Shown: positions 1 to 64,000 of the stretch, piece after piece
How positions within the stretch are numbered: the first letter of the stretch is position 1
How the letters are laid out: every line of letters begins with the position of its first letter
IMG/VR virus record: IMGVR_UViG_3300028556_000001
Coordinates: 9,227 to 73,226 of that record
Origin: a virus
Length of the DNA: 64,000 bases
Direction: 5' to 3' (one strand)
The notes under the pieces: generated by a model
What the model was told of the DNA's origin: nothing
The model's input: the letters and a program-made list of their open reading frames with translations, nothing else
The model's database searches: none
Translations under genes and position numbers: made by a program

Positions 1-1
1 G

Positions 2-187
2 GCCCTAAAGAACGTGGAAGCGGGCCTATCTGCGGTTGCCGCTAAGGTGGAATCGCTGATTTCAACCCCCAAGCCAGCCGTCGCCACCGTAACCCCGGTT
101 GCCGCCGTTGTCGTATCCTCCACTCCAGCCTCTTCCTTGGCCACCCCTGCGCCGTTGACTCCTTCAGACGCCGCCCCCCAACCCTAA
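2..187 (+). CDS. C-terminal part of a hypothetical protein (Ala/Pro/Thr-rich tail), truncated by the window start
   Basis: Open frame ALKNVEAGLSAVAAKVES...DAAPKP*; its TAA overlaps the next ATG (TAATG at 185-189). Confidence 0.6.
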   Translation, partial: ALKNVEAGLSAVAAKVESLISTPKPAVATVTPVAAVVVSSTPASSLATPAPLTPSDAAPQP

Positions 188-549
188 TGGGCGGAACCCC
201 CATAGAGAAATTCTTCGCCAAATGGGGTATAACCATTGCTGGCGGTTTGCTTATCGCCATGCTCTGTGGCGCGGCAGACAAGGTTTACACGACCGTCATG
301 CAGACGAGCATCACGCAGACAAAATTGGACAACGTGGAGGTGCTACTGACGAAACTTGAGGAAGGACAAACCAATTTGTATAGAACCCTCTCGGAGTGGA
401 GGTCAGCCACCGACCAGCGATTAACAGCCCTCGAACAACACAACACCGACCAGCAGCAGAACAATACCGAGCAGCATTTTAACAACGCGGCCCAGAAGCA
501 AAATAACACCGACCAGCAACAGAACTCCGCCGCCGCCAACTTGAAATAA
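187..549 (+). CDS. Membrane-anchored coiled-coil protein, possibly lysis-cassette (holin-like)
   Basis: N-terminal hydrophobic helix (WGITIAGGLLIAMLCG), heptad region, C-terminal 7-aa repeats (NNTDQQQ-like). Confidence 0.55.
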   Translation: MGGTPIEKFFAKWGITIAGGLLIAMLCGAADKVYTTVMQTSITQTKLDNVEVLLTKLEEGQTNLYRTLSEWRSATDQRLTALEQHNTDQQQNNTEQHFNNAAQKQNNTDQQQNSAAANLK

Positions 550-656
550 GTCGCACTCGTTCTAGGCTCGGTGCGCTGATAGCCAGATTCTTTCCTCCTG
601 CTCTTTGGGTAGTGGTACAGTTTGCCCTCCGAATGCGTCAGAAACCCTCCATTGCC

Positions 657-1514
657 CTACTTTTTCGGGCCGTCAATCTTCTTGATTTCACGGTGCGACG
701 ACTTTAGACGCTTTTGCACGCTCTTTATATCTTCGGCGGGAGCCAAATGTTCTGGCGGCGTACCACCGATTTTGACAATGGCTTGACGAACTTCCCGGCC
801 AACATTTTCGGCGGCGTTTTCTAGATTGGCTTGTCCGCGTATTTTTTCTGCTTTGATTTTGTCCTCGGTCTGCGTGACACGGAAAAGATTGGCCGCAAGC
901 TCTGTCTTGCCCATGAATTCCAGCGGGGATCGACCGTCAGGGATTCCCTTTCTCTGGCGGATTTTCCACAAATCCATATTATAAAGCCCGCGATAACCTG
1001 CATTTTGAAAAAATGGATAATTAGTTACGCCAGATACAGCCGCTATACCCGATAGTGCCCGCTCATGCTCTGAAACCTCGCCGCGAATTGCTACGCGTTC
1101 AACCCCGTCCGCCTGTTCCAAGGACATCTGGCAAGCCTCAGCCCACCTAGCAAAATAGACTTGCGCCTGTGCAACTTGAGGTTTTTTCGGGTCTCCATTC
1201 ATTGCCGCCAAGTAGCAGGCAAAGCGTGAAAGTTTGTAGTCCTGAACGGTCTTCCCTGCCACGTCCCTTGAAGTCTGGATAATATTATCCATGACGGGTA
1301 TATTTAGGCTCATAAGTGCAGCCATAGCTTTTTCGATGGATTTGCGAAAGCCTTGCAAACTTTCGTATCCTAGAAGACTTGCCAAGTCAGATGCCCACCA
1401 AAAAAGAAACCCGTTCGTATTAGAAAGGGCTTCAAATCCGGCCTTGTGTGGAGCAGTTGGCTCCAATTGAAAGGGACTATCGCCGGAGGCTTCGCTGGGG
1501 GTGTCTTCGCTCAC
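657..1514 (-). CDS. dinD: DinD / Bro-N-like DNA-damage-inducible protein (E1 cargo)
   Basis: Motifs WWASDLASLLGY, DYKLSRFACYLAAMNGDPKKPQVAQAQVYFA, FQNAGYRGLY, ELAANLFRVTQTE, VGREVRQAI..GGTPPE typical of DinD. Confidence 0.8.
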   Translation of the reverse strand: MSEDTPSEASGDSPFQLEPTAPHKAGFEALSNTNGFLFWWASDLASLLGYESLQGFRKSIEKAMAALMSLNIPVMDNIIQTSRDVAGKTVQDYKLSRFACYLAAMNGDPKKPQVAQAQVYFARWAEACQMSLEQADGVERVAIRGEVSEHERALSGIAAVSGVTNYPFFQNAGYRGLYNMDLWKIRQRKGIPDGRSPLEFMGKTELAANLFRVTQTEDKIKAEKIRGQANLENAAENVGREVRQAIVKIGGTPPEHLAPAEDIKSVQKRLKSSHREIKKIDGPKK

Positions 1515-1555
1515 GCATTGAGACTAACACCGGATATAGTTGCGGCAACATCTTT

Positions 1556-1685
1556 TTATGCCGCCTTTTCCTGTGCGTCTAGTAGGGCGATAATGTCAAC
1601 TACCTCCCAGATTTTCGTTGCGACCCCTGCCTTCGCAGAGGCAGGCTATGACGCGGGCGCGTTGGTCTTGGCTTAATTGGTTCAT
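1556..1685 (-). pseudogene. Internally deleted IS1-family transposase
   Basis: MNQLSQDQRARVIACLCEG (N-terminus, like the two intact transposases) joined out of frame to AGVATKIWEVVDIIALLDAQEKAA* (C-terminus) at a GGCA overlap near 1628-1631; upstream TTGACA-17-TAATTT. Confidence 0.85.
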
Positions 1686-1780
1686 GGTGTCAAATTAGCT
1701 TATTATGCTTGCTATGTCAAGGGGGTATTTTAAGAAAAATGCCGCCCGGTTTTTACGCCGGACGGCACGCCTATGTAGGA

Positions 1781-1912
1781 CTAGACTTTCCGCCAGATGG
1801 GGATGCCGCTACCAGGAGGCGCATATTGAATGCGACCTGTACGCGGGTTTCTCACCCGTTTGACGATGGCGACCAGTTTATAGCCGGGTCTGGGCTTGGG
1901 TTGGATAACCAT
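1781..1912 (-). CDS. Small basic peptide, 43 aa (E1 cargo)
   Basis: MVIQPKPRPGYKLVAIVKRVRNPRTGRIQYAPPGSGIPIWRKV, followed by a GC hairpin (1741-1766) and T-tract on the minus strand. Confidence 0.5.
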   Translation of the reverse strand: MVIQPKPRPGYKLVAIVKRVRNPRTGRIQYAPPGSGIPIWRKV

Positions 1913-2082
1913 TGTGGATATCCGGGCAAAACCCATTGACAACCGTGGCCGCTGATGCGATAATTCTAGTGATTGCTGAACTATCGCGGCGGCTTGTCCG
2001 GTCATACGGATGGGTTCGCCCGGAAAGTCTTAGACCCCGGCGTGTTTCAAGCACGGCACGGGGTTTTTCGTAAATTTGTGCT

Positions 2083-2544
2083 TTAGCCGGGTACCACTTC
2101 CTCCTCCTCGTCCTCAGCGACAGCCGGAATTGGTGGCGGCGGGTTTGCGACCGCCTCGGCTGGTTTGGTTGAAGTGCGTTTGTATCGAGTAGCACCGGGA
2201 TACCATTCTGCAAGCCCCCATGTATCGGTATTGGGGACTTTAATGAAAGCGGGATTCTTACCTAGCGCAATCGCCACGTTACGAGCGGCTATCACACTAT
2301 CCTTGTTGTCGAATTGGTAGCCGCCCGCCTTCATAGAGTCATAAAGTGTTTCCAGCGAAATTGCGCTCAATCCCCGCGACTTCCCGGCTTGCAGTATTTC
2401 TCGTACAACCGTTGCAAGTGGTCGGCCAAAATATTGGTCTGGTCGCGTCACCCCGCCTGTCGATTGAGATAATTCAATGTCAGCGTAAATCGGTGGCGCA
2501 CCTGCCGCCGAGCAAAGCTCATTGACCAATTTCTTTTTGGACAC
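2083..2544 (-). CDS. Winged-helix (HARE-HTH / RNAP delta-like) protein, E1 cargo, possibly N-truncated
   Basis: ISLETLYDSMKAGGY...NVAIALGKNPAFIKVPNTDTWGLAEWY pattern; acidic C-tail. Confidence 0.6.
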   Translation of the reverse strand: MSKKKLVNELCSAAGAPPIYADIELSQSTGGVTRPDQYFGRPLATVVREILQAGKSRGLSAISLETLYDSMKAGGYQFDNKDSVIAARNVAIALGKNPAFIKVPNTDTWGLAEWYPGATRYKRTSTKPAEAVANPPPPIPAVAEDEEEEVVPG

Positions 2545-2672
2545 AAGCTATTGCTGGCCCTAACCTGTCCGCCTTTGACCGCGCTGGCCTTTGGCTCTGG
2601 CGGCGGCGGTACTACACCTGTGGCACGTTGAACCACGTCAAAGGCAATCTGGGCAAAGTCTCGTTTCGGCAT
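2545..2672 (-). pseudogene. Truncated small KGG-motif basic protein of the kind seen next to IS1-like transposases
   Basis: MPKRDFAQIAFDVVQRATG...AVKGGQVRA then loses similarity; a related GRKGGKARA fragment is in E4. Confidence 0.5.
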
Positions 2673-3057
2673 AGCCCCAACATATCATGCTTGCTGCCCA
2701 ATTCCAGTCCAAAGCCGGGTTTTATAATTCAAACTGTACCACTACCAAAATTCGCCATCGCTCGCGAGCTTCCGGTGGCATCGCCATCAGGCATTTAATC
2801 GCAGCGTCGTATAGCGGCTTCATCTTAGCGCGAAACTCTAGGCATCCGGGCGGCAAGTCTTCGTCGCGGATGATGAATGATGGAGGAGGTTTCATTGAAA
2901 GTAGTGCTGGGGCCGCTACGGCGAGTCTTGCATCGCCCTGCCTCGGCCTTGCGGTAAGGGAGTTTACAAAACAGCCCCCAGCAAAGTAAGGGAGTTCTAA
3001 TGAGTGACCCCAGCAAAGGGAAAGTGAATGGCGCGGCAGGTGGATTGGCAAGCGGGA

Positions 3058-3420
3058 TTATGTGCATTCGTTGAGTTGTTTCAATTCGATGGTTATGGAA
3101 TCTTCAGGGCCGTCTATGGCGCGGATAAACATTTCAGGAACTACCTGCCTGCAATCGTCCACGGGCATGGATTGTAGCATCAGCAATTCCCGAGAGCATC
3201 CCGTCGGCGTCTCGCCGTCGCTTATCAGCACACACGACCGTAACGCTGAGACGATAGCGAGGACTAGGCTCTCCTGAAACCTTTGCTTTTTTGGCGCGGT
3301 TATCAGCCGACCCCGGCACAGCATCTTTCCGTTTTTGAAACTTGGGACGGGGCCGAGTCCTTTTAGCTGAATCGTCAGCGTCCCGGTGGACAGGTTGAGG
3401 GTTGCGTGGAATTGGCTCAT
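3058..3420 (-). CDS. RusA-like Holliday junction resolvase-fold protein (frame A)
   Basis: N-terminal GPVPSFKN and C-terminal DDCRQV...ITIELKQL resemble RusA; the central RRRD motif is in the overlapping frame. Confidence 0.5.
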   Translation of the reverse strand: MSQFHATLNLSTGTLTIQLKGLGPVPSFKNGKMLCRGRLITAPKKQRFQESLVLAIVSALRSCVLISDGETPTGCSRELLMLQSMPVDDCRQVVPEMFIRAIDGPEDSITIELKQLNECT

Positions 3421-3541
3421 AAGAATCAGGGTAGGGGTCGGGAATGATTGGATGCTTGCGTAGCTCAGGCGGCAAAAACTTGCGTTTAGCCGCCATCCTC
3501 GCCTCGTGCAGCGCGATGTCGTTGTCAGTCCAGCCTTTCAT
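3134..3541 (-). CDS. Overlapping ORF carrying a RusA-like central motif (frame B)
   Basis: RYRLSVTVVCADKRRRDADGMLSGIADA; ATG coupled to the upstream stop (ATGA at 3538-3541). Confidence 0.45.
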   Translation of the reverse strand: MKGWTDNDIALHEARMAAKRKFLPPELRKHPIIPDPYPDSYEPIPRNPQPVHRDADDSAKRTRPRPKFQKRKDAVPGSADNRAKKAKVSGEPSPRYRLSVTVVCADKRRRDADGMLSGIADATIHARGRLQAGSS

Positions 3542-3822
3542 GGATATACGCCTCCCCATGTTTTAACCCAGTGAATGCGGATTGGTATGCACGGAAGCAA
3601 GCAAATCCAAAGGGTGAAATCACGGAACGAATCGCGCCTCCAGAATGCGCCAATCCACAAATCCTCAATCTTCCAGCACAGGCTCAAAGAGAGCTTATTT
3701 GAACAAATTAGCGGTAAACCAGCTTTGTTTGTTTCGACATTCTCCCACTTGATTCGCGTGAGTATAATGCGTTTTTCAGATGGAGCCAAGTTTGGCTTCC
3801 ATTGGATGCGTATGGTTTTCAT
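3538..3822 (-). CDS. Hypothetical phage protein
   Basis: Tightly packed minus-strand operon; DLWIGAFW...WICLLPCIPI motif. Confidence 0.65.
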   Translation of the reverse strand: MKTIRIQWKPNLAPSEKRIILTRIKWENVETNKAGLPLICSNKLSLSLCWKIEDLWIGAFWRRDSFRDFTLWICLLPCIPIRIHWVKTWGGVYP

Positions 3823-3825
3823 AGG

Positions 3826-4098
3826 TTAAACTTTGTTCTGCTCCTCAATCAGCTTGGCGATTTCGTAATCGGTGAGGCGGCGGTAGAGGAGTCCATGTTT
3901 GCATTGACCAGCGAAGAATCCCGCCAACAACGAAATTGGCCCAAGTAAGGCAAATACAGAGCAATACTTTCTGGCTTTTTTCTCCGATACGTCATCAAGC
4001 CCATAGCAGATATGCGTTAGGTGCGCGTAAAAGAATCCATAGTCCAGCACCCCGCAGGCGACGTAGGACAGGAAGAGGAGGATGAGCGGGAGGGTCAT
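3826..4098 (-). CDS. Hypothetical membrane protein
   Basis: Two hydrophobic segments; in operon. Confidence 0.6.
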   Translation of the reverse strand: MTLPLILLFLSYVACGVLDYGFFYAHLTHICYGLDDVSEKKARKYCSVFALLGPISLLAGFFAGQCKHGLLYRRLTDYEIAKLIEEQNKV

Positions 4099-4271
4099 GG
4101 CTTCTTGCTTAGGAGTGCAACGTTCAAGCTATCGGGTTTACGGGAGGCGAAAGCGCAAAGGAGTTCACGCTCCGCGCTTTTCCTTGTTATGTGGGTCATC
4201 ACAACAAGCTGAAAGCGGTGGCATTTCATTTTTGGTTTAGGCATAAATTCTCCTCGGTTGGTGCGGGGGGG

Positions 4272-4481
4272 TTATTTCTTCAATGTTTCTTCCTTAAATG
4301 ATTTGAAGTGGCAAACGATATTGACCATCATAGCAAATTCCTTGGAGCCTTCCTCAAGTTGTTCGGGTAGGAGATTCATGTCGTAAAGTAGGCTTTGCAC
4401 AATCATCTCATCGTTGATGAAATCACGCAACTCTTGCAGTTGCTTTTTGACTAACTCCGGCATCTTAGGATGGTCACTCAC
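4272..4481 (-). CDS. Hypothetical protein
   Basis: GTG start overlapping the upstream stop (GTGA at 4478-4481). Confidence 0.55.
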   Translation of the reverse strand: MSDHPKMPELVKKQLQELRDFINDEMIVQSLLYDMNLLPEQLEEGSKEFAMMVNIVCHFKSFKEETLKK

Positions 4482-5353
4482 GCTCCCCCTCCCTTCGGCG
4501 GCTCGACTTGGGGGATTCTGGCCCAATGGGTTATCACGGAATCGGCCATGCCGTATTTGTTCATTTCGTTATAGGTTCCCGTAACTTGCATTTTACGGTC
4601 TTCGCGCCACCACAAAACAACTTCGTTAGCCAACGGCATCTTCCCGCTCTCCACCGGGAACCACTCGACGGCAATGGGCTTGGGTTTTCTTTCATCGGAA
4701 ATAATGTTCCCTGCGGAGTCGTATATAACTCTTCCGCTCCAGTCTAGAGGCTGCGGAGCCTGCCGCTTGCGATACCGGAATACGGGGAGTTTTTTCTGGC
4801 CATCTGCTACGGGCCTCCATACGCTCCATCCTTCGCTAGTCATCTCCTCGTCCTTGGTTAGCTCCTCGGAAGCGGGCGTGAGCTTGCGGCGATACATATT
4901 TTCTGCGTTGATAGCACCAACTTCCCGCCCTTGGATTCCACAAGGATGCCAGCCGCCGTAGATTTTTAATTCGTCACCGATGATTGTGGTTTCTCCTTTC
5001 TCTAGCAGCCTATACCCATTCCCAACTTGGTCAATAGATAGGCCATCGGGATTATGACCCGGAGCTTTTACGAAATAGTCTTTTGGATTCGAGCTAGGAT
5101 TCTGATTTTTCCCAAAGCACCCCACGCCCAACTCCCGCGCAAAGTGCAGGTTCAGAATGCGGGCGACAGATTTATGCGTAGCCGGTTCGGTTCTTGGAGA
5201 AACCATCAGGTTTGCGCTATCTATGCCAGTGATTCTTTCTGGCGACTCGACTACAAATGGCAAGTTGTAGGTAAAGCCCGCAACAGTGCATTCCTTCCCC
5301 TTCAGCCACTCCGCAAGCTGCGCGTCGGTGGGGTTGTGTGCGGCGGGGGTCAT
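4478..5353 (-). CDS. Mosaic hypothetical protein with C-terminal DUF551-like domain
   Basis: EWFPVESGKMP..VVLWW...VITHWARIP at the C-terminus. Confidence 0.65.
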   Translation of the reverse strand: MTPAAHNPTDAQLAEWLKGKECTVAGFTYNLPFVVESPERITGIDSANLMVSPRTEPATHKSVARILNLHFARELGVGCFGKNQNPSSNPKDYFVKAPGHNPDGLSIDQVGNGYRLLEKGETTIIGDELKIYGGWHPCGIQGREVGAINAENMYRRKLTPASEELTKDEEMTSEGWSVWRPVADGQKKLPVFRYRKRQAPQPLDWSGRVIYDSAGNIISDERKPKPIAVEWFPVESGKMPLANEVVLWWREDRKMQVTGTYNEMNKYGMADSVITHWARIPQVEPPKGGGA

Positions 5354-5583
5354 GGCGATTTCTTTCTCTTGGATGGGAGGATGGTGATGGCGCGGGCCAG
5401 CCTCGACTTACGCCGGATAAACCCCTTCTTTTCAAGGGCAATCAGAGGGCGCAGGATGGCGTGCGTGCTTTTGAACCCGAAAAATTTGGTCATTTCAATG
5501 ATGCTTGGGCAATAGCCGTTGTCGGATTGAAAGAGAACGAGGAAGGCCAGCACCCGTTTTTGCAGGGGAGAAATCGCTCTCAT
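5350..5583 (-). CDS. LexA-type winged-helix DNA-binding domain only (no peptidase domain)
   Basis: LQKRVLAFL....NGYCPSIIEM...FGFKSTHAILRPLIALEKKGFIRR...ARAI matches the LexA N-domain; 77 aa. Confidence 0.8.
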   Translation of the reverse strand: MRAISPLQKRVLAFLVLFQSDNGYCPSIIEMTKFFGFKSTHAILRPLIALEKKGFIRRKSRLARAITILPSKRKKSP

Positions 5584-5679
5584 GTTGCCATTATTTACAC
5601 CATCTGCGCGGGAATGCAAGTGGCGCATGAAGATTTTTCGTTGATTTATTTCCCTGTTTCTCCACAATCCTGCCACAGA

Positions 5680-5926
5680 GGGCGAGTATCAGACCGTCCA
5701 CCCTCCGGTCAGGCTTATCAGTCCCGCAGCCGGGGACGACCCAGAAGACAAGACCGCGAAGGTCAAGCGAGGCGTAAAACCCTAGGCTCTCCGCCCCCTG
5801 AGCCACGGATAATCCGCCGTCCATACCGGGACGGGAAGAACAATCGCCCAGCGGGACGCCTGCCAAGATACTCACTCCGATAGATTGGCGTAGGAAAGTC
5901 AGTCGGGCACAGACGGAACTTTCCAC
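5680..5926 (+). promoter_or_regulatory. Structured 5' leader (or ncRNA) upstream of the major capsid gene
   Basis: About 250 nt with no credible ORF, six local hairpins and three long-range complementary pairs (see findings). Confidence 0.5.
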
Positions 5927-7165
5927 ATGTCTCAATCCACCATTGACCATTGCCAACTCACCCCCGCTGACTGGAACGACCTCCTACCGGAGCAGATTCC
6001 GCAGTGGCAGGTAATCAATCAGGCGTATATTGCCTTGTCCGACCCCTACACGAATGCCTTGGACGGCGGCACCTTCCCGGCGAACATGGGCCAACAGATT
6101 CGCACGCTGATTCCCGGTCGCCCGGTGATGAACCAGAGCTACACCCGCCCGGCATTCTCCCCGTGGCTGAACAACGCTTGCGGCGTCTCCGGCCCCATCG
6201 CACAACCCTCCAACAACGCCTACGAGACGACCCCGGCGTATATGACGGGACGCTCGGAACTCTTGTGCGTGGCTCAGACCTACGACCAAGTTCTGCAAAC
6301 CCTTGGTATCTACATTGATACCATGAAGAAAGGCCTGTATGAATTGAACTTGATTGACGCCCGCATCAATTACCACGACCTCTCCGGCCTCAAGTTCGTG
6401 GCGAACACCGCAGGCAATATCGGCACCCTCCTGACGGGCGACTTCCTCTCCATCTCCACGCCCTACAACTGGGGCTACGGGCTCCCGAACGCCTACATGT
6501 CGTGGCAGGCCCTCCTCGCCATTATGAACGAGATGCGGAACCGGGTGCGCGACATCGAACTCTGGCCCGGCTCGGCTGACGGGATGTTCGCGGGCATCTT
6601 CTCCTACGAGCAAATCGAAATCTTCCGCAACACGGGCGACATCAAGTCGGACGTGCAATCGGCCATCAAAGGCTCCTACGACGACGCGAAGAAGGCTGAA
6701 TGGCGTTACTCGTGGATTGAATACCCCTACCGGGGCATCCAGTTCGGCATTGACCAGCAGCCCCTCCGCTTCAACGCCATCAACGCGGACGGCTCCCCGG
6801 CCTTCATTGACCCGTATATCACGGAACCCGCCACCTTCGGCTACAACAACGTGGTGAATCCGAACTGGCAAATCGCCCTCTACGAAATCGGCTTCCTCCT
6901 GACGAAGAACACCCTTCGCAAGCTGGTGCCGGAAGACTACACGGGCGAGGCCCAAGCGGTGTTCCCCCACCAGTTCTGGAACGGCGAACTCCACTGGATT
7001 AACAACAAGGACATGGGTTGCAATCCCCGTGGTGAGTTCGGCTACTTCGACTACATGTTCGTCCGCGCCTACCAGCCGCTCCGCACTTGGGGCATCTGCG
7101 CCATCGCCTACCAGCGTTGCCAGACCGACATCGGGCTGCAAACCTGCGCTAAGGAAACCTCGTAG
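5927..7165 (+). CDS. Major capsid protein
   Basis: 412 aa, strong C-ending codon bias, first gene of the structural operon, followed by a strong hairpin; fold not verified. Confidence 0.75.
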   Translation: MSQSTIDHCQLTPADWNDLLPEQIPQWQVINQAYIALSDPYTNALDGGTFPANMGQQIRTLIPGRPVMNQSYTRPAFSPWLNNACGVSGPIAQPSNNAYETTPAYMTGRSELLCVAQTYDQVLQTLGIYIDTMKKGLYELNLIDARINYHDLSGLKFVANTAGNIGTLLTGDFLSISTPYNWGYGLPNAYMSWQALLAIMNEMRNRVRDIELWPGSADGMFAGIFSYEQIEIFRNTGDIKSDVQSAIKGSYDDAKKAEWRYSWIEYPYRGIQFGIDQQPLRFNAINADGSPAFIDPYITEPATFGYNNVVNPNWQIALYEIGFLLTKNTLRKLVPEDYTGEAQAVFPHQFWNGELHWINNKDMGCNPRGEFGYFDYMFVRAYQPLRTWGICAIAYQRCQTDIGLQTCAKETS

Positions 7166-7187
7166 TTCATCCTCTGTCTCCTTGGCC

Positions 7188-7216
7188 CTCCTACGGGGCG
7201 CAAACGCCCCTAGGAG
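7188..7216 (+). terminator. Stem-loop after the capsid gene (mRNA stabiliser or partial terminator)
   Basis: CTCCTA-C-GGGGCG-caaa-CGCCCC-TAGGAG; no U-tract. Confidence 0.45.
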
Positions 7217-7237
7217 CGGTCGGGAAGGCGGAACCCT

Positions 7238-7579
7238 ATGGCTGCCGTCCAACCTGACGATACCCTCGACACAGCCTTGGCGAAACTGCTGATTCTGTCG
7301 GGCGGAACTTGGGCCTCAGACGACAACATCAACACCCTGCTCCGCAAAATCCTTGTCCAGCAGGGCGGAATCAAGAAACCGGAATACCTCGACACCAACG
7401 ACATCTTCTGGCGCAAAATCCTCATCAATGCCGCAACCGAAATGGCCGCAGCCGATGACACTGACTTCACTTACGCCTACAAAATCCTCCTCGGTGAAGC
7501 CGGAGCATTCTCTCCCTCATCGGTGGATACCCTCGTCACTTTGACCAAGAAACTCGTCCTCAACAACGACCCCCTTTAA
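7238..7579 (+). CDS. Small virion-associated protein with five internal repeats
   Basis: DTLDTALAKLL / DNINTLLRKIL / DTNDIFWRKIL / DTDFTYAYKIL / DTLVTLTKKLV. Confidence 0.7.
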   Translation: MAAVQPDDTLDTALAKLLILSGGTWASDDNINTLLRKILVQQGGIKKPEYLDTNDIFWRKILINAATEMAAADDTDFTYAYKILLGEAGAFSPSSVDTLVTLTKKLVLNNDPL

Positions 7580-7580
7580 C

Positions 7581-9152
7581 ATGGCCCTTGACCTCACCTA
7601 CGACGCCACCCAATCCCCGGTCTTCAATAACAAGAACGTGTTGAATCAGATTGGCGTGCCGGGGGATAATACAACGGCAACCGGGGGCGATACCCCGGAA
7701 ATCATCCAAGCCAAGGCCACCACCGCGCTTCTGAATGTCGTGGAAACAGGCGGGGGTGGAGGCGGGGGTAGTCCTACGGGTGCGGCTGGCGGCGATTTGA
7801 CGGGCACCTACCCGAATCCGACCATAAAGCCGTCCGTCAATCTTTTAGGCGTTCCAACAATTACGACAACTCCGGCATTTGGGGATAGCACCACCAAGAT
7901 TGCGGACACCGCGTTCGTGCAGGCTGCTACCGCCGCCATAGTCTCCAGCAGCTCCCCTTACGTGCCGATGAATGGTCTGTTTTATCAGTTTAACAACACG
8001 ACCGGAGGCAACGCCTCTCTAGCCGGGAACACCGCACAGTTGAGCTTCCCCGATAACAAGGTGACTTTCGAGTTGCGCTTCTGGATTGATAGCTTCACTG
8101 GCAACTTCACCCTGATGGACAAATACTTGTCTGGTGCTGGGCAGCGTGAATACCACATTGACATCAACACGGATGGTTCGCTCGCGCTCTCCCTCGGGAC
8201 GGGGTCGGCTGGATTTGGCTTCACTACGGCGGCGGGGACATTTGTGACGGGTCAATGGTATCACATGGCCATACCGATTAGCGGGACGGGCGCATCTGCG
8301 GCCACCGGTTATGTCAACGGCGTGTCCATTCCGGTTATTGGAAGTGCCGGATGGACGGGATTCCCGACTAACGGGAGTGCTCCCATTAACGTTGGGGGTG
8401 ACTGGACAGCCGACTTCCCCGGCGTGATTTCCATTTGCCGGGTGTGGAATCGGGCCCTGTCAGCCGCACAAATCACCCAACTCTATCTTGGCGCACCCAT
8501 CGAATTGTCCGACCAATGGGGCAATCAGACGACGCAGGCATCAGGAACGCTCAAGGGCGTGCAACGGTATCGCATTGTCAACTTCGTGGCGGGGGATAAC
8601 TTTTCCAACCTCGGGGCCACGAATGCCACAGGCAATGAGTTTGTTTGCTCCGGGTTGGGCACGCAGACGCCGACGACTTGGACAAACGGCAGCACCCTGA
8701 AGCCCATCGGCGTAATTCTCGACCTTGAGCCCAACGGCATCCAGCCGTCGCCGGGCCAGTGGCTCGACCATTCCTCCAACCAGATTAACTTCCTGCAAGG
8801 CGCACCCTCCAATGTTCCGGGTAGCAAGGAAATAAACTACATTTTCTCTTCTAAATTCGTGTGGACTCTCACGGCCTCCGGGTATCTTGGGGGTTCCAAC
8901 CGCATTGTCGTTCCGGCCAACTTTATGATAGAGAGCTTGGTGGCCAATGCTGGGAGTTTGGCGGGGGCAACGAAACAGATTTCACTCGGCAATACATCCG
9001 GGGATGTTTCCTATGGAACGTGGACGGTGGCGAACGGCATTCAGGTTTTGAGCGTGCTGAAATATGCCGACACCCAGATTCTCTACATAACCTTTGCCGC
9101 CGGATTGACCGGAACCATTGTTTTCACCGTCAAAGGATATACCACCTCATAA
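7581..9152 (+). CDS. LamG/ConA-like lectin-domain virion protein (head or tail fibre)
   Basis: Gly hinge and AGGDLTGTYPNPT fibre motif, then TFELRFW...GQWYHMA...RVWNRALSAAQITQLY. Confidence 0.8.
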   Translation: MALDLTYDATQSPVFNNKNVLNQIGVPGDNTTATGGDTPEIIQAKATTALLNVVETGGGGGGGSPTGAAGGDLTGTYPNPTIKPSVNLLGVPTITTTPAFGDSTTKIADTAFVQAATAAIVSSSSPYVPMNGLFYQFNNTTGGNASLAGNTAQLSFPDNKVTFELRFWIDSFTGNFTLMDKYLSGAGQREYHIDINTDGSLALSLGTGSAGFGFTTAAGTFVTGQWYHMAIPISGTGASAATGYVNGVSIPVIGSAGWTGFPTNGSAPINVGGDWTADFPGVISICRVWNRALSAAQITQLYLGAPIELSDQWGNQTTQASGTLKGVQRYRIVNFVAGDNFSNLGATNATGNEFVCSGLGTQTPTTWTNGSTLKPIGVILDLEPNGIQPSPGQWLDHSSNQINFLQGAPSNVPGSKEINYIFSSKFVWTLTASGYLGGSNRIVVPANFMIESLVANAGSLAGATKQISLGNTSGDVSYGTWTVANGIQVLSVLKYADTQILYITFAAGLTGTIVFTVKGYTTS

Positions 9153-9153
9153 T

Positions 9154-10455
9154 ATGGCTATTTTAAACAATTCCATGACATCAGCGTCTCTGGCGACGCC
9201 CACCCCGTCTTCATATTGCTTGGCGTTTGACGGCACACAGAACTATACGACGACCCCAGCCAGCAACGCCTTTTCTCCGGCAGGGTCTTTCACGCTGGAA
9301 ATGTGGCTTAATACCAACGATTCTCCCAGTATTGCCATGGGCAACTGGAACGGCAGCAATAAGGGGGTTTTCATGGAAGCTACGGGGAGCGCGGGCTCCT
9401 CCACTCCGCCGGGGTATTTTCGGTGCGGGATGCAATTTACGACCCAAGGATTTTTGGAAATCCTCTATCCTTGGTCGTGGGCTGCCGGATGGAACCACTG
9501 GGCTTTAGTGTGGAACTCAAGTGCGGCTGGGGTCTATCTCTATCAGAATGGCCAACAGGTAGCTATGTCTCCCAATTTTCATATTGGAGATTCCCTCGTC
9601 ACCTCCCCAACGGCCTTTACCCTTGGCCAGATAAACAGCGGATTCGGTTATGCTGCATTTAGCATCGGGCCGGTGCGCCTGTCCAACACCGCCCGTTATC
9701 AAAACAGCTTTCTCCCGGCTTCCTCATGGCCGAGCGATGCAAACACTGTTTTTGTCTATAACATGGCCGCGGGACTGGGCACGACACTCGTGGACGACAC
9801 AGGCAACCACAATGGCACCCTTACAGGTTCCCCGTTGCCGACATGGAGTAATTTTCCGCTCGCCGTGGGGATTTCCTCGCCCAACGGGGTTTCTTTTGGG
9901 GGCGGCCTTTTTAACAATCTACTCTGCGGGGGACTTACGGCCAACTCCACTTCCAGCGTGGAATCCAGCGCTTCCACGGGCAGCTTCACGCAATACATCG
10001 CAGACGTGTTGGATGCGCCATCAATTGACCCCAACCAACGCCTGTTTTACGCCAGCGACGGAACCTCGATAATGATGGACTATAGTTCGGCTCCCCTCAT
10101 TTACTATGCCGACGGCTTGACTCCATTTTTTGACGGCTCCAACAGCAACCTTAATGCGGACAATGGCAACATTTTCCTAAACTTGAGTGGTAATGTCATC
10201 GCCGATTGTGGAGTGGATGGTCATTTTTGCTTGGATGTGGCCAATCGCATCCTTTACGCCGACGACGGCACGACCCATGCGCTGGATTTTTCCAGCCCCA
10301 GCGTGGCAACTTTTGGAGCTACCATAGGGATTGCGGGAACGAGTGGGCCGGGGGCTTCCGTGGGCACGTTGACCAACGCTCCGTCTGTGGGCAATCCGAC
10401 TGCGTGGGTTCCCTTTCAATTCAATGGCGTGACCAAGCACTTTCCCGCTTGGTAG
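9154..10455 (+). CDS. Second LamG-domain virion protein
   Basis: LAFDGT...SFTLEMWL...WNHWALV...VRLSNTARY; repeated RLFYASDGT / RILYADDGT; start placed at ATG 9154. Confidence 0.8.
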   Translation: MAILNNSMTSASLATPTPSSYCLAFDGTQNYTTTPASNAFSPAGSFTLEMWLNTNDSPSIAMGNWNGSNKGVFMEATGSAGSSTPPGYFRCGMQFTTQGFLEILYPWSWAAGWNHWALVWNSSAAGVYLYQNGQQVAMSPNFHIGDSLVTSPTAFTLGQINSGFGYAAFSIGPVRLSNTARYQNSFLPASSWPSDANTVFVYNMAAGLGTTLVDDTGNHNGTLTGSPLPTWSNFPLAVGISSPNGVSFGGGLFNNLLCGGLTANSTSSVESSASTGSFTQYIADVLDAPSIDPNQRLFYASDGTSIMMDYSSAPLIYYADGLTPFFDGSNSNLNADNGNIFLNLSGNVIADCGVDGHFCLDVANRILYADDGTTHALDFSSPSVATFGATIGIAGTSGPGASVGTLTNAPSVGNPTAWVPFQFNGVTKHFPAW

Positions 10456-10465
10456 CCTTTCAAAT

Positions 10466-10795
10466 ATGACTCCAAACAACTACATCAAAACCAGTGGAAA
10501 CTGGTATTTCCCAACTCCAAATCGTTCCACGGTTCCGGGGCCCAACGGCACCATCCTCACAGGTGGCACCGTGCTCAATCCGGTGACTGACGCCGGACAG
10601 GTGGCCGCATTGGAATCGGCACTCGCCTCCATTGACCCCATTCCGGCGGGAGCGGTCATAAGCACCCAAGGAGTGCAGGGGCAAATGACCGCGTCGCAGG
10701 ATTCACCTCCGCTTTATTCCATCCTCCGTGGAGTGGCGTATGTCAATTATGCGGACACCAACGGCAAAAACAGTTCCATCAGGAAACAACTCTAA
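10466..10795 (+). CDS. Hypothetical structural protein
   Basis: In structural operon, matching codon usage. Confidence 0.65.
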   Translation: MTPNNYIKTSGNWYFPTPNRSTVPGPNGTILTGGTVLNPVTDAGQVAALESALASIDPIPAGAVISTQGVQGQMTASQDSPPLYSILRGVAYVNYADTNGKNSSIRKQL

Positions 10796-10813
10796 CCCGT
10801 AGCCGGGCAATCC

Positions 10814-12127
10814 ATGACGCCCGAATCCGAGCGTATAGACAACTGTTGCTGCAACCCCTGTGGGTTCCCCAACAATCAATTTCCGCTTGGACAGCCCCCC
10901 CGCCGCAGGAACCGCCAGTGTGCCGACCCCGCGCAATTCATCGGGCCGCTTAATCAATGCGTGGAGATTCCCTTCTTTGGGAACGACCAGCAGGTTGCGG
11001 TTGCCGGATGTTCTTCCGGGGCCGGGGATGATGTGACAGTCGGAGTTGGCTCCAACACCGTATTCTCACACGAAAGCGTGGATGACGCCAATGTTGCGGC
11101 CTACGAATACGCCCTGCAATCGGCAGAAGCGCAAGTCCAGTGCAACAACCAGTTCTTCTCCGCCGCCCAAACCGCTAACGCGGTGTGTCCCAACGGCCAA
11201 GTCCAGCAATACACTTCCCCTGTGGGAGCGTATGTCTCGCAGGTCTCGCAAGTGGACGCCGACACCCAAGCCTATAATCTGGCGTTTGCCAAGGCCCAAT
11301 CATTGTGCGGCCAGACCGAGGCTCCGTCATTTACCCAGCAGCCATCTTCCGTCTCCATTTTTCAGGGACAATCCGCCACCCTGACCGTGCAAGTTCTCGC
11401 CATTCCAGCCGCCGCCTATCAGTGGTTTTCGGGGCACGCAGGAGACGCCTCCAGTCCTATTCCGGGGGCCACCGGCAGCACTTACATCACCCCCTTGCTT
11501 TCCTCCACGGCCTTCTATTGGGTCATGGCCACGAATGCTGCCGGGAGTGTCAACTCCAGCACGGCCACGGTGACGGTCGCTTCTCCGGCCATTCAAACCC
11601 AACCAACCGGAGGTTCGACCCCCGCCACGCCATCCGGGGTATTTACCCTATCCGTGGTCGTTTCTGGCGCGGTCAATCCGACCTATCAGTGGTATGTTGG
11701 TCTGTCCGGTAACACCTCATCACCCATTGGAGGAGCGACGGGAAGCACCTATAACGCGCCCACAAGCAGCCTTGGGTCAGTCAATTACTGGGTGCAGTTC
11801 ACCAACGCCTACGCGCAGTTGAACTCCACGACGGCGACAGTGACGGCCACCGCCAATCCGCCAGTCATTTCCTCGGTCTTTTGCACGCCACCCAACCCGT
11901 CACCCGATGGCTCCTGCCTGTTTACGGTAGTGGCGACAGGGGTGGGCACACTGGCCTACCAGTGGTATCAGGGGGTTTCGGGGGCGACGACCACTCCCGT
12001 TGGCTTCAACCAAAACACCTATACCGTGGACGTGCCTCTAAGTGGCTCCTTCCCGGTCTGGTGTCGAGTTACCGGCCCCTATGGTTCCGCCGACTCCACC
12101 ACCGTTTACCCCTGCATCGGCTGTTAA
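10814..12127 (+). CDS. Cys-rich DUF5977-like modules plus three Ig-like domains
   Basis: SQVSQVDADTQAYNLA module; three YQW(F/Y).G..G repeats. Confidence 0.8.
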   Translation: MTPESERIDNCCCNPCGFPNNQFPLGQPPRRRNRQCADPAQFIGPLNQCVEIPFFGNDQQVAVAGCSSGAGDDVTVGVGSNTVFSHESVDDANVAAYEYALQSAEAQVQCNNQFFSAAQTANAVCPNGQVQQYTSPVGAYVSQVSQVDADTQAYNLAFAKAQSLCGQTEAPSFTQQPSSVSIFQGQSATLTVQVLAIPAAAYQWFSGHAGDASSPIPGATGSTYITPLLSSTAFYWVMATNAAGSVNSSTATVTVASPAIQTQPTGGSTPATPSGVFTLSVVVSGAVNPTYQWYVGLSGNTSSPIGGATGSTYNAPTSSLGSVNYWVQFTNAYAQLNSTTATVTATANPPVISSVFCTPPNPSPDGSCLFTVVATGVGTLAYQWYQGVSGATTTPVGFNQNTYTVDVPLSGSFPVWCRVTGPYGSADSTTVYPCIGC

Positions 12128-13551
12128 TGATAGCCTCACCCAGACCTCCGACCGCCCATCCCAATGCGGGCTTCATTCCCTTCACGCCCAAATGTGTGGA
12201 GGTGCCTTATGCGTCCCCTCCTGCCGGGCCGAAAGTCTATATCACGGGGCCGGACATCTCTTCAGGGCCGAACGATGTTCCATGTGGAACATCCTACCCC
12301 TACGACCCGCGTAACTTCTCGCTCCTACAGGGAGGCATAGGCTCGAACCAGAACTCGCCCCTCTACGGCAATCGCTTTGTGCAAGTAGATGAGGTTTGTG
12401 CCGCCAATCCGCTCCTGAGCCGAATTGTCGCAGTTCCCCTCAACACCTTCTACGGGACTTCTCAGGCGCAGGCCGATGCCTTGGCGACTCTCGCTGCCAC
12501 ACAGAAAGCCCTGTATCTCCTTCAGCAGCAGGGCTGCAAGGATGTGTTATTCGCCAATACCGACCAGTCCTTTACCGCAACCTGCCAACCGGGAACCATT
12601 GGTGATGCCGTTACCGTCACTATTCCACAAGGCAGTTACTTCTCCCCAATTTCACAGGCTGCGGCAGATGCCTTGGCTGCAACCGTGGCCCACCAACAGG
12701 CTCTTGCCGGGCTTTCCTGCACCCAAGTCCAACTCCCGCAAATCCAGCTTCAACCCGTGGGAGGCCAAATTAACTCCGGGCAGACCTTTACCCTGTTCTC
12801 CGCCGCCTCCGGCGTCCCGGCCCCGACCTATCAGTGGTATCTCGGCAATTCCGGCGACCAGAGCCAGCCCATTGTCGGAGCAAACTTCCCGGCCTATACG
12901 ACCCTCGCGCTTTTGCTTACAAGCTCGTTTTGGGTGCAGGCCGTGAATGCCTATGGGTCGGCCAATTCCAATACGGCTACGGTCATTGTAGGGGCCGCGC
13001 CGACCGCGCCTGTCATCGTCTCCGCCCCGTCAGGCGGAACCGTAAAGCAACCCTCGTCCTTCACTCTCTCGGTCGTGGCCATTGGGACGCCCACTCTGAC
13101 CTACCAGTGGTATCTCGGTTTTACGGGAGACACCACGCAGCCCGTTGCAGGAGCGACCAACAATTCCTACACGATTACGACCAATACGGCCACTCCCGGC
13201 TCCTATAATTACTGGGTGAAGGTGACGAATGGCCTCGGTTCCACCAACAGCCCGACTGCCGTGGTCGTGATTCAAAACAACCCCCCGACCGTGGTGGTGA
13301 CGTGGATACCTCTCTTTCCGCACCCCAGCACGCCCTTCACCCTCACGGCCTCGGTCTCCGGTATTGGGGTTCTCGGCTACCAGTGGTATGTCGGTCTCTC
13401 TGGCGATACATCCAGCCCTATCGTTGGTGCCACCAACTCCAGTCTCCCGCGCACCGCCGGAGGGCCCGGGACAGAACATTTCTGGTGTCAAGTTGCTGGT
13501 CTCTACGGGAATGGCAATTCCAACACCGCCAGCGTAATTGTCCAACCATGA
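12127..13551 (+). CDS. Paralogous DUF5977-like plus three Ig-like domain protein
   Basis: True start ATG 12127 (TAATG overlap); SPISQAAADALA module; three YQWY.G..GD repeats. Confidence 0.8.
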   Translation: MIASPRPPTAHPNAGFIPFTPKCVEVPYASPPAGPKVYITGPDISSGPNDVPCGTSYPYDPRNFSLLQGGIGSNQNSPLYGNRFVQVDEVCAANPLLSRIVAVPLNTFYGTSQAQADALATLAATQKALYLLQQQGCKDVLFANTDQSFTATCQPGTIGDAVTVTIPQGSYFSPISQAAADALAATVAHQQALAGLSCTQVQLPQIQLQPVGGQINSGQTFTLFSAASGVPAPTYQWYLGNSGDQSQPIVGANFPAYTTLALLLTSSFWVQAVNAYGSANSNTATVIVGAAPTAPVIVSAPSGGTVKQPSSFTLSVVAIGTPTLTYQWYLGFTGDTTQPVAGATNNSYTITTNTATPGSYNYWVKVTNGLGSTNSPTAVVVIQNNPPTVVVTWIPLFPHPSTPFTLTASVSGIGVLGYQWYVGLSGDTSSPIVGATNSSLPRTAGGPGTEHFWCQVAGLYGNGNSNTASVIVQP

Positions 13552-13901
13552 CTGCTCGCAGACTAAGCCGCGCCGAACTTCCCGCCGTCTATGAATCGCC
13601 GGGGAATGTCTCCGTGCGTAACCATCCGCCCTCCGTGGGCATGATGGCGGTGAATCTCATACGCTCGATTGGCACCGTGGCTTACGAAGCGGCGGTCAAT
13701 GGCCTGCCCGTGGATGTTCCCGATGCCATCTTCGACCAGCGCATTGCGGTCTGCCAAGGGTGCTCTCACTTCGACCGCCTTGGAGGAAAGTGCAACATCT
13801 GTGGCTGTTCCGCCAAGCGCAAGATGCGCCTCTCGGCCATGAAGTGCCCACTCCCCACCCCCAAGTGGAAAGCATGGGACGGCAAAAGCTCGACAATTTA
13901 A
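13548..13901 (+). CDS. Small Cys-rich protein (DUF6171-like)
   Basis: RIAVCQGCSHF....CNICGC...K.RLSAMKCP...KW; ATGA overlap at 13548. Confidence 0.7.
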   Translation: MTARRLSRAELPAVYESPGNVSVRNHPPSVGMMAVNLIRSIGTVAYEAAVNGLPVDVPDAIFDQRIAVCQGCSHFDRLGGKCNICGCSAKRKMRLSAMKCPLPTPKWKAWDGKSSTI

Positions 13902-13940
13902 CGCCAAACCGTTAATCCTCAATCAACCCTCAATTCACCT

Positions 13941-14342
13941 ATGAAAAACTCGTCCACGTCAGGTCTGAAATGGATGCCGCTGGGCTCCAAGCCCAAGATG
14001 TCCACCGACAGCGCGGCTCCCGCGCCGCCGAAACCGCATTACCCAATGCTCTCCGTCACCCACGAAATGCCCGCGTCCAAGCCCGATGCCGGGCATCCGA
14101 TTCCGATGGGCATGTCGCACATGATGGTCAAGGTCAACAAGGTCGGCCACAAGGTCAACCCGGATGGCTCGACCACGCACGACATGGAGGTGCATGAAAT
14201 GGCTCCCGTGGCGATGGACAGTTCGCCCAAGTCCGCGCCGTCTTCTCCCCAGCCCGTGCCGCAGATGAAGTCCGCGATGGATGGAGTCGAGCAGGCGGTG
14301 AAGGACAAGATGCAGGCCAAAATGCGGGCGAGAATGGGTTAA
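13941..14342 (+). CDS. Met/Pro/His-rich hypothetical protein
   Basis: Clean ORF in the structural operon. Confidence 0.65.
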   Translation: MKNSSTSGLKWMPLGSKPKMSTDSAAPAPPKPHYPMLSVTHEMPASKPDAGHPIPMGMSHMMVKVNKVGHKVNPDGSTTHDMEVHEMAPVAMDSSPKSAPSSPQPVPQMKSAMDGVEQAVKDKMQAKMRARMG

Positions 14343-14348
14343 TTTCCT

Positions 14349-15359
14349 ATGATTGTCAGCGACGTTTGGTATGATGCGAGGGACATCTTCGGGAACTGCA
14401 ATCCCGATGTTCTCTTGGCACGCATATCCGACGCCATCGAATTGCTGTCAGCCAAGGCGAGTCCCGGCTGGGATGCGAACCTAGCGGAAATGTCGCTCTG
14501 CACCTGTGAGTCGTATGTCACCCTCCCCTACGATGTCGGCACGCCCCTCGCAGTCTCGGCCAACGGTGTTCCGAGCATTGCGCGGGACAAGTGGTATATC
14601 TACCACATCAACGGCACGGGGCCGAAAGGCTGGGTTCCGGCGGGGTTTTGGGACGACGCGGGAGAGCGGCCCATCATCCGCGAAATCAAAGTCCCCTCCA
14701 AGCTCCTTGTAACCCTCCAATTCGCCACCGACCAGAACAAGGCATTCTGGGTGTATGGCACGGACATCAACGGCACGCCGCTTATCACGCTCAATCAGGA
14801 CGGGACGACCACGCCGGGCATCAACCTGCTTCAGAATTACAATCCGGCGGTGGCGACCGACGTGTATGTAAAATGGATTGACCGGATTGTGCGTGAGCCG
14901 ACCAACGGGTTCGTGAAGCTCTGGGCGGTGGATACCGTGGACAACCTCGGAACCCTGCTGGGCCACTATGAGCCGCAGGAGACGCAGCCGATGTATCGGC
15001 GTGTGAGGTTCCCCTGCAAATCCCAGATACGGATGCGTTACCGTCGCAAGACTCTTCGGGTTTCGGGCCTCAACGACTTCATCCCCTTGGACTCCCGCTT
15101 CGCCCTCCAGATGATGATGCAGGCGGTGTTCTACTACCGGAACAAGAACTTCGCGGAGGCCGCGCCCTTTGAAATCAAGGCCGTGCAGTTCGCTCAGGAG
15201 GAGCAGAAAGCGAGGAACGCCATTTCCGGCATAGGCATGCAAGTGAATGTCTGCGACGGAGCGCAGAATGCGAGTCTCTATGGGTATCCCGCCTCGGACA
15301 CCGTAGGGTATCCGGGAGGCTACGGCCCCTACTATGGAGGCTCCGGTTACGGAGGTTAG
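14349..15359 (+). CDS. Probable head-tail adaptor (tail tubular A-like)
   Basis: Position before the nozzle gene; helical N- and C-termini around a beta-rich core. Confidence 0.55.
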   Translation: MIVSDVWYDARDIFGNCNPDVLLARISDAIELLSAKASPGWDANLAEMSLCTCESYVTLPYDVGTPLAVSANGVPSIARDKWYIYHINGTGPKGWVPAGFWDDAGERPIIREIKVPSKLLVTLQFATDQNKAFWVYGTDINGTPLITLNQDGTTTPGINLLQNYNPAVATDVYVKWIDRIVREPTNGFVKLWAVDTVDNLGTLLGHYEPQETQPMYRRVRFPCKSQIRMRYRRKTLRVSGLNDFIPLDSRFALQMMMQAVFYYRNKNFAEAAPFEIKAVQFAQEEQKARNAISGIGMQVNVCDGAQNASLYGYPASDTVGYPGGYGPYYGGSGYGG

Positions 15360-15361
15360 CC

Positions 15362-17350
15362 ATGCCCGCAGCCGCACCCATTACCGGACAAGTGGAGGAT
15401 GGAGCCTTCTATTTCGGGGGTGGCATGGACTCCTGCACGAACCCCCTGCAACTCACGCAGGACAAGTATGTCTTTGGCGAGAACGTAAGCTGCCGGGGTG
15501 GACTACTTCAAAACCGTCCGGGTTACGCCTCCATTTTTGGACTGCCGTGCGGGAATCTCCAAGGTTTCTTTTTCTTCCAGCCCTTCAACGGCCATCCCCA
15601 ATTTCTCGCCGCCGTGGACGGCCTCATCTACGTCAGCCCCGCGCCCTTCACTTCGTATTACCAGATTCCGGGCATCAAGTTCTACGCCAAAGCCAAGTAT
15701 ATCGCATGGGCGCAGTGTGTCCAGACAGCCACCTATGACGCGGATGGCAAGAAAACCATTTTGAATCCCCCCGTGCCGATGGTCGTCATGCAGGATGGGT
15801 TTTCCAGAGCGGCCTACTGGGATGGCGGACAGGGACGGCACTTGAATCCCACTCCCTCCGGCGTGACCGACCCGACCTCCGGGGATGTCATCGTCGCACC
15901 CGGCACTTACGAGACCGTCATGGGCCTGTGGATGGCATGGGCCGGAAACAGACTGTGGGTTTCACGCGGGAATCAGGTGTTCGCTTCCGACATCGGCGAC
16001 CCCCTGCATTTCTCGGAACAGGTCTATCTCTCGAACCTCAACAGCTTCTCCTTCCCTGACACCGTAACGGGACTGGTGCAACCCTACGCCGACGCCTCAC
16101 TCATCATCTTCACCAACCGCACCTTCTCTTTCTTGCAAGCCGGGATTCAGGACAGGACGCAATGGGCAACCACGAATGACTTTCAAGTGGATTACTATTG
16201 GACGGGCTGCGTGTCCCATCGTTCCATCGCCCGCCAAGGAGGGTTGACGTGGTGGTATTCTCCCGGTGGCTGGATAAACCTGAATCAAGCCCAGAGCCAG
16301 ACCATCAACTCCATCGTGCAATACGCTGACCAGCCGATGGCGTATTCCAAGTATTACCTGTCCCCGGATTTAACGGGCGTAGCTTCCTGCGCGTTCGAGC
16401 AGTATATTGTGCTCTCGGTTCCGTCCGGGGATGTAAAGAACAGCCACACTTGGGCCTTGGACTTCTCCCAGCCGAATAATCAATACACACCGCCAAGATG
16501 GGAAGGCATCTGGACAGGCACGCGCCCCGTGGAGTGGGGGGCCGGGGTCGTCAATGGCAAGCAGCGGTGTTTCTACGCCTCCTGTGATTATGATGGGGTG
16601 AATCGCATTTGGGAGGCATTTCTGCCGGACAGGACGGACAATGGCCAGCCCATTACTTGCGCGGTGCAGCATCGGTATTTCAATTTTGCGCTCGCCAACC
16701 CCGACAATCTCAAGGACTTCCTGTTCTACCGGCTGGAGATTGCGGAGATGCTGGGCACGGTGGATATTCTCGGCATGTTCGCGGGCACAAAAGGAGCCTA
16801 CCAGAAAAACCTGACCAAGCGCATGAACGCCACGACGGGGATTTTCGGTGCGGTTTCGCCGTTGAACGCCAAACAAACCCTGTTGGGCTACAAGCCACAA
16901 ACTCGCCTCATCTCCTCGACCAACACCGACAACAATGACACGGAATGCAATCAGTGTGGAGTGGAGTCGCCAATTTATTCGTGGTATCGGGACAGGGCAT
17001 TCTCGCCCCTGATTATCTGGTCGGGGAGGATGGGGTTGCAGGGCATCCGTCTGTTTGCCAACGCCATCTCCTACGACAAGCAGCAGGGTATTTGTGAGGA
17101 GGACGAGAACCAGCCGCACACCCTGAATACGTTTGGCTGCGAGGCATTGCAGTTGGATGTCACGACCGCCAATTTCACCACCTACACCTCGACGGCCACC
17201 GTCACCCAAGGTTGCCCCACGGGAGCCTACGGCACCGCCCCCATGCCGGGAACCGCGACCGCTTCCTCGATTATTTCACAGGAGAACGCCGCTCTTCTGG
17301 CTGTGCTGCAAGCCTCTCAGGATGCCGCCGACCGTCTCCAATGCTATTAG
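15362..17350 (+). CDS. Probable tail nozzle / stabilisation protein (P22 gp10 or T7 gp12 analogue)
   Basis: FGGGMDS start, beta-propeller-like repeats (WAGNRLWVSRGNQVFASDIGDP), 662 aa. Confidence 0.7.
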   Translation: MPAAAPITGQVEDGAFYFGGGMDSCTNPLQLTQDKYVFGENVSCRGGLLQNRPGYASIFGLPCGNLQGFFFFQPFNGHPQFLAAVDGLIYVSPAPFTSYYQIPGIKFYAKAKYIAWAQCVQTATYDADGKKTILNPPVPMVVMQDGFSRAAYWDGGQGRHLNPTPSGVTDPTSGDVIVAPGTYETVMGLWMAWAGNRLWVSRGNQVFASDIGDPLHFSEQVYLSNLNSFSFPDTVTGLVQPYADASLIIFTNRTFSFLQAGIQDRTQWATTNDFQVDYYWTGCVSHRSIARQGGLTWWYSPGGWINLNQAQSQTINSIVQYADQPMAYSKYYLSPDLTGVASCAFEQYIVLSVPSGDVKNSHTWALDFSQPNNQYTPPRWEGIWTGTRPVEWGAGVVNGKQRCFYASCDYDGVNRIWEAFLPDRTDNGQPITCAVQHRYFNFALANPDNLKDFLFYRLEIAEMLGTVDILGMFAGTKGAYQKNLTKRMNATTGIFGAVSPLNAKQTLLGYKPQTRLISSTNTDNNDTECNQCGVESPIYSWYRDRAFSPLIIWSGRMGLQGIRLFANAISYDKQQGICEEDENQPHTLNTFGCEALQLDVTTANFTTYTSTATVTQGCPTGAYGTAPMPGTATASSIISQENAALLAVLQASQDAADRLQCY

Positions 17351-17398
17351 TCTCGCTTATACATTGCATTTTATTTTTCTTTTCGCAGAATACACCCC

Positions 17399-18451
17399 AT
17401 GGCAACCGCCCAACCCGTTCCCCTGCAATGTGTCGTAGGCTCTGTGCCTCCGAATTGGAGTGGTGACGCGCAGGCATTGGCGAACCTGCTGGGGTCAATT
17501 CTTCAGTTCTATTTGGAGACGGGGAGTTCGACCTTCATCATCGGCGGTTCGCAGCCCACCTCCAATCAAGGCCCATGGCTCAAGGACGGAACAACGTGGT
17601 ATGTCTGGAATGACGCGCTCGCCACTTACGTTCCCGCGACCATCCCGCAAGCCTCTCTCCGCTATATTATTTCTCCGACCGCACCCGACCCCGCTGTTTA
17701 CGATTTGTGGTTCCAGACAAACGCCTCCACAGGGACGCCCATCTCCATCAATCACTTTAACGCCGGGCAGTGGGTGGCCTTCGGAGCCAACTGGAGCGCA
17801 CTCGTCGGCGCACCCGGCGCACTTCTCCCCTCGGTTCCGGGTTTTGGCACCACCGGGCAAAGACCATCGCCGGGCACAATCTTTCAGGTCTATTACGACA
17901 CGACATTGCGAATGCCGCTCGTCATCAACAGCGACGGGAATTACGTTGGCTACGGGGACGTGGTGAGTTTTGGGCCGACGACCGGGTATCCCGTCAACCC
18001 CCAACAGAATCAGAGATTTCGTGACACCACGCTCAATATAGATGTGATTTTCTACTCCGGGTCATGGCATACGGTGGATGGTTGTCCGGGGGATGTGAAG
18101 ACGGTGAAGGCTGCGACCTTGGCGGCGGCACTCGCGCAGAACCCCGGCTGGGTGCAGGACACGGCTTCGATTGACCGTCTGATTATCGGGGCGGGCAACC
18201 TCTACGCCTACAATGCCACCGGGGGCGCGACGAGTGCAACCCTCACGGCAGCCAATCTTCCCTCCACACTCCCAATTACCATTCCCGGATTCGGCACTAA
18301 CGGGGTAGTGACTCCGACAGAATTTAACCTCACTAATTCCGCTTCCAACCCCGGAACGGGAGCCGCGACCATGAGCATTACCGGGGCTTCTTCTACCCCC
18401 GTTCCCACCCTGCCGCCCTACATCGCGTATTGGACTCTCGTGAAAAGCTAG
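17399..18451 (+). CDS. Tail/baseplate-like protein
   Basis: C-terminal GGATSATLTAANLPS...TLPPYIAYWTLVK resembles tail-collar/baseplate wedge ends. Confidence 0.6.
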   Translation: MATAQPVPLQCVVGSVPPNWSGDAQALANLLGSILQFYLETGSSTFIIGGSQPTSNQGPWLKDGTTWYVWNDALATYVPATIPQASLRYIISPTAPDPAVYDLWFQTNASTGTPISINHFNAGQWVAFGANWSALVGAPGALLPSVPGFGTTGQRPSPGTIFQVYYDTTLRMPLVINSDGNYVGYGDVVSFGPTTGYPVNPQQNQRFRDTTLNIDVIFYSGSWHTVDGCPGDVKTVKAATLAAALAQNPGWVQDTASIDRLIIGAGNLYAYNATGGATSATLTAANLPSTLPITIPGFGTNGVVTPTEFNLTNSASNPGTGAATMSITGASSTPVPTLPPYIAYWTLVKS

Positions 18452-18453
18452 TC

Positions 18454-18855
18454 ATGTCGAATGAAATTCATTTCAACACCGCGCTCAATCTCTACCAACG
18501 GAACGGACTGGAAAAAGTCTTCTGGACGCAACTGGCGTGGCATTTTTCTTACGCTTATGTTTTCTCCACTCCCGATTATTTTGTCCAGTTTCACCCGTGG
18601 GAGCACGACCGCGAGCACGCCGCAGACGGCGATGCGCCCGTCCCCCTCGCCGACGCCGACTGCTGGTATATGCAGGTCGTCGCCGGAGACCTCCGCAAAT
18701 TTGTGCTGGCAGTCGAGAGCAACCCGGACATCCCCAGACTCCCGTTCGTGGCAAGCCACCGAATGCGGACGATTGCTGGCCGGGCATCCTTCCATACCCG
18801 TTGCTGGCCTTACGACCTTTTCCTCCAACACTTAAAACTTCACCTACCAAAATAA
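18454..18855 (+). CDS. Hypothetical protein before the ejection genes (possibly GNAT-like, T7 gp13 position)
   Basis: Synteny; DCWYMQVVAGD motif. Confidence 0.5.
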   Translation: MSNEIHFNTALNLYQRNGLEKVFWTQLAWHFSYAYVFSTPDYFVQFHPWEHDREHAADGDAPVPLADADCWYMQVVAGDLRKFVLAVESNPDIPRLPFVASHRMRTIAGRASFHTRCWPYDLFLQHLKLHLPK

Positions 18856-18859
18856 TCCC

Positions 18860-19822
18860 ATGGGCGGCGGCGGCACAGCATCCTACTCTCCAGTCAACCT
18901 CACCACGTTGGAAAACTTGGTGTCGGGACAGGCAGCGAAAAACCTGCCTGCCTCCCAGCAGTTGCAGCAGCAATACAATCCCGCGCTCTGGCAGGCCCAG
19001 CAGTCCGGGCAGTCCGCGCTTTCCTCGCTCGTTCCGCAGGCCACCACGACAGGCACACTCGCCACTCAGGGAGCCAATGCGGTTGCCGGTTCTCTGGGGT
19101 ATAATCCTCAGACCATCACGATGCCGACGCTGGCGGCGAATCCGATACAGGCCCAGACGAACAATTTGGTCGCCCAGAGGCTCCAGAACCCCGGCGCACT
19201 ACCTTGGGACGTTCGCAACCAACTCGTGCAGCAGGGGGCTTCGCAGGCGGGTCAGACGGGCACGCTAAATGGGAGTGGTGGCCAGAACATCTCGGACGCC
19301 GCACTCGGCCTCAACAGCCTTAGCCTCTCGAATGCCAATATCGGCCTCGGCAACACCGTAGGCCAGCAGAATCAGGCACTCGCCCAGCAGCAGCAGGGGT
19401 TGAATGTCGCCACACAGGGGCAGAATGTGGGGTATGGCCTCCAGAATCAAAGCCGGTTGCCGGTGGCGGCATCGGCCCTCACCCAAGGTTACGGGCAGTC
19501 CCTTTCCCCCCTCTATTTCTCGCAAGGACTTGGCCTGCCGCAATCCGGCATAGACCCCGGTGCGCTGGGTTCGGCTTACGTCGCCAATCAGAATGCCATG
19601 AATCAGTTTGCCCAGCAGCAGGCCGCGAATCAGACGGCGCAGAACAATGCGTGGCTCGGCTTTGGGGGCGGATTATTGGGTGCCCTCGGTTCCGGGCTGG
19701 CCTTGAGCGGGGCATTCGGCGGCTCGACGCCAACCAACAGTTATGGCGGAGCAGGCTCAACGCCGATTTTGAGTGGAGCGTCATCCATCAATCCCTATGC
19801 CGGAGGGTATTCCTTCCATTAA
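18860..19822 (+). CDS. Probable ejection / pilot protein
   Basis: MGGGG start, Gln/Ala-rich helix, C-terminal Gly-rich hydrophobic segment. Confidence 0.65.
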   Translation: MGGGGTASYSPVNLTTLENLVSGQAAKNLPASQQLQQQYNPALWQAQQSGQSALSSLVPQATTTGTLATQGANAVAGSLGYNPQTITMPTLAANPIQAQTNNLVAQRLQNPGALPWDVRNQLVQQGASQAGQTGTLNGSGGQNISDAALGLNSLSLSNANIGLGNTVGQQNQALAQQQQGLNVATQGQNVGYGLQNQSRLPVAASALTQGYGQSLSPLYFSQGLGLPQSGIDPGALGSAYVANQNAMNQFAQQQAANQTAQNNAWLGFGGGLLGALGSGLALSGAFGGSTPTNSYGGAGSTPILSGASSINPYAGGYSFH

Positions 19823-19825
19823 GTC

Positions 19826-20869
19826 ATGCCCGACATCACCAGCACCTCCGGTTTCGGCCTGCAAGACTTTCCCCGCTATCCGGGGTTTGAGAATCCGAAT
19901 TTCTTTGCCCTCGACCCCTCGCGGATATTGCAGGGGTTTAATCAGGGATTAGACACCACGAGCAATGCCGCGACGATGGTGGACAGAATCCGGGCGGCAA
20001 ATGCACAGGCCCAACTACAGACGGGACAGGCCGGAGCGCAACTTGGCCTCCTCCCGCAGCAAACGGCCTTAGCCTCTCAGCAGCTTGGGGCGCAATCTCA
20101 GCTTCTTCCCCTCCAAACCGCAGCCACTCAAGGGGGTCTGCAAAACACCGCGACCGGAGAGCAGTTGCAGCAGACAGGATTGAATCAGTCACGGCAGCAA
20201 CTTGCGGAGTTCGGCAACCTTCTGAAAATTAACGACCAAGTAAAGAACTTGCCGGATGGGGGCGCGACCATCCTTAATCCGCAGACACTTGCCCAGATTC
20301 AGGCCCTCTCCAAGGCTTCCCAGCTTACGGGTGGACTGACCCCGACATTCGAGCAGTTCCAAGCCGCCCCCGGAAATTTTGCGAAGATAGCTGACATCAA
20401 TTCCCAGATTGCCCAGCGCGGGGCGGAAGCGGCCAAGAATCAGGCCCTCGCCCTCGCCCTGCCGCCCTACTACAACGCCCGCGCCAACGACATGAACGCA
20501 CAGGGAGCGCAGCGGATGAATTATAGCTCGTTGAATAAGGCGGCATCAGACGCGGGGCTGAACCTGAATGACTACGTGAACTGGGATGCCTATAATTCCG
20601 CGATGCAGCAGTGGGATGACAACGGACAAAAGGGTGTTCCGCCCCAGCAGCAGAATTATCTCGGCCCGGAATTTCAGACCGACCTTCAGGACGCGCAGGC
20701 CAAGATGGAAAAACTGAAACACCCCAAGAGTTCGACGGATATTGACCTGACGGGAGGCTTGGGGAGTTCACGCTCCGCTCCCACCTCCGGCAACACATCC
20801 ACGCCGGGTAACACCTTCAACTTCAGCATCCTTCCCAGCGGCCAGACTTCGTTCACGCCCGCGCAGTAA
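19826..20869 (+). CDS. Probable second ejection protein
   Basis: Gln/Ala/Leu-rich helical protein with repeated AQxxLLPxQT; lies between the pilot and giant genes. Confidence 0.6.
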   Translation: MPDITSTSGFGLQDFPRYPGFENPNFFALDPSRILQGFNQGLDTTSNAATMVDRIRAANAQAQLQTGQAGAQLGLLPQQTALASQQLGAQSQLLPLQTAATQGGLQNTATGEQLQQTGLNQSRQQLAEFGNLLKINDQVKNLPDGGATILNPQTLAQIQALSKASQLTGGLTPTFEQFQAAPGNFAKIADINSQIAQRGAEAAKNQALALALPPYYNARANDMNAQGAQRMNYSSLNKAASDAGLNLNDYVNWDAYNSAMQQWDDNGQKGVPPQQQNYLGPEFQTDLQDAQAKMEKLKHPKSSTDIDLTGGLGSSRSAPTSGNTSTPGNTFNFSILPSGQTSFTPAQ

Positions 20870-20904
20870 ATTGACATTCACCGAAAAAGGAGCAAGATAA
20901 GCGT

Positions 20905-23900
20905 GTGCCCTCCTACGGCGTCAATCTTCCCGGCGGTCAGTCCATCACTCTGAATGGAGACTCTCCACCCACGGCTGCCGTGGTCATGGACTTTCTTCAG
21001 CAGCATGGCTTACCCCAGAGCGTGCCCGTCACGCAGGCCGCACAAGTAGGGAAACAGCTTCCGGTCGGAACCCGTTTCGTGACGCGGGGAGGAGATGTTT
21101 CCGCTGGCGAGAATGGCGTGCAACCCGTGATTGTGGCCAAGGGCGGTCGAGTTCTTCCCTATTCCCCGCCAGCCCAGAACGCGGCCCTTCAGGGATTGAT
21201 TTCGCACCCAGACCTCACGGACGACCAGCGCAAGCAGATAGTCCAAGCGTATGCCGATGACTTCACGCGGGGAATTGAGTTACCGCCCTCGGCAGCCCGT
21301 TCCCTGATAGACCATTTCGTCACGTCAGCCACGGCCCCCGGCTCCATTGCCACTTCCCGGCCTCCGGTCTCTGCCAACTCCACTACTCTAACCGGACTGA
21401 CGCCGGATGGACAGTTGGCCCAGCCGGAAGTTCCCGCAGGCTCCAATCTTTTCACCCAAGCCGCCTCCGCTCAAGCTACGTCTGTCTCCCCCAGCCAACT
21501 GACGGTGCCAAACAATCTCGTGGAGGACAGGGTGAATGAAGCAAAGCGGCTGGCCCGACAGGACTCAACGCAGGCCGATACATGGGCGCAGAAATTGGGC
21601 GCAACGGTGGGCGAATTGGGCGGTGGGGTGGCCTACAATCCGGCTCTTGCCGCTACCCCCGTAGGGCCGGAAGCGGAAGGCGCGGCCCTGCTTTCCCGTG
21701 CTGGCCTGACCGCATTGGGCAGGCAAGCAGCCATCTTGGGTGGTGCAGGGGTGGCGCAATCGGCCCTCCAAGACCAGCCTGCGAGAATCGCGCTCGGCGA
21801 GCAAAACGGCTTCGACATCGGGCAGGCGTTGGCGTCGGGGGCGCAGTTTGGGGCCGGGGCCGCTGGGGTGAAACTGCTTGGACACGGCATAGCTGCCTTG
21901 ACCGACCGCGCCTTTAAGCCTGCATTGCCTCTACAACCGCCCGTGGCCGCACCGGAAGCTCCGGCCCCTATCCAGACACCCCCAGCACCCGAAACCCCTC
22001 CCTCCGGCCCTTCCAGCCCCGTTCCTGCGCCTGCCCCGTCCCCTATCCCCACTCCCGCAGCCCTGAATGCCACGGCAGAGGGTGGATTATTGCCACAAGG
22101 CACGCCCGCGACCATTCAAGTTTCACCGCCTCCTGCTACCGCACCTTTACCACAACCTGAAACCGCCATCCCAGAACCCAATGAACCAACCAAAGTATCC
22201 GTTCTACAAAACGACCTCGGCGTGGCTTCGCAAAGCCCGCTTATCACAGCCGCGAGTAACGTTAGAGCACGCGCAGCAGCAAGCGCAGCGAACAATGGGC
22301 GCGGATTTCCGGGCACGCTCGATGAAGCCCTCGCCGTCAAAAGCCTGAGCGACCAAGCCAACCTGTCAGGCAGAGTGACGCCCCCGGCTGACTTCACAGC
22401 CTCCGGCGGGGAGCATGATGCGTGGTTCGACCCCCAATCCAATCGCTACTTCAAAACCACCCGACCGGGCGACTACGGCAAGAACGCCTCCGGGGTGGGG
22501 ATTGCCCGGCCCTCGGACTACCTTGAACGGCTGGCTCTCACCAACTCCATCTTTGGCGACGACATCAAGGTTGAAGGCACGCTCGGACACGGGGACGACC
22601 TCCAGATTGTGACTTCCCAGCCCTACGTTGACGGCGTGGCGGCATCCAAGCCGGAGATAAAATCTTTCATGGAAGCTAAGGGACTGGAGCAGGTCAACCC
22701 TACGACCTACGTTAATCGCCAGACGGGGATTGTGGTTGGGGATGCCAAGCCCAAGAACGTGCTGGCCACCAAGGACGGCTCACTTTTCCCGATAGACGTG
22801 CAGGTTCAGAAGCTCGCGCCGGAAGCGGTGGAGAAGCTTTATCCTCCGAAGCCACGGAAGGAAGGTGGGGCACAGACGCAGCCCCAAGTTCAAGCCCAGC
22901 AACTCCTCCCCGTTGGCGGGGAATCGCCCGCGCCCCTGAGAGTGAGACTTCAGAATCGCATGGCAGCCTTAGACGCTCAAATGGCCGCGCACGAGGACGC
23001 TTTCGATACCGCCAAGGGCAAGGAATTTGACAAACTTGCCGAAGAGCATACCGCAATGGAGAAGGAGAGGAACCAAGTGGCTGACCGGATTGAGCATTTG
23101 CAGACGGCGGAAATAGCCGGACGGCCACAACCGCCGATTGCGCCCGTAAGGCCATGGGAGCAGGCATTGGCAGAGGAACGTGCCGCTAAACCCGCAGAAC
23201 CAGAAGAGCCCAAGCGCGGATTTAACACCCCGGAAGAAGCTGCCGTCATAGAGCAGAAAAAGCACGCCGCCGCACAGGAAGAAGCCCTGAAAAACCTTCC
23301 TCCAATTAAGCGCGGAGAGGAATTGGTCTATCTGCGCCGACCGTATTCCCCGCAATGGGGCACAAACGCCATCTGGAAGCCCACTTCCGGCAAGCTCATC
23401 AAACTGGAGGCACTTCCGAAGTATAATTTTGTCTTAAGCAAGGACGGCAACACATGGGAGGTTTCCGAGTTCGCCACTGGACGGCGCATTGCGGGATATG
23501 AGCCGACTCGTGCTGCGGTGATTGCCAAGGCCGAGGAGATTATTAAAAAAGCCGGGGTCAAGAAATTTGAACAATCAGTCCGAGACGCTCTTAAAACCAC
23601 GCCCTCCAAGCCCAATTTAGAACCACCCACCACCCAAGGAGGACAACCCAATGCCACTACCCAAATCCGGCAGCCAGAAATCGCTGCAAGCCAGTTTCCA
23701 CGACCTGAGACACGGCCCGCAATTCCAGCGAACCAAGAGCAAGTTCGGGCTCAAGAAGGCCGTAGCCCAGATGGAGGCGGCAGCCCTCAGCAACCAGCGC
23801 AAGTTTCTGCACAAGCCCCATCGTCAAGCGGGCCTGCGGAAGCCGCACTTTCCGTAAAGCCCGAAGCCGTGCTCTACAAGGAGCCACAGGTCAAGCTCAC

Positions 23901-26900
23901 GCTCCCCAAGGACGCGACCGGCATCTCCCTCACGAACGAGAAGGGTCTAAGGAAATTCTACACCAAGGCAGAATTGGAGAAAAGCAACATCCTGCAAGGT
24001 TCGCCCGTGAAGGATGTGCAGCCCGCTCGCATGGTGGGCGGGAAGGTGCAGGGCGTGAAGGGCGATGTGGGGGTTGCGCCAAAAGCCCTAACCAGCAAGA
24101 CACCGGGAGAGATTTTGGGGTTCGGGGCCAGAATCAAGGCCATGCCACCCGACGAAACTCCCATCGCCAACACCCCGGAAGAGGTGAGCACCCTCCAAGC
24201 CACCTATACGCCGGGTCTGCCTGCGGGAACTTCCGTGGCACAGGGGGTTAAGTCCCTTCTCCTGCCCTCCTCCAAGAGCGCAGGCCATCTCCGTGCCGCT
24301 GAAGACTTGGGGGGCAAACTGGGAGCCATGAATCGCCGCTCCGAGGCGTCTGCCTCTCAGCTAAAGCCATCCGAAAAGTTGTTCGACCGTTTGGGCGTTC
24401 ACAATGAGAAGCTGCCACCCGAAAAGAATCCGGGCATCCAATTCATGTCCGACTTGTCGCAAGGCCGCGAGGTTGACCCGAAGTTCAAGGCGGCGGCGGA
24501 TTTGGTGGACAGGCAGTTTACGGACAGGCTGGAGAAGCTGGAAGCTGCCGGAGCACCCTTGCAGACCATCCGCGAGAACTACTTTCCCGGCATGTGGACG
24601 CGGGAGTCCAGAATGGCGTTCAACGCTGCGATGGAGAAGGCCAAGGCGGAAGGGATTATCGGCGAGGACTTCGACGCCAATTTAGCCACGCCAGCTCAGA
24701 AAGCCTACATCAAGGGAACGGTGGATGAGTTCCTGAAGAACGGCACCGCGAGCGACAAGGACATGTTGCAATACCTGACGCGCTCCCCGCTCAAGGGGAA
24801 GGAATCCTTTCGCAAGGGGAAGGTCTTTGACGACATTATGACCGGCGCGGAACTTGGCCTGCGCCCCATTTCCAGCAATCCCATTGACCTCGTGAAAGGC
24901 AAGCTGGCGGAAATGGACAGGTCAATCATGGCGAATGAGTTTTTCCAGCAGCAAAAATCCAAGGGCAAACTCCAGACGATAAGCCCCTACGAGCAGGTTC
25001 CTGACGGCTGGCAGAAGGTGAATGACAAATACGGCACCATCTACGGCCCTCCGACCGTGAAGGTCGCGGAGCACGTGGACAAGGCGGTTTACGAGGGACT
25101 ACTGGATGCGGCCAAGCGGCTTGGGGTGTCCCACCAGCGGTTAATGAAGCTCCCGGCGAAACGCGCCCTCGGCCTGTCCTTTCAGGGCCAGAACAAAATC
25201 CTCTCCAAATTCGGCACCGAAACGTCCGTCATCGCCCATGAACTCGGCCACCAGCTTGACGAGAAATACGACCTCTGGAACAATCTCCTGAAGCGCGATT
25301 CCGGCAAAGGCTTTGCTCCCGGTCGCTCGGAACTACGCAACATTGCCGACCTGACGGGTGAAAGAGGGGGTAATCCCCGCTCCCAGAATGAGAAAATCGC
25401 CCAAGTCCTCGAAGCCTACGTTCATTCGCCGGAGAAGATGCAGGAGGTGGCCCCGAGAGTGTTCAAATGGTTCGACAACTTCATCAAGTCAAAACCGGAA
25501 CTCAAGGGCATTGCGGACATCAAGCCGGGCATCGAACTCAAAAAGCTGGAGGGCGAAAAATACGTCGGGCTGCCCATTCTCGGCTATCGGATTGTCCCCA
25601 ATGAAGTCGGCGACATCCTAAATAACTACCTCTCGTCCTCGCTCTACAACAATCCCTATTTCGGCAAGCTCTACAAAGGCTGGATGGCGACAGCCAACGT
25701 CCTGAATCAATCGCAGTTGGGGGTTGGCTCGGCTTTTCACGCCGGGTTCACCACGGGAGACGCCCAAGTGTCGGCGAATGCCAACCTCCTGAAAGACCTG
25801 TATGGCGTGGCGCGAGGCAACCGCACACTGGCAGACCTTGGCAACTCGGCCAAGAATGCGGCTACGGCCTCCATCGGCACGGCCTACAAGGGCGACAAGG
25901 TGCTCAACGCATGGAGAAATCCGGATGGCGTCATTGACCCCAAGTTGGCTCAGGTGGTGAAGGCGGCGGAACTGGCCGGAGCCGGGTTTAAGATGGAGCC
26001 GGGGTTGAATACCGAGCAGTCCTCGAAGCTCTACCGCGATTGGTTTTCCGGGCATCCGATTAAGGCCGCTCTGCGCTCCCCGGTGGCGGCAACCGAGCTA
26101 ATGGCGAAGCCCATCATGGACTACCTTGTGCCGCGCCAGAAGGCCGGGGTGTTCGCGGACTTGGCGAACCGCATCATTGAGCAGAATCCCGGCAAGCCGT
26201 TGGAGGATTTGGCTCCGCAATTCCGGCAGGCATGGAACCGGGTGGACGCCCGCTTGGGACAGGTGAGATACAACCGCCTGTTTATGAATAACACGGCGAA
26301 GAACGTCATGCAGGGGCTTGTCCGCGCTCCCGGCTGGTCGGGCGGCACGATTGCAGAGATTGGGGGAGCCTTCCCTGACGCCGCGCACTTCTTCTCGGAA
26401 TGGGCCAGAACCGGCAAAGCCCCGGAGAACATCCCCGACCGGGTGGCTTACGTTGCCTCTCTGCTTACCACGGTCGCGGCCATTTCGGGAGCCTTGACCT
26501 ATGCATTCACCGGGCAAGCCCCCAAGGGACTCGACTACCTCGCCTTCCGCACGGGCGAAAAAGACCAGCACGGGAATGACAAGAGATTCATGCTGCCGAC
26601 GTATGTCAAGGACATCCTCGCCTACACTTCCCAACCCGGAACCACGTTGCTCAATAAGGCCCACCCCCTCATCGGAGCCATCTCCCAACTCGCGCACAAC
26701 AAGGACTACTATGGGTATGAAATCCACGACCCCAACGCCAGCTACGGGGCGCAAGCCGGACAGATTGGAAAATACGTCCTGAGCAACTTCATCCCCTTCT
26801 GGATACGCGGAGCGCAGAAGGCCCAGAGTGGTGCAGGCGGGGCGGTGGCGTCCTATTTCGGCGTCATGCCCGCACCCAATTACATCTCCCAGTCCACGCT

Positions 26901-27498
26901 CCAGAACCGCATCGAACAACTCTTTGGCGAGCGCACGGGTGAACCCCTGAAGCCTTACGAGCAGCAATTCGCACCCAAGCGGGCCACCGACCCAGCCGGA
27001 CTCTACACCTACCTCTTTAACCGCCTACCATCGTCAGACAAGCAGGCACTCTACAAGACCATGACGCCGGAGGAGAAGTCGCAGTATGAATTGCCGATGG
27101 CGCGACAGGAGGAGATTGATGCCCAGCAGAAACGTTCCCAATCCGTCCACGATATTTACGACGCCTACGCCAAGACCCCGGACTCCGGCAAACAAGCCTT
27201 CCTCCAACACGCCTTCCAATCCGGCCAGATACCGCACGACCCGCAGAATCCTGCCAAGGCCGACCCGCAGTTCCAGCAGGCCTTCTCCCGTCTCCATCAA
27301 GCCGCCCAGCTAGATGGACAGGGCAAGCAGTTGAAGTCCTTGGGGGTTACGGACGGCTCCCGCGCCAAGGAAATGCTGCGAATCATCCTCCAGACCCCAC
27401 AGGCCGACCGGCCAGCGTTACAGCAGCGGTGGGAGTCTGACAAGGTGTTGACCCCGGCGGTGGCGCAGCAGATTCGGCAACTGGCGGGGAGTCAGTAG
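20905..27498 (+). CDS. Giant polyvalent ejection-type protein (2197 aa) with a polyvalent-type kinase domain and a zincin HExxH motif
   Basis: GGEHDAW...YFKT...YLERLALTNSIFGDDI...IVTSQPYV...GDAKPKNV...FPIDV (~22400-22800); AHELGH (25237-25251); long helical C-terminus. Confidence 0.8.
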   Translation: MPSYGVNLPGGQSITLNGDSPPTAAVVMDFLQQHGLPQSVPVTQAAQVGKQLPVGTRFVTRGGDVSAGENGVQPVIVAKGGRVLPYSPPAQNAALQGLISHPDLTDDQRKQIVQAYADDFTRGIELPPSAARSLIDHFVTSATAPGSIATSRPPVSANSTTLTGLTPDGQLAQPEVPAGSNLFTQAASAQATSVSPSQLTVPNNLVEDRVNEAKRLARQDSTQADTWAQKLGATVGELGGGVAYNPALAATPVGPEAEGAALLSRAGLTALGRQAAILGGAGVAQSALQDQPARIALGEQNGFDIGQALASGAQFGAGAAGVKLLGHGIAALTDRAFKPALPLQPPVAAPEAPAPIQTPPAPETPPSGPSSPVPAPAPSPIPTPAALNATAEGGLLPQGTPATIQVSPPPATAPLPQPETAIPEPNEPTKVSVLQNDLGVASQSPLITAASNVRARAAASAANNGRGFPGTLDEALAVKSLSDQANLSGRVTPPADFTASGGEHDAWFDPQSNRYFKTTRPGDYGKNASGVGIARPSDYLERLALTNSIFGDDIKVEGTLGHGDDLQIVTSQPYVDGVAASKPEIKSFMEAKGLEQVNPTTYVNRQTGIVVGDAKPKNVLATKDGSLFPIDVQVQKLAPEAVEKLYPPKPRKEGGAQTQPQVQAQQLLPVGGESPAPLRVRLQNRMAALDAQMAAHEDAFDTAKGKEFDKLAEEHTAMEKERNQVADRIEHLQTAEIAGRPQPPIAPVRPWEQALAEERAAKPAEPEEPKRGFNTPEEAAVIEQKKHAAAQEEALKNLPPIKRGEELVYLRRPYSPQWGTNAIWKPTSGKLIKLEALPKYNFVLSKDGNTWEVSEFATGRRIAGYEPTRAAVIAKAEEIIKKAGVKKFEQSVRDALKTTPSKPNLEPPTTQGGQPNATTQIRQPEIAASQFPRPETRPAIPANQEQVRAQEGRSPDGGGSPQQPAQVSAQAPSSSGPAEAALSVKPEAVLYKEPQVKLTLPKDATGISLTNEKGLRKFYTKAELEKSNILQGSPVKDVQPARMVGGKVQGVKGDVGVAPKALTSKTPGEILGFGARIKAMPPDETPIANTPEEVSTLQATYTPGLPAGTSVAQGVKSLLLPSSKSAGHLRAAEDLGGKLGAMNRRSEASASQLKPSEKLFDRLGVHNEKLPPEKNPGIQFMSDLSQGREVDPKFKAAADLVDRQFTDRLEKLEAAGAPLQTIRENYFPGMWTRESRMAFNAAMEKAKAEGIIGEDFDANLATPAQKAYIKGTVDEFLKNGTASDKDMLQYLTRSPLKGKESFRKGKVFDDIMTGAELGLRPISSNPIDLVKGKLAEMDRSIMANEFFQQQKSKGKLQTISPYEQVPDGWQKVNDKYGTIYGPPTVKVAEHVDKAVYEGLLDAAKRLGVSHQRLMKLPAKRALGLSFQGQNKILSKFGTETSVIAHELGHQLDEKYDLWNNLLKRDSGKGFAPGRSELRNIADLTGERGGNPRSQNEKIAQVLEAYVHSPEKMQEVAPRVFKWFDNFIKSKPELKGIADIKPGIELKKLEGEKYVGLPILGYRIVPNEVGDILNNYLSSSLYNNPYFGKLYKGWMATANVLNQSQLGVGSAFHAGFTTGDAQVSANANLLKDLYGVARGNRTLADLGNSAKNAATASIGTAYKGDKVLNAWRNPDGVIDPKLAQVVKAAELAGAGFKMEPGLNTEQSSKLYRDWFSGHPIKAALRSPVAATELMAKPIMDYLVPRQKAGVFADLANRIIEQNPGKPLEDLAPQFRQAWNRVDARLGQVRYNRLFMNNTAKNVMQGLVRAPGWSGGTIAEIGGAFPDAAHFFSEWARTGKAPENIPDRVAYVASLLTTVAAISGALTYAFTGQAPKGLDYLAFRTGEKDQHGNDKRFMLPTYVKDILAYTSQPGTTLLNKAHPLIGAISQLAHNKDYYGYEIHDPNASYGAQAGQIGKYVLSNFIPFWIRGAQKAQSGAGGAVASYFGVMPAPNYISQSTLQNRIEQLFGERTGEPLKPYEQQFAPKRATDPAGLYTYLFNRLPSSDKQALYKTMTPEEKSQYELPMARQEEIDAQQKRSQSVHDIYDAYAKTPDSGKQAFLQHAFQSGQIPHDPQNPAKADPQFQQAFSRLHQAAQLDGQGKQLKSLGVTDGSRAKEMLRIILQTPQADRPALQQRWESDKVLTPAVAQQIRQLAGSQ

Positions 27499-27499
27499 G

Positions 27500-27869
27500 C
27501 TACGGTTTGTAATTCTTCGCCATTGTAGCGATGTATTTCCGGCCCGCGTCCTGTTCCTTCCCTGTCAGCTTCCATTTCTTCATGTCCACGATATTTTTAA
27601 TGGCCGTGGAAACCAAGGCAGCCAGACGGCGGGGTTCGATGGCGTCAAGTTCCCATGAAGAATTTCCGAATCGCCGGATATAGGAAGCGGCGCGGCTATC
27701 CGTTATTTTGGCCGGATTTTCAGGAGGTTTCATTTCCTCCACTTGGCTCATGTTCAAGGCCAGCCGATTCACCTGCAATCCAGAATCTTCGTTTGGCAAT
27801 CGTCCAAGGGGAATGTTCAGGAATGTTTCCAATCGGTCGGCCACATCCCGTGTCATGTCAATGCCACTA
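27500..27869 (-). pseudogene. 3' half of a TopoVI-A/Toprim-like gene disrupted by E2
   Basis: Continues (P)SGIDMTRD...VNRLALN...SWELDAIEP; joins in frame to 34039-34604 when E2 and one TSD copy are removed. Confidence 0.9.
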
Positions 27870-27929
27870 GGGTCGTGGGTACTGTCCGGTTATGACCACT
27901 GACTTTTTACAATCGGCTCTTTCCGGCCT

Positions 27930-28223
27930 TTACTTCTTGGCCTCGGACATGACATAGGCCCGGACTGCGGTGAGCGGGGAGATGACTGGGGGCAACTCCA
28001 GCACGGCAATGGCGTTGCTACCCTTGTCATGGTCATAGGCCCATGCGTAGCAGCGGGAGGCTTGGGGATGGCCTACCAGAGCGAACACTTCCACGTCTCC
28101 CTCCCAGACCGGGCGACCTTGGAACGTCTCCACCACAGGAACCGTCTCCAGATGCTTGGAATCGGCCCCGTGGACGCTCTTAATGGCTTTCTGGAGGTGC
28201 GCTAGGTAGTGCTCGCGGTTCAT
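27930..28223 (-). CDS. Conserved ~97-aa protein coupled to the E2 transposase
   Basis: ATGA overlap with the transposase stop; homologue of 32694-32996 (YLAHLQKAIK...W.GDVEVF...HP.ASRCYAWA...AVRA). Confidence 0.85.
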   Translation of the reverse strand: MNREHYLAHLQKAIKSVHGADSKHLETVPVVETFQGRPVWEGDVEVFALVGHPQASRCYAWAYDHDKGSNAIAVLELPPVISPLTAVRAYVMSEAKK

Positions 28224-29053
28224 TGCTGGTAGGAGAAGAAAACGAGGTCTTTGACGGTAAGGGGTGAACGCTCGACGCCAGCAGCCATCGCCGGAGTGCA
28301 ACGGATTGTGCCGTGGAATTTCACGAGGTTGTAATAGGCGAAGTGCAGGGCGACGGCAGCCTTAAAATTCTCCAGCTTCTTGCTAAACCCGTTCGTCAAG
28401 CGGGCAAAACGGCGGCAGTGCATCCGCACCGTATGATTCTGCTTCTCGACAAAGGACGTGGAAATCTTGGTGGGGTCAGGACGGCCCACGAGCATGGCCT
28501 TGTCCACCTTAACCACGGCAGGAGGGCTATACCTACGCTGTTCCGCCGATTCCGGCGATGCGAACTGCTTTACAATCTGCCCGTAGTCAATCCCCACGCC
28601 CCAAGTTGTCTCCACCGCCGGGGCGTAGTGAATCAGGCCATCCGTCGAAAGCTGAATGCGCTTCGTCAGCCGCATGGAGAGGTCACTAAGGAAAAGGTTC
28701 GTGCTTTTGTAGTCCCGTTTGCCGACATGGAAGGCCGGGACGAGCTTCGTTTCAGCATCGAGGGCGACGAAGGTGTAGGCGTCCCCGTAACCCTGTTTAA
28801 AGTCCTCCGGCAAGCAGTTTGCCTGCTTCTTGTTGATGAAGGCCCAAAGTTCGTCGGCCTCCAGCCGTTCACAGGACAGGTTACGCATGCGGTCGTCTAG
28901 GTAGGCCGCGCAGCCTTCGCCGACGCGCTTGCCGACGTTCATCACGGTTTCCTTGTCCACGTCGAGCATACGGCTGATGCCCCGGATGCTGGAGCCTTCC
29001 GCGAGGGCGGACACAATGGAGACTTGCTTGTCGAATGAGAGGTGGTTGCTCAT
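28220..29053 (-). CDS. IS1-family DDE transposase (E2)
   Basis: N-terminal HTH (LAEGSSIRGISR), catalytic-type motifs ADELW, STDG, STSFVEKQN, RRFARLTNGFSKK, TPAMAAG. Confidence 0.92.
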   Translation of the reverse strand: MSNHLSFDKQVSIVSALAEGSSIRGISRMLDVDKETVMNVGKRVGEGCAAYLDDRMRNLSCERLEADELWAFINKKQANCLPEDFKQGYGDAYTFVALDAETKLVPAFHVGKRDYKSTNLFLSDLSMRLTKRIQLSTDGLIHYAPAVETTWGVGIDYGQIVKQFASPESAEQRRYSPPAVVKVDKAMLVGRPDPTKISTSFVEKQNHTVRMHCRRFARLTNGFSKKLENFKAAVALHFAYYNLVKFHGTIRCTPAMAAGVERSPLTVKDLVFFSYQQ

Positions 29054-29119
29054 GGGTCGTTTTTGATTGTTGACTTAAATGTAATACATCAATACCATTT
29101 CGTCAACAATTATTTTTGT

Positions 29120-29317
29120 ATGACAGAAAAGAAAAAAAGAGGCAGACCAAAGGTATCCCCGGACAAATTCAAACAGCCGGGGGTATCCTTTCGCCTAAGC
29201 CCAGAGGAGTCTGCCGTACTTAGAGCAGCCTCTACCCTTAGTTCCCAATCGGTCTCCGAATGGTCGAGAAAAGTGTTGCTTTTAGAAGCGGAAAGATTAT
29301 TGTCAGACCGAAAATGA
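29120..29317 (+). CDS. Ribbon-helix-helix protein with GRPK hook, divergent from the transposase
   Basis: MTEKKKRGRPK...VSFRLSPEE....RAA......VSEWSR; homologue at 31642-31812. Confidence 0.75.
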   Translation: MTEKKKRGRPKVSPDKFKQPGVSFRLSPEESAVLRAASTLSSQSVSEWSRKVLLLEAERLLSDRK

Positions 29318-29318
29318 A

Positions 29319-29392
29319 TGGAGCCGGACGGATTCGAGCCGACATCTCCCAACTGTAAAGGACGGGCGGTTTGCCGATTAACCTACGGCCCC
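29319..29392 (-). tRNA. Degenerate tRNA-like sequence (pseudo-tRNA, identity undetermined) inside E2
   Basis: Acceptor GGGGCCG/CGGCTCC-A, U8-A9, D stem GGTT/AACC with GG in the loop, T arm GTCGG-CTCGAAT-CCGTC; anticodon arm irregular. Confidence 0.65.
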
Positions 29393-29420
29393 AGCATTTT
29401 CAGACTAAGAAGTAGTCCCT

Positions 29421-29464
29421 CAACCCGTACGGCCCTCCTATCAGGGTAAAAGCCGTACGGGTTG
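29421..29464. repeat. Perfect 13-bp inverted repeat upstream of the tRNA-like sequence
   Basis: CAACCCGTACGGC (29421-29433) / GCCGTACGGGTTG (29452-29464). Confidence 0.8.
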
Positions 29465-29550
29465 TGCCTTTTATATATGCCGCGCTAAGTTTCGCTGGGA
29501 CAACGACTTGCGCTTTATTTTATCACCATAAATTTAGAAATAGAAGGTGG

Positions 29551-29946
29551 TTATTCCACCAAAGACCACTTGCCGTCTTTGAACTGGAAAATATTAGAAT
29601 TACTAGACAGGGCTACACCGAAACCATCGCGAGAAGTTACCTTGGGATTTTTGGATTGTACGTAATCCCATAGCTCGTCTCGGGTCATCGGCCTTCCGGT
29701 TGATTTTAGGGCTTCTATCGCCAATTCCTTGCTGCTCTTCATTCGCTCCAAAGGCTCACGAATGAGTTTAGAAATTTTTGCCAAGTTCATATGTTCGTCC
29801 GATGGGAAAACGTCCCGTGGGTCAAGCATGTCGGCTGCTTGCCGCAAACGCTTTACTTCGGCTTCCATGCGGTCGGCTTCCATACGCATACCATAAGCGT
29901 ATCGCTTAGAGGCAGGTGGAGGAGGTGGTGGTGGATTGGGTTTCAC
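29551..29946 (-). CDS. Coiled-coil plus winged-helix (HARE-HTH-like) protein, E2 cargo
   Basis: AIEALKSTGRPMTRDELWDYV...FGVALSSNSNIFQFKDGKWSL. Confidence 0.65.
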   Translation of the reverse strand: MKPNPPPPPPPASKRYAYGMRMEADRMEAEVKRLRQAADMLDPRDVFPSDEHMNLAKISKLIREPLERMKSSKELAIEALKSTGRPMTRDELWDYVQSKNPKVTSRDGFGVALSSNSNIFQFKDGKWSLVE

Positions 29947-30122
29947 GAGCCAACCATAAGGATAGCTCTATCCTATGTCAATGGCCTATTTTACCCTCTA
30001 AAAGTGCTCAAATGCGCTCGTATGACTCTAGCCGCGCTTCTAGAGGGGTTTGGCCTTGTCGTGTTCTGAGGGGCCATTGGTAGTGTCCTAATTTGGAATG
30101 ACCCCCAAGCTCAATACCCCCA

Positions 30123-30350
30123 CTAATTGCTCCACAATCTTACCACGCTACTGCAATACTTACTCATACCGGCCTGATTTGTCGCCGTCATGGGTTTGTT
30201 GTGGAAAACAACGGCGTGTCGTCCTTCGCACTCAAAATCAAACCGATATAGGCCCTCACATCCGTCTGGCGTATTACAGGGCCCTTTCAATGGGCCAATG
30301 CCGAAAGAATCTTCGCCGAATTTTATGTTTGGCAGAATAGGATGAGCCAT
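30123..30350 (-). CDS. Small hypothetical protein (E3 cargo)
   Basis: 75-aa ATG ORF downstream of trpC; no recognisable motif. Confidence 0.35.
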   Translation of the reverse strand: MAHPILPNIKFGEDSFGIGPLKGPCNTPDGCEGLYRFDFECEGRHAVVFHNKPMTATNQAGMSKYCSSVVRLWSN

Positions 30351-30440
30351 TCCAACACTAGGTCATGTTTGTTGGATAAACTCAAGCCCGCTTACTTACT
30401 TCATAGCCCTAGTAGCTATCACATGTTTTACCGCACAGAT

Positions 30441-31301
30441 TTAGGCGGAAACTGGCTCCCGCTTAAAGCGGGTAACGCCTGTATGTTGCAGGCTCACCTT
30501 CTCAAATGCTTCCAGCTCGGCGCGAATACCGATGGGTGACTTGAGTAGTGATGTGCCGATAAGCGCAGCGTCAAACCCCATTTCCATAACTTTGGCAAAG
30601 TTTTGCGGATTGATGCCGCTCTCGGCCACCTTAACACAATCCCTGGGAAGCTTACTGATTAGATTAAACGCACCAAGCACTGTGGTAAAATCTCCGCCCG
30701 TTAAACGACTCAGGGCAAAGCGAATGTCTCCATCGAAATTGCGACTGTTAATGCCGCAAATCTCCACGTCTTTAGGTAGCGTCAGGATTTGGTCCTCGCT
30801 GCGAACTTCGCAAAGAACATGCAGACCTAGGCTCCTCGCAAAAGAGTGTAGTTTCTGAAAATCTTCTGGGCTAAGAATATCAGGATGCGCCATTAGTAAG
30901 ATTGCGTCTGCTCCGAATGCACGAGCCTCTAAAACCTGATACTCGTCTATAATGAAATCCTTTCTGAGAATTGGTTTGGAAATCACCTTTCTCACGCTTT
31001 TGATTGATTCAACTATCATCCCAAAATGCAGCTTATTTGTGAGCACCGAAACGGCGTGAACTATCTTGGACTCTTGATAGGCGTAAGGAGATTCCTGAAC
31101 CAATCGTGGATTCATCATTCCCGCGCTGGGAGATTTGACTTTAATCTCAGCAATTATCCCACCTCCGCGAACAGCCTCTTTAAAGTCAAGGACTGGGGGA
31201 GCGTTCTTTAGCCAACGCTCTAACACCGTGGAAGGTCTAATCCTTTTAGCATCAGCGACTTGCTGGCGCACACCGATAAGAATTTCGTGAATGATGTCCA
31301 T
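30441..31301 (-). CDS. trpC: Indole-3-glycerol phosphate synthase-family protein (E3 cargo)
   Basis: IAEIKVKSPS, SVLT, PILRKDFIIDEYQVLEARAFGADAILLM, LCEV, GINSRN, VAESGI, DAALIGTSL: IGPS catalytic E/K/K/E/N/E/S positions present. Confidence 0.92.
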   Translation of the reverse strand: MDIIHEILIGVRQQVADAKRIRPSTVLERWLKNAPPVLDFKEAVRGGGIIAEIKVKSPSAGMMNPRLVQESPYAYQESKIVHAVSVLTNKLHFGMIVESIKSVRKVISKPILRKDFIIDEYQVLEARAFGADAILLMAHPDILSPEDFQKLHSFARSLGLHVLCEVRSEDQILTLPKDVEICGINSRNFDGDIRFALSRLTGGDFTTVLGAFNLISKLPRDCVKVAESGINPQNFAKVMEMGFDAALIGTSLLKSPIGIRAELEAFEKVSLQHTGVTRFKREPVSA

Positions 31302-31314
31302 ATTGCGAAGGATT

Positions 31315-31587
31315 CTAGTAAGCAGCTAGGCAATAGACAGCAGCAACCTTCTCAGGGAACAGGGCGTCACCTGTTGGCATGAACCGGGCCATGACGACAC
31401 GAGGGGTTTGATGAGTTGAGAGGTTGTTTGCCAATAAACCATCGAACTCCTCCTGAGTCAAGCCCTCGTAGAACAGGGTGATTTCAGACAATGGAATACC
31501 ATCTTTGGCTGCATTTTGGCGCACCAAATCGAGGTCAACCCCATGCTGATTTTTCATGTCCTTTTGGAGCCCAAGAAAAGCTTTCAT
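31315..31587 (-). CDS. Hypothetical 90-aa protein immediately upstream of trpC
   Basis: Stop 13 nt before the trpC start, same strand. Confidence 0.55.
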   Translation of the reverse strand: MKAFLGLQKDMKNQHGVDLDLVRQNAAKDGIPLSEITLFYEGLTQEEFDGLLANNLSTHQTPRVVMARFMPTGDALFPEKVAAVYCLAAY

Positions 31588-31641
31588 CCGCTTGGGTCAA
31601 GCACTTTTTGTGCCTCGATGCGCCTTGTTGCTCCCGTCTCC

Positions 31642-31812
31642 TTATTGAGATAAAATCGAGAATCTGACCCATTCCGAGAGGTCTTTACCTTCCGCCCGGG
31701 CCTTGGCCTCGACCTGCTCCCTCTCCGCCTCGGTCAGGCGAATCTGAAGGTTTACAGACCTAGCTGCCCCCTTGGGGAGCTTTGGCCTGCCTAGGGTTTT
31801 CTTTATTGTCAT
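31642..31812 (-). CDS. Ribbon-helix-helix protein with GRPK hook, divergent from the E3 transposase
   Basis: MTIKKTLGRPKLPKG..RSVNLQIRLTEAERE.VE.KA...GKDLSEWVR. Confidence 0.8.
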   Translation of the reverse strand: MTIKKTLGRPKLPKGAARSVNLQIRLTEAEREQVEAKARAEGKDLSEWVRFSILSQ

Positions 31813-31824
31813 GCAAAAAAGATG

Positions 31825-31853
31825 TTGACGTAAGCATATTACTGCATTACGGT
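31825..31853 (+). promoter_or_regulatory. Sigma70-like promoter of the E3 transposase
   Basis: TTGACG-17-TACGGT; E2 has an equivalent TTGACG-17-TACATT on the minus strand near 29078-29106. Confidence 0.6.
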
Positions 31854-31875
31854 AAGTCAATAATCAAATTCAGCC

Positions 31876-32697
31876 ATGCCAAACGTCCTCCCATTCGATA
31901 AACAGGTCAACATCGTCGCCATGCTCGCGGAAGGCGCGTCCATTCGTGGGGTCGAGCGCATTACCGGGGTTCATCGGGATACCATCATGCGCCTTGGGGC
32001 GAAGGTGGGGAATGCCTGCGCTGACTTCATGGACACCCGCCTGCGTGACCTTACCTGCCAGCGGGTCGAGATAGACGAGCTTTGGGGCTTCATCGCCAAG
32101 AAGAACGCCGGATGCCTGCCGGAAGAGCTTAGGAACGGCCTTGGGGACGTTTACACCTACGTCGCCTTAGATGCGGACACAAAACTGATTCCGACCTTCC
32201 ATGTCGGCAAGCGCGACGAGATGAACACCGTGGCCTTTGTGGAAGACCTGCGGAGCCGGATGCGGACGCGGATTGAACTCTCTTCTGACGGATGGCGTGC
32301 TTACGCTGGCGCGGTGGACAAGGTTTTCGGATGCGAAGTGGACTACGGACAAAACGTAAAAGTTTTCGCTTCGCCGGAGAAGACCGAAGAGCGCAGATAC
32401 AGCCCGCCAAAAATCAGCAAAATTGAGCGTTCGTCCCTTATCGGGGAGCCGGAGAATATCTCGACATCCTTGGTGGAAAAGCAGAATCATACCGTGAGAA
32501 TGCACTGCCGCCGTCTGGCTCGTCTTACCAACGCTTTCAGCAAAAAACTCGACAACTTTAAGTCTGCCGTGGCCCTCCACTTTGCGTATTACAACTTCGT
32601 CAAGTTTCACCGCACCATCCGCATGACTCCGGCGATGGCCGCTGGCGTGGAGCAATCACCCCTAGAAGTCGCTAACCTCGTTGAACTAGCCCGATGA
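31876..32697 (+). CDS. IS1-family DDE transposase (E3)
   Basis: LAEGASIRG, IDELW, SSDG, STSLVEKQN, RRLARLTNAFSKK, TPAMAAG; divergent homologue of 28220-29053. Confidence 0.92.
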   Translation: MPNVLPFDKQVNIVAMLAEGASIRGVERITGVHRDTIMRLGAKVGNACADFMDTRLRDLTCQRVEIDELWGFIAKKNAGCLPEELRNGLGDVYTYVALDADTKLIPTFHVGKRDEMNTVAFVEDLRSRMRTRIELSSDGWRAYAGAVDKVFGCEVDYGQNVKVFASPEKTEERRYSPPKISKIERSSLIGEPENISTSLVEKQNHTVRMHCRRLARLTNAFSKKLDNFKSAVALHFAYYNFVKFHRTIRMTPAMAAGVEQSPLEVANLVELAR

Positions 32698-32996
32698 CTC
32701 ACCCCGAGTATCTAGCGCATCTCCAGAAGGCCATTAAAAAGACCTTTGGGCTGGAGTCTGAATACGTCGAGACGGTCAAGGTGGTTGAGGCATTCAGGGG
32801 CAAAGTCATTTGGGACGGTGACGTAGAGGTTTTCACGGTCAAACACCCCGAGGCGTCCCGTTGCTACGCATGGGCGCATGACATAGAGACAGGCTCCCAC
32901 TCCCTTGTCGTGCTGGGGCGTCCGCCTATCAAGTCCGCCCTAGATGCTGTCAGGGCTGCGCTTGTGACCGAAGGCAGACGCCAATCCAGTAACTAG
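32694..32996 (+). CDS. Conserved 100-aa protein coupled to the E3 transposase
   Basis: ATGA overlap; homologue of 27930-28223. Confidence 0.85.
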   Translation: MTHPEYLAHLQKAIKKTFGLESEYVETVKVVEAFRGKVIWDGDVEVFTVKHPEASRCYAWAHDIETGSHSLVVLGRPPIKSALDAVRAALVTEGRRQSSN

Positions 32997-33114
32997 GCAT
33001 CCCGCACTTGTTATAAATCGTTTAACTTCTGTTGCCGGGCAATCCATCTCCCACAGTAACCGTCAAGCTTCTTTCCAATAGTCACCGCTCAAATTAGGAC
33101 ACTACCGGGGCCAT

Positions 33115-33936
33115 TCATTCCACAATCCTTGAGGTTATTTCCACGTCTCCATGACTCGTTTTCCATTTCACGATTAAATCAATCTTCACCGGGCGGCAGT
33201 TTTGCGACCCGACAATGTAGTGAAAGACATAGAACGCGCCTCCTACTGCTTTGAAATTGTGAGTAGGATTACCGGGAGACAGAAAGTTTTTTGTGGGTGT
33301 AAGTAAGTCGCCAGTGTGGGATACGACCAAGGCGTCTAGATATTCCACACAACCCTCATTAACATTGCGTTCAAGTGGATCTGGACTGCCTGCTTTTTCC
33401 GTAGCGCAGTCGAAGGTCAAATCGAGGTTTTCCCCTATGTAGCTTTTTGCACCTTCAAATCCCAGCATCCTACCAAAGCATTTTTGTATGCCACCAATTC
33501 CCTTAGTCCCCACTCTTATTCTATAGTAATCGGTGTCTAATTTTCTTTCACAAATAAAAGTTCTGCTGCTTGTCCAATTACCAAACTGCAACGGAGTGTT
33601 TGGTCTGTAGCAACCCGTGTCTTTTTGGTCGAAGAATAAATCTAGCTGCGGTTTTGACTCCAGTATGTTTATCTTTTCTAGAAGTTGATAGTGGAATCTA
33701 TAGGCCGACTCCAAGAGTGCCCCAAAGAATAAGATGCAACAAATGATAGCACCCCAAAATGACGCCCATCCGGGAGCGGTGAGCAGCGTATAAAGGCTCC
33801 CTAAAAACAATAGCCCAAAGGCCCATCGTGCCTTCATGGTCTCCCTCCGTTCGACCGCATCCGAAAAGATGGATGAAAAATAGGAGGTTCGACTTGGGGG
33901 CTCTTTCTCTGCTGTCGGAGATTTCTTGCGAGCCAT
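33115..33936 (-). CDS. Two-TM membrane protein with soluble beta-rich domain (E2 cargo)
   Basis: Two hydrophobic helices; AT-richer than the phage backbone; start taken at MARKK. Confidence 0.7.
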   Translation of the reverse strand: MARKKSPTAEKEPPSRTSYFSSIFSDAVERRETMKARWAFGLLFLGSLYTLLTAPGWASFWGAIICCILFFGALLESAYRFHYQLLEKINILESKPQLDLFFDQKDTGCYRPNTPLQFGNWTSSRTFICERKLDTDYYRIRVGTKGIGGIQKCFGRMLGFEGAKSYIGENLDLTFDCATEKAGSPDPLERNVNEGCVEYLDALVVSHTGDLLTPTKNFLSPGNPTHNFKAVGGAFYVFHYIVGSQNCRPVKIDLIVKWKTSHGDVEITSRIVE

Positions 33937-34038
33937 AGACCCAGAGCATGATAATGGATGCCGAGGTGGTAAAGCCTCAAGCGGAACGCCTGTAATCCCC
34001 ATTTGTAAAAATGGGGTGCCTCATAACCGGACACTACC

Positions 34039-34604
34039 GGGTCGTGGTCGCCCAAATATAAAACGTAAAGCTCCTTTTCCTGTTCTGCGGCCTTGAGGAA
34101 ACGCTTACTAGCCTCATACATTGCGCTGGATGAGGAATAACCTTTGTTCGCCGTGAACGGCACATCCCATTCCGAGCAGACTGGAATCAGGACGCCTTCC
34201 AATGCCTGCTTCTCCACCATAACCTCCATGTAACATGGCTGATTCGCCCAGCGGTCAACGCGAAACTGAGTTGCGGCGGTGTGTAAAATGTCGGCAGGCG
34301 AAGACCAATGGGGGTTCTCGACCGTCTCACGTCCCCGGTCTTTGATAACATCCCAGTCAATGCGCCCAGCCATGCGAGCATCTGAAACCAGATTGCCAAC
34401 ATTCTTATAGCTGCGTTCCGTATTCTCCACGATGTTGCGGCTGACAAGCTGGTAGTAAAGCTGGCGAAGGCTCAAGTCGTATCCCGCCTCGACGTATTCA
34501 GTCAAGATTCCATTGATAGTTCCAATCATACCAACCGCTTCAGAACCAAAGTTCTTTTCGATGAATTGTTCTCTCACATGAACACATTTACCCACTTCCT
34601 GCAA
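34039..34604 (-). pseudogene. 5' half of the TopoVI-A/Spo11-like Toprim gene disrupted by E2
   Basis: LSLRQLYYQLV, VEKQAL, KGYSS, YLGDHDP; sequence switches to TIR-encoded VVSGYE exactly at the element end. Confidence 0.9.
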
Positions 34605-34665
34605 TTCCGCAAGTGAGGGAGAGAGATTTATGCTGGCGTGCTCTGGCTCGCAATCCGCAAGGGGC

Positions 34666-35073
34666 TTAGTAGGGCTTCATCTCCTTTTGGGCGACAAAGG
34701 ACTCAATCTGGTCGCGCAGAGACTCCACCTCGCGTTCCAGTTGGTGAACCCGGATTTCTAAGGGAATTTTCACGGGGCGTTCCTCCTCGACGGCGGAATC
34801 CTCTCTGGGGGTGGGAATGGGCTTGGGGCGTTTCACCTTCCGCACAACGGCATTGGCCGACTCAAACCGTTCCTTCGTCACCTCACTACCAACCAGCCTA
34901 GACATCCAGCCGTGAGTCAGGGGCCAGCCAATTCCAAGGGCGCGGGCATGCTTCCCGGTCGGGCAGTAGAAACGGCCCGTCCGTCCTCCCCGATGTCCGA
35001 ACCAGCGAAAGCAATCCTCCTCGGTAATCCTCGGCATTTCCGCCAACCTACACCGATTCAGGCATTCCCGCAA
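34666..35073 (-). CDS. Hypothetical protein (start uncertain)
   Basis: HARALGIGWPLTHGWMSRLVG motif and C-terminal coiled coil. Confidence 0.6.
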   Translation of the reverse strand: MRECLNRCRLAEMPRITEEDCFRWFGHRGGRTGRFYCPTGKHARALGIGWPLTHGWMSRLVGSEVTKERFESANAVVRKVKRPKPIPTPREDSAVEEERPVKIPLEIRVHQLEREVESLRDQIESFVAQKEMKPY

Positions 35074-35079
35074 TTCGGT

Positions 35080-35690
35080 TTATGCTGTCCGTCTCCGCTC
35101 CCAACCGGCCAGCGGTTGCTCGCTCGCGGCCAGTAGTGAGTCAGGCGGCTCTTAATGGCCTGCGCTGCGCTACGGCCTCGCCGCCATCGCCAGAACCGCC
35201 GCTCTGTGAGCGACCATCGGGAGCGGTCTGGCTGGCTTGCCCACCTCAACCAGCCAGAGGAGGGTTCGAGGCAAGCAGGTGCCCACCCATTGCGGACACC
35301 CACTTGCTTCACTGGCTTACCCACCATCCGGTCGGATGGGACATCGTGAAGGCAGACACGTTCTTCGGCCATTAGGTTCTCTGGCGGCAGGTAATTACGC
35401 CTCCTTGTGTCTGCATGGGCATCAGTCGGTTCGCGGTGATTAACCCGCTTACAACCAATAGCGCGAGGGCTACTCCCTCTTCCCCTTGCACGGCTGGCGC
35501 GACATTCCTACTGGCAGTCCCGGTATCACCCGGCTTGCACGATTCGGCGTCCTTCGCTGGTAAGTCCTAGGGCATGGCATCGAAACAGGGTGGGCAACCC
35601 ATACAATCCTGTCTCAATCGGCGACCAGTTTCATACACTGCCTCACTGGTAAGCTGGATGCTATTTACGGCTCGTCCTAGAGTCGTGATT
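35080..35690 (-). ncRNA. Candidate ~600-nt structured RNA or long leader
   Basis: No convincing ORF; many hairpins; preceded by TTGACG-16-TATTCT. Confidence 0.4.
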
Positions 35691-35723
35691 GCGAGAATAG
35701 TAAAAGATTCCCCTTCGTCAAAT

Positions 35724-35818
35724 AAAAACAGTGAAGGCGACCCAGATTTCTCCGAGTCGCCTCCAAAGGGACGAGTCCGTTAGCGTTTCCAGTTACTTAT
35801 GAAACCAACTGAACAGAA
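35724..35818 (-). ncRNA. Candidate ~95-nt small RNA
   Basis: TTGACA-17-TAGGGT promoter (35851-35823), then terminator GGAGGCGACTCGGA-GAAA-TCTGGGTCGCCTTC-ACTGTTTTT with no ORF between. Confidence 0.55.
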
Positions 35819-35930
35819 CCCCACCCTACCCCAGCTTATTCCCCATGTCAACATCGACCTTGCAGAAAAATAAATGCAGAAATCTGCGTGTGAACACTTG
35901 CGCGAACACAGAACTGTGGTATGGTGGGGG

Positions 35931-36131
35931 ATGGACTCAGCAATCCCGCTCGTAGCCAAACATTCAAAAATCCTGACGATAAAACGCAGGTTCTTTCAAT
36001 GCCCAAGGTGCGGCGGCGAGATGAATATGGGTGTCATGTATCTAACTTCTCCGGCGCAATACGATTGCCGTAGTTGCAAAAAATCCTCCAGCGCACGCGA
36101 CATCAAAGAGAAAATCGAAGTAGAGGACTAA
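35931..36131 (+). CDS. Small zinc-ribbon protein
   Basis: CPRCGGEM...YDCRSC; directly after a TTGCGC..TATGGT promoter-like sequence. Confidence 0.65.
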   Translation: MDSAIPLVAKHSKILTIKRRFFQCPRCGGEMNMGVMYLTSPAQYDCRSCKKSSSARDIKEKIEVED

Positions 36132-36189
36132 CCCCGTGACCGTCCCAGAAATCCTCTCCGACCCTTAACCCAAAACTACACACAAATCC

Positions 36190-36966
36190 ATGCCAATCAC
36201 CGTTCAAGACTGCCTCGCCAAGCTAGCCATCGGAACCAAAATTCCGAGCATCACCCTGACCGTCACCTACATCTCCTCTCTGCGCCACGGCACCGCCCGA
36301 GCCTCCGGCAAGGCATGGACGGCTCAAACGCTGCAAGCGGAAGACCAGACCGGGACAATCCAAGTGGATGTCTGGAACCACGCGGAGATTCCGCAGTTCG
36401 AGAAGGGGCAGAAATTCATCTTCACCGCCTGCAAGGTCAACTCCGGCACCGACCGCACCAAGCAGACAGTCAGGACTATCGAAGCCTCCCAGAACTCCGG
36501 CATCGTGCCATTCGACCCACAGAACGGCCAAGAACAGCCACAGGAGGCGTCGGAACCGTCAGGGCATGACCAGACACCCCCTCCGGCTTCCCGGCCTGCC
36601 CCAAGCCCAGCCAGACCCCCGGAAGCGCAGCCTACGCAGCCGGGCCGACCCATCCGTTCGTTCGCCGCCGCCAAGGTCGCCATCAACCGCGCCGCCAACC
36701 TCCTAGTTCTCTGCCATCGGGCCTCCGCCTACGTCGCCGACGAACTCAGTCAAGCCGCCCAAGGCGAGGACGCCCGCTCGCTCTTCATCCAGATGGCACG
36801 GGATGGCTGGCTCGACCAGATGCCGATAGGCAGGATGGAGAAGGACAAGTCCGAACCCCCGCAAAGCCCGGAATTGCGCCGGGAGCCGAAACCGGAACCT
36901 GAATCGCTCCGTCAACCTACATCCGGGCCGTCTCACATTGACCCTGACGAGGAGCCGCCTTTTTGA
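36190..36966 (+). CDS. ssb: Single-stranded DNA-binding protein (OB-fold)
   Basis: Beta-rich N-domain (WTAQTLQAEDQTGTIQVDVW), Pro-rich linker, acidic DPDEEPPF C-terminus. Confidence 0.75.
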   Translation: MPITVQDCLAKLAIGTKIPSITLTVTYISSLRHGTARASGKAWTAQTLQAEDQTGTIQVDVWNHAEIPQFEKGQKFIFTACKVNSGTDRTKQTVRTIEASQNSGIVPFDPQNGQEQPQEASEPSGHDQTPPPASRPAPSPARPPEAQPTQPGRPIRSFAAAKVAINRAANLLVLCHRASAYVADELSQAAQGEDARSLFIQMARDGWLDQMPIGRMEKDKSEPPQSPELRREPKPEPESLRQPTSGPSHIDPDEEPPF

Positions 36967-36977
36967 CCCATACCATC

Positions 36978-37172
36978 ATGCCAATCCCAACCCAATCTCC
37001 TGAGCCGCCCGTCGCGCCACTGAAAACGAAATACCTGCACGTCCGGGTAACGGCCCCAGACCGCGCCAAGTGGAAGAGACACGCACGGGCCTGCAAGTGG
37101 TCACTCTCTGAACTGGCGGTGAATACGCTGAACACGGCTTGCGATGGCCAGACTTTCCTGCCGAACAAATAA
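36978..37172 (+). CDS. Ribbon-helix-helix-like small regulator
   Basis: KYLHVRVTAPDRAKWKRHA....WSLSELAVNTLN. Confidence 0.6.
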   Translation: MPIPTQSPEPPVAPLKTKYLHVRVTAPDRAKWKRHARACKWSLSELAVNTLNTACDGQTFLPNK

Positions 37173-37176
37173 CGCC

Positions 37177-37983
37177 ATGTCGCTCAAACAAACGATTCAG
37201 GGGCATTGGTATCGGCTTGATGGCACAGCCGCCCACGACGCCACCCTGCGCGAGGCCCGCACCCAAAACCTCCTTCCATCTGTAACTACCGTTATTAAGC
37301 TCGTCGCGAATCAGGCCCTTGACGGCTACAAAATCAAGGAAGCCATCAAAGCCGCGTGGCGAATCCCCCGCTCCCCCGGAGAATCCGATGACGACTACGC
37401 CCAGAGAATCTTCGAGGACTCCAAGCAGCACTCCATTCAAGCCGCCGACGCCGGGACGGACATCCACGCCCAAATCGAAACCTACAACCAATCCGTGAAG
37501 GACGGGCAGCCCAAGATTCATTTCGACATGGCCTACGAGCACCTGTGTATGCCGTGGGTCACTCACGCCTCGGAGCACATTTCCCGCATCGTGGAGGCCG
37601 AGATGGTCTTGGCCGACGCGGATATGGGGGTGGCGGGCACGACTGACCTTGTTTGTATAGACAAACGCCACGGGCTGCTCTTGGCCGACTACAAGTCCTC
37701 GGAGGTCAAGCTGGACAAGCGGACGGGGAAGAAGCGGCCCGGCTTCTGGCCCTCTTACATCTGGCAACTCGCCACTTACGCCGAGCTCTACCGCCTGCGG
37801 GAGAAGCTGCCGGAGCCTCCCAGAGTGGCCTCCTACATCATAGACCGCTCCGAACCCGGCCTGTATGAGAAGGTCTGGTCGGTGGAGGAGCAGGCATGGG
37901 GGCTGGCGTTTATGAAGGGGCTGATTTACTGCTGGCAGGTGAACGCGAAGTATTCCCCGAAGAAGGTGGAGGCAACGACGTGA
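37177..37983 (+). CDS. PD-(D/E)xK (Cas4/RecB-like) exonuclease
   Basis: LPSVTTVI, GTDIHAQIE, E...AGTTDL, ADYKS, WQLATYA. Confidence 0.88.
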   Translation: MSLKQTIQGHWYRLDGTAAHDATLREARTQNLLPSVTTVIKLVANQALDGYKIKEAIKAAWRIPRSPGESDDDYAQRIFEDSKQHSIQAADAGTDIHAQIETYNQSVKDGQPKIHFDMAYEHLCMPWVTHASEHISRIVEAEMVLADADMGVAGTTDLVCIDKRHGLLLADYKSSEVKLDKRTGKKRPGFWPSYIWQLATYAELYRLREKLPEPPRVASYIIDRSEPGLYEKVWSVEEQAWGLAFMKGLIYCWQVNAKYSPKKVEATT

Positions 37984-37986
37984 TTC

Positions 37987-38352
37987 ATGTCCGCTACAAA
38001 CCTTGGGAGCGGTCGCTGTCGGGGATTTGAATTTATGGACTGTTCCTCAAACAAAGTAAGGTATCCCAATCGTAAGGTGGCACGGAGCTTTGGGCGGAAA
38101 TTAAGCGCAGCCTTCGGTAGTGAACAAACTCCTTATCACTGCCCGGAATGCGGGGAATGGCATCTCACGACGCTCAGATGGCGAAGAGAACAGGCAAAAA
38201 GAATGAGCAACGCTCGCCGCGATGAAACCCGCAGGAAGCAGTGTAAGAATTTAGCACCAGCCACCAAGACGATGCCTCTTTGGAGGGAACGTAAGCTACG
38301 GATAATGTTCGATGAGAATGGGAAGCCCGTGGAATTTCTCGACCGTATTTAA
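37987..38352 (+). CDS. Zinc-finger hypothetical protein
   Basis: K.RYP....A...PYHCPECGEWHLT. Confidence 0.65.
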   Translation: MSATNLGSGRCRGFEFMDCSSNKVRYPNRKVARSFGRKLSAAFGSEQTPYHCPECGEWHLTTLRWRREQAKRMSNARRDETRRKQCKNLAPATKTMPLWRERKLRIMFDENGKPVEFLDRI

Positions 38353-38353
38353 C

Positions 38354-38629
38354 ATGCACGCGGAACCCTACGATAACATCACGCGCTGGATAGTCACGAG
38401 CGAGGATGACGAGACCTGTGTTTACCTTTGTGACCTAGCTGAAGGTGATGCTGGAACCTGCACTTGTCTGGACTTCACGTGCAAGATAAACCCAGAGAAC
38501 AAGCTGAACGGCACGCGCCATCAGTGCAAGCATCTGAGGGCTGCCACCGATAAGGCCAGCCGCGCCCTCCTCCAAGCCGTAATCGAGCAGGCCAAGGCTA
38601 CGGACGGCCCACTGGAGTCCCAGACGTAA
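38354..38629 (+). CDS. SWIM-like zinc-finger protein
   Basis: CTCLDF...QCKHLRA. Confidence 0.7.
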   Translation: MHAEPYDNITRWIVTSEDDETCVYLCDLAEGDAGTCTCLDFTCKINPENKLNGTRHQCKHLRAATDKASRALLQAVIEQAKATDGPLESQT

Positions 38630-38933
38630 TGCCCCGACTCTGGCAATAGGCCCGGTTGAGCAAGTCCAAGCCTCTTTCCAAGTCGCGTCGGATGCGTGAG
38701 GAAGCCGCTTGGCAGGGCTGTGGCGAGGCGATGAAGGCTCTGGCTATGTCAGGGCTGCCCCAGAATAGTTCGTGGTCGGGAGTATCCCCGTAGTTGGGTT
38801 CGGTGGATGTGGTCATGGTTGGGTGGGTTTGGTGAAGAGGGAGATGCCCAGCCACAGGCACGTCACGCCAAAGACGATGACGGGCAGCGCGAGCAGGGCG
38901 GAAGAGAGGCAGGAGATTAGGAGGGTCATGGGG

Positions 38934-41900
38934 TTAAAACCAAAGTGAATCGTAGAGTTGTTTGCGGTCAGCTTTCAAAGATTCCAGCGCATCCTCCCTT
39001 GTTGGGCCTTCGCCTGAGCACTCACCCTCGGCAGGTGAACCAAAGATATTGCCGATTGGACAGGTCGCCCGCCAGATACCGCTAGGGAGTTGAGAAACCG
39101 TGGTATCGCCCATCTGCATTCCTATTTCAGAGCAGACAAACGCTTGAATCGGCTGAGGATTATCTTCCTGCTTACTCACGCGACCCCCGCTTTCATGCCG
39201 GAGGTTACGGGAACCAAGGGCCGGGACTCCAGCGCGTCCATCTCGGCGTCGGTGAGTTCCTTGGGCTGGGCGTGGTTGGCTTCTATCAGCGATGCCCAAG
39301 CGAGCATGTAGGAGATGACGTGGGCGGGGTTTGTGTAATTATATAACTTCACTTCCTTTAGGCCAATAATCTTCATAATTACCGGGTCGGCCAAAGCCTC
39401 CAGATTAGGGAAGTCCAATCCAGTCATTCCGGCATCCAGTAACTTCCGCATGAGTTCACTTATCTTGACCCCTGTTTGGGCACAGTAGTAGCCGCGTCTA
39501 GCCCAAGGCCCATTTCGACCTTTCTCAACCTTCGCGGCCTCGTGAAGCATGTTACTTTTGGTTATTAAATTCCAGACGCCATTCCTGTCGCAATTATGGA
39601 CATGCTGCGCGAGTATCCCGCAATTACAGGAGGCGGAACTGACCCATTTATAATCCCCCGGCCTGTCCTGAATATGCTTGGCGGCGGCGCGGAGGTGAAC
39701 GGCGAGAGACAGTGGCCTGTCGCCCGGATTGGCTGAGTAGTAGGAGGGTGGGTTCATGGTGTTTTAGTTAAAGATTGTTTCTTCAGACGAAGCTTGTTGA
39801 TTCTTTTTCGCAAAGCCTCTCGTCTGGCAATAAGTTTTGCATCTGGCCAAATTTCCAGCTTATATCGGTGGTAATCCCCATCATTAGTTCCGGGTTTGCT
39901 TAGATGAACATGCAGGATTTGAGGGAACTTATTGCAATAGCCCCTTTGCCCAAAGTTAGCGACCAAAGCCGCTTGATTTTTATTTACCCAGACTTTCACA
40001 ACACAACCTCCTCCAAAGCCTGCGCCAGCCGTTGCTCGTAATCCTGCTGGCACGCGGCTTGGGCTGATTTAAAATCGCTGGCGCGGGTTTCTCCAGCCAT
40101 CCCGTAAACAGTCCAAACCCAGCCATGGGGGGTTTTTAAAATCCAATACATGAAGCCGGTGTTAAATTCTCCAAGTTTGGGTTTAGACACGAAGAAAGAA
40201 CCCGATTTCGAGCCTTCCCACACCAGCGGCTTAATCCTGTAGGTTTTTGGGTTCATGGCCGGTTCCTCCAGATGAAGAGAACTACCCACATAGCTGCCGC
40301 AAGCGTAATTATGGAGACGCTTAACGTAAATGCTGCCGGGAAAATTAAATCTCCGTGGTGTGCTAGGGCGCGTAATAGGTTCATGGCTGTTCGCTTTCTG
40401 TGACGGTGACGAGGCCGGAGCGGAGGAGGATTGTAAGTAGTTCTTCTCTGTGTGCGTAAAGCTCCTGTGCAGTTACGAGCGACCGCCCGAGTTTGTGCTC
40501 GTCTTTTCCTTGAGCTTCCCATGCCTTGGCGCGACTTAGGAGTGTTTGGCACTCTCCCCACAGCGCATCGTAAGCCTCCGGCAGTGATGCGATAGCGACG
40601 CAGATACATTCGCAATTTGTGAAGGCCACCGGGGGAGCATCTTTATCTGCGCACTCAACTCGCTGAACATCGTATTTTCCGACCGTCCACGGCCCTTTCG
40701 GCAGCCGTTCCGGGTGATAGGTGTAGGTCTTGGTTTTCATGGCTTTGTGGGGTTGGAGAGGTGGCTGAAGATGATGCTCCTGATTTCATTTGTGAAACCG
40801 TAAATGTCATGTTTAAGGAGGAAGATATCTAGCTCCCTCGCCGCACCCTCCGCCGCCTTCTCCAGCGATGCGGCGTGCTCTTTATCAGCGTCGGCCAATC
40901 CCTTCTTGTAGTAAGCCATCAACTCCTTCGCGTGGCCTGTAATTTCATCTTGCAACTGAATAGTGCGTTCTGATTGCTGGTGAATAATTCCCTTGAGTCG
41001 CCCAATCTCCTCCTCGTGCTTCCGCTCCATGTGGGCGCGACAGGCGTCCCAGCCTTGCTTGGTGTAGATTGGCCTCATGCTTGAATCTGGCCCGAGGTGA
41101 AAGAACGCCTTCTCAAACGCCTCATCCTCGCTGGCCGGGGACGTGGGGGGTTGGGCCAAGTCAGGCTGCGTTAAGTCGGGTTGAGATAAATCAGGTTGAG
41201 TCAAATCGTCCGTCCCCGGCGCAGGGGGTTGGTTAAAGTAGTCCTTGTTCTTTGGGTCAGTTGCCTCAACCATCGAAGGGGACGCGGGGGGCGGCTTTCC
41301 CGCGAGCGCAACCTCAAGCTCTCGTGTATCTCTCGGCGGTAAGTCAGGAGGGAATCTTCCACTCAAAATAATGCGCTCCCGCGCAGGCTCGTCGTAGCGG
41401 GCGACCAGATTATGGGCGTCCTCAATTAGAGCTTTGCATGACCACTCTCCCGTTGACTGGATTACGTTTAGAACCTGCACGCAGCGCAATAACATCGAGC
41501 ACAACTTCCGCTCCCTCTCCGACAGCGGCTCCTTAGCGGGCGGCTGCTCGGCAAGTGTTAGGGCGGCAAAGATGGCCGCGTTCTTGTGTTCAGCTTCACT
41601 GGTTTCAAAGCTCTCCGCAAATGATGGCCATGGGTAAACAGATTGTAACGCCTCATACAGCGGCCTAAGTGCCGCCGGATTCAGCGCGGGCGGGGTGGGT
41701 AGTGTAGGTTGATTCATAGCGTTATCTCCTTAATCCGTTGCAGTTTAATCCGGTTGGTGGCCGCTTCAAGCATCAGTTGTTGCACGCGCTGGGGGAGCGA
41801 GCCTTTGCCGTAGTCGCCAAGTTCCAGCCTGAGGTCTTTGACTAGCTGGCGGTAGAGCTTCGCAAAGTGGCACTGGGACTCCCGCGCCTTGACGCAGGGG

Positions 41901-42927
41901 GGTTTGCGCCTGCTCTTGACTCCAGCGGGCCAGTCGGGGGATGGGGTGGTCATTTGCGGCTGCGTTTCTTGGGGATGAGATTCAGCGATTCGAGCACGGC
42001 GCGGGACTTTGGCTTGTAACGCTCAAAATCACAAACGCCGTTGCCAACAAAATTCCATGCCTTATTTCTAGCGCGCCCCCAGTCGTCGTCGAACCAATAC
42101 AGTGCGTTAGCCGTCATCTTGCGATACCAGACGCGCCAGAGGACTTGTCCCTTCACCGCGTATTCCGGGTTTAAAACTCGAATCCCGTCAATACGCACAG
42201 GCCGCAGGGCACGAATCGGTTTGGTCTTGGGTGTAGGCATCGGGTTAGGCGTTGTATGTTTTAGGGAACCAGACCTTGAGCCACTTGCGCAGGTCGGAGG
42301 TGTTTTTAAAAGTCCCCGTGGCGACATCAACTTTATATTGGCAGAACGCAGCGCGAATGTCTCCAGCGTCGTCTCGCCAAACCGTTATGGCCCCGTTATC
42401 GTTGGCCCCGGAGACTGCGCGGGTTTTGCGTATCGCATTCAAAAAGGCCGTTACGCTATTGGCGCGTGCGGCCTTGACCATCGGGGCTTTTACGCCCGCT
42501 AGTCCCTTTAGTGTGTCAGGTGTTTTCATAGTGCAAATTCCTAGGCCAGAGGTTCGCGGGCGCGGGCGAGGAATCTTTGAGCGTTGCTTAGGGCCGCATG
42601 ATAGCGTCGGTTTTTTTTGCCCGGTAGAAAGTCCGTTGTTTTGTAGGAAGTATCCATAACAGCAACGGCTGATGTAAGTTCACCCAGCGCGGCCAAAAGC
42701 TCCTCCCGCTCGTTCACGCAGCGCAGGATGTGGGCTAGATTTCCTGCCCGTGTTTCATCGCCACAAACGGGGTCAACGCCATCGTTTAAGTCTAGGACTT
42801 TTGCTAAGTAGGCGGTGCCGCAAGACGTGAAGATATAGCCGCAGGTGCATGGGTCACTTGACCCTTTGCAATACTTCCACGGCGTAGGCGAATGCCCCGC
42901 CGCGCTGGCTGGTGTGGTGGTTTTCAT
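38934..42927 (-). other. Operon of small hypothetical early genes (incl. 39176-39757, 39754-39999, 39996-40256, 40381-40740, 40737-41717, 41714-41953, 41950-42240, 42245-42529, 42541-42927)
   Basis: Chain of ATGA/GTGA-coupled ORFs; 42541-42927 has HSPTPW...AGNLAHILRCVN, typical of phage accessory genes; promoter-like TTGCGT-16-TAGAGT upstream. Confidence 0.7.
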
Positions 42928-43185
42928 GGTGTCGGTGGGCTGGGTGTCTGCTGTGCTTGGTTTGTTTCATGCCCTCACTCTACTCTCTTTGTGTTCACAC
43001 GCAAGTCCCAACACGCAATTTTTTCACTTCACAGCCCAGCTAATGCCAAGACCACACAGGATAAGTTCCGCTAATACCAAATTCAATCCCTGTCTCTGTG
43101 TTGACATCCCGGCTAGACCATGCTTTGTTACCTGCGTTCAACATGAACAACCGACCCGCCGGACTGCGGGAATGAAAGGCACAGG

Positions 43186-43521
43186 ATGAAAATACATCAC
43201 ACACCAGAGAGCGCATGTAAGGTCGTGCGCGTCATGTTCGCCGGGAAAATCGCCGCCACTTGGCCGGAGTATTTCCAGCAGCAACAGGAAACCTTCCGCC
43301 TTCCTCCCACCTCGCGGGCATTGTCCGGAACTTGGTTGAACAGTCTAAAGGCTTTGATTCTCGTCCGAGAACAATGCAACGGGATTAAACGGGCCGGAGC
43401 CAAGCCGCGCAAAATTCAATACACTGACGAGGAAATTATGGCAGCAATCGGGAAAATCATTCCCGAGCTTTTCGCGGAGTATTGGGAGGCCATCAACACT
43501 AAGGAGTTTTCCAATGTCTAA
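43186..43521 (+). CDS. Hypothetical protein
   Basis: AAAGG SD and hairpin leader; first gene of a rightward operon. Confidence 0.65.
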   Translation: MKIHHTPESACKVVRVMFAGKIAATWPEYFQQQQETFRLPPTSRALSGTWLNSLKALILVREQCNGIKRAGAKPRKIQYTDEEIMAAIGKIIPELFAEYWEAINTKEFSNV

Positions 43522-43704
43522 CTCCCTGCCAACCCCACCCACCAGCACGCCCGCCAAGATAGCTACTAAATCCCGCATGGGGATGCTACCTAATGGCATT
43601 GTCCGGCAGCGGCTTTACTTCGCCTTCATTGATGGCGACCAAGCGAGCAATGCACACCCAACACGAGCCAAGGCAATAGCCGAAGCCCGCAAACGCTATA
43701 ACGC

Positions 43705-44133
43705 ATGAGCACCCAAACCACCGCCAAGCCGTCTAGGATGCTCCCAAGTGTGCCGCAAGCATCCGACCCTATGGAGATTGTCAATAAGGCGGTAAACCGC
43801 GCACGGAGGCATCTAGCAAAGCCCCTGAAGCACTGGGAGGGGGTGACTAGCCTTCCCCTGCGTGACGCCTCCCAAGTCATTACGCCAGCCTCCTATAACC
43901 AATGCCTGCCAGAAGTGGAAAAGAAGTCCACCATCCACTTCACCGTCCCGCGCTCGACTAAGACGCGATGGGTGAAGGCGGCGAGGGGGAGACGGCTGGA
44001 GGATTGGATTGTGGACATCATCACCCATGCCGTTGACTGCACGGATGCGCTGAATGGGAATTTTAAAAAGGATGCCATCCGCTTCCCCAAGGAAATGAAC
44101 TGGCCGCCACGGGTAACGAGGATAGACCCATGA
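43705..44133 (+). CDS. Protein with RHH-like C-terminal domain
   Basis: STIHFTVPRSTKTRWVKAARGRRLEDWIVDII. Confidence 0.55.
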   Translation: MSTQTTAKPSRMLPSVPQASDPMEIVNKAVNRARRHLAKPLKHWEGVTSLPLRDASQVITPASYNQCLPEVEKKSTIHFTVPRSTKTRWVKAARGRRLEDWIVDIITHAVDCTDALNGNFKKDAIRFPKEMNWPPRVTRIDP

Positions 44134-44453
44134 CCCCCCAACTCCTCGACGCCGTGAGATGCCTGCACGGCCTGTGCCGCCAGCGTGATGGCACGATTAC
44201 CGTCAGCCTCATGGACTGGCAGAGGCTACAACGCTGCCTGACTGCGCTGGATTCGCCCAAGGCACTCCCCGCCCTCACCGACAAGCAGTCACGAGTTGTT
44301 CACCTCATTTCCCAAAGCATGACGAGCAAGGCCATTGCGGGAATCTTGGGGGTCTCCATCAAGACGGTGGAGAAGCACCGGCAGGCGGCGATGGACAAGC
44401 TGGGAATCCATGACGTGGCGGGATTAACGCGGTGGGTGTTGACAAATCAGTGA
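44130..44453 (+). CDS. LuxR/NarL-type HTH regulator (no receiver domain)
   Basis: LTDKQSRVVHLI....SKAIAGILGVSIKTVEKHRQAAMDKLGIHDVAGLTRW. Confidence 0.88.
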   Translation: MTPQLLDAVRCLHGLCRQRDGTITVSLMDWQRLQRCLTALDSPKALPALTDKQSRVVHLISQSMTSKAIAGILGVSIKTVEKHRQAAMDKLGIHDVAGLTRWVLTNQ

Positions 44454-44592
44454 AGCTGGGTGAGGTTAGGGAATGAAATCGGCACTGCCTCACTTTGACC
44501 GCTGCCCCCTCTGGCACGATGCCAGACGGCTCCCGGTCGGGGAGCAAGGGGACGCTGGTTAAGATGATTGTCGCCTGAGCTTAGAGAGTGGG

Positions 44593-45120
44593 TTACTTGT
44601 CCTCCGGTTTGGATTGTTGCGTCGGGGGTGGTGGCGTGTCTATGGGCTTCCATTTCGAAAAAGCCAACCCCAGAAGTCGAACGGGACATAAACCGACGAC
44701 TTTTAGCAGTGCTAGCATCGCCCTCGGTTCGGTATATGGAGGCATTAGGAATGCTAGACGCAAAAAAATTATCATACCCGCGCTCGCAGAGATGCAAAAT
44801 GCCACTCCTGTGGCGATGCCGAAGTGGAAGAATATACAAACGCAAGCGATTACGAAAACTAGCTGAAAGAAAAAGTAATCACATGCCCCCTCCCGTGAGT
44901 AATGCGGACGAAGCCCCAAGAGGATAAAAAACGGGATGCCAAACGCGAAAATAAAGAGGGCGACGGTAGGTGGAATGTCCAGCTTTTCGAGTGGGAGCAT
45001 TTGAACGACAACAACAATCGAAGTCCCGGCCATAATGCGGCTATTTTGAGACATTGCGCGGAGGGCATTTAGAGCCTTGAGGGCCTCAAGTGCTTCCGCC
45101 TTCTCCGCATCTTCCATCAC
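44593..45120 (-). CDS. Multi-pass membrane protein (E4 cargo)
   Basis: Four to five hydrophobic segments; start overlaps the transposase remnant stop. Confidence 0.65.
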   Translation of the reverse strand: MMEDAEKAEALEALKALNALRAMSQNSRIMAGTSIVVVVQMLPLEKLDIPPTVALFIFAFGIPFFILLGLRPHYSREGACDYFFFQLVFVIACVCIFFHFGIATGVAFCISASAGMIIFLRLAFLMPPYTEPRAMLALLKVVGLCPVRLLGLAFSKWKPIDTPPPPTQQSKPEDK

Positions 45121-45221
45121 GCCGCTTTAGCTGCGCCCTTGGCGTCTAGCAACCCGATAACGTCACTCAATTCCCAAACTGTCTTAGAGATTCCCGCAGC
45201 CATTGCCGGGGTGCAACGAAG
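45117..45221 (-). pseudogene. C-terminal remnant of an IS1-family transposase
   Basis: LRCTPAMAAGISKTVWELSDVIGLLDAKGAAKAA*. Confidence 0.85.
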
Positions 45222-45326
45222 GGAGGCAGGAAAGGCGGGAAGGCTCGGGCGGCTGCGCTGACGCCGGAGAGACGCAGGGAGATAGCGAGGATGGGCGGGA
45301 AGGCTGGAGGGAGAGGGCGGAAGTGA
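45222..45326 (+). pseudogene. C-terminal remnant of a KGG-motif small basic protein
   Basis: GGRKGGKARAAALTPERRREIARMGGKAGGRGRK*, abutting the transposase remnant back-to-back. Confidence 0.7.
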
Positions 45327-45721
45327 AACCAGATTATCCGCAACCCGACTTTCGGGAAGACATCCGAGCTTGGTATGCCGGGAGCAAGGGAGCGGATTTA
45401 TCATCCGAAAAGCAGCGGACGGCGTTGCGGGTATTGCTGGCCGTTAAGTATCCTGACGAGGACACCACAAACCTACGGGCTGATTGCATCCTGCACGTGC
45501 GGCAATACGTGCGGAGTCAGCCGCCCGTTGCGCCGCTCGGGCTTCTGCAAAAAGCAGACGGCCCATTGATTTTCCCCATGACCGAAAGTGTAGCGGTTGC
45601 ATTGCATGACCTCGTTGAAAGAGGCATGTCTGTGCCCACTTTGCTAGGGATGGTGAAATTCGTGGCAGAAATCGAAGGGCGAACAGGCAGGAATCCCGCA
45701 CCAGAACATCCCCAAGGGTAA
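45323..45721 (+). CDS. Hypothetical protein (E4 cargo)
   Basis: GTG start overlapping the KGG remnant stop (GTGA). Confidence 0.55.
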   Translation: MKPDYPQPDFREDIRAWYAGSKGADLSSEKQRTALRVLLAVKYPDEDTTNLRADCILHVRQYVRSQPPVAPLGLLQKADGPLIFPMTESVAVALHDLVERGMSVPTLLGMVKFVAEIEGRTGRNPAPEHPQG

Positions 45722-45956
45722 TCGGCTTATCGTCTTCGTCCGCCATCCCCACACCTTAAACTGAGGCAGTGCCGAATGTCAACCCTCAGACGATGTTTCC
45801 AGCATGAGCGACCGTAATACTCCGCATAAGTCAGGCTAATAGGATGGAAGGGGATGAAGATGGGGCTTGCGGTTGTGTTCACAATGGAGGATTGTGCGGG
45901 CATCCGAAACGGATGACCGACCCGGCGGAACCGGGAATGCAAGGAGAGAAAAGACC

Positions 45957-46451
45957 ATGAACACACAGACACAAAGCAAATTGCCGACTTCGATTCTGAC
46001 GAAGAACCAAGTTAAGACCTTTGGCCCTAAATTCTACCGCGAAGGCGGGTGCGACTACCGAATCACCGCGAAGGTCCGTTATGACGACCAGTGCGGGAAC
46101 GGTCATAATTCCTTCGGCATTACTGCGGAGATTGACCGCAAGGAGCGCGGTAGCTGGCGCGACGATAGCTGTGGATGCTGTCACGATGAAGTTGCCAAGC
46201 ACTTCCCCGAGCTCGCGCCCTTCCTTAAATGGCACCTGACTTCTTCCGATGGTCCCATGCACTACGTCGCAAATACGGAACACTGGGTGAGCGAGCGCAA
46301 CATGAAGCACGCTCGTTCGACTGCCGTCTGGCCGGAAGCTACCGATGAGGAGCTTTGCACATTGGATTTAAGGGAGGTCTTACTAGCTCGCCTTCCCGCT
46401 CTCATGGCGGAATTTAAGACGGCCATGGAATCGCTGGGATTCACCTACTAA
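45957..46451 (+). CDS. Conserved-looking hypothetical early protein
   Basis: AAGGAG SD; YDDQCGNGHNSFGITAEI...CGCCHDEVAKHFPELAPFLKWHL...GPMHYVAN. Confidence 0.75.
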   Translation: MNTQTQSKLPTSILTKNQVKTFGPKFYREGGCDYRITAKVRYDDQCGNGHNSFGITAEIDRKERGSWRDDSCGCCHDEVAKHFPELAPFLKWHLTSSDGPMHYVANTEHWVSERNMKHARSTAVWPEATDEELCTLDLREVLLARLPALMAEFKTAMESLGFTY

Positions 46452-46476
46452 CCCAGCCAATCCGCCCGCAGGTTCT

Positions 46477-46514
46477 ACCCGCTCAGGCTTCACGGTCTGG
46501 CGGGTTTTTCTTTT
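46477..46514 (+). terminator. Intrinsic terminator
   Basis: ACCCGC-TCAGGC..GTCTG-GCGGGT followed by TTTTCTTTT. Confidence 0.65.
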
Positions 46515-46644
46515 GGGCGGATTCTAGGGGCTGAAAATAAATGCAAATAGTGTGTTGACAAGCGGAGGGAGATAGGCTTTTGTGAACACACTCAAAACGA
46601 GTAACCGGCTGGGGTTATCCAGCAAAGAAAGGACGAGATAGAAC

Positions 46645-47091
46645 ATGAATAAGCAAACCTCGAAAGTGTATCAACAATTCCGCTCTGCGGGATTTACCGC
46701 CAAGGATTCACTGTCCAACGCCAAAACCCTGATTGACTTCCAGCAAGCGGAGTCGGCGGGATTGGTTCGCATCATTGCGGAGCCGGAGCAGGAAAGTTAT
46801 TTTGCTGTGTTTGGCGAACCAGAAGGCTACGAAGGCCGAAACGGAAAGCGGGTGAGTGCAGAGCAGGAACGCAAGGAACTAGAGGCGCAACTGGATGACC
46901 TCGGTTGCTGGTGCGTGCAGGCCGAGGTCAAGGATGCACAAGGCGAATGGCAGCAAGTGGAATCGGTGGGAATGTGCTCGGGATACCAAGACCCATGCTC
47001 ACCCTTTGAAAACTGCTACGCCATTGGCTTCATGCGCGTGGCCCTTAATCATATTCCCCAAGACGGCCAACATGATGATGTTGCCGCGTAA
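46645..47091 (+). CDS. Hypothetical early protein
   Basis: Upstream TTGACA, AAAGGA SD, downstream hairpin AACCCTCC/GGAGGGTT. Confidence 0.75.
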   Translation: MNKQTSKVYQQFRSAGFTAKDSLSNAKTLIDFQQAESAGLVRIIAEPEQESYFAVFGEPEGYEGRNGKRVSAEQERKELEAQLDDLGCWCVQAEVKDAQGEWQQVESVGMCSGYQDPCSPFENCYAIGFMRVALNHIPQDGQHDDVAA

Positions 47092-47634
47092 CCCACCGCC
47101 CAATCCCAACACCTTCAACCCTCCCTCCTTAACAGGTCGGAGGGTTTGCTGTTTCTGGAGGCTGGGGGTTCAGGATGAACGCCAGCACGCCCTAGAGCCT
47201 GCCGAGAACGGGCGCAGAGAGGCCGGGGCAAGCCGAGGGCATGGAGCGTAACAGGCAGGCCGGGAAGAGCCCGAGAAGCCGACAAAGAATGCGTGAGACC
47301 CACAAGCAATAGAAAGGAGAGAACCAAGGGACAGGCCAGAGAGCCAACGGCGTCTGTGCCTGTGGGGCTGGAACATGGGCTTGGGGCTGGGAGGGTTTGG
47401 AGGCTCAGGCCCAGAGGACACACAGAGGGAGGCTGGGGGCAGGCCGGGTGGGGATTGTTAGCTAGTTGTTAGGATGTTGTTAGGATGCTAACATCTTTTG
47501 GTGGGCTGGAAACCAGACTGCAAAGCAGACGAGTTGCACTTACATTGCATTTGCATTGCAGTTTGTGGCAGGCGGGATTTGGGCTGGGCTGGAAAATTGT
47601 TGACTCTAACGTTAAAACGTTTAAACCATCAAAA

Positions 47635-47931
47635 ATGGCCTTTCGTCGGTCAACGGTCGCCCAAATCCCTCGCATGAAGCTTGCAGTTGACCTGCCTGCT
47701 CCAGTGTTTGAGGCTCTGCGTAGCTGGTGCGCCTCGCAAGACAGGCCGTTGAGCATGAGGGAGGGCATCTGCGTGTGCATTGAAGGACTTGTCGGCAAGG
47801 TCAAGCTTGTAGAGCCTGAAATTAAGTTCAAACCTGTGGTGGTCAGCAACTTAGTGGCTGCATCAACGCAAGCCGTAAAACCCCAAACCGACGAGTTTGA
47901 CCAGAGAACGATTGTGCCAGACGCGCAATAA
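47635..47931 (+). CDS. RHH-like small protein within the low-coding region
   Basis: MKLAVDLPAPVFEALRSWCASQDRPLSMREGICVCIEGLV. Confidence 0.5.
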   Translation: MAFRRSTVAQIPRMKLAVDLPAPVFEALRSWCASQDRPLSMREGICVCIEGLVGKVKLVEPEIKFKPVVVSNLVAASTQAVKPQTDEFDQRTIVPDAQ

Positions 47932-48268
47932 TGGCCCTAGGAGCCATCCTGATTGTGGGGTCTGATAGAGGAGATAGGCTGAATCGCTGACGCTGCACAG
48001 AGGCAAAGGGAATGAGGTTGGCGTGGATTTAGGACGGTCGGGAGAACCCGGTTTGCCCATCCTTTCCTGCCCATCCCTGAAAGACTAGACATAATAATTA
48101 CTGTGCGTGCATGTTGAACGTGGCTTAATACCGTTAGGCTCTCCCTGTGAACAACCTGTCAGCAACCCGAACAACCCCGCCCCCAGCCCAGCACCTCCAG
48201 ACCCCACCACCCCACCCCCACCACCACCCCGGTCTGACCCCTCCCGGTCAAAGGAATGCACCCCATCT

Positions 48269-48467
48269 TTCTTACGCACCCCCGATACTAAAAATTCAGG
48301 AACACTGCTCGGAGCACCACCACCGGGGTAGGGGGATTCTTACCTTACCCTATCTGGGTCTTTCTTACGCACAGCCACCACTAATTTTTCCACCACTGCC
48401 TCCCTCTCGCCCCACTACCCAGTATGGCACCTTTCCATCTCCACCCACGCTGTTCATTCTTACGCAC
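48269..48467 (+). repeat. Three 11-bp direct repeats TTCTTACGCAC
   Basis: Copies start at 48269, 48362 and 48457 (spacing 93 and 95 bp). Confidence 0.85.
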
Positions 48468-48742
48468 ACCCGGCATTGATTTTTGTGATTTTCCTCAACG
48501 GTAGTCGCCCCCCAGCCCAGTTCGGCTTGGCCCACTTCCCCCGCTTCAAGTCGCCCTACCCCCTTGGCCTGCTTAAACCAGTCCATGCGGTTCAGTCCGC
48601 CCTACCACCCCCCTTACCCATTTTGTTCTCCACCCCCCACTCCGGTCTTTATTGGGCCACCCGCCTTTTATTTTTCGGCCCCTCAGTCACTCTCTTGCCC
48701 CTGCTTTACATCAGAGGATTACGGGCGGTCGGGGGCGGTCGG

Positions 48743-49703
48743 TTACGGCTTGTCCTTCTCCAGTAGCCGTGCGTAGTCTTCCCATGTCTTCAGCGGGGCT
48801 TCCGGCTGGAGTTGTTCGTTGTAGGTCTCGACGTAGGCGTCCCACTCCTGCCGGGAGTTGCAGATTCGCGGGAAGGACTCAATGAACTCCACGACGACGA
48901 AGGGTTGGGACTCGCGCTCGCCGGGCGCATCCATCTGCTCCATGCGGTAGAAGACGGTTACGCCGGGGCCGTGGGCGAAGTATTTTTCGCGGGTCATAGG
49001 GGATAGACAACTTTGGCGGGTTGCAGTGTTTTCATTTCGTCGTTTATGGCTTTATATTCGGCGTCGTCTGCCGGGCAGATAAGCGTGTCTGGGTATTTTG
49101 TGAACAGGGTATTGAACCAGTCAATCCATGCGGCGTCGCAGGCCGACCTTTGCTCATCGGTGGGCCTGCCTTTCCTGCAAATTTCACGGTAATCCAATTC
49201 AAATTGATGCACGCACATGCAGAATTTCCACCTCCGCAAGTCGTTGTAGGGCGTCGCCTCCAGCAAATTCCACATCTCCTGCGTGGTTTTTACGTTCATG
49301 GTGGCGGCTCCTGCATCTTGGCCTTCCATTCCTGCATCTCGACCGCGTAGGTTTCATTCAGCCAGTCCTGAAAGGAGACTCCGATGGGCACGACCGCGAG
49401 CGATACCTGCTGCTGATACTCGTCGGACTTGTCCTTGAACCACGCCTCCATCGGAGCCTTCCAAGAAGGCCAGATGGCCTGCCTGTCGGCGTTCCTGACG
49501 ACGTAGCGGTGGAGCGGGTCAACCCCCAGAATCTCCTTGGCCGCTTGAACCGCCAGCTTCAGCGTGGCGTGTGTGGATGCCTCGCGCTCGACCAGTATCT
49601 TGCCGAGCTCGGGGTGCTCCATCATCTCCTCACGCATGACGGAGAAGCAGGGGAAGGCCAGTGTTTGTGGAGAGTCTGAATCCATCTCTTTATCCTCCAT
49701 CAT
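48743..49703 (-). other. Three coupled hypothetical genes (48743-48997, 48994-49299, 49296-49703)
   Basis: ATGA overlaps. Confidence 0.65.
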
Positions 49704-49760
49704 CCCCTTCTATTTGTCAAACCGGGTTGCGTTTTTTCTGGAGGTGGATAAGTTGCTAAA

Positions 49761-49994
49761 ATGGAGAACAAGGAGCTGGAGGAACTGGTCAAAAAGCGCA
49801 TCAACGAACTAGGGGAGCACTGGGACGCAATTCAGTTCATGGCCACCCGCTTGGGCAAGAACGGCGAGACTGAGGATATGTTCTGGGGCGTCGGCAACCA
49901 ATATGCCAGAGAGGGCTTAATAATGGAATTGGTCAAGCGCGACTGGGCCGAGGAAGCGGCTCACTGGATAAAAAAGAAACAGGATGCCGAATGA
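49761..49994 (+). CDS. Hypothetical protein
   Basis: LGEHWDAIQFMATR...GVGNQYAREG; coupled to the HNH gene. Confidence 0.65.
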   Translation: MENKELEELVKKRINELGEHWDAIQFMATRLGKNGETEDMFWGVGNQYAREGLIMELVKRDWAEEAAHWIKKKQDAE

Positions 49995-50293
49995 AACGCA
50001 GCCCACTCAAAAGAACCACAGGACTCCGCCGCTCCTCGCGCCTCAATCGCGTGTCGCCCAAGCGCAGGAAGCAACTGGCCGACTATACAAAACTCCGGCG
50101 GGAATTTCTGGAGACGCACATGCGCTGTATGGTGGGTGACTGCACGAACTTAGCCGAGGAAATCCATCACATGGGGTATCGCAATGGAGCCCGATTAAAC
50201 GACGTTTCCAAATTCCTCGCCACCTGCAAGCAGCACCACAACGCGATTCACCGAAACCCGGCATGGGCACGCTCACACGGGTTTCTCGTCTAG
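49991..50293 (+). CDS. HNH endonuclease-like protein
   Basis: MKRSPLKR N-terminus, CMVGDC, EIHH, LATCKQHHNAIH. Confidence 0.8.
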   Translation: MKRSPLKRTTGLRRSSRLNRVSPKRRKQLADYTKLRREFLETHMRCMVGDCTNLAEEIHHMGYRNGARLNDVSKFLATCKQHHNAIHRNPAWARSHGFLV

Positions 50294-52029
50294 CCCCTGC
50301 TCTTTCGCCATCTCCTCAAGCTGCTTCTCGACCGCCTCATCATTCTGGTGAATCCAAGCGTGTAACTCCGGCTTGTGCTGCTCAATCCACGCATCGAACG
50401 CCAACATCCCCGACTCCCGCGTCTCCAGCGCCTTTGACTTGTATTGGTAGAGAAAGGTGTCCCACGCCTCGATAAACTGCCGCTCCATTGCCTTCGTGTC
50501 CTCCGGCCAGACCACCATGCGGCCATCCCTGTCCGCTATCGTCAGGACATACCGCTTGGCCGGGTCTTCCCGGCTGGCGTTCTGACACCAGCGGATTGTG
50601 TCCTCCAGCGAGTCGGTGCAGGCCCGGCGGTTGAACTTCATCCGCAGGCCGAGGATGTTTTCGTCGCAGACTACTTCGTCCACGATGAGGAACGGGAAGG
50701 GCGGTGTCATTTAAAAACCGATTGTAGTTGAGTATTAAGCCATCCCCTAAACGTAGACATCCAGCGCGGCCCCCAATACCAGCGCGAACGGCCAAGTGCA
50801 TAGGCCGTGTACCAAATCATCTCTCGTGTTATCTGTTCGTTAAATTCGAACTTCTCGCAGGCTTTAATTGTTTCTTTGTAATTCATTGGGATTTCTGTTT
50901 TCGTTTCAGTTGGCGACGAAGGGATTTGAGTTCGGCTTGCAGGCGCATGGCCTCGTAGAATGCCGAGGGCGCAGAGATTGACGCTCTGCGTAAATTTACA
51001 TCAGCCTCTTCCTGATAGAATCGGGAGGTGTGAATTAGGGCTTTGGTTTTCCGGGTTGCGCTCACGGCTTGGCCTCCAAGTAGAAATACCATTCATCCAC
51101 CAGCTTGCCGCTCTCGTCAACCACTTCCTTGCGCTGGTATTTATGGTGGCTGATGGACACGCCGTTGACAACCACGGGCGTCCAATGCTGGTGCGCGGGC
51201 ATGACGGTCAAGGTCTGGCCTGCCAGCGGCCCACCGATGAAGCGCACCGGCCTTTCGACCAAGTAGAAAGCCGGGTCTGTGACGTTGGCTAGGAGTGTTG
51301 CGGTCATGCGTATGGGCCTTCTATTACCAGCGTAAAATTACAAAAATAACCATCTGGACTTGTTCCGTTTGGAAAAATAGAATGCAGACGCTCGCCATAT
51401 TCTTTGATGTTCTGATTTATGGCTTTAGCAAGGTTGGAATCATAATTTTCACCCAAGTATCGCTCCACTGTAATTGTTGCGATTCTATATTTTGGAGATT
51501 TCATTTTCCGCCCTCCAGTATCTCCCGATAGCCGTCCCACGACAGCAAGCCAACCTCATGTTCCATGACCAGATTTTCCACCAGCCGCCATGCGTCCCAT
51601 GCTCGCGGGAAGGTAAAGGTCTTTTCATCGCAGATGATGGCTTCAATCACGGTCTTTCGGGGTTCGCGGTGAAATAGAATCTCCACGCCGGGGCCGTGCG
51701 GAAAGGACAAAGATTCAGGATTGGGAGGCATTGGCAAAGTTTCTCGGAATCAAGGTGCGGGTTATTGGCTGGCCGGAATGACTGGCATAGGGGTCATTTC
51801 GGGAAATCGCGCCAATGGTTTCGGGAATATCAAATTGTGGCATTTCCGCCCAATGAGTTACTTTTGAATTTGTATATTTGGACATTTCTGCGAGTTTTCC
51901 GGTCGCGGTAAAGTGGCCGGGCAATCCCGGCTCAACATGGCCGAGACACTGTAAACAAAACACCAAATTCTTGTCAGGGTCTGGCTCGCGGCCACAATCA
52001 ATCTCATGCCAATCTAAGTTATCTTCCAT
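50273..52029 (-). other. Cluster of small hypothetical genes (50273-50710, 50883-~51065, 51062-51307, 51304-~51504, 51501-~51731, 51715-52029)
   Basis: Coupled short ORFs; last one has a DUF551-like VTHWAEMP. Confidence 0.55.
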
Positions 52030-52106
52030 GCTCGCCACCCTACCACATCTTCGGACTTCCGCAAGTCAGGCTCGACTTTTTCCTCCAACCAGCCATTCTC
52101 CGGGGT

Positions 52107-52559
52107 ATGTCCAGTGAGTTAGCCCAGCCGCCAGCCATCCCCGCCACCCTCGAAATTCACGGAACCATCGTCAGGACTCTGGCAGGAAAGGCCGTTTCCG
52201 TGCCCGCAGAGGGGTCTTCGACGGAAATGGCTATCCGGGCATCGGGACACTCCCTCCTGTCGCTCCTAGACCAAGTGGAAGCCCATTACGCCGATGCCTT
52301 GGAGCACTGGGGGGGCGACCTCAAGGACTACCCACTGTCGTCCAAAGCCATTCGTGACCTTGCCGCCGCCAAAGTGGAGGTTATCAACGCCCTGAAGGAC
52401 ACCGGCACCCCGGCCAAGAAGCCGCCCGGCAAATCCCCGCAGAACATGGTGCAACTCGCCCAGAGCCGGACAACCACCTTGGACGAGGATGGGAAGGTCA
52501 AAACCCAAGTTGAGGAGCGCACCGTCACCGGCCCGGCGGAGAAGGTCATGCCACAATAG
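52107..52559 (+). CDS. Probable terminase small subunit
   Basis: Helical 150-aa protein ending 2 nt before the large terminase. Confidence 0.6.
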   Translation: MSSELAQPPAIPATLEIHGTIVRTLAGKAVSVPAEGSSTEMAIRASGHSLLSLLDQVEAHYADALEHWGGDLKDYPLSSKAIRDLAAAKVEVINALKDTGTPAKKPPGKSPQNMVQLAQSRTTTLDEDGKVKTQVEERTVTGPAEKVMPQ

Positions 52560-52561
52560 CG

Positions 52562-54568
52562 ATGTATCCCTACCAGAAATATGACAAGGTTCACGAAATC
52601 ATCGTCAACCTAGAGAACCCCGACCGCTGGATGGAGGCCGGGAATTACATTCTGGTCAACTTGTGTGGGCAACCCCCACTCGCCCAGAATGAGCAGGATG
52701 GCAAGGAGGCCTGTAACGCGCACTTCTTTTCCCTCTTGGACAACGACAACTACCTCATGGCTGCGGTCATGGCGTGGGGGCTGGATGGGTTCGACCCAAG
52801 GCCCAAGTGTGTGCGGCGGATTTTTAAGGCCATTAAGGACGAAAACAAGCTGATGCTGCAAGGAGCTTCGAGTCTCAGTAAAACATTCAGTGCATCCGTT
52901 TGGATTCTCCTGGACTGGTGCCGCGACCCGGAACACACCGCCGTCCGCTTGGCGAGTATGTCCGAGATGCATTTGAAGAACAATCTCTTCTCCTCCATTA
53001 TTCGTCTGTGGCGAAGCTCGGCCATTAAGTTGCCGGGTCAGGCTTCTGCCGCGCTCTTTCTCGGCCTTGACCCCAACTCGGGAAACTCCTGTATTCGCGG
53101 CATCACCTTCCCGAAGGACGACAACATCACTGGGCGATTCCTGTCCTTCAAGTTCTACAATCGGACGCCCGTTCACCCGGTATTCGGCAAGACTTCCCGT
53201 CTGCGAATCTTTCTGGATGAGTTCAATAAAATTTCCCCCGGCGTTATCCGTGACTTAAACTCGGTCGTGGCCTCCATGTTCGACAAGGAGCACATTAAAA
53301 TCATCACTGCCTACAATCCCGCCGACACCTCGCACGCGAGCTATCAACTGGCGGAGCCGGAAGTGGGTTGGGGCGGTGTTGACCCGGACAAGGACTGGCG
53401 GTGGAAGTCCAAGAGAGGAGGCTGGCAGATAGAGCGGCTGGACGGAATGCAGTGCGAGAACGTTATTGAAAACAAAGTCCTCTACCCCGGCTTCTTGACC
53501 AAGGAAGCCTACGACGGGTATCAGACGCACGGGGACAATTCCGCCGACTACTGGACATACGGACGGGGCTGGTTCCCCATGACCGGGGCGCACAACACCA
53601 TCATCAACCTGCACTCCCTGAACGTCGCCAAGCGTATTCCGATTTACCTCAAGAACGTGACGGAAATGGCGTCCGTTGACACGGCCATGATAAATGACAA
53701 GACGTGGTTCACGAAATATCGTTACGGTCAGGCGATAGGCTGGATAAAACAGAACGGGGAGAAAGAGTATTTTGGCGGCGACATCAACAAGCAGGAGATT
53801 CGCTGGATTGTTTATCTGGACGATTGGGCCATAATCCCCGGCGCAAAGGATGAATGGGAACTCGCCGGAGCCATCGCCGAAACGTGTAAATCCCATAACG
53901 TCGCCCCCAAGTGGACAGCCGTGGATGCGACAGGGGCCGGACATGCCATCAAGAACGCGCTATTGCGTATCTTTGGGGACGTATTTGGCGTGAACTGGGT
54001 GGAAGGCTGTTCGGACAAGAAGATGGTTTTGGAGGACACGGAAGGGCCGGAGGGCAACTACTCCACGGTCAACTGCGAGATGTGGTTTACTTTCAAACGC
54101 TGGATTGAGGGCGGCATTATCTTCATCAACCCCAAACTCGATACCGAGAAGCTATTTGACCAGCTTACGACGAGGCGGCAACGGGCCAACAAAGTTAGCG
54201 CAGGCAAAGTGCAGGTGGAATCAAAGGCCGAGTGGCGCAGTCGGGCCGGACATGGAGAGTCGCCGGACGCTGCCGATTCCGCAATCCAAATCACGCAGCT
54301 TATCCGTCACCGCCATGAAATTATCCCCTCCATCGGCAAAGCTGCCGTGGATGCCAAAGCCGCCACCGCGTCAGGCCGCACCGTCTGGGATGAATGGAGA
54401 GAGAGGTTTAAACCAACGGAAACCGAGAACTGGAAAAAACATGGCGTGGAGGACAACCAGCCGGACGACCCGGAAAACGACGTGCAGAACGAGTCGTGGT
54501 CTATCGAACAGGAGTTGGGGGGTTCGTCACCAGCCGACGAAGAGGAGGAGGTTTTCCCAACATGGTAA
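52562..54568 (+). CDS. terL: Terminase large subunit
   Basis: Walker A variant QGASSLSKT, Walker B RIFLDE, TAYNP, YGRGWF, nuclease motifs ASVDTA, AVDATGAG, SPDAADS. Confidence 0.88.
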   Translation: MYPYQKYDKVHEIIVNLENPDRWMEAGNYILVNLCGQPPLAQNEQDGKEACNAHFFSLLDNDNYLMAAVMAWGLDGFDPRPKCVRRIFKAIKDENKLMLQGASSLSKTFSASVWILLDWCRDPEHTAVRLASMSEMHLKNNLFSSIIRLWRSSAIKLPGQASAALFLGLDPNSGNSCIRGITFPKDDNITGRFLSFKFYNRTPVHPVFGKTSRLRIFLDEFNKISPGVIRDLNSVVASMFDKEHIKIITAYNPADTSHASYQLAEPEVGWGGVDPDKDWRWKSKRGGWQIERLDGMQCENVIENKVLYPGFLTKEAYDGYQTHGDNSADYWTYGRGWFPMTGAHNTIINLHSLNVAKRIPIYLKNVTEMASVDTAMINDKTWFTKYRYGQAIGWIKQNGEKEYFGGDINKQEIRWIVYLDDWAIIPGAKDEWELAGAIAETCKSHNVAPKWTAVDATGAGHAIKNALLRIFGDVFGVNWVEGCSDKKMVLEDTEGPEGNYSTVNCEMWFTFKRWIEGGIIFINPKLDTEKLFDQLTTRRQRANKVSAGKVQVESKAEWRSRAGHGESPDAADSAIQITQLIRHRHEIIPSIGKAAVDAKAATASGRTVWDEWRERFKPTETENWKKHGVEDNQPDDPENDVQNESWSIEQELGGSSPADEEEEVFPTW

Positions 54569-56308
54569 GGAGAATCAAACGCCAGAACGTGCTCCTCCCG
54601 CGCCAGAAGTGGAAGGTCAGAGTTGACGGCGTGGAATACGAGGATTGGGACATCGAGGCCATCGTGGAGCGCGTGACGGCCTTTCGGGTGGCCAACCGGG
54701 AGTCCGCTGACGACGTTGCCGACGAAGTGGAGCGTCAGTTGTGCGAGCAGTATCCCATGTATGCCGAGGAATTAGAGCAGCCGGTTCCTGTGGTCAAGGG
54801 CGACAAGTCGGTGAAGGACTGGCTCAAGGACTGGAACAAGACGAATCGCGGCAGCATTCCCGCCGACCTGAAACAAAATTTAACGCCCAGTTGAAATTAC
54901 AGAGAAGTGTGGTAAGGTCAGCGCATGAGCATGGAAGAAACCCTCGACGAAAACACCGGGCTGCGCCAAGAGAACGAAGCCCTGACGCAAAAGGTGCGCG
55001 ACCTCGAAACTGACTTGGCCGGGTCGGTCGTGGAAATCAACGACCTGACGACCAAACTGGAATCGCAGCAAAAGGTCATTGACGACCTCCGCGCACTCTT
55101 CACGCAGGCCACCAACACGGCCCAAGCCCAGATTTCACACCTCATGGAGATTGCCGCCTGTGCCGCCCAAGCCCAAAAGGAGGCGCAGAAAAACTAATGG
55201 ACAAGCAGGCATGGGTCTGGGAGGTGTTCAAACAAAACGAGGTCGAATACGTCTCCAGCGATAATCTCTACCTGTGTCACGTTACCGGCCTGTCCGCCGC
55301 CTGCGTCTGGGATGCCTCGCGCCACAAGGCCATCCACAAGCTCTACGTCATGCTCCACCAACTTTCCCACCAACTCGAATTACTGCCCGACCCCAAGACC
55401 CTGCATGAGAACGTGGCACGATAACTTTCTGACCTATGAAGGCTGCTTTTTGTGGACGGCATGGGACGAAACCCAGTCCGTGATTCTCGGACAACGATTC
55501 TTCAAATGGCGGGCCAAGCTCCTGTTGGATAAATACTCCGAAACCCTGAATTTCCGATGAAACCCCAGCTCAAAAACGCCTACAAATGCGAGATGGTGAG
55601 CGCGGATTGTCCGGCAGCACTCCGGCATGAGAGGAAGTTTCTCTACACGCCGGAATGCGCGTTCTCCGCCGCCGATGCCATGCAGCGGGCGTTACAATTC
55701 AACCCCGGAAGTATTATTCTCAAAGCGTGGAGAGGGATGCTGGGAAACTCCGGCGAGGTTGTAAAGGTCGGCGTGGACGAAAAAACCAAAAAGGATGTTT
55801 ACGGCTATGTCGGTGGGTGGATGGAATACGAAGTGCCCAAGCATGAGCCATATGTTAAGCCAGCCAAACCCGCTCCTCAGACGCCGCATCCCGACTTTCC
55901 TTTCGACTTTGACTCCATGAAAAAACCCGCAAAAGAGGAGAACCAGCACCTATGAGTGAACCAGACTTCAAGGAAATTTCCGACAAGCTAACCCAAAGTG
56001 TTTACCGCGCTTTGCAGGAGGTCTATTCAGACGGCATTACTGAGGGTGAACGCCGCAAGGATGAAGATATCCGTGCGTTGGATGCCGAAGAAAGGGAGGA
56101 AATAATCTCGGAATGCTATGGCGCATTCGGGCGCGTGTGGGAGAAGCTGCGTGGAGGTAAAATCAATTCCGGGGGACTTGGACACCCCAACGACTACTCC
56201 GCCTCTTTCACGCACAAGGGCAAGACCTACACCGGAGTCGGCTCAACCCCCATCGAAGCCGCCATGACCTGTGAGCAAAACTTCTGGCTGGCCCAACCCA
56301 AGATTTGA
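54562..56308 (+). other. Six small hypothetical genes (54562-54894, 54925-55197 coiled coil, 55197-55424, 55405-55560, 55557-55955, 55952-56308)
   Basis: Overlapping start/stop codons on one strand. Confidence 0.65.
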
Positions 56309-56566
56309 GCTTGATTACCACACTACTTTTCACAGTATAGCCACAAACGGAGTGAAGACCGTTTAAGGACAGTAGATGGCGAACCCAACAACTTTGGGGC
56401 CGCTCGCACACACCCTGCTGTCCGGGGTCTTCACTTCTCATCGTGCGAGTTGGCCCCTTTTTTGTGCCATGATTACTCGACTTGAAATCAAACTCCTTGC
56501 CCTATTGGAGAGAGGGTTAGTTGAACTGACATTCCGCGTGCTGCAAAGACGCTCGAAATTGGAAAG

Positions 56567-57595
56567 GTGGGCAAAGTGAAGCACGGCAATCCTTATCCGC
56601 CAATCGAAGAAATAGAGGCCCAACGAGGAACACAGCGTTGCGAGGTCTTACGGGAAGGCCAGATTACTGACCGCATAGTTGGGATAACCTTCGAGACCAT
56701 GGAAAGAGTGCAAAGGCTTGCAGGAGAAGACAATGACATAGGTGACGCCTTGGCTTTGTATTTATTTTACACGCACGTCACAAGGGTTCGATTCAACACC
56801 GAAATAAGGTGCAACTCGAAATACATAACAAAAGGGCTTGGGTGGTCTAAAGAAAGAATAAGAAAAACCAAGAAATTCCTGATTAGCATAGGTTTAGTTG
56901 AGGATTTTGATATTCGAGGGAAAGACGGCCAAATAGATGTCCACATGGTAAAAGTGAGGTATGCTGTAGTAGTCAAAAGCCATGTGATGGAAAACCAGCC
57001 GCTGGATAACCAGCAGGTGGGAAAACCAGCGGCTGGTTTTCCGCCCCTGAATACTGCAATACCTACTACAAACAATGCAGTACCTCCTAACAAACAGGGA
57101 AGTACCTACGAACAAACCAATGCAGTACGGGGAGCGACGGGTAGTTTGGGCGTGGATAATGAGGCTCAAAATCCACCTCAAGCACCAAGCCCACAGAAAG
57201 CCGCCAAATCCCCGACAAAACGCGCCCCATTTATTCCGCCGGATTGGAAACAGGTGGCGGCGTATTGCCGGGAGATGAAATACTGGCAGGTCAATCCCGA
57301 CCATTTCATCAAGTATTACGCGCCCCGGAATTGGACTGACCGCGCCGGAGCACCGGTCGTGAGTTGGAAGCTCAAGCTCAAGACGTGGCAGGAGCAGTCC
57401 CTCGCTAAGAAGGAAGACCCGTGGTGGTATGGCATGAGCATCACTTATGCCTGCCCGCAGCCCCGCGACCAAAGCGACCTCAACTGGAATGCCATGGACT
57501 ACCAAGCTTGGGATTTTTGGAAGCGGGAGCATTACCGGGAGAAGGAAGAACGCGGTGAACCCGTCAACTGGAATTGGGTGGAGGCACGGTTTTGA
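56567..57595 (+). CDS. Replication initiator / replisome-organiser-like protein
   Basis: N-terminal HTH (LGWSKERIRKTKKFLISIGLV), AT-rich middle, C-terminal FIPPDWKQVAAYC...FIKYY...W..SWKLKLKTW; directly before primase-helicase. Confidence 0.7.
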   Translation: MGKVKHGNPYPPIEEIEAQRGTQRCEVLREGQITDRIVGITFETMERVQRLAGEDNDIGDALALYLFYTHVTRVRFNTEIRCNSKYITKGLGWSKERIRKTKKFLISIGLVEDFDIRGKDGQIDVHMVKVRYAVVVKSHVMENQPLDNQQVGKPAAGFPPLNTAIPTTNNAVPPNKQGSTYEQTNAVRGATGSLGVDNEAQNPPQAPSPQKAAKSPTKRAPFIPPDWKQVAAYCREMKYWQVNPDHFIKYYAPRNWTDRAGAPVVSWKLKLKTWQEQSLAKKEDPWWYGMSITYACPQPRDQSDLNWNAMDYQAWDFWKREHYREKEERGEPVNWNWVEARF

Positions 57596-59442
57596 ACGCC
57601 TTCGACATCGCCCAGCAGCTTAATGGCCGCGCCCTAGAGGTCTGCCAAGCCCTACTACCCAATGGGGTCAAGAAGGGCCGAGAATGGCTTGTGGGCGGCG
57701 TTTCCGGGGAATCCGGGGAAAGTCTCAAGATTGTGGTCGAAGGGGCCAAGGCGGGCCATTGGAACGACTTTGCGGGGGGTTCTGGCAGCAAGGGTAAGTC
57801 GCTTTTGACGCTTTGGCGGGATGTGAGGTGTCCGGGTGACATGAAAGAGGCGGTTAAACAGGCCAAAGAGTTTCTGGGCATCAAAGACGACCTCTCGAAA
57901 CATTTTCACAAAGACAAACCCTTTTGGCGCGTGCCCGACAAGGCCAGAGTCCGCAATCTGGTGGAAAAGTCGGAGGTGCAAAAATACCTCACGGAAGAAC
58001 GGGGCATCGGCGACGACATCCTGAAACTTTACAAGGTTGTCGAGGCCAAGGACGGGAAGGGCTATGTTTTCCCCTACTTCGAGGGCGAGCAGCTTTGCAT
58101 GTTGAAAACCGTGAAGTTGGAGCGGACAGAGAAAGGCAAAAAGCAAACTTTCGTCGAACCCGACGGTCTTCCCTGCCTGTTTGGGAAAAATACCGTCAGT
58201 GCGGACAAGGACTTTGTGGTCATCACAGAGGGGGAGATTGACGCAATGACTTGGCGAGCCGCTGGATACCATGCCGTCAGCATTCCGATGGGCGTCAAGA
58301 ACGAGAAGTGGATTGAACTGGACTGGGAATGGCTGGAGCGATTCGAGCGCATCTACATTTCATTCGATGCCGACCCCGAGGGCCAGATTGCCGCCACGTC
58401 TGCCTCGGAAAGGCTTGGACGCGAACGCTGCTACAAGGTCACGCTCCCCGGCAAGGACGCGAACGCCATTTGGATGGATGGAATAACCGAATTTGGGCAA
58501 TATCTTGCCTCAGCCGAACTAATTACACCTCCAGAATTGGAGAAATTCTTCGATAATCAAGAGGCTTTGGAACGCGAGATTTACCACGAAAATGAGTCGC
58601 CAAAGGGCATTTCCCTGCCGTGGAAGCTTCCCCTGCGAATCCGCCGACGAGAAAACACCATCGTCACGGGATACTCCGGCCACGGGAAAAGCCAATGGCT
58701 GCTCGAAACCGCCATTCACCTTCAAGCGCAAGGAGAAATCGGCTTTATCGCTTCAATGGAAGTGGATACCAACACCTGTAAGTCCCAGATGGTGCAAATC
58801 GCGTGTGGAAATGAAACGCCGCCAAAGGAGGAATTTGAAAACCTCAAGCGGTCGGGAATTTGCGACTTCGTTTTCTACAACACTTGCGGAAAAGTGAGTT
58901 GGAAGAAGCTACTGGAACTCTATCGCTTTGCCGTCAAACGCTACGGCGTGACTTTTGCCATTCTGGACAGCTTCTTGCTGTGCGGAGTCTCTGGCGACGA
59001 CTACGAGGCACAGGATGAGTTCATGCGGAACATCCAAATAACCGCCAAGGACACGAACACCCATATTTTTGTCGTCTGCCATGCCCGCAAAAGAGACTCC
59101 AATGACGGCGAATCCAAGATGCCCCAAAAGGTTGAGGTGCGGGGCGCGGGAGGGTTGACTGACTTGGCCTTTAACGTTATCTCCGTTTGGCGAGACGTGG
59201 GTAGAATCGAGAAAGAAGAAAGATACAAGTCCATCAACGATGTCGCCGCGCTTTTGGCTCTGGCAAATTCGCCGGACGCCAAGGTCGGACTCCTGAAGCA
59301 GAAAAACGGGAAGGGGAAGGAGCGTGGGGCGTTGGGGTTGGTGCAACTTTTCTTCCATCAGGCAAGCGGCCAATTTCACGAAAGCAAGAACATCGGAGCT
59401 AGAAAGTATTTCCCACACGTCAAGCCCGTGGAATACACTTGA
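57592..59442 (+). CDS. T7 gp4 / Twinkle-like primase-helicase
   Basis: YLTEERGI, ITEGEIDAM, FDADPEG, GKDAN (Toprim); TGYSGHGKS Walker A, SME, ILDS, VCHARK, RGAGGL (SF4 helicase). Confidence 0.93.
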   Translation: MNAFDIAQQLNGRALEVCQALLPNGVKKGREWLVGGVSGESGESLKIVVEGAKAGHWNDFAGGSGSKGKSLLTLWRDVRCPGDMKEAVKQAKEFLGIKDDLSKHFHKDKPFWRVPDKARVRNLVEKSEVQKYLTEERGIGDDILKLYKVVEAKDGKGYVFPYFEGEQLCMLKTVKLERTEKGKKQTFVEPDGLPCLFGKNTVSADKDFVVITEGEIDAMTWRAAGYHAVSIPMGVKNEKWIELDWEWLERFERIYISFDADPEGQIAATSASERLGRERCYKVTLPGKDANAIWMDGITEFGQYLASAELITPPELEKFFDNQEALEREIYHENESPKGISLPWKLPLRIRRRENTIVTGYSGHGKSQWLLETAIHLQAQGEIGFIASMEVDTNTCKSQMVQIACGNETPPKEEFENLKRSGICDFVFYNTCGKVSWKKLLELYRFAVKRYGVTFAILDSFLLCGVSGDDYEAQDEFMRNIQITAKDTNTHIFVVCHARKRDSNDGESKMPQKVEVRGAGGLTDLAFNVISVWRDVGRIEKEERYKSINDVAALLALANSPDAKVGLLKQKNGKGKERGALGLVQLFFHQASGQFHESKNIGARKYFPHVKPVEYT

Positions 59443-59474
59443 CCCCAAGGGCTTGCCGCGCAGAATGATGCGCC

Positions 59475-59648
59475 ATGAGTAAGCCGCATGGTTTTTCTAA
59501 CGTAGCCCATAGCATTTCGCTGCATGATGGTGTGTCAATGGATGCCGCTCGCAGGATACTGGCCTCATCGTCTCGCCATGCGAGTAAGGCAGCCGTCAGA
59601 AAGAACCCCGCCCTCCTTCGTGTAAAGCGCAGCCCCGGCAGCAAGTAA
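59475..59648 (+). CDS. Small basic protein, 57 aa (absent from the ORF track)
   Basis: MSKPHGFSNVAHSISLHDGVSMDAARRILASSSRHASKAAVRKNPALLRVKRSPGSK*; fills the gap and ends 6 nt before portal. Confidence 0.7.
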   Translation: MSKPHGFSNVAHSISLHDGVSMDAARRILASSSRHASKAAVRKNPALLRVKRSPGSK

Positions 59649-59654
59649 GCCCCG

Positions 59655-61847
59655 ATGTCCAACGCGAGTTTGATGTCTCCGCCCTCTCCGGCCCCGCCAC
59701 CCAACGGGCCGTATCCTTCCGACACCCCAGTCGGCCCGAAGCTCGACCCGGAGACGCTGGAGCAGACGAATCTTGAGGTCAAAGACGCGATACAGGCGTG
59801 GAACATCTGCCGCTCAGTGGAGTGGGCTACGCGGGCGCAAATCAAGACGGCAGCCGCCATTCGCAGGGTGATAGACGGCGCACCGCCCCTGTCTGTGGAG
59901 TCCCTGCGCCAAGCCGGAAACGCATGGCAATCCAACGTCAATACCGGCTTCCTCGACACCGTGTTGCAAAAGGTGTATCCCAAGCTCTACATGCGGATTA
60001 AGTCCTGCATGTATTTAACCGCCGCCGCGCTCCCTGACGATTGGCCGGGCGCAGTCGAGAAGACGGAGATTTTCCGCCGCATCACCACCAAGGCAATCCG
60101 CGCATGGCCGGGCTGGAACATCTTTCTCCAAGGTCTGTGCAAAGAGGTCTGCCAAACGGGTTACGCCTTCCCGGTCTGGCCGGACAAGACGGATTGGAAG
60201 CCCAAAATGTATCGGGTGGACGAGTGCTTTATCCCGCAGGGCACGCCCATCCTCTTCCAAGACATGCAGTATTTCCCCTTCCGCACGGATTGGGATGTCT
60301 TTGACCTCATCAACCGGATAATTCCTTTCCCTGACAACATTGAAGCCTCGCGCAAGATGGCGGAGCAGGCCGGGTGGGAAGTGGATGCGTGTGTGGCGGC
60401 TATCAATTCGGCGCGGCCCAAGTCACGGGCCACCACGGGCCTTGAAACCGACGTGCTGCGCTACCAAGACTTGATTCGTGAGCGCATCCCGGTCTCCTCC
60501 TACCAAAAGGCGTGGAATGTGGTGCAAACCTACACCTTGAACTACAAGGAGAAGGACGGGGAAATCTCGACGTGGATTCTGGAGTATTACACGGGAGCCT
60601 GCCTCTACTACAACAAGAGTAAGATGTGGCGCATGGAAGACCTGATTGTGCCCACGGTTTTCCAGTATGGCACGGGCAAGGTTTACTCGTCTTCCGGGGT
60701 GGGTCAACTTCTCTACAACCAGCAGGCGCAAATTGAACGTTCCCGCAATCGGGCGTGGGATAATCTGGCGATGGCGGGCAAGCCGCTATTCAAAGTTGCC
60801 GACGCCGATAATCTCGACCGCCTGAAACTGACCGTGCAAACCACGGCCACGGCCTTCACTGGCGGCGATTACGTCCAGACACCATCGCTCAATGGCAACA
60901 CGCAAGCCTACATGGAATTGGATGAGCGTTGGGGGCAGATTGCCGACCAGCGGGTGGGAGCTTTCATGCCAGTGGCGATGCAGGGTTCGGACACCCAGAC
61001 AGCAACCGCCGCCCAAATCAACGCCTTAAAGGAAGGAGAGACTGCCAACGTCAACCTCGACAATTTCCTGACCCAGATGCAGATGATTACCGGGGTCATC
61101 ACCCGCCGGATGTTCAGCCCGTTTGTGCGCTCGAAGGAGGCGATGCTGGCGAAGGCCGCTCTTCAGAAAGCCGGACTTACTTCCCTCGAAGTCAACATGC
61201 TGGCGTTTGAGCCGCCTTCCGAGAATTTGGTGGACTTTGGCGGGGAGCAGGAGAAGAAACTGGAGGCCGCACTGATGGCGATTATCTCCAACCCCCAAGC
61301 CGCGCAGGTATTCGACCAGACGAAAGCCGCCATCATGCTCATGCAGTTGCAAATCGGCCCCCAGAAGACCGCCACGCTCACCCTGAATCCCACCGGGCCG
61401 ACCATGCAGGCCCAAAACACCTCCAAGCAGCTTTTCGAGAACCCCCTCCTCGCCTCCGGCCAATCCATGCCCATCGCCCCAAACGACGCCGACGAGGTTC
61501 ACATGGGCATCATCCAAGGCCAGCAAGACCCGCAGACAGGCCAGTGGCAGAACCCCATCACACAAGCTCTCTCGCAGGGGAATATCGCCGGAGCCTCGGC
61601 CCTCCTTCAGCACTACGCCGGGCACATCCAGAACGGCCAGCGGAAGAACGAACTCGGCCTGCCGGAAAATAATTACAAGCAGTTCCTTGCACAAATGGAA
61701 AAACTGGTTATGGTAGCTACCCAACAGGTGCAGCACGCGCAAGCGACCGCCGCCGCCCAAGCCGGACTGATTCACCCTTCGCAAATCCCGCCGCCACCCC
61801 AGCCGCCTCCGGCTCCACAACCACCGACTCTCGCGCAACAGGTTTAG
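59655..61847 (+). CDS. Portal protein
   Basis: 730 aa; SSGVGQLLYNQQAQIERSRNRAWDN, QTATAAQI motif, Gln/Pro-rich barrel-like C-terminus as in P22-type portals. Confidence 0.8.
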   Translation: MSNASLMSPPSPAPPPNGPYPSDTPVGPKLDPETLEQTNLEVKDAIQAWNICRSVEWATRAQIKTAAAIRRVIDGAPPLSVESLRQAGNAWQSNVNTGFLDTVLQKVYPKLYMRIKSCMYLTAAALPDDWPGAVEKTEIFRRITTKAIRAWPGWNIFLQGLCKEVCQTGYAFPVWPDKTDWKPKMYRVDECFIPQGTPILFQDMQYFPFRTDWDVFDLINRIIPFPDNIEASRKMAEQAGWEVDACVAAINSARPKSRATTGLETDVLRYQDLIRERIPVSSYQKAWNVVQTYTLNYKEKDGEISTWILEYYTGACLYYNKSKMWRMEDLIVPTVFQYGTGKVYSSSGVGQLLYNQQAQIERSRNRAWDNLAMAGKPLFKVADADNLDRLKLTVQTTATAFTGGDYVQTPSLNGNTQAYMELDERWGQIADQRVGAFMPVAMQGSDTQTATAAQINALKEGETANVNLDNFLTQMQMITGVITRRMFSPFVRSKEAMLAKAALQKAGLTSLEVNMLAFEPPSENLVDFGGEQEKKLEAALMAIISNPQAAQVFDQTKAAIMLMQLQIGPQKTATLTLNPTGPTMQAQNTSKQLFENPLLASGQSMPIAPNDADEVHMGIIQGQQDPQTGQWQNPITQALSQGNIAGASALLQHYAGHIQNGQRKNELGLPENNYKQFLAQMEKLVMVATQQVQHAQATAAAQAGLIHPSQIPPPPQPPPAPQPPTLAQQV

Positions 61848-61850
61848 CCC

Positions 61851-62117
61851 ATGTCCCAACTGGAAGAAACAACCTACGCGCTCTCCAAGGTAGAGCGGCT
61901 GGAAATTTACCAATTCCTCAACACGGTTGCCGGAAAGAAGCTCACGGCCCTTGCGCGACTCGCCACTCCCCGCGACACTTCCAATAATCACGATGATGAT
62001 GGCCCGATGTTTAATCGGGGATACGGTTGGCACAAGTGCATCGAGTTTATCTTCGACCAAGTGAAAACCATTTCTCCCGAAAAAGAAAAACCTCCGCAAC
62101 TCGAACCCGCTGAATAA
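61851..62117 (+). CDS. Small protein between portal and scaffold
   Basis: FLNTVAGKKL...GYGW pattern, typical podophage position. Confidence 0.65.
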   Translation: MSQLEETTYALSKVERLEIYQFLNTVAGKKLTALARLATPRDTSNNHDDDGPMFNRGYGWHKCIEFIFDQVKTISPEKEKPPQLEPAE

Positions 62118-62119
62118 TC

Positions 62120-63673
62120 ATGTCCGACACCGCCACTGTTGACGCCCCGCCGCCCGCCGCAGCTTCTCCGGCTGCTCCGCATCCCATGACGCCCCCCCCG
62201 GCTCCCATGCAGGGGTCGTCATCGTCCACGCCGTCCTCCGGCAATCGTGAATCTGTGCTGAAGAACGACCTGATGGACAAGATTCGTCAGGCAGCGGAGA
62301 AGAAGGTGGCGCAGGGACAGCCCGACAAAATCCCCCAAGGCGTCAAGGAATCGCTCAGGATTGACCCCGCGCCCCCGCCGCCCAAGCCCGCGCCCCTCCA
62401 ATCCGCGCCAAAATCCGCCGAATCCACTCCCTCAACCATCCCCGCCCTCCCTAAGCGGCCTACCGAAGACAAAAACGGCCCTCTGGGACTTGCCGGCCTG
62501 CTTGACCCTCCCGCCACACCTCCAAAGGCTCCCGACGCGCCTGCGGCCACGCCAGAGGCCAAATCCGAGGAATACACGGTGGCGAATGCCTTGGCCGATG
62601 CCCAAGCCCAACTCGACAACCCTCACACGGGCAGCCGCAACCGCAAGCTGGCGGAAAAGATGCTGGAAACCAACCGCGCCTATCAGGAAAGCCTCGGCAA
62701 GTTACAGGAACGGGAGAAAGCCGTCAAAGACCTTGAAACCAAGCTGGCGGAAAAGGCCACTCTCGCCGAACTGCCGGAGGACGTGAAGAAAAAGGTGGAA
62801 CTCGCCCAAATGTATGAACGCCGCTACGAATTGGAGTCCTCGCCGGATGTGAAGGAGAAATTCGACAACGTGATAGACGGCCACCAAGGAGCTATTTACG
62901 ACGGCCTGATGAAGCTGGGAATGCCCAAGGACATCATTGACACCATGAAGGCCAATGGCGGATTTGACGGCTGGATGCAGTCCGCGCCCCAAGCCTACCA
63001 GTTGCTCAAGGAGCAGATTGACAACGCGCCCAACGCCGCCGCCATCAATCAATTCCTGACGGGCCATCTGTCCTCCATCTATTCCCGCAGGCTGGAGCGA
63101 AAGTCCTACATTGACGCCGAATCCGCCAGGGCCGGGGAGAAAATCAAGGAACACGAGCAATCAGTGAAGAAGGAGCGGGAGCAGAGTTTGACCTCTTCGC
63201 TTGACCGCCAGAAGAAGAACCAACAGTTGCTCGCGGCCCTCAAGACCCAGCATCCGGCCCTCCAGCGTAGGGAGATTCCCAAGGATGCCGACGATGCCAC
63301 GCGCATGACCTTCCAGCGCGAGCACGATTTTCAGCAGAACATGGAAACCTTGTTCCAGAGGGGCCTTGAGGGCGACCCCAAGGCACAGGAGGTTATCGCG
63401 CAGTCCGCGCTCGATTCCGTCATTCTCCGCATCGAACTCCAACGGGCGAACCACTACATCCAGCAAATCGAAACCGCCTACCAAGGATTGACCGCCGCCT
63501 CACCCAAGCCCCCGGCACACGTCCAGCGAGTGAACGAGGATGTGCGCGAGCCACCCAAGCAGGACAAGCAATTCTCACTCACTCCCGACCAAGTGAAGTT
63601 CGGGGGCACCAGTGATTCCCTGCTCGACCCGCTGAAGGCCCGTGCCCGTGAGATTTCCGCCAACCGCCAGTAA
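62120..63673 (+). CDS. Probable capsid scaffolding protein
   Basis: Pro-rich disordered N-terminus plus long charged coiled coils; after portal. Confidence 0.65.
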   Translation: MSDTATVDAPPPAAASPAAPHPMTPPPAPMQGSSSSTPSSGNRESVLKNDLMDKIRQAAEKKVAQGQPDKIPQGVKESLRIDPAPPPPKPAPLQSAPKSAESTPSTIPALPKRPTEDKNGPLGLAGLLDPPATPPKAPDAPAATPEAKSEEYTVANALADAQAQLDNPHTGSRNRKLAEKMLETNRAYQESLGKLQEREKAVKDLETKLAEKATLAELPEDVKKKVELAQMYERRYELESSPDVKEKFDNVIDGHQGAIYDGLMKLGMPKDIIDTMKANGGFDGWMQSAPQAYQLLKEQIDNAPNAAAINQFLTGHLSSIYSRRLERKSYIDAESARAGEKIKEHEQSVKKEREQSLTSSLDRQKKNQQLLAALKTQHPALQRREIPKDADDATRMTFQREHDFQQNMETLFQRGLEGDPKAQEVIAQSALDSVILRIELQRANHYIQQIETAYQGLTAASPKPPAHVQRVNEDVREPPKQDKQFSLTPDQVKFGGTSDSLLDPLKARAREISANRQ

Positions 63674-63728
63674 TTCACCATCCCCCCATTGACACTCCCC
63701 CAAACATGGGCGACTGTCGCCACACCTT

Positions 63729-64000
63729 ATGAGCAAAACGCAAATCGTCGTCATCACGCACGGCCTGAACCGCACCAACTACACCATGCTCCTGCCCTAC
63801 TGGGAGCACGCCGGAGAATCGGTGCTGGCCTTCTTCCCTGAGTTCACCACGCCGGAACAACCAGCCTCATTCGAGGTTCCGTATGCGCTCTCCAACGGGT
63901 CAGCCAAGCGCGGTGACGCCCTTTCCGCCACGAGATTCAAATGGCTGATTGACGAACTCGCCAAATCCACCCCCTACGACAACTATCTGCTTGTCCGCGA
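63729..64000 (+). CDS. N-terminal part of a hypothetical protein (possibly glycosyltransferase-like), truncated by the window end
   Basis: MSKTQIVVITHGLNRTNYTMLLPYWEH... open to 64000. Confidence 0.5.
   Translation, partial: MSKTQIVVITHGLNRTNYTMLLPYWEHAGESVLAFFPEFTTPEQPASFEVPYALSNGSAKRGDALSATRFKWLIDELAKSTPYDNYLLVR

Follow-up and report, generated by a model that had tools for sequence, protein, structure and literature searches.

Four small transposable elements, here E1 to E4, from a single large IS1-related family that has been little studied, are found in the window (the whole stretch that we analysed, 64,000 nucleotides, positions 9,227 to 73,226 of the virus record IMGVR_UViG_3300028556_000001). 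The record, 73,226 bp in full, is a complete soil phage genome. A pair of 17-bp terminal inverted repeats (TIRs) surrounds each element, and all eight ends proposed in the initial annotation were confirmed in place (Table 1). A degenerate TIR pattern, derived from these same eight ends, gave eight matches (0.31 expected), with no further match in the whole 73,226-bp record. Each TIR has its own 6-nt core, as had been claimed: GTACAG in E1 (perfect repeats, 17/17), TCCGGT in E2 (16/17), the canonical TCCTAA in E3 (17/17) and CCTCA[C/G] in E4 (imperfect, 15/17).

Table 1. Elements E1 to E4, their genes and the interrupted phage gene, in window coordinates
Feature	Position	Strand	Remarks
E1	608..2746	.	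non-autonomous, 2139 bp, no transposase, no TSD
E1 left TIR	608..624	+	
E1 right TIR	2730..2746	-	
E1 cargo, DinD-like with Bro-N domain, 285 aa	657..1514	-	
E1 cargo, 153-aa ORF	2083..2544	-	no family match
Split phage gene, C-terminal part	27500..27877	-	
Split phage gene, N-terminal part	34039..34604	-	phrog_6247 'DNA topoisomerase', E 3e-64, profile positions 3-180/303
E2	27878..34038	.	autonomous, 6161 bp including nested E3; 3133 bp without E3
E2 left TIR	27878..27894	+	
E2 right TIR	34022..34038	-	
E2 TSD left copy, GGGTCGTG	27870..27877	.	exact, 8 bp
E2 TSD right copy	34039..34046	.	exact, 8 bp
E2 acc (conserved accessory gene), 123 aa	27930..28301	-	overlaps transposase gene end; cluster C1
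E2 transposase, 277 aa, single ORF, N-terminal HTH	28220..29053	-	weak IS1-type DDE match
E2 small RHH gene	29042..29317	+	divergent from transposase; cluster C2
E2 131-aa ORF	29551..29946	-	shared with related element in L004
E2 cargo, 295-aa ORF	33115..34002	-	no family match
E3	30079..33106	.	autonomous, 3028 bp, nested in E2 cargo region
E3 left TIR	30079..30095	+	
E3 right TIR	33090..33106	-	
E3 TSD left copy, GGGGCCATT	30070..30078	.	exact, 9 bp
E3 TSD right copy	33107..33115	.	exact, 9 bp
E3 cargo, indole-3-glycerol-phosphate synthase (IGPS)-like, 286 aa	30441..31301	-	
E3 cargo, 90-aa ORF	31315..31587	-	no family match (NCBIfam, PHROGs, PADLOC)
E3 RHH gene, 72 aa	31642..31860	-	divergent from transposase
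E3 transposase, 273 aa, single ORF	31876..32697	+	
E3 acc, 100 aa	32694..32996	+	overlaps transposase stop; cluster C1
E4	44481..45773	.	decayed, non-autonomous, 1293 bp
E4 left TIR	44481..44497	+	
E4 right TIR	45757..45773	-	
E4 175-aa ORF	44593..45120	-	no family match (PHROGs, PADLOC searched)
E4 transposase C-terminus remnant	45141..45245	-	last ~24-35 codons
E4 172-aa ORF	45203..45721	+	no family match (PHROGs, PADLOC searched)

Genes of the four elements

E2 and E3 have the same layout: a single-ORF transposase gene with a helix-turn-helix (HTH), an overlapping gene for a protein of ~100 aa (acc), a small RHH gene and cargo. The two transposases are 62-63% identical, with the HTH motif DKE in E2 and HRD in E3. 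The best NCBIfam model for both is IS1, at scores under the curated thresholds of NCBIfam (51.4 bits for E2 and 56.6 for E3, cut-off 100) and of Pfam DDE_Tnp_IS1 (18.6 and 22.0 bits, cut-off 24.1). At least 7998 homologues of the E3 transposase were found, many named 'IS1 family transposase', a label that homologues carry in JGI, NCBI and PGAP annotations. The acc proteins share 54% identity; the structure model of the E3 protein is confident (pLDDT 88.7, helix-4 strands-helix), and its fold comparison gave no convincing match. The RHH proteins have an N-terminal GRPK-type basic motif, and match the Pfam NikA-like family at 31.1 bits in E3 (over the cut-off of 27) and NikA-like/DUF6290 at 19.2 bits in E2 (under the cut-off). 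The true start of the E2 RHH gene is probably an internal ATG near 29120.

The 285-aa protein of E1 scores 213.6 bits against the NCBIfam model of DNA damage-inducible protein D, short of the cut-off of 242, and 27.7 bits against Pfam Bro-N, over the cut-off of 25.6; it also matches the PADLOC candidate defence family PDC-S13 (E 1.7e-87) and phrog_8036 (E 2.4e-88). The 286-aa protein of E3 matches Pfam IGPS at 154 bits (E 4.9e-45), with all NCBIfam TrpC models under their cut-offs (best 177.6 versus 260). Pfam, NCBIfam, PHROGs and PADLOC gave no match for the 153-aa ORF of E1, which has a marginal likeness (E 0.004) to a 145-aa ORF of locus L102, nor for the 295-aa ORF of E2. The 131-aa ORF of E2 had no family match in NCBIfam, PHROGs and PADLOC; it is 36% identical over 118 aa to an ORF of L004 (E 3.7e-16). 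The initial annotation held that every element carries passenger genes. Passengers are indeed present in each, except that acc and RHH, which look like cargo in E2 and E3, are conserved core. E4, listed there as one of four related elements, is bounded by TIRs as described, but is a decayed derivative that retains only a transposase tail; this remnant matches at least 28 family transposases by blastx (best E 3.5e-05) and at most 97% over 30 nt by blastn.

E2 splits a gene of the phrog_6247 family whose two halves are contiguous in all four related phage loci (L126 to L129), 15 nt apart and in one frame. These loci bear on whether the record is an assembly chimera or a prophage joined to host DNA, with the transposons in bacterial instead of phage DNA. 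In favour of this, the record was assembled from a metagenome, a PHROG match is lacking for most of its proteins (none for eight of the 10 large ORFs tested), and the transposase is almost absent from cultured phages (one in 50,697 records). We nevertheless regard such an origin as most improbable: direct terminal repeats are present and the completeness rating is 100%, the phage-family gene split by E2 is whole in another four viral records (three rated complete), relatives are encoded by 42 other viral contigs, and the region is spanned at even depth by a single 73,129-bp contig from the one sequencing run in which it was found, probably the source of the record. No alternative junctions were found in this run, nor was transposition observed.

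Relatives in other genomes and viruses

The family was followed through 80 genome loci and 42 viral loci, with a TIR search that required GG at positions 1-2 (viral loci were also filtered on positions 3-7). Among the genome loci, 60 have TIRs and an exact 8- or 9-bp target-site duplication (TSD), eight have TIRs only, and the remaining 12 are all cut less than 900 bp from the gene on one side; in the viral set, a tip-like TIR is accompanied by a TSD at 19 loci, and seven have a TIR only. The TSD is 8 bp long in 78 of 80 cases and 9 bp in two. The two ends of an element agree at 0.88 up to position 17, and the drop to 0.54 at the next position, 18, sets the TIR at 17 bp. 18 out of 18 family members match DDE_Tnp_IS1 (PF03400) at E<=0.01 (best 5.7e-09). 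The 60 complete genome-borne elements measure 1911-7160 bp (median 2877) around a transposase gene of ~0.82 kb, so cargo-free elements are not where most of the homologues are found; the nearly cargo-free state is confined to a few distant viral relatives (1413-1505 bp).

Two genes besides the transposase recur in the family: acc (cluster C1) in 52 elements, plus nine where the ORF caller took the antisense frame, and RHH (cluster C2) in 25 elements, plus five antisense. With all ORFs included, 127 clusters are singletons. The 130 non-core ORFs fall into 105 clusters, though the ORF calling was crude, and 21 of these ORFs are in-frame read-throughs upstream of the transposase gene that look non-coding. 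The non-core ORFs include PIN (four ORFs), N6_N4 methylase (two), M78 peptidase (two), GmrSD_N (two) and HNH (two) proteins, as well as AIPR, DUF4411 and SocA_Panacea.

The extra genes could instead be lineage-specific functional modules (immunity, regulation, addiction) that maintain the transposon rather than shuttled passengers. Two of them, acc and RHH, are after all conserved core, several cargo families are of toxin-antitoxin type (PIN, DUF4411, SocA_Panacea), a type that can stabilise mobile elements, and the 131-aa ORF is common to E2 and L004. We find this unlikely, as 94 of the 105 non-core clusters are singletons, in line with the proposed gene-shuttling family with varied passengers; E3 and its relative in L003, a near-identical TIR/transposase pair, have no cargo ORF cluster in common despite identical TIRs; and some cargo enzymes (the IGPS-like protein, DNA methylases) have no obvious role in a transposon. 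More improbable again, at nearly the level of a chimeric record, is that E1 and E4 are not mobile elements of the family, but ordinary phage genes enclosed by inverted repeats that are relics or arose by chance. Neither has a TSD in this phage, blastx found no transposase remnant in E1, and all 10 matches of the E4-type 17-mer in viral contigs are unpaired; nor could an empty E4 site be demonstrated in the four related phages, because the genes flanking E4 have no counterpart there. Against this, the exact 17-mer of E1 lies at both ends of elements in L098 and L102 that have 8-bp TSDs, and of elements in L097 and L102 that have a family transposase; E4 contains the transposase remnant, and its TIR type is found at the ends of L228, an autonomous element of 2430 bp with a full transposase, and of two short derivatives, L229 and L252, each of the three with an 8-bp TSD.

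Elements with 8-bp TSDs occur elsewhere for each of the four TIR types. The E2 transposase groups with those of L004 and L005, both with the core of E2, and the E3 transposase is sister to that of L003 (77% identity). No two of the four elements share a lineage of TIR and transposase, so there have been at least four separate colonisations of the phage, which agrees with the repeated colonisation suggested at the outset.

TIR cores and the transposase HTH

Over 100 elements the TIR is bipartite: a conserved tip, a variable 6-nt core and T-rich positions 14-16. The core varies by clade, with the tip and positions 14-16 fixed, and covaries with three HTH residues of the transposase: the motif is HRD wherever both ends have TCCTAA (52 of 52 elements), versus one of the 37 elements whose ends both have a different core. 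CCCTAA has arisen as a core on three separate occasions, and R changed to Q or G on each. In eight phylogenetically independent pairs, the change of motif went in the same direction in 7.7 on average, and no pair went in the opposite one (sign test, p about 0.008). The proposed co-variation of core and HTH was therefore borne out, although two elements break the pairing, L145 and L045 (the latter with degenerate ends), and the pairing could in part be due to shared descent. Transposases with only ~51-57% identity to that of E3 still have the canonical TIR unchanged, so the variable cores are the exception within a large canonical clade.

From these sequence comparisons we infer that the core may set the specificity of the transposase. 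A competing account accepts the elements as real IS1-like transposons, and takes the core differences as neutral drift along lineages, with transposases that tolerate any core. Simple inheritance would give clade-specific cores just the same, the canonical core is constant across very divergent transposases, and variants of the core at a single end persist in L012, L080 and L045. Such drift is the most credible of the alternatives, and still rather unlikely: motif and core change together in the eight independent pairs, without a contrary case; loss of the arginine goes with one and the same T-to-C change at core position 1 in three separate cases; and the core alone varies.

We consider it quite probable that the four elements are one large, divergent IS1-family branch of unit transposons ('transporter IS'), in which a single pair of TIRs encloses the transposition genes and the passengers; this grading also covers the following putative steps. 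The N-terminal HTH of the transposase would bind the TIR, with HTH residues 33-35 reading the core (TIR positions 8-13), and the conserved tip GGTAGTG would be placed for DDE cleavage and strand transfer across an 8-bp stagger. By position and conservation, the RHH protein is a putative regulator, as InsA is for IS1, and the acc protein a putative transposition accessory factor. E2 and E3 are probably still mobile; E1 and E4 would be movable only by a matching transposase from the host cell or a co-infecting element, and the different cores may keep co-resident lineages from cross-reacting.

Relation to known mobile elements

Classical IS1 (Escherichia coli, insA/insB') is about 0.77 kb long and has TIRs that begin GGnnnTG and target duplications of 8-9 bp. 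The present family resembles it in these TIR starts, in TSDs of 8-9 bp and in a DDE transposase related to the Pfam and NCBIfam IS1 models, and differs in several respects: the transposase is a single ORF rather than a frameshifted insA/insB pair, the protein begins directly with the HTH and scores under the curated IS1 cut-offs, the elements are 1.9-7.2 kb long with passenger genes, and two extra genes, acc and RHH, are conserved. The ISfinder IS1 family also has single-ORF and ISMhu11-type subgroups, the latter up to about 4.6 kb. These resemble the present elements in a single-ORF transposase and in lengths well above a bare IS, which imply passenger genes; our literature search found no description of ISMhu11.

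In transporter IS (tIS), a type defined for several IS families, IS ends and a transposase enclose passengers within one IR pair (PMC9330008, PMC7986276). There the tIS are occasional members; here an entire large clade carries cargo as a matter of course (60/60 complete elements), and the cargo region turns over rapidly. The literature search found no description of the group, its three-gene core or the pairing of TIR and HTH (ISfinder lay outside the comparison), which agrees with the initial view of an under-described system. That view holds in part: the tIS concept is established and homologues are automatically annotated as 'IS1 family transposase', so the system is less new than first supposed. 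Taken as a whole, the initial interpretation is supported, and none of the three proposed checks that were run spoke against it.

Tn7-like transposons likewise have variable cargo rich in defence-type genes (PMC8649781), but are unrelated and much larger, with the multi-protein TnsABC and target selectors; the present elements span 2-7 kb and use one small DDE transposase. TIRs without a transposase, as in MITEs and non-autonomous IS, are seen in E1, E4, L098, L229, L252 and the 196-bp L207/L223 pair. E1 and E4 are better described as cargo-bearing non-autonomous elements than as miniature ones, because they are kilobase-sized with intact ORFs.

Four related elements in one phage genome

The window covers bases 9227-73226 of an IMG/VR virus record (73,226 bp, with direct terminal repeats and a completeness rating of 100%) that contains four transposons of one family, E1 to E4, whose combined length of 9,593 bp is 13% of the genome. 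All eight element ends were located at exactly the positions claimed for them in the initial annotation, and no further copies of the end pattern were found in the whole virus record. Each element has one pair of 17-bp terminal inverted repeats (TIRs) enclosing unrelated ORFs alongside the transposase (intact in E2 and E3), and there are no flanking IS copies. The coordinates of the elements and of other features of the window are listed in the table.

Transposons and other features of the window (TIR, terminal inverted repeat; TSD, target-site duplication)
Feature	Coordinates (strand)	TIR core	TIR match	TSD	Content or description
E1	608-2746	GTACAG	perfect, 17 bp	absent	DinD-like Bro-N protein (PADLOC candidate defence family PDC-S13, 1.7e-87); 153-aa ORF; no transposase trace found
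E2	27878-34038	TCCGGT	16/17	exact, 8 bp	transposase, acc, RHH; extra ORFs of 131 aa and 295 aa
E3 (nested in E2)	30079-33106	TCCTAA	17/17	exact, 9 bp	transposase, acc, RHH; IGPS-like protein (Pfam E 4.9e-45; under every NCBIfam TrpC cut-off); 90-aa ORF
E4	44481-45773	CCTCA(C/G)	15/17	absent	last ~24-35 transposase codons, flanked by two ORFs without assignment
107-aa ORF	44130-44453 (+)				terminates 27 nt to the left of E4
2197-aa ORF	20905-27498 (+)				terminates immediately ahead of the gene that E2 interrupts
Repeat family D1	11678-13403				~32-nt conserved block, five copies, spacing 273-276 nt with one gap of 872 nt
Overlapping long ORFs	10814-13551				contain the D1 repeats
Repeat family D5	48266-48484				31-nt direct repeats, three copies, spacing 93-95 nt
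Repeat family D18	2954-3017				32-nt tandem duplication, 75% identity, ~200 nt right of E1

E2 interrupts a conserved phage gene of the phrog_6247 'DNA topoisomerase' family. In four related viral loci both halves of this gene adjoin each other in a single frame with 15 nt between them, and the window minus E2 and minus one TSD copy has the arrangement of these loci. In a search for an empty E4 site, neither flanking protein was matched in the four related phage records. The phage also encodes a primase/helicase (phrog_239), and most of its large ORFs had no match in the PHROG search. The only public sequencing run with the region is a rhizosphere metagenome, probably the origin of the record; a search of this run for population variants gave a single contig and no alternative joints.

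E2 and E3 each encode a transposase in a single ORF (273-277 aa, with 62-63% identity between the two), a downstream gene, here named acc, whose 100-123-aa reading frame overlaps that of the transposase, and a small ribbon-helix-helix gene (RHH) divergent from the transposase gene, whose E3 copy reaches the Pfam NikA-like threshold. E1 and E4 have the TIRs of the family without an intact transposase and are therefore non-autonomous derivatives. They would be movable only by a matching transposase acting in trans, and none for either element is encoded in the phage record.

Other features of the window were also observed. The C-terminal part of the 107-aa ORF next to E4 looks, by eye, like a LuxR-type helix-turn-helix, and no counterpart of this ORF was found in the four related phages. 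The translation of the 2197-aa ORF has a HELGH stretch. The D1 blocks look like a repeated protein domain of ~91 aa, and the D5 repeats may form an iteron-like or regulatory array.

Occurrence in genomes and relation to IS1

Protein searches returned at least 7998 significant homologues, and at least 558 of 600 candidate stretches from one-genome-per-species contigs encode relatives. Despite this size, the family is annotated merely as 'IS1 family transposase', the name given to homologues by JGI, NCBI and plasmid-record annotation. The best 80 loci come from metagenome-assembled genomes labelled mostly Verrucomicrobiota and Acidobacteriota, and each was searched for a GG...CC-bounded inverted pair of 17-mers around the gene. 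A TIR of at least 14/17 with an exact 8- or 9-bp TSD was found at 60 loci and a TIR without TSD at eight; the remaining 12, with neither, are all cut less than 900 bp from the gene on one side. The end identical to that of E3 is the commonest (72 of 136 ends in the best 80 loci). Among 80 related elements with a TSD, its length is 8 bp in 78 and 9 bp in two, and target sites show a weak preference (S-A-N4-Y-S).

IS1 is the best transposase model for both window proteins, although both stay below the curated cut-offs, with 51.4 and 56.6 bits for the NCBIfam IS1 model NF033558 (cut-off 100) and 18.6 and 22.0 bits for Pfam PF03400 (cut-off 24.1). PF03400 was matched by each of the 18 members in a family alignment (E<=0.01; best value 5.7e-09). 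IS1-family members in ISfinder, some of them long, have TIRs that start with GGnnnTG and target duplications of 8-9 bp. The elements described here match in both respects, save that E1 and E4 have no duplication. The sequence GG(T/C)A(G/C)TG stands at each of the eight window ends, and in the ends of the genome loci, where the search imposed GG alone, position 6 is almost always T and position 7 almost always G, with rare instances of C. In classical IS1, however, a programmed -1 frameshift links the two ORFs insA and insB', an arrangement that is absent here, as the window transposase begins directly with its helix-turn-helix (HTH) and one unbroken ORF spans the HTH and DDE regions. Classical IS1 is also shorter than ~1.2 kb and has no passenger genes, whereas the window elements are 1293-6161 bp long and the genome-borne relatives 1911-7160 bp (median 2877).

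With passengers lying within one inverted-repeat pair and not between IS copies, the elements are organized like transporter IS or unit transposons, and passenger-carrying IS are an established category (PMC9330008, PMC7986276). In the papers searched we found no account of the clade itself, of its ends and core genes or of the HTH-core pairing. Among the papers listed on the IS1 family together with transporter IS, cargo or defense, none concerned this group, and the name of ISMhu11, an IS1 subgroup in ISfinder, was absent from the papers searched.

Terminal repeats, transposase HTH and viral relatives

Over 100 elements, agreement between the two ends is 0.88 for position 17 and drops to 0.54 for position 18, which gives an inverted repeat of 17 bp. 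Conservation among 54 distinct ends (with GG imposed by the search, and positions 3-7 filtered for viral loci) is highest at positions 1-7 and 14-16 and lowest at positions 8-13, the 6-nt core. In the transposase tree the canonical core, that of E3, is found across both large clades and variant cores mark clades; for example, E2 groups with L004 and L005, two genome loci with the same core (support 100/99).

The initial annotation had proposed that the core determines transposase specificity and had suggested a test for co-variation with the HTH; such co-variation is found. HTH residues 33-35 are H-R-D in 52 out of 52 elements whose two ends both have the canonical core, versus one out of 37 in which both ends carry a different core, and they are D-K-E in the E2 clade. 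A core that differs only by C for T at its first base arose three times (L026, L056 and L081), each time with the arginine changed to Q or G. Across eight phylogenetically independent pairs the motif changes the same way in 7.7 (mean) and the opposite way in none (p ~0.008). These comparisons support but do not prove that the TIR core is read by the transposase HTH. By analogy with known DDE transposases, the HTH would bind TIR positions 8-13, the conserved tip would be the substrate for cleavage and strand transfer, and insertion would take place across an 8-bp stagger. To judge from position and conservation alone, the RHH protein may be a regulator and acc an accessory factor.

No viral contig was matched with the E3 transposase alone; an alignment-based scan recovered relatives (35-51% identity) in 42 viral contigs. 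Of these 42 loci, 19 have a tip-like TIR with a TSD and seven a TIR alone, and the elements range from 1413 to 6263 bp, so that a few carry almost no cargo. Of the 50,697 deposited phage genomes searched, just one has a match, the Brevundimonas jumbo phage vB_BpoS-Gurke (ON529850.1, 174797-175669; full-length, unannotated, 31.8% identity, E 6e-39). Phages have been reported as poorly tolerant of IS and as unlikely IS shuttles (PMC3429520); against this stands a complete phage genome of which 13% consists of four transposons of one family.

Elements with E1-type and E4-type ends were also found elsewhere. The exact E1 17-mer is present in 25 viral stretches and is paired in four: L092; L097, with a family transposase inside; L098 (1852 bp, no transposase, 8-bp TSD); and L102 (3417 bp, a 279-aa family transposase, 8-bp TSD). 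A metagenome scan for E4-type ends gave 117 stretches, mostly unpaired, but including three contigs with paired ends and an 8-bp TSD: L228 (2430 bp, with a full-length transposase), L229 (454 bp) and L252 (669 bp). The window elements thus represent four lineages, each with insertions elsewhere, in line with the repeated colonization of this phage suggested in the initial annotation. Ten matches to the E4-type end in viral contigs, all unpaired and without a transposase, were treated as chance. We also observed a MITE-like 196-bp E4-type pair without TSD in two metagenome contigs (L207:7318-7513 and L223:1882-2077), which is the same site in reverse complement.

Core genes, cargo and their significance

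ORF clustering identified the transposase in 69 elements, acc in 52 (plus nine antisense miscalls) and RHH, either upstream and divergent or downstream, in 25 (plus five antisense miscalls), together with 127 singleton clusters. Outside the core, 130 ORFs with a length of 100 aa or more, 21 of them probably non-coding read-throughs, fall into 105 clusters (94 singletons). L003, the closest relative of E3, has a 77% identical transposase and an identical TIR, and no cargo cluster in common with it; E2 and L004 share the 131-aa ORF as their only extra ORF in common. Carrying cargo is thus the norm for this clade, with a rapid turnover of what is carried, and the sizes of the 60 complete genome elements agree with the earlier proposal of cargo within a single TIR pair.

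A minority of the cargo could be assigned to Pfam, with 30 families matched: PIN (four), DNA methylase (two), M78 peptidase (two), GmrSD_N (two), HNH (two), AIPR, DUF4411, SocA_Panacea and others. Among the matches listed for a PADLOC search with these 130 ORFs, the only additions were methylase models and capP. Toxin-antitoxin, restriction, methylase and abortive-infection types are present in the sampled cargo, so that defence genes may spread by way of this family.

We put forward tentatively, as a possibility rather than the likeliest outcome, that these small cargo transposons make up a very abundant and uncharacterised family that lives in soil Verrucomicrobiota and Acidobacteriota and in the phages of these bacteria. 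Three consecutive HTH residues and a 6-nt core would then act together as a simple recognition code that can evolve, so that orthogonal lineages could occupy one replicon, as the four do here, without cross-mobilising, and phages would carry defence-type and metabolic cargo between hosts. The cargo habit, the three-gene core and the 17-bp ends would allow thousands of soil mobile islands to be delimited automatically. The HTH-core pairing offers a compact, testable case of the evolution of transposase-end specificity, and orthogonal transposase/end pairs could serve as tools.

The structure of acc was modelled confidently (pLDDT 88.7). Foldseek found no match to this fold in the PDB at E<=0.001, and the best VIA-align Z of 5.1 (TraM, VirB8 and cystatin-like alpha+beta folds) is in the range of common arrangements; in the protein atlas acc matches only unnamed Verrucomicrobiota clusters (0.89). 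The predicted transposase-acc complex has a score of 0.00, which weighs neither for nor against contact.

In many Acidobacteriota elements (L027, L032, L040, L055, L057, L067, L075 and others) the open transposase frame continues upstream, over as much as ~1.6 kb, through stretches that resemble one another. The resulting apparent N-terminal extensions of the transposase (up to 802 aa) were rejected as read-through of a conserved upstream region because their translations look non-protein-like, which suggests that the stretch is a conserved DNA region and not part of a fusion protein. A small protein is common to two E1-type elements (L092:2051-2587 and L098:1776-2250; 57% identity over 63 aa, the L098 copy apparently frameshifted); with the 131-aa ORF of E2 and L004, it hints that the 'cargo' region may hold further semi-conserved small genes.
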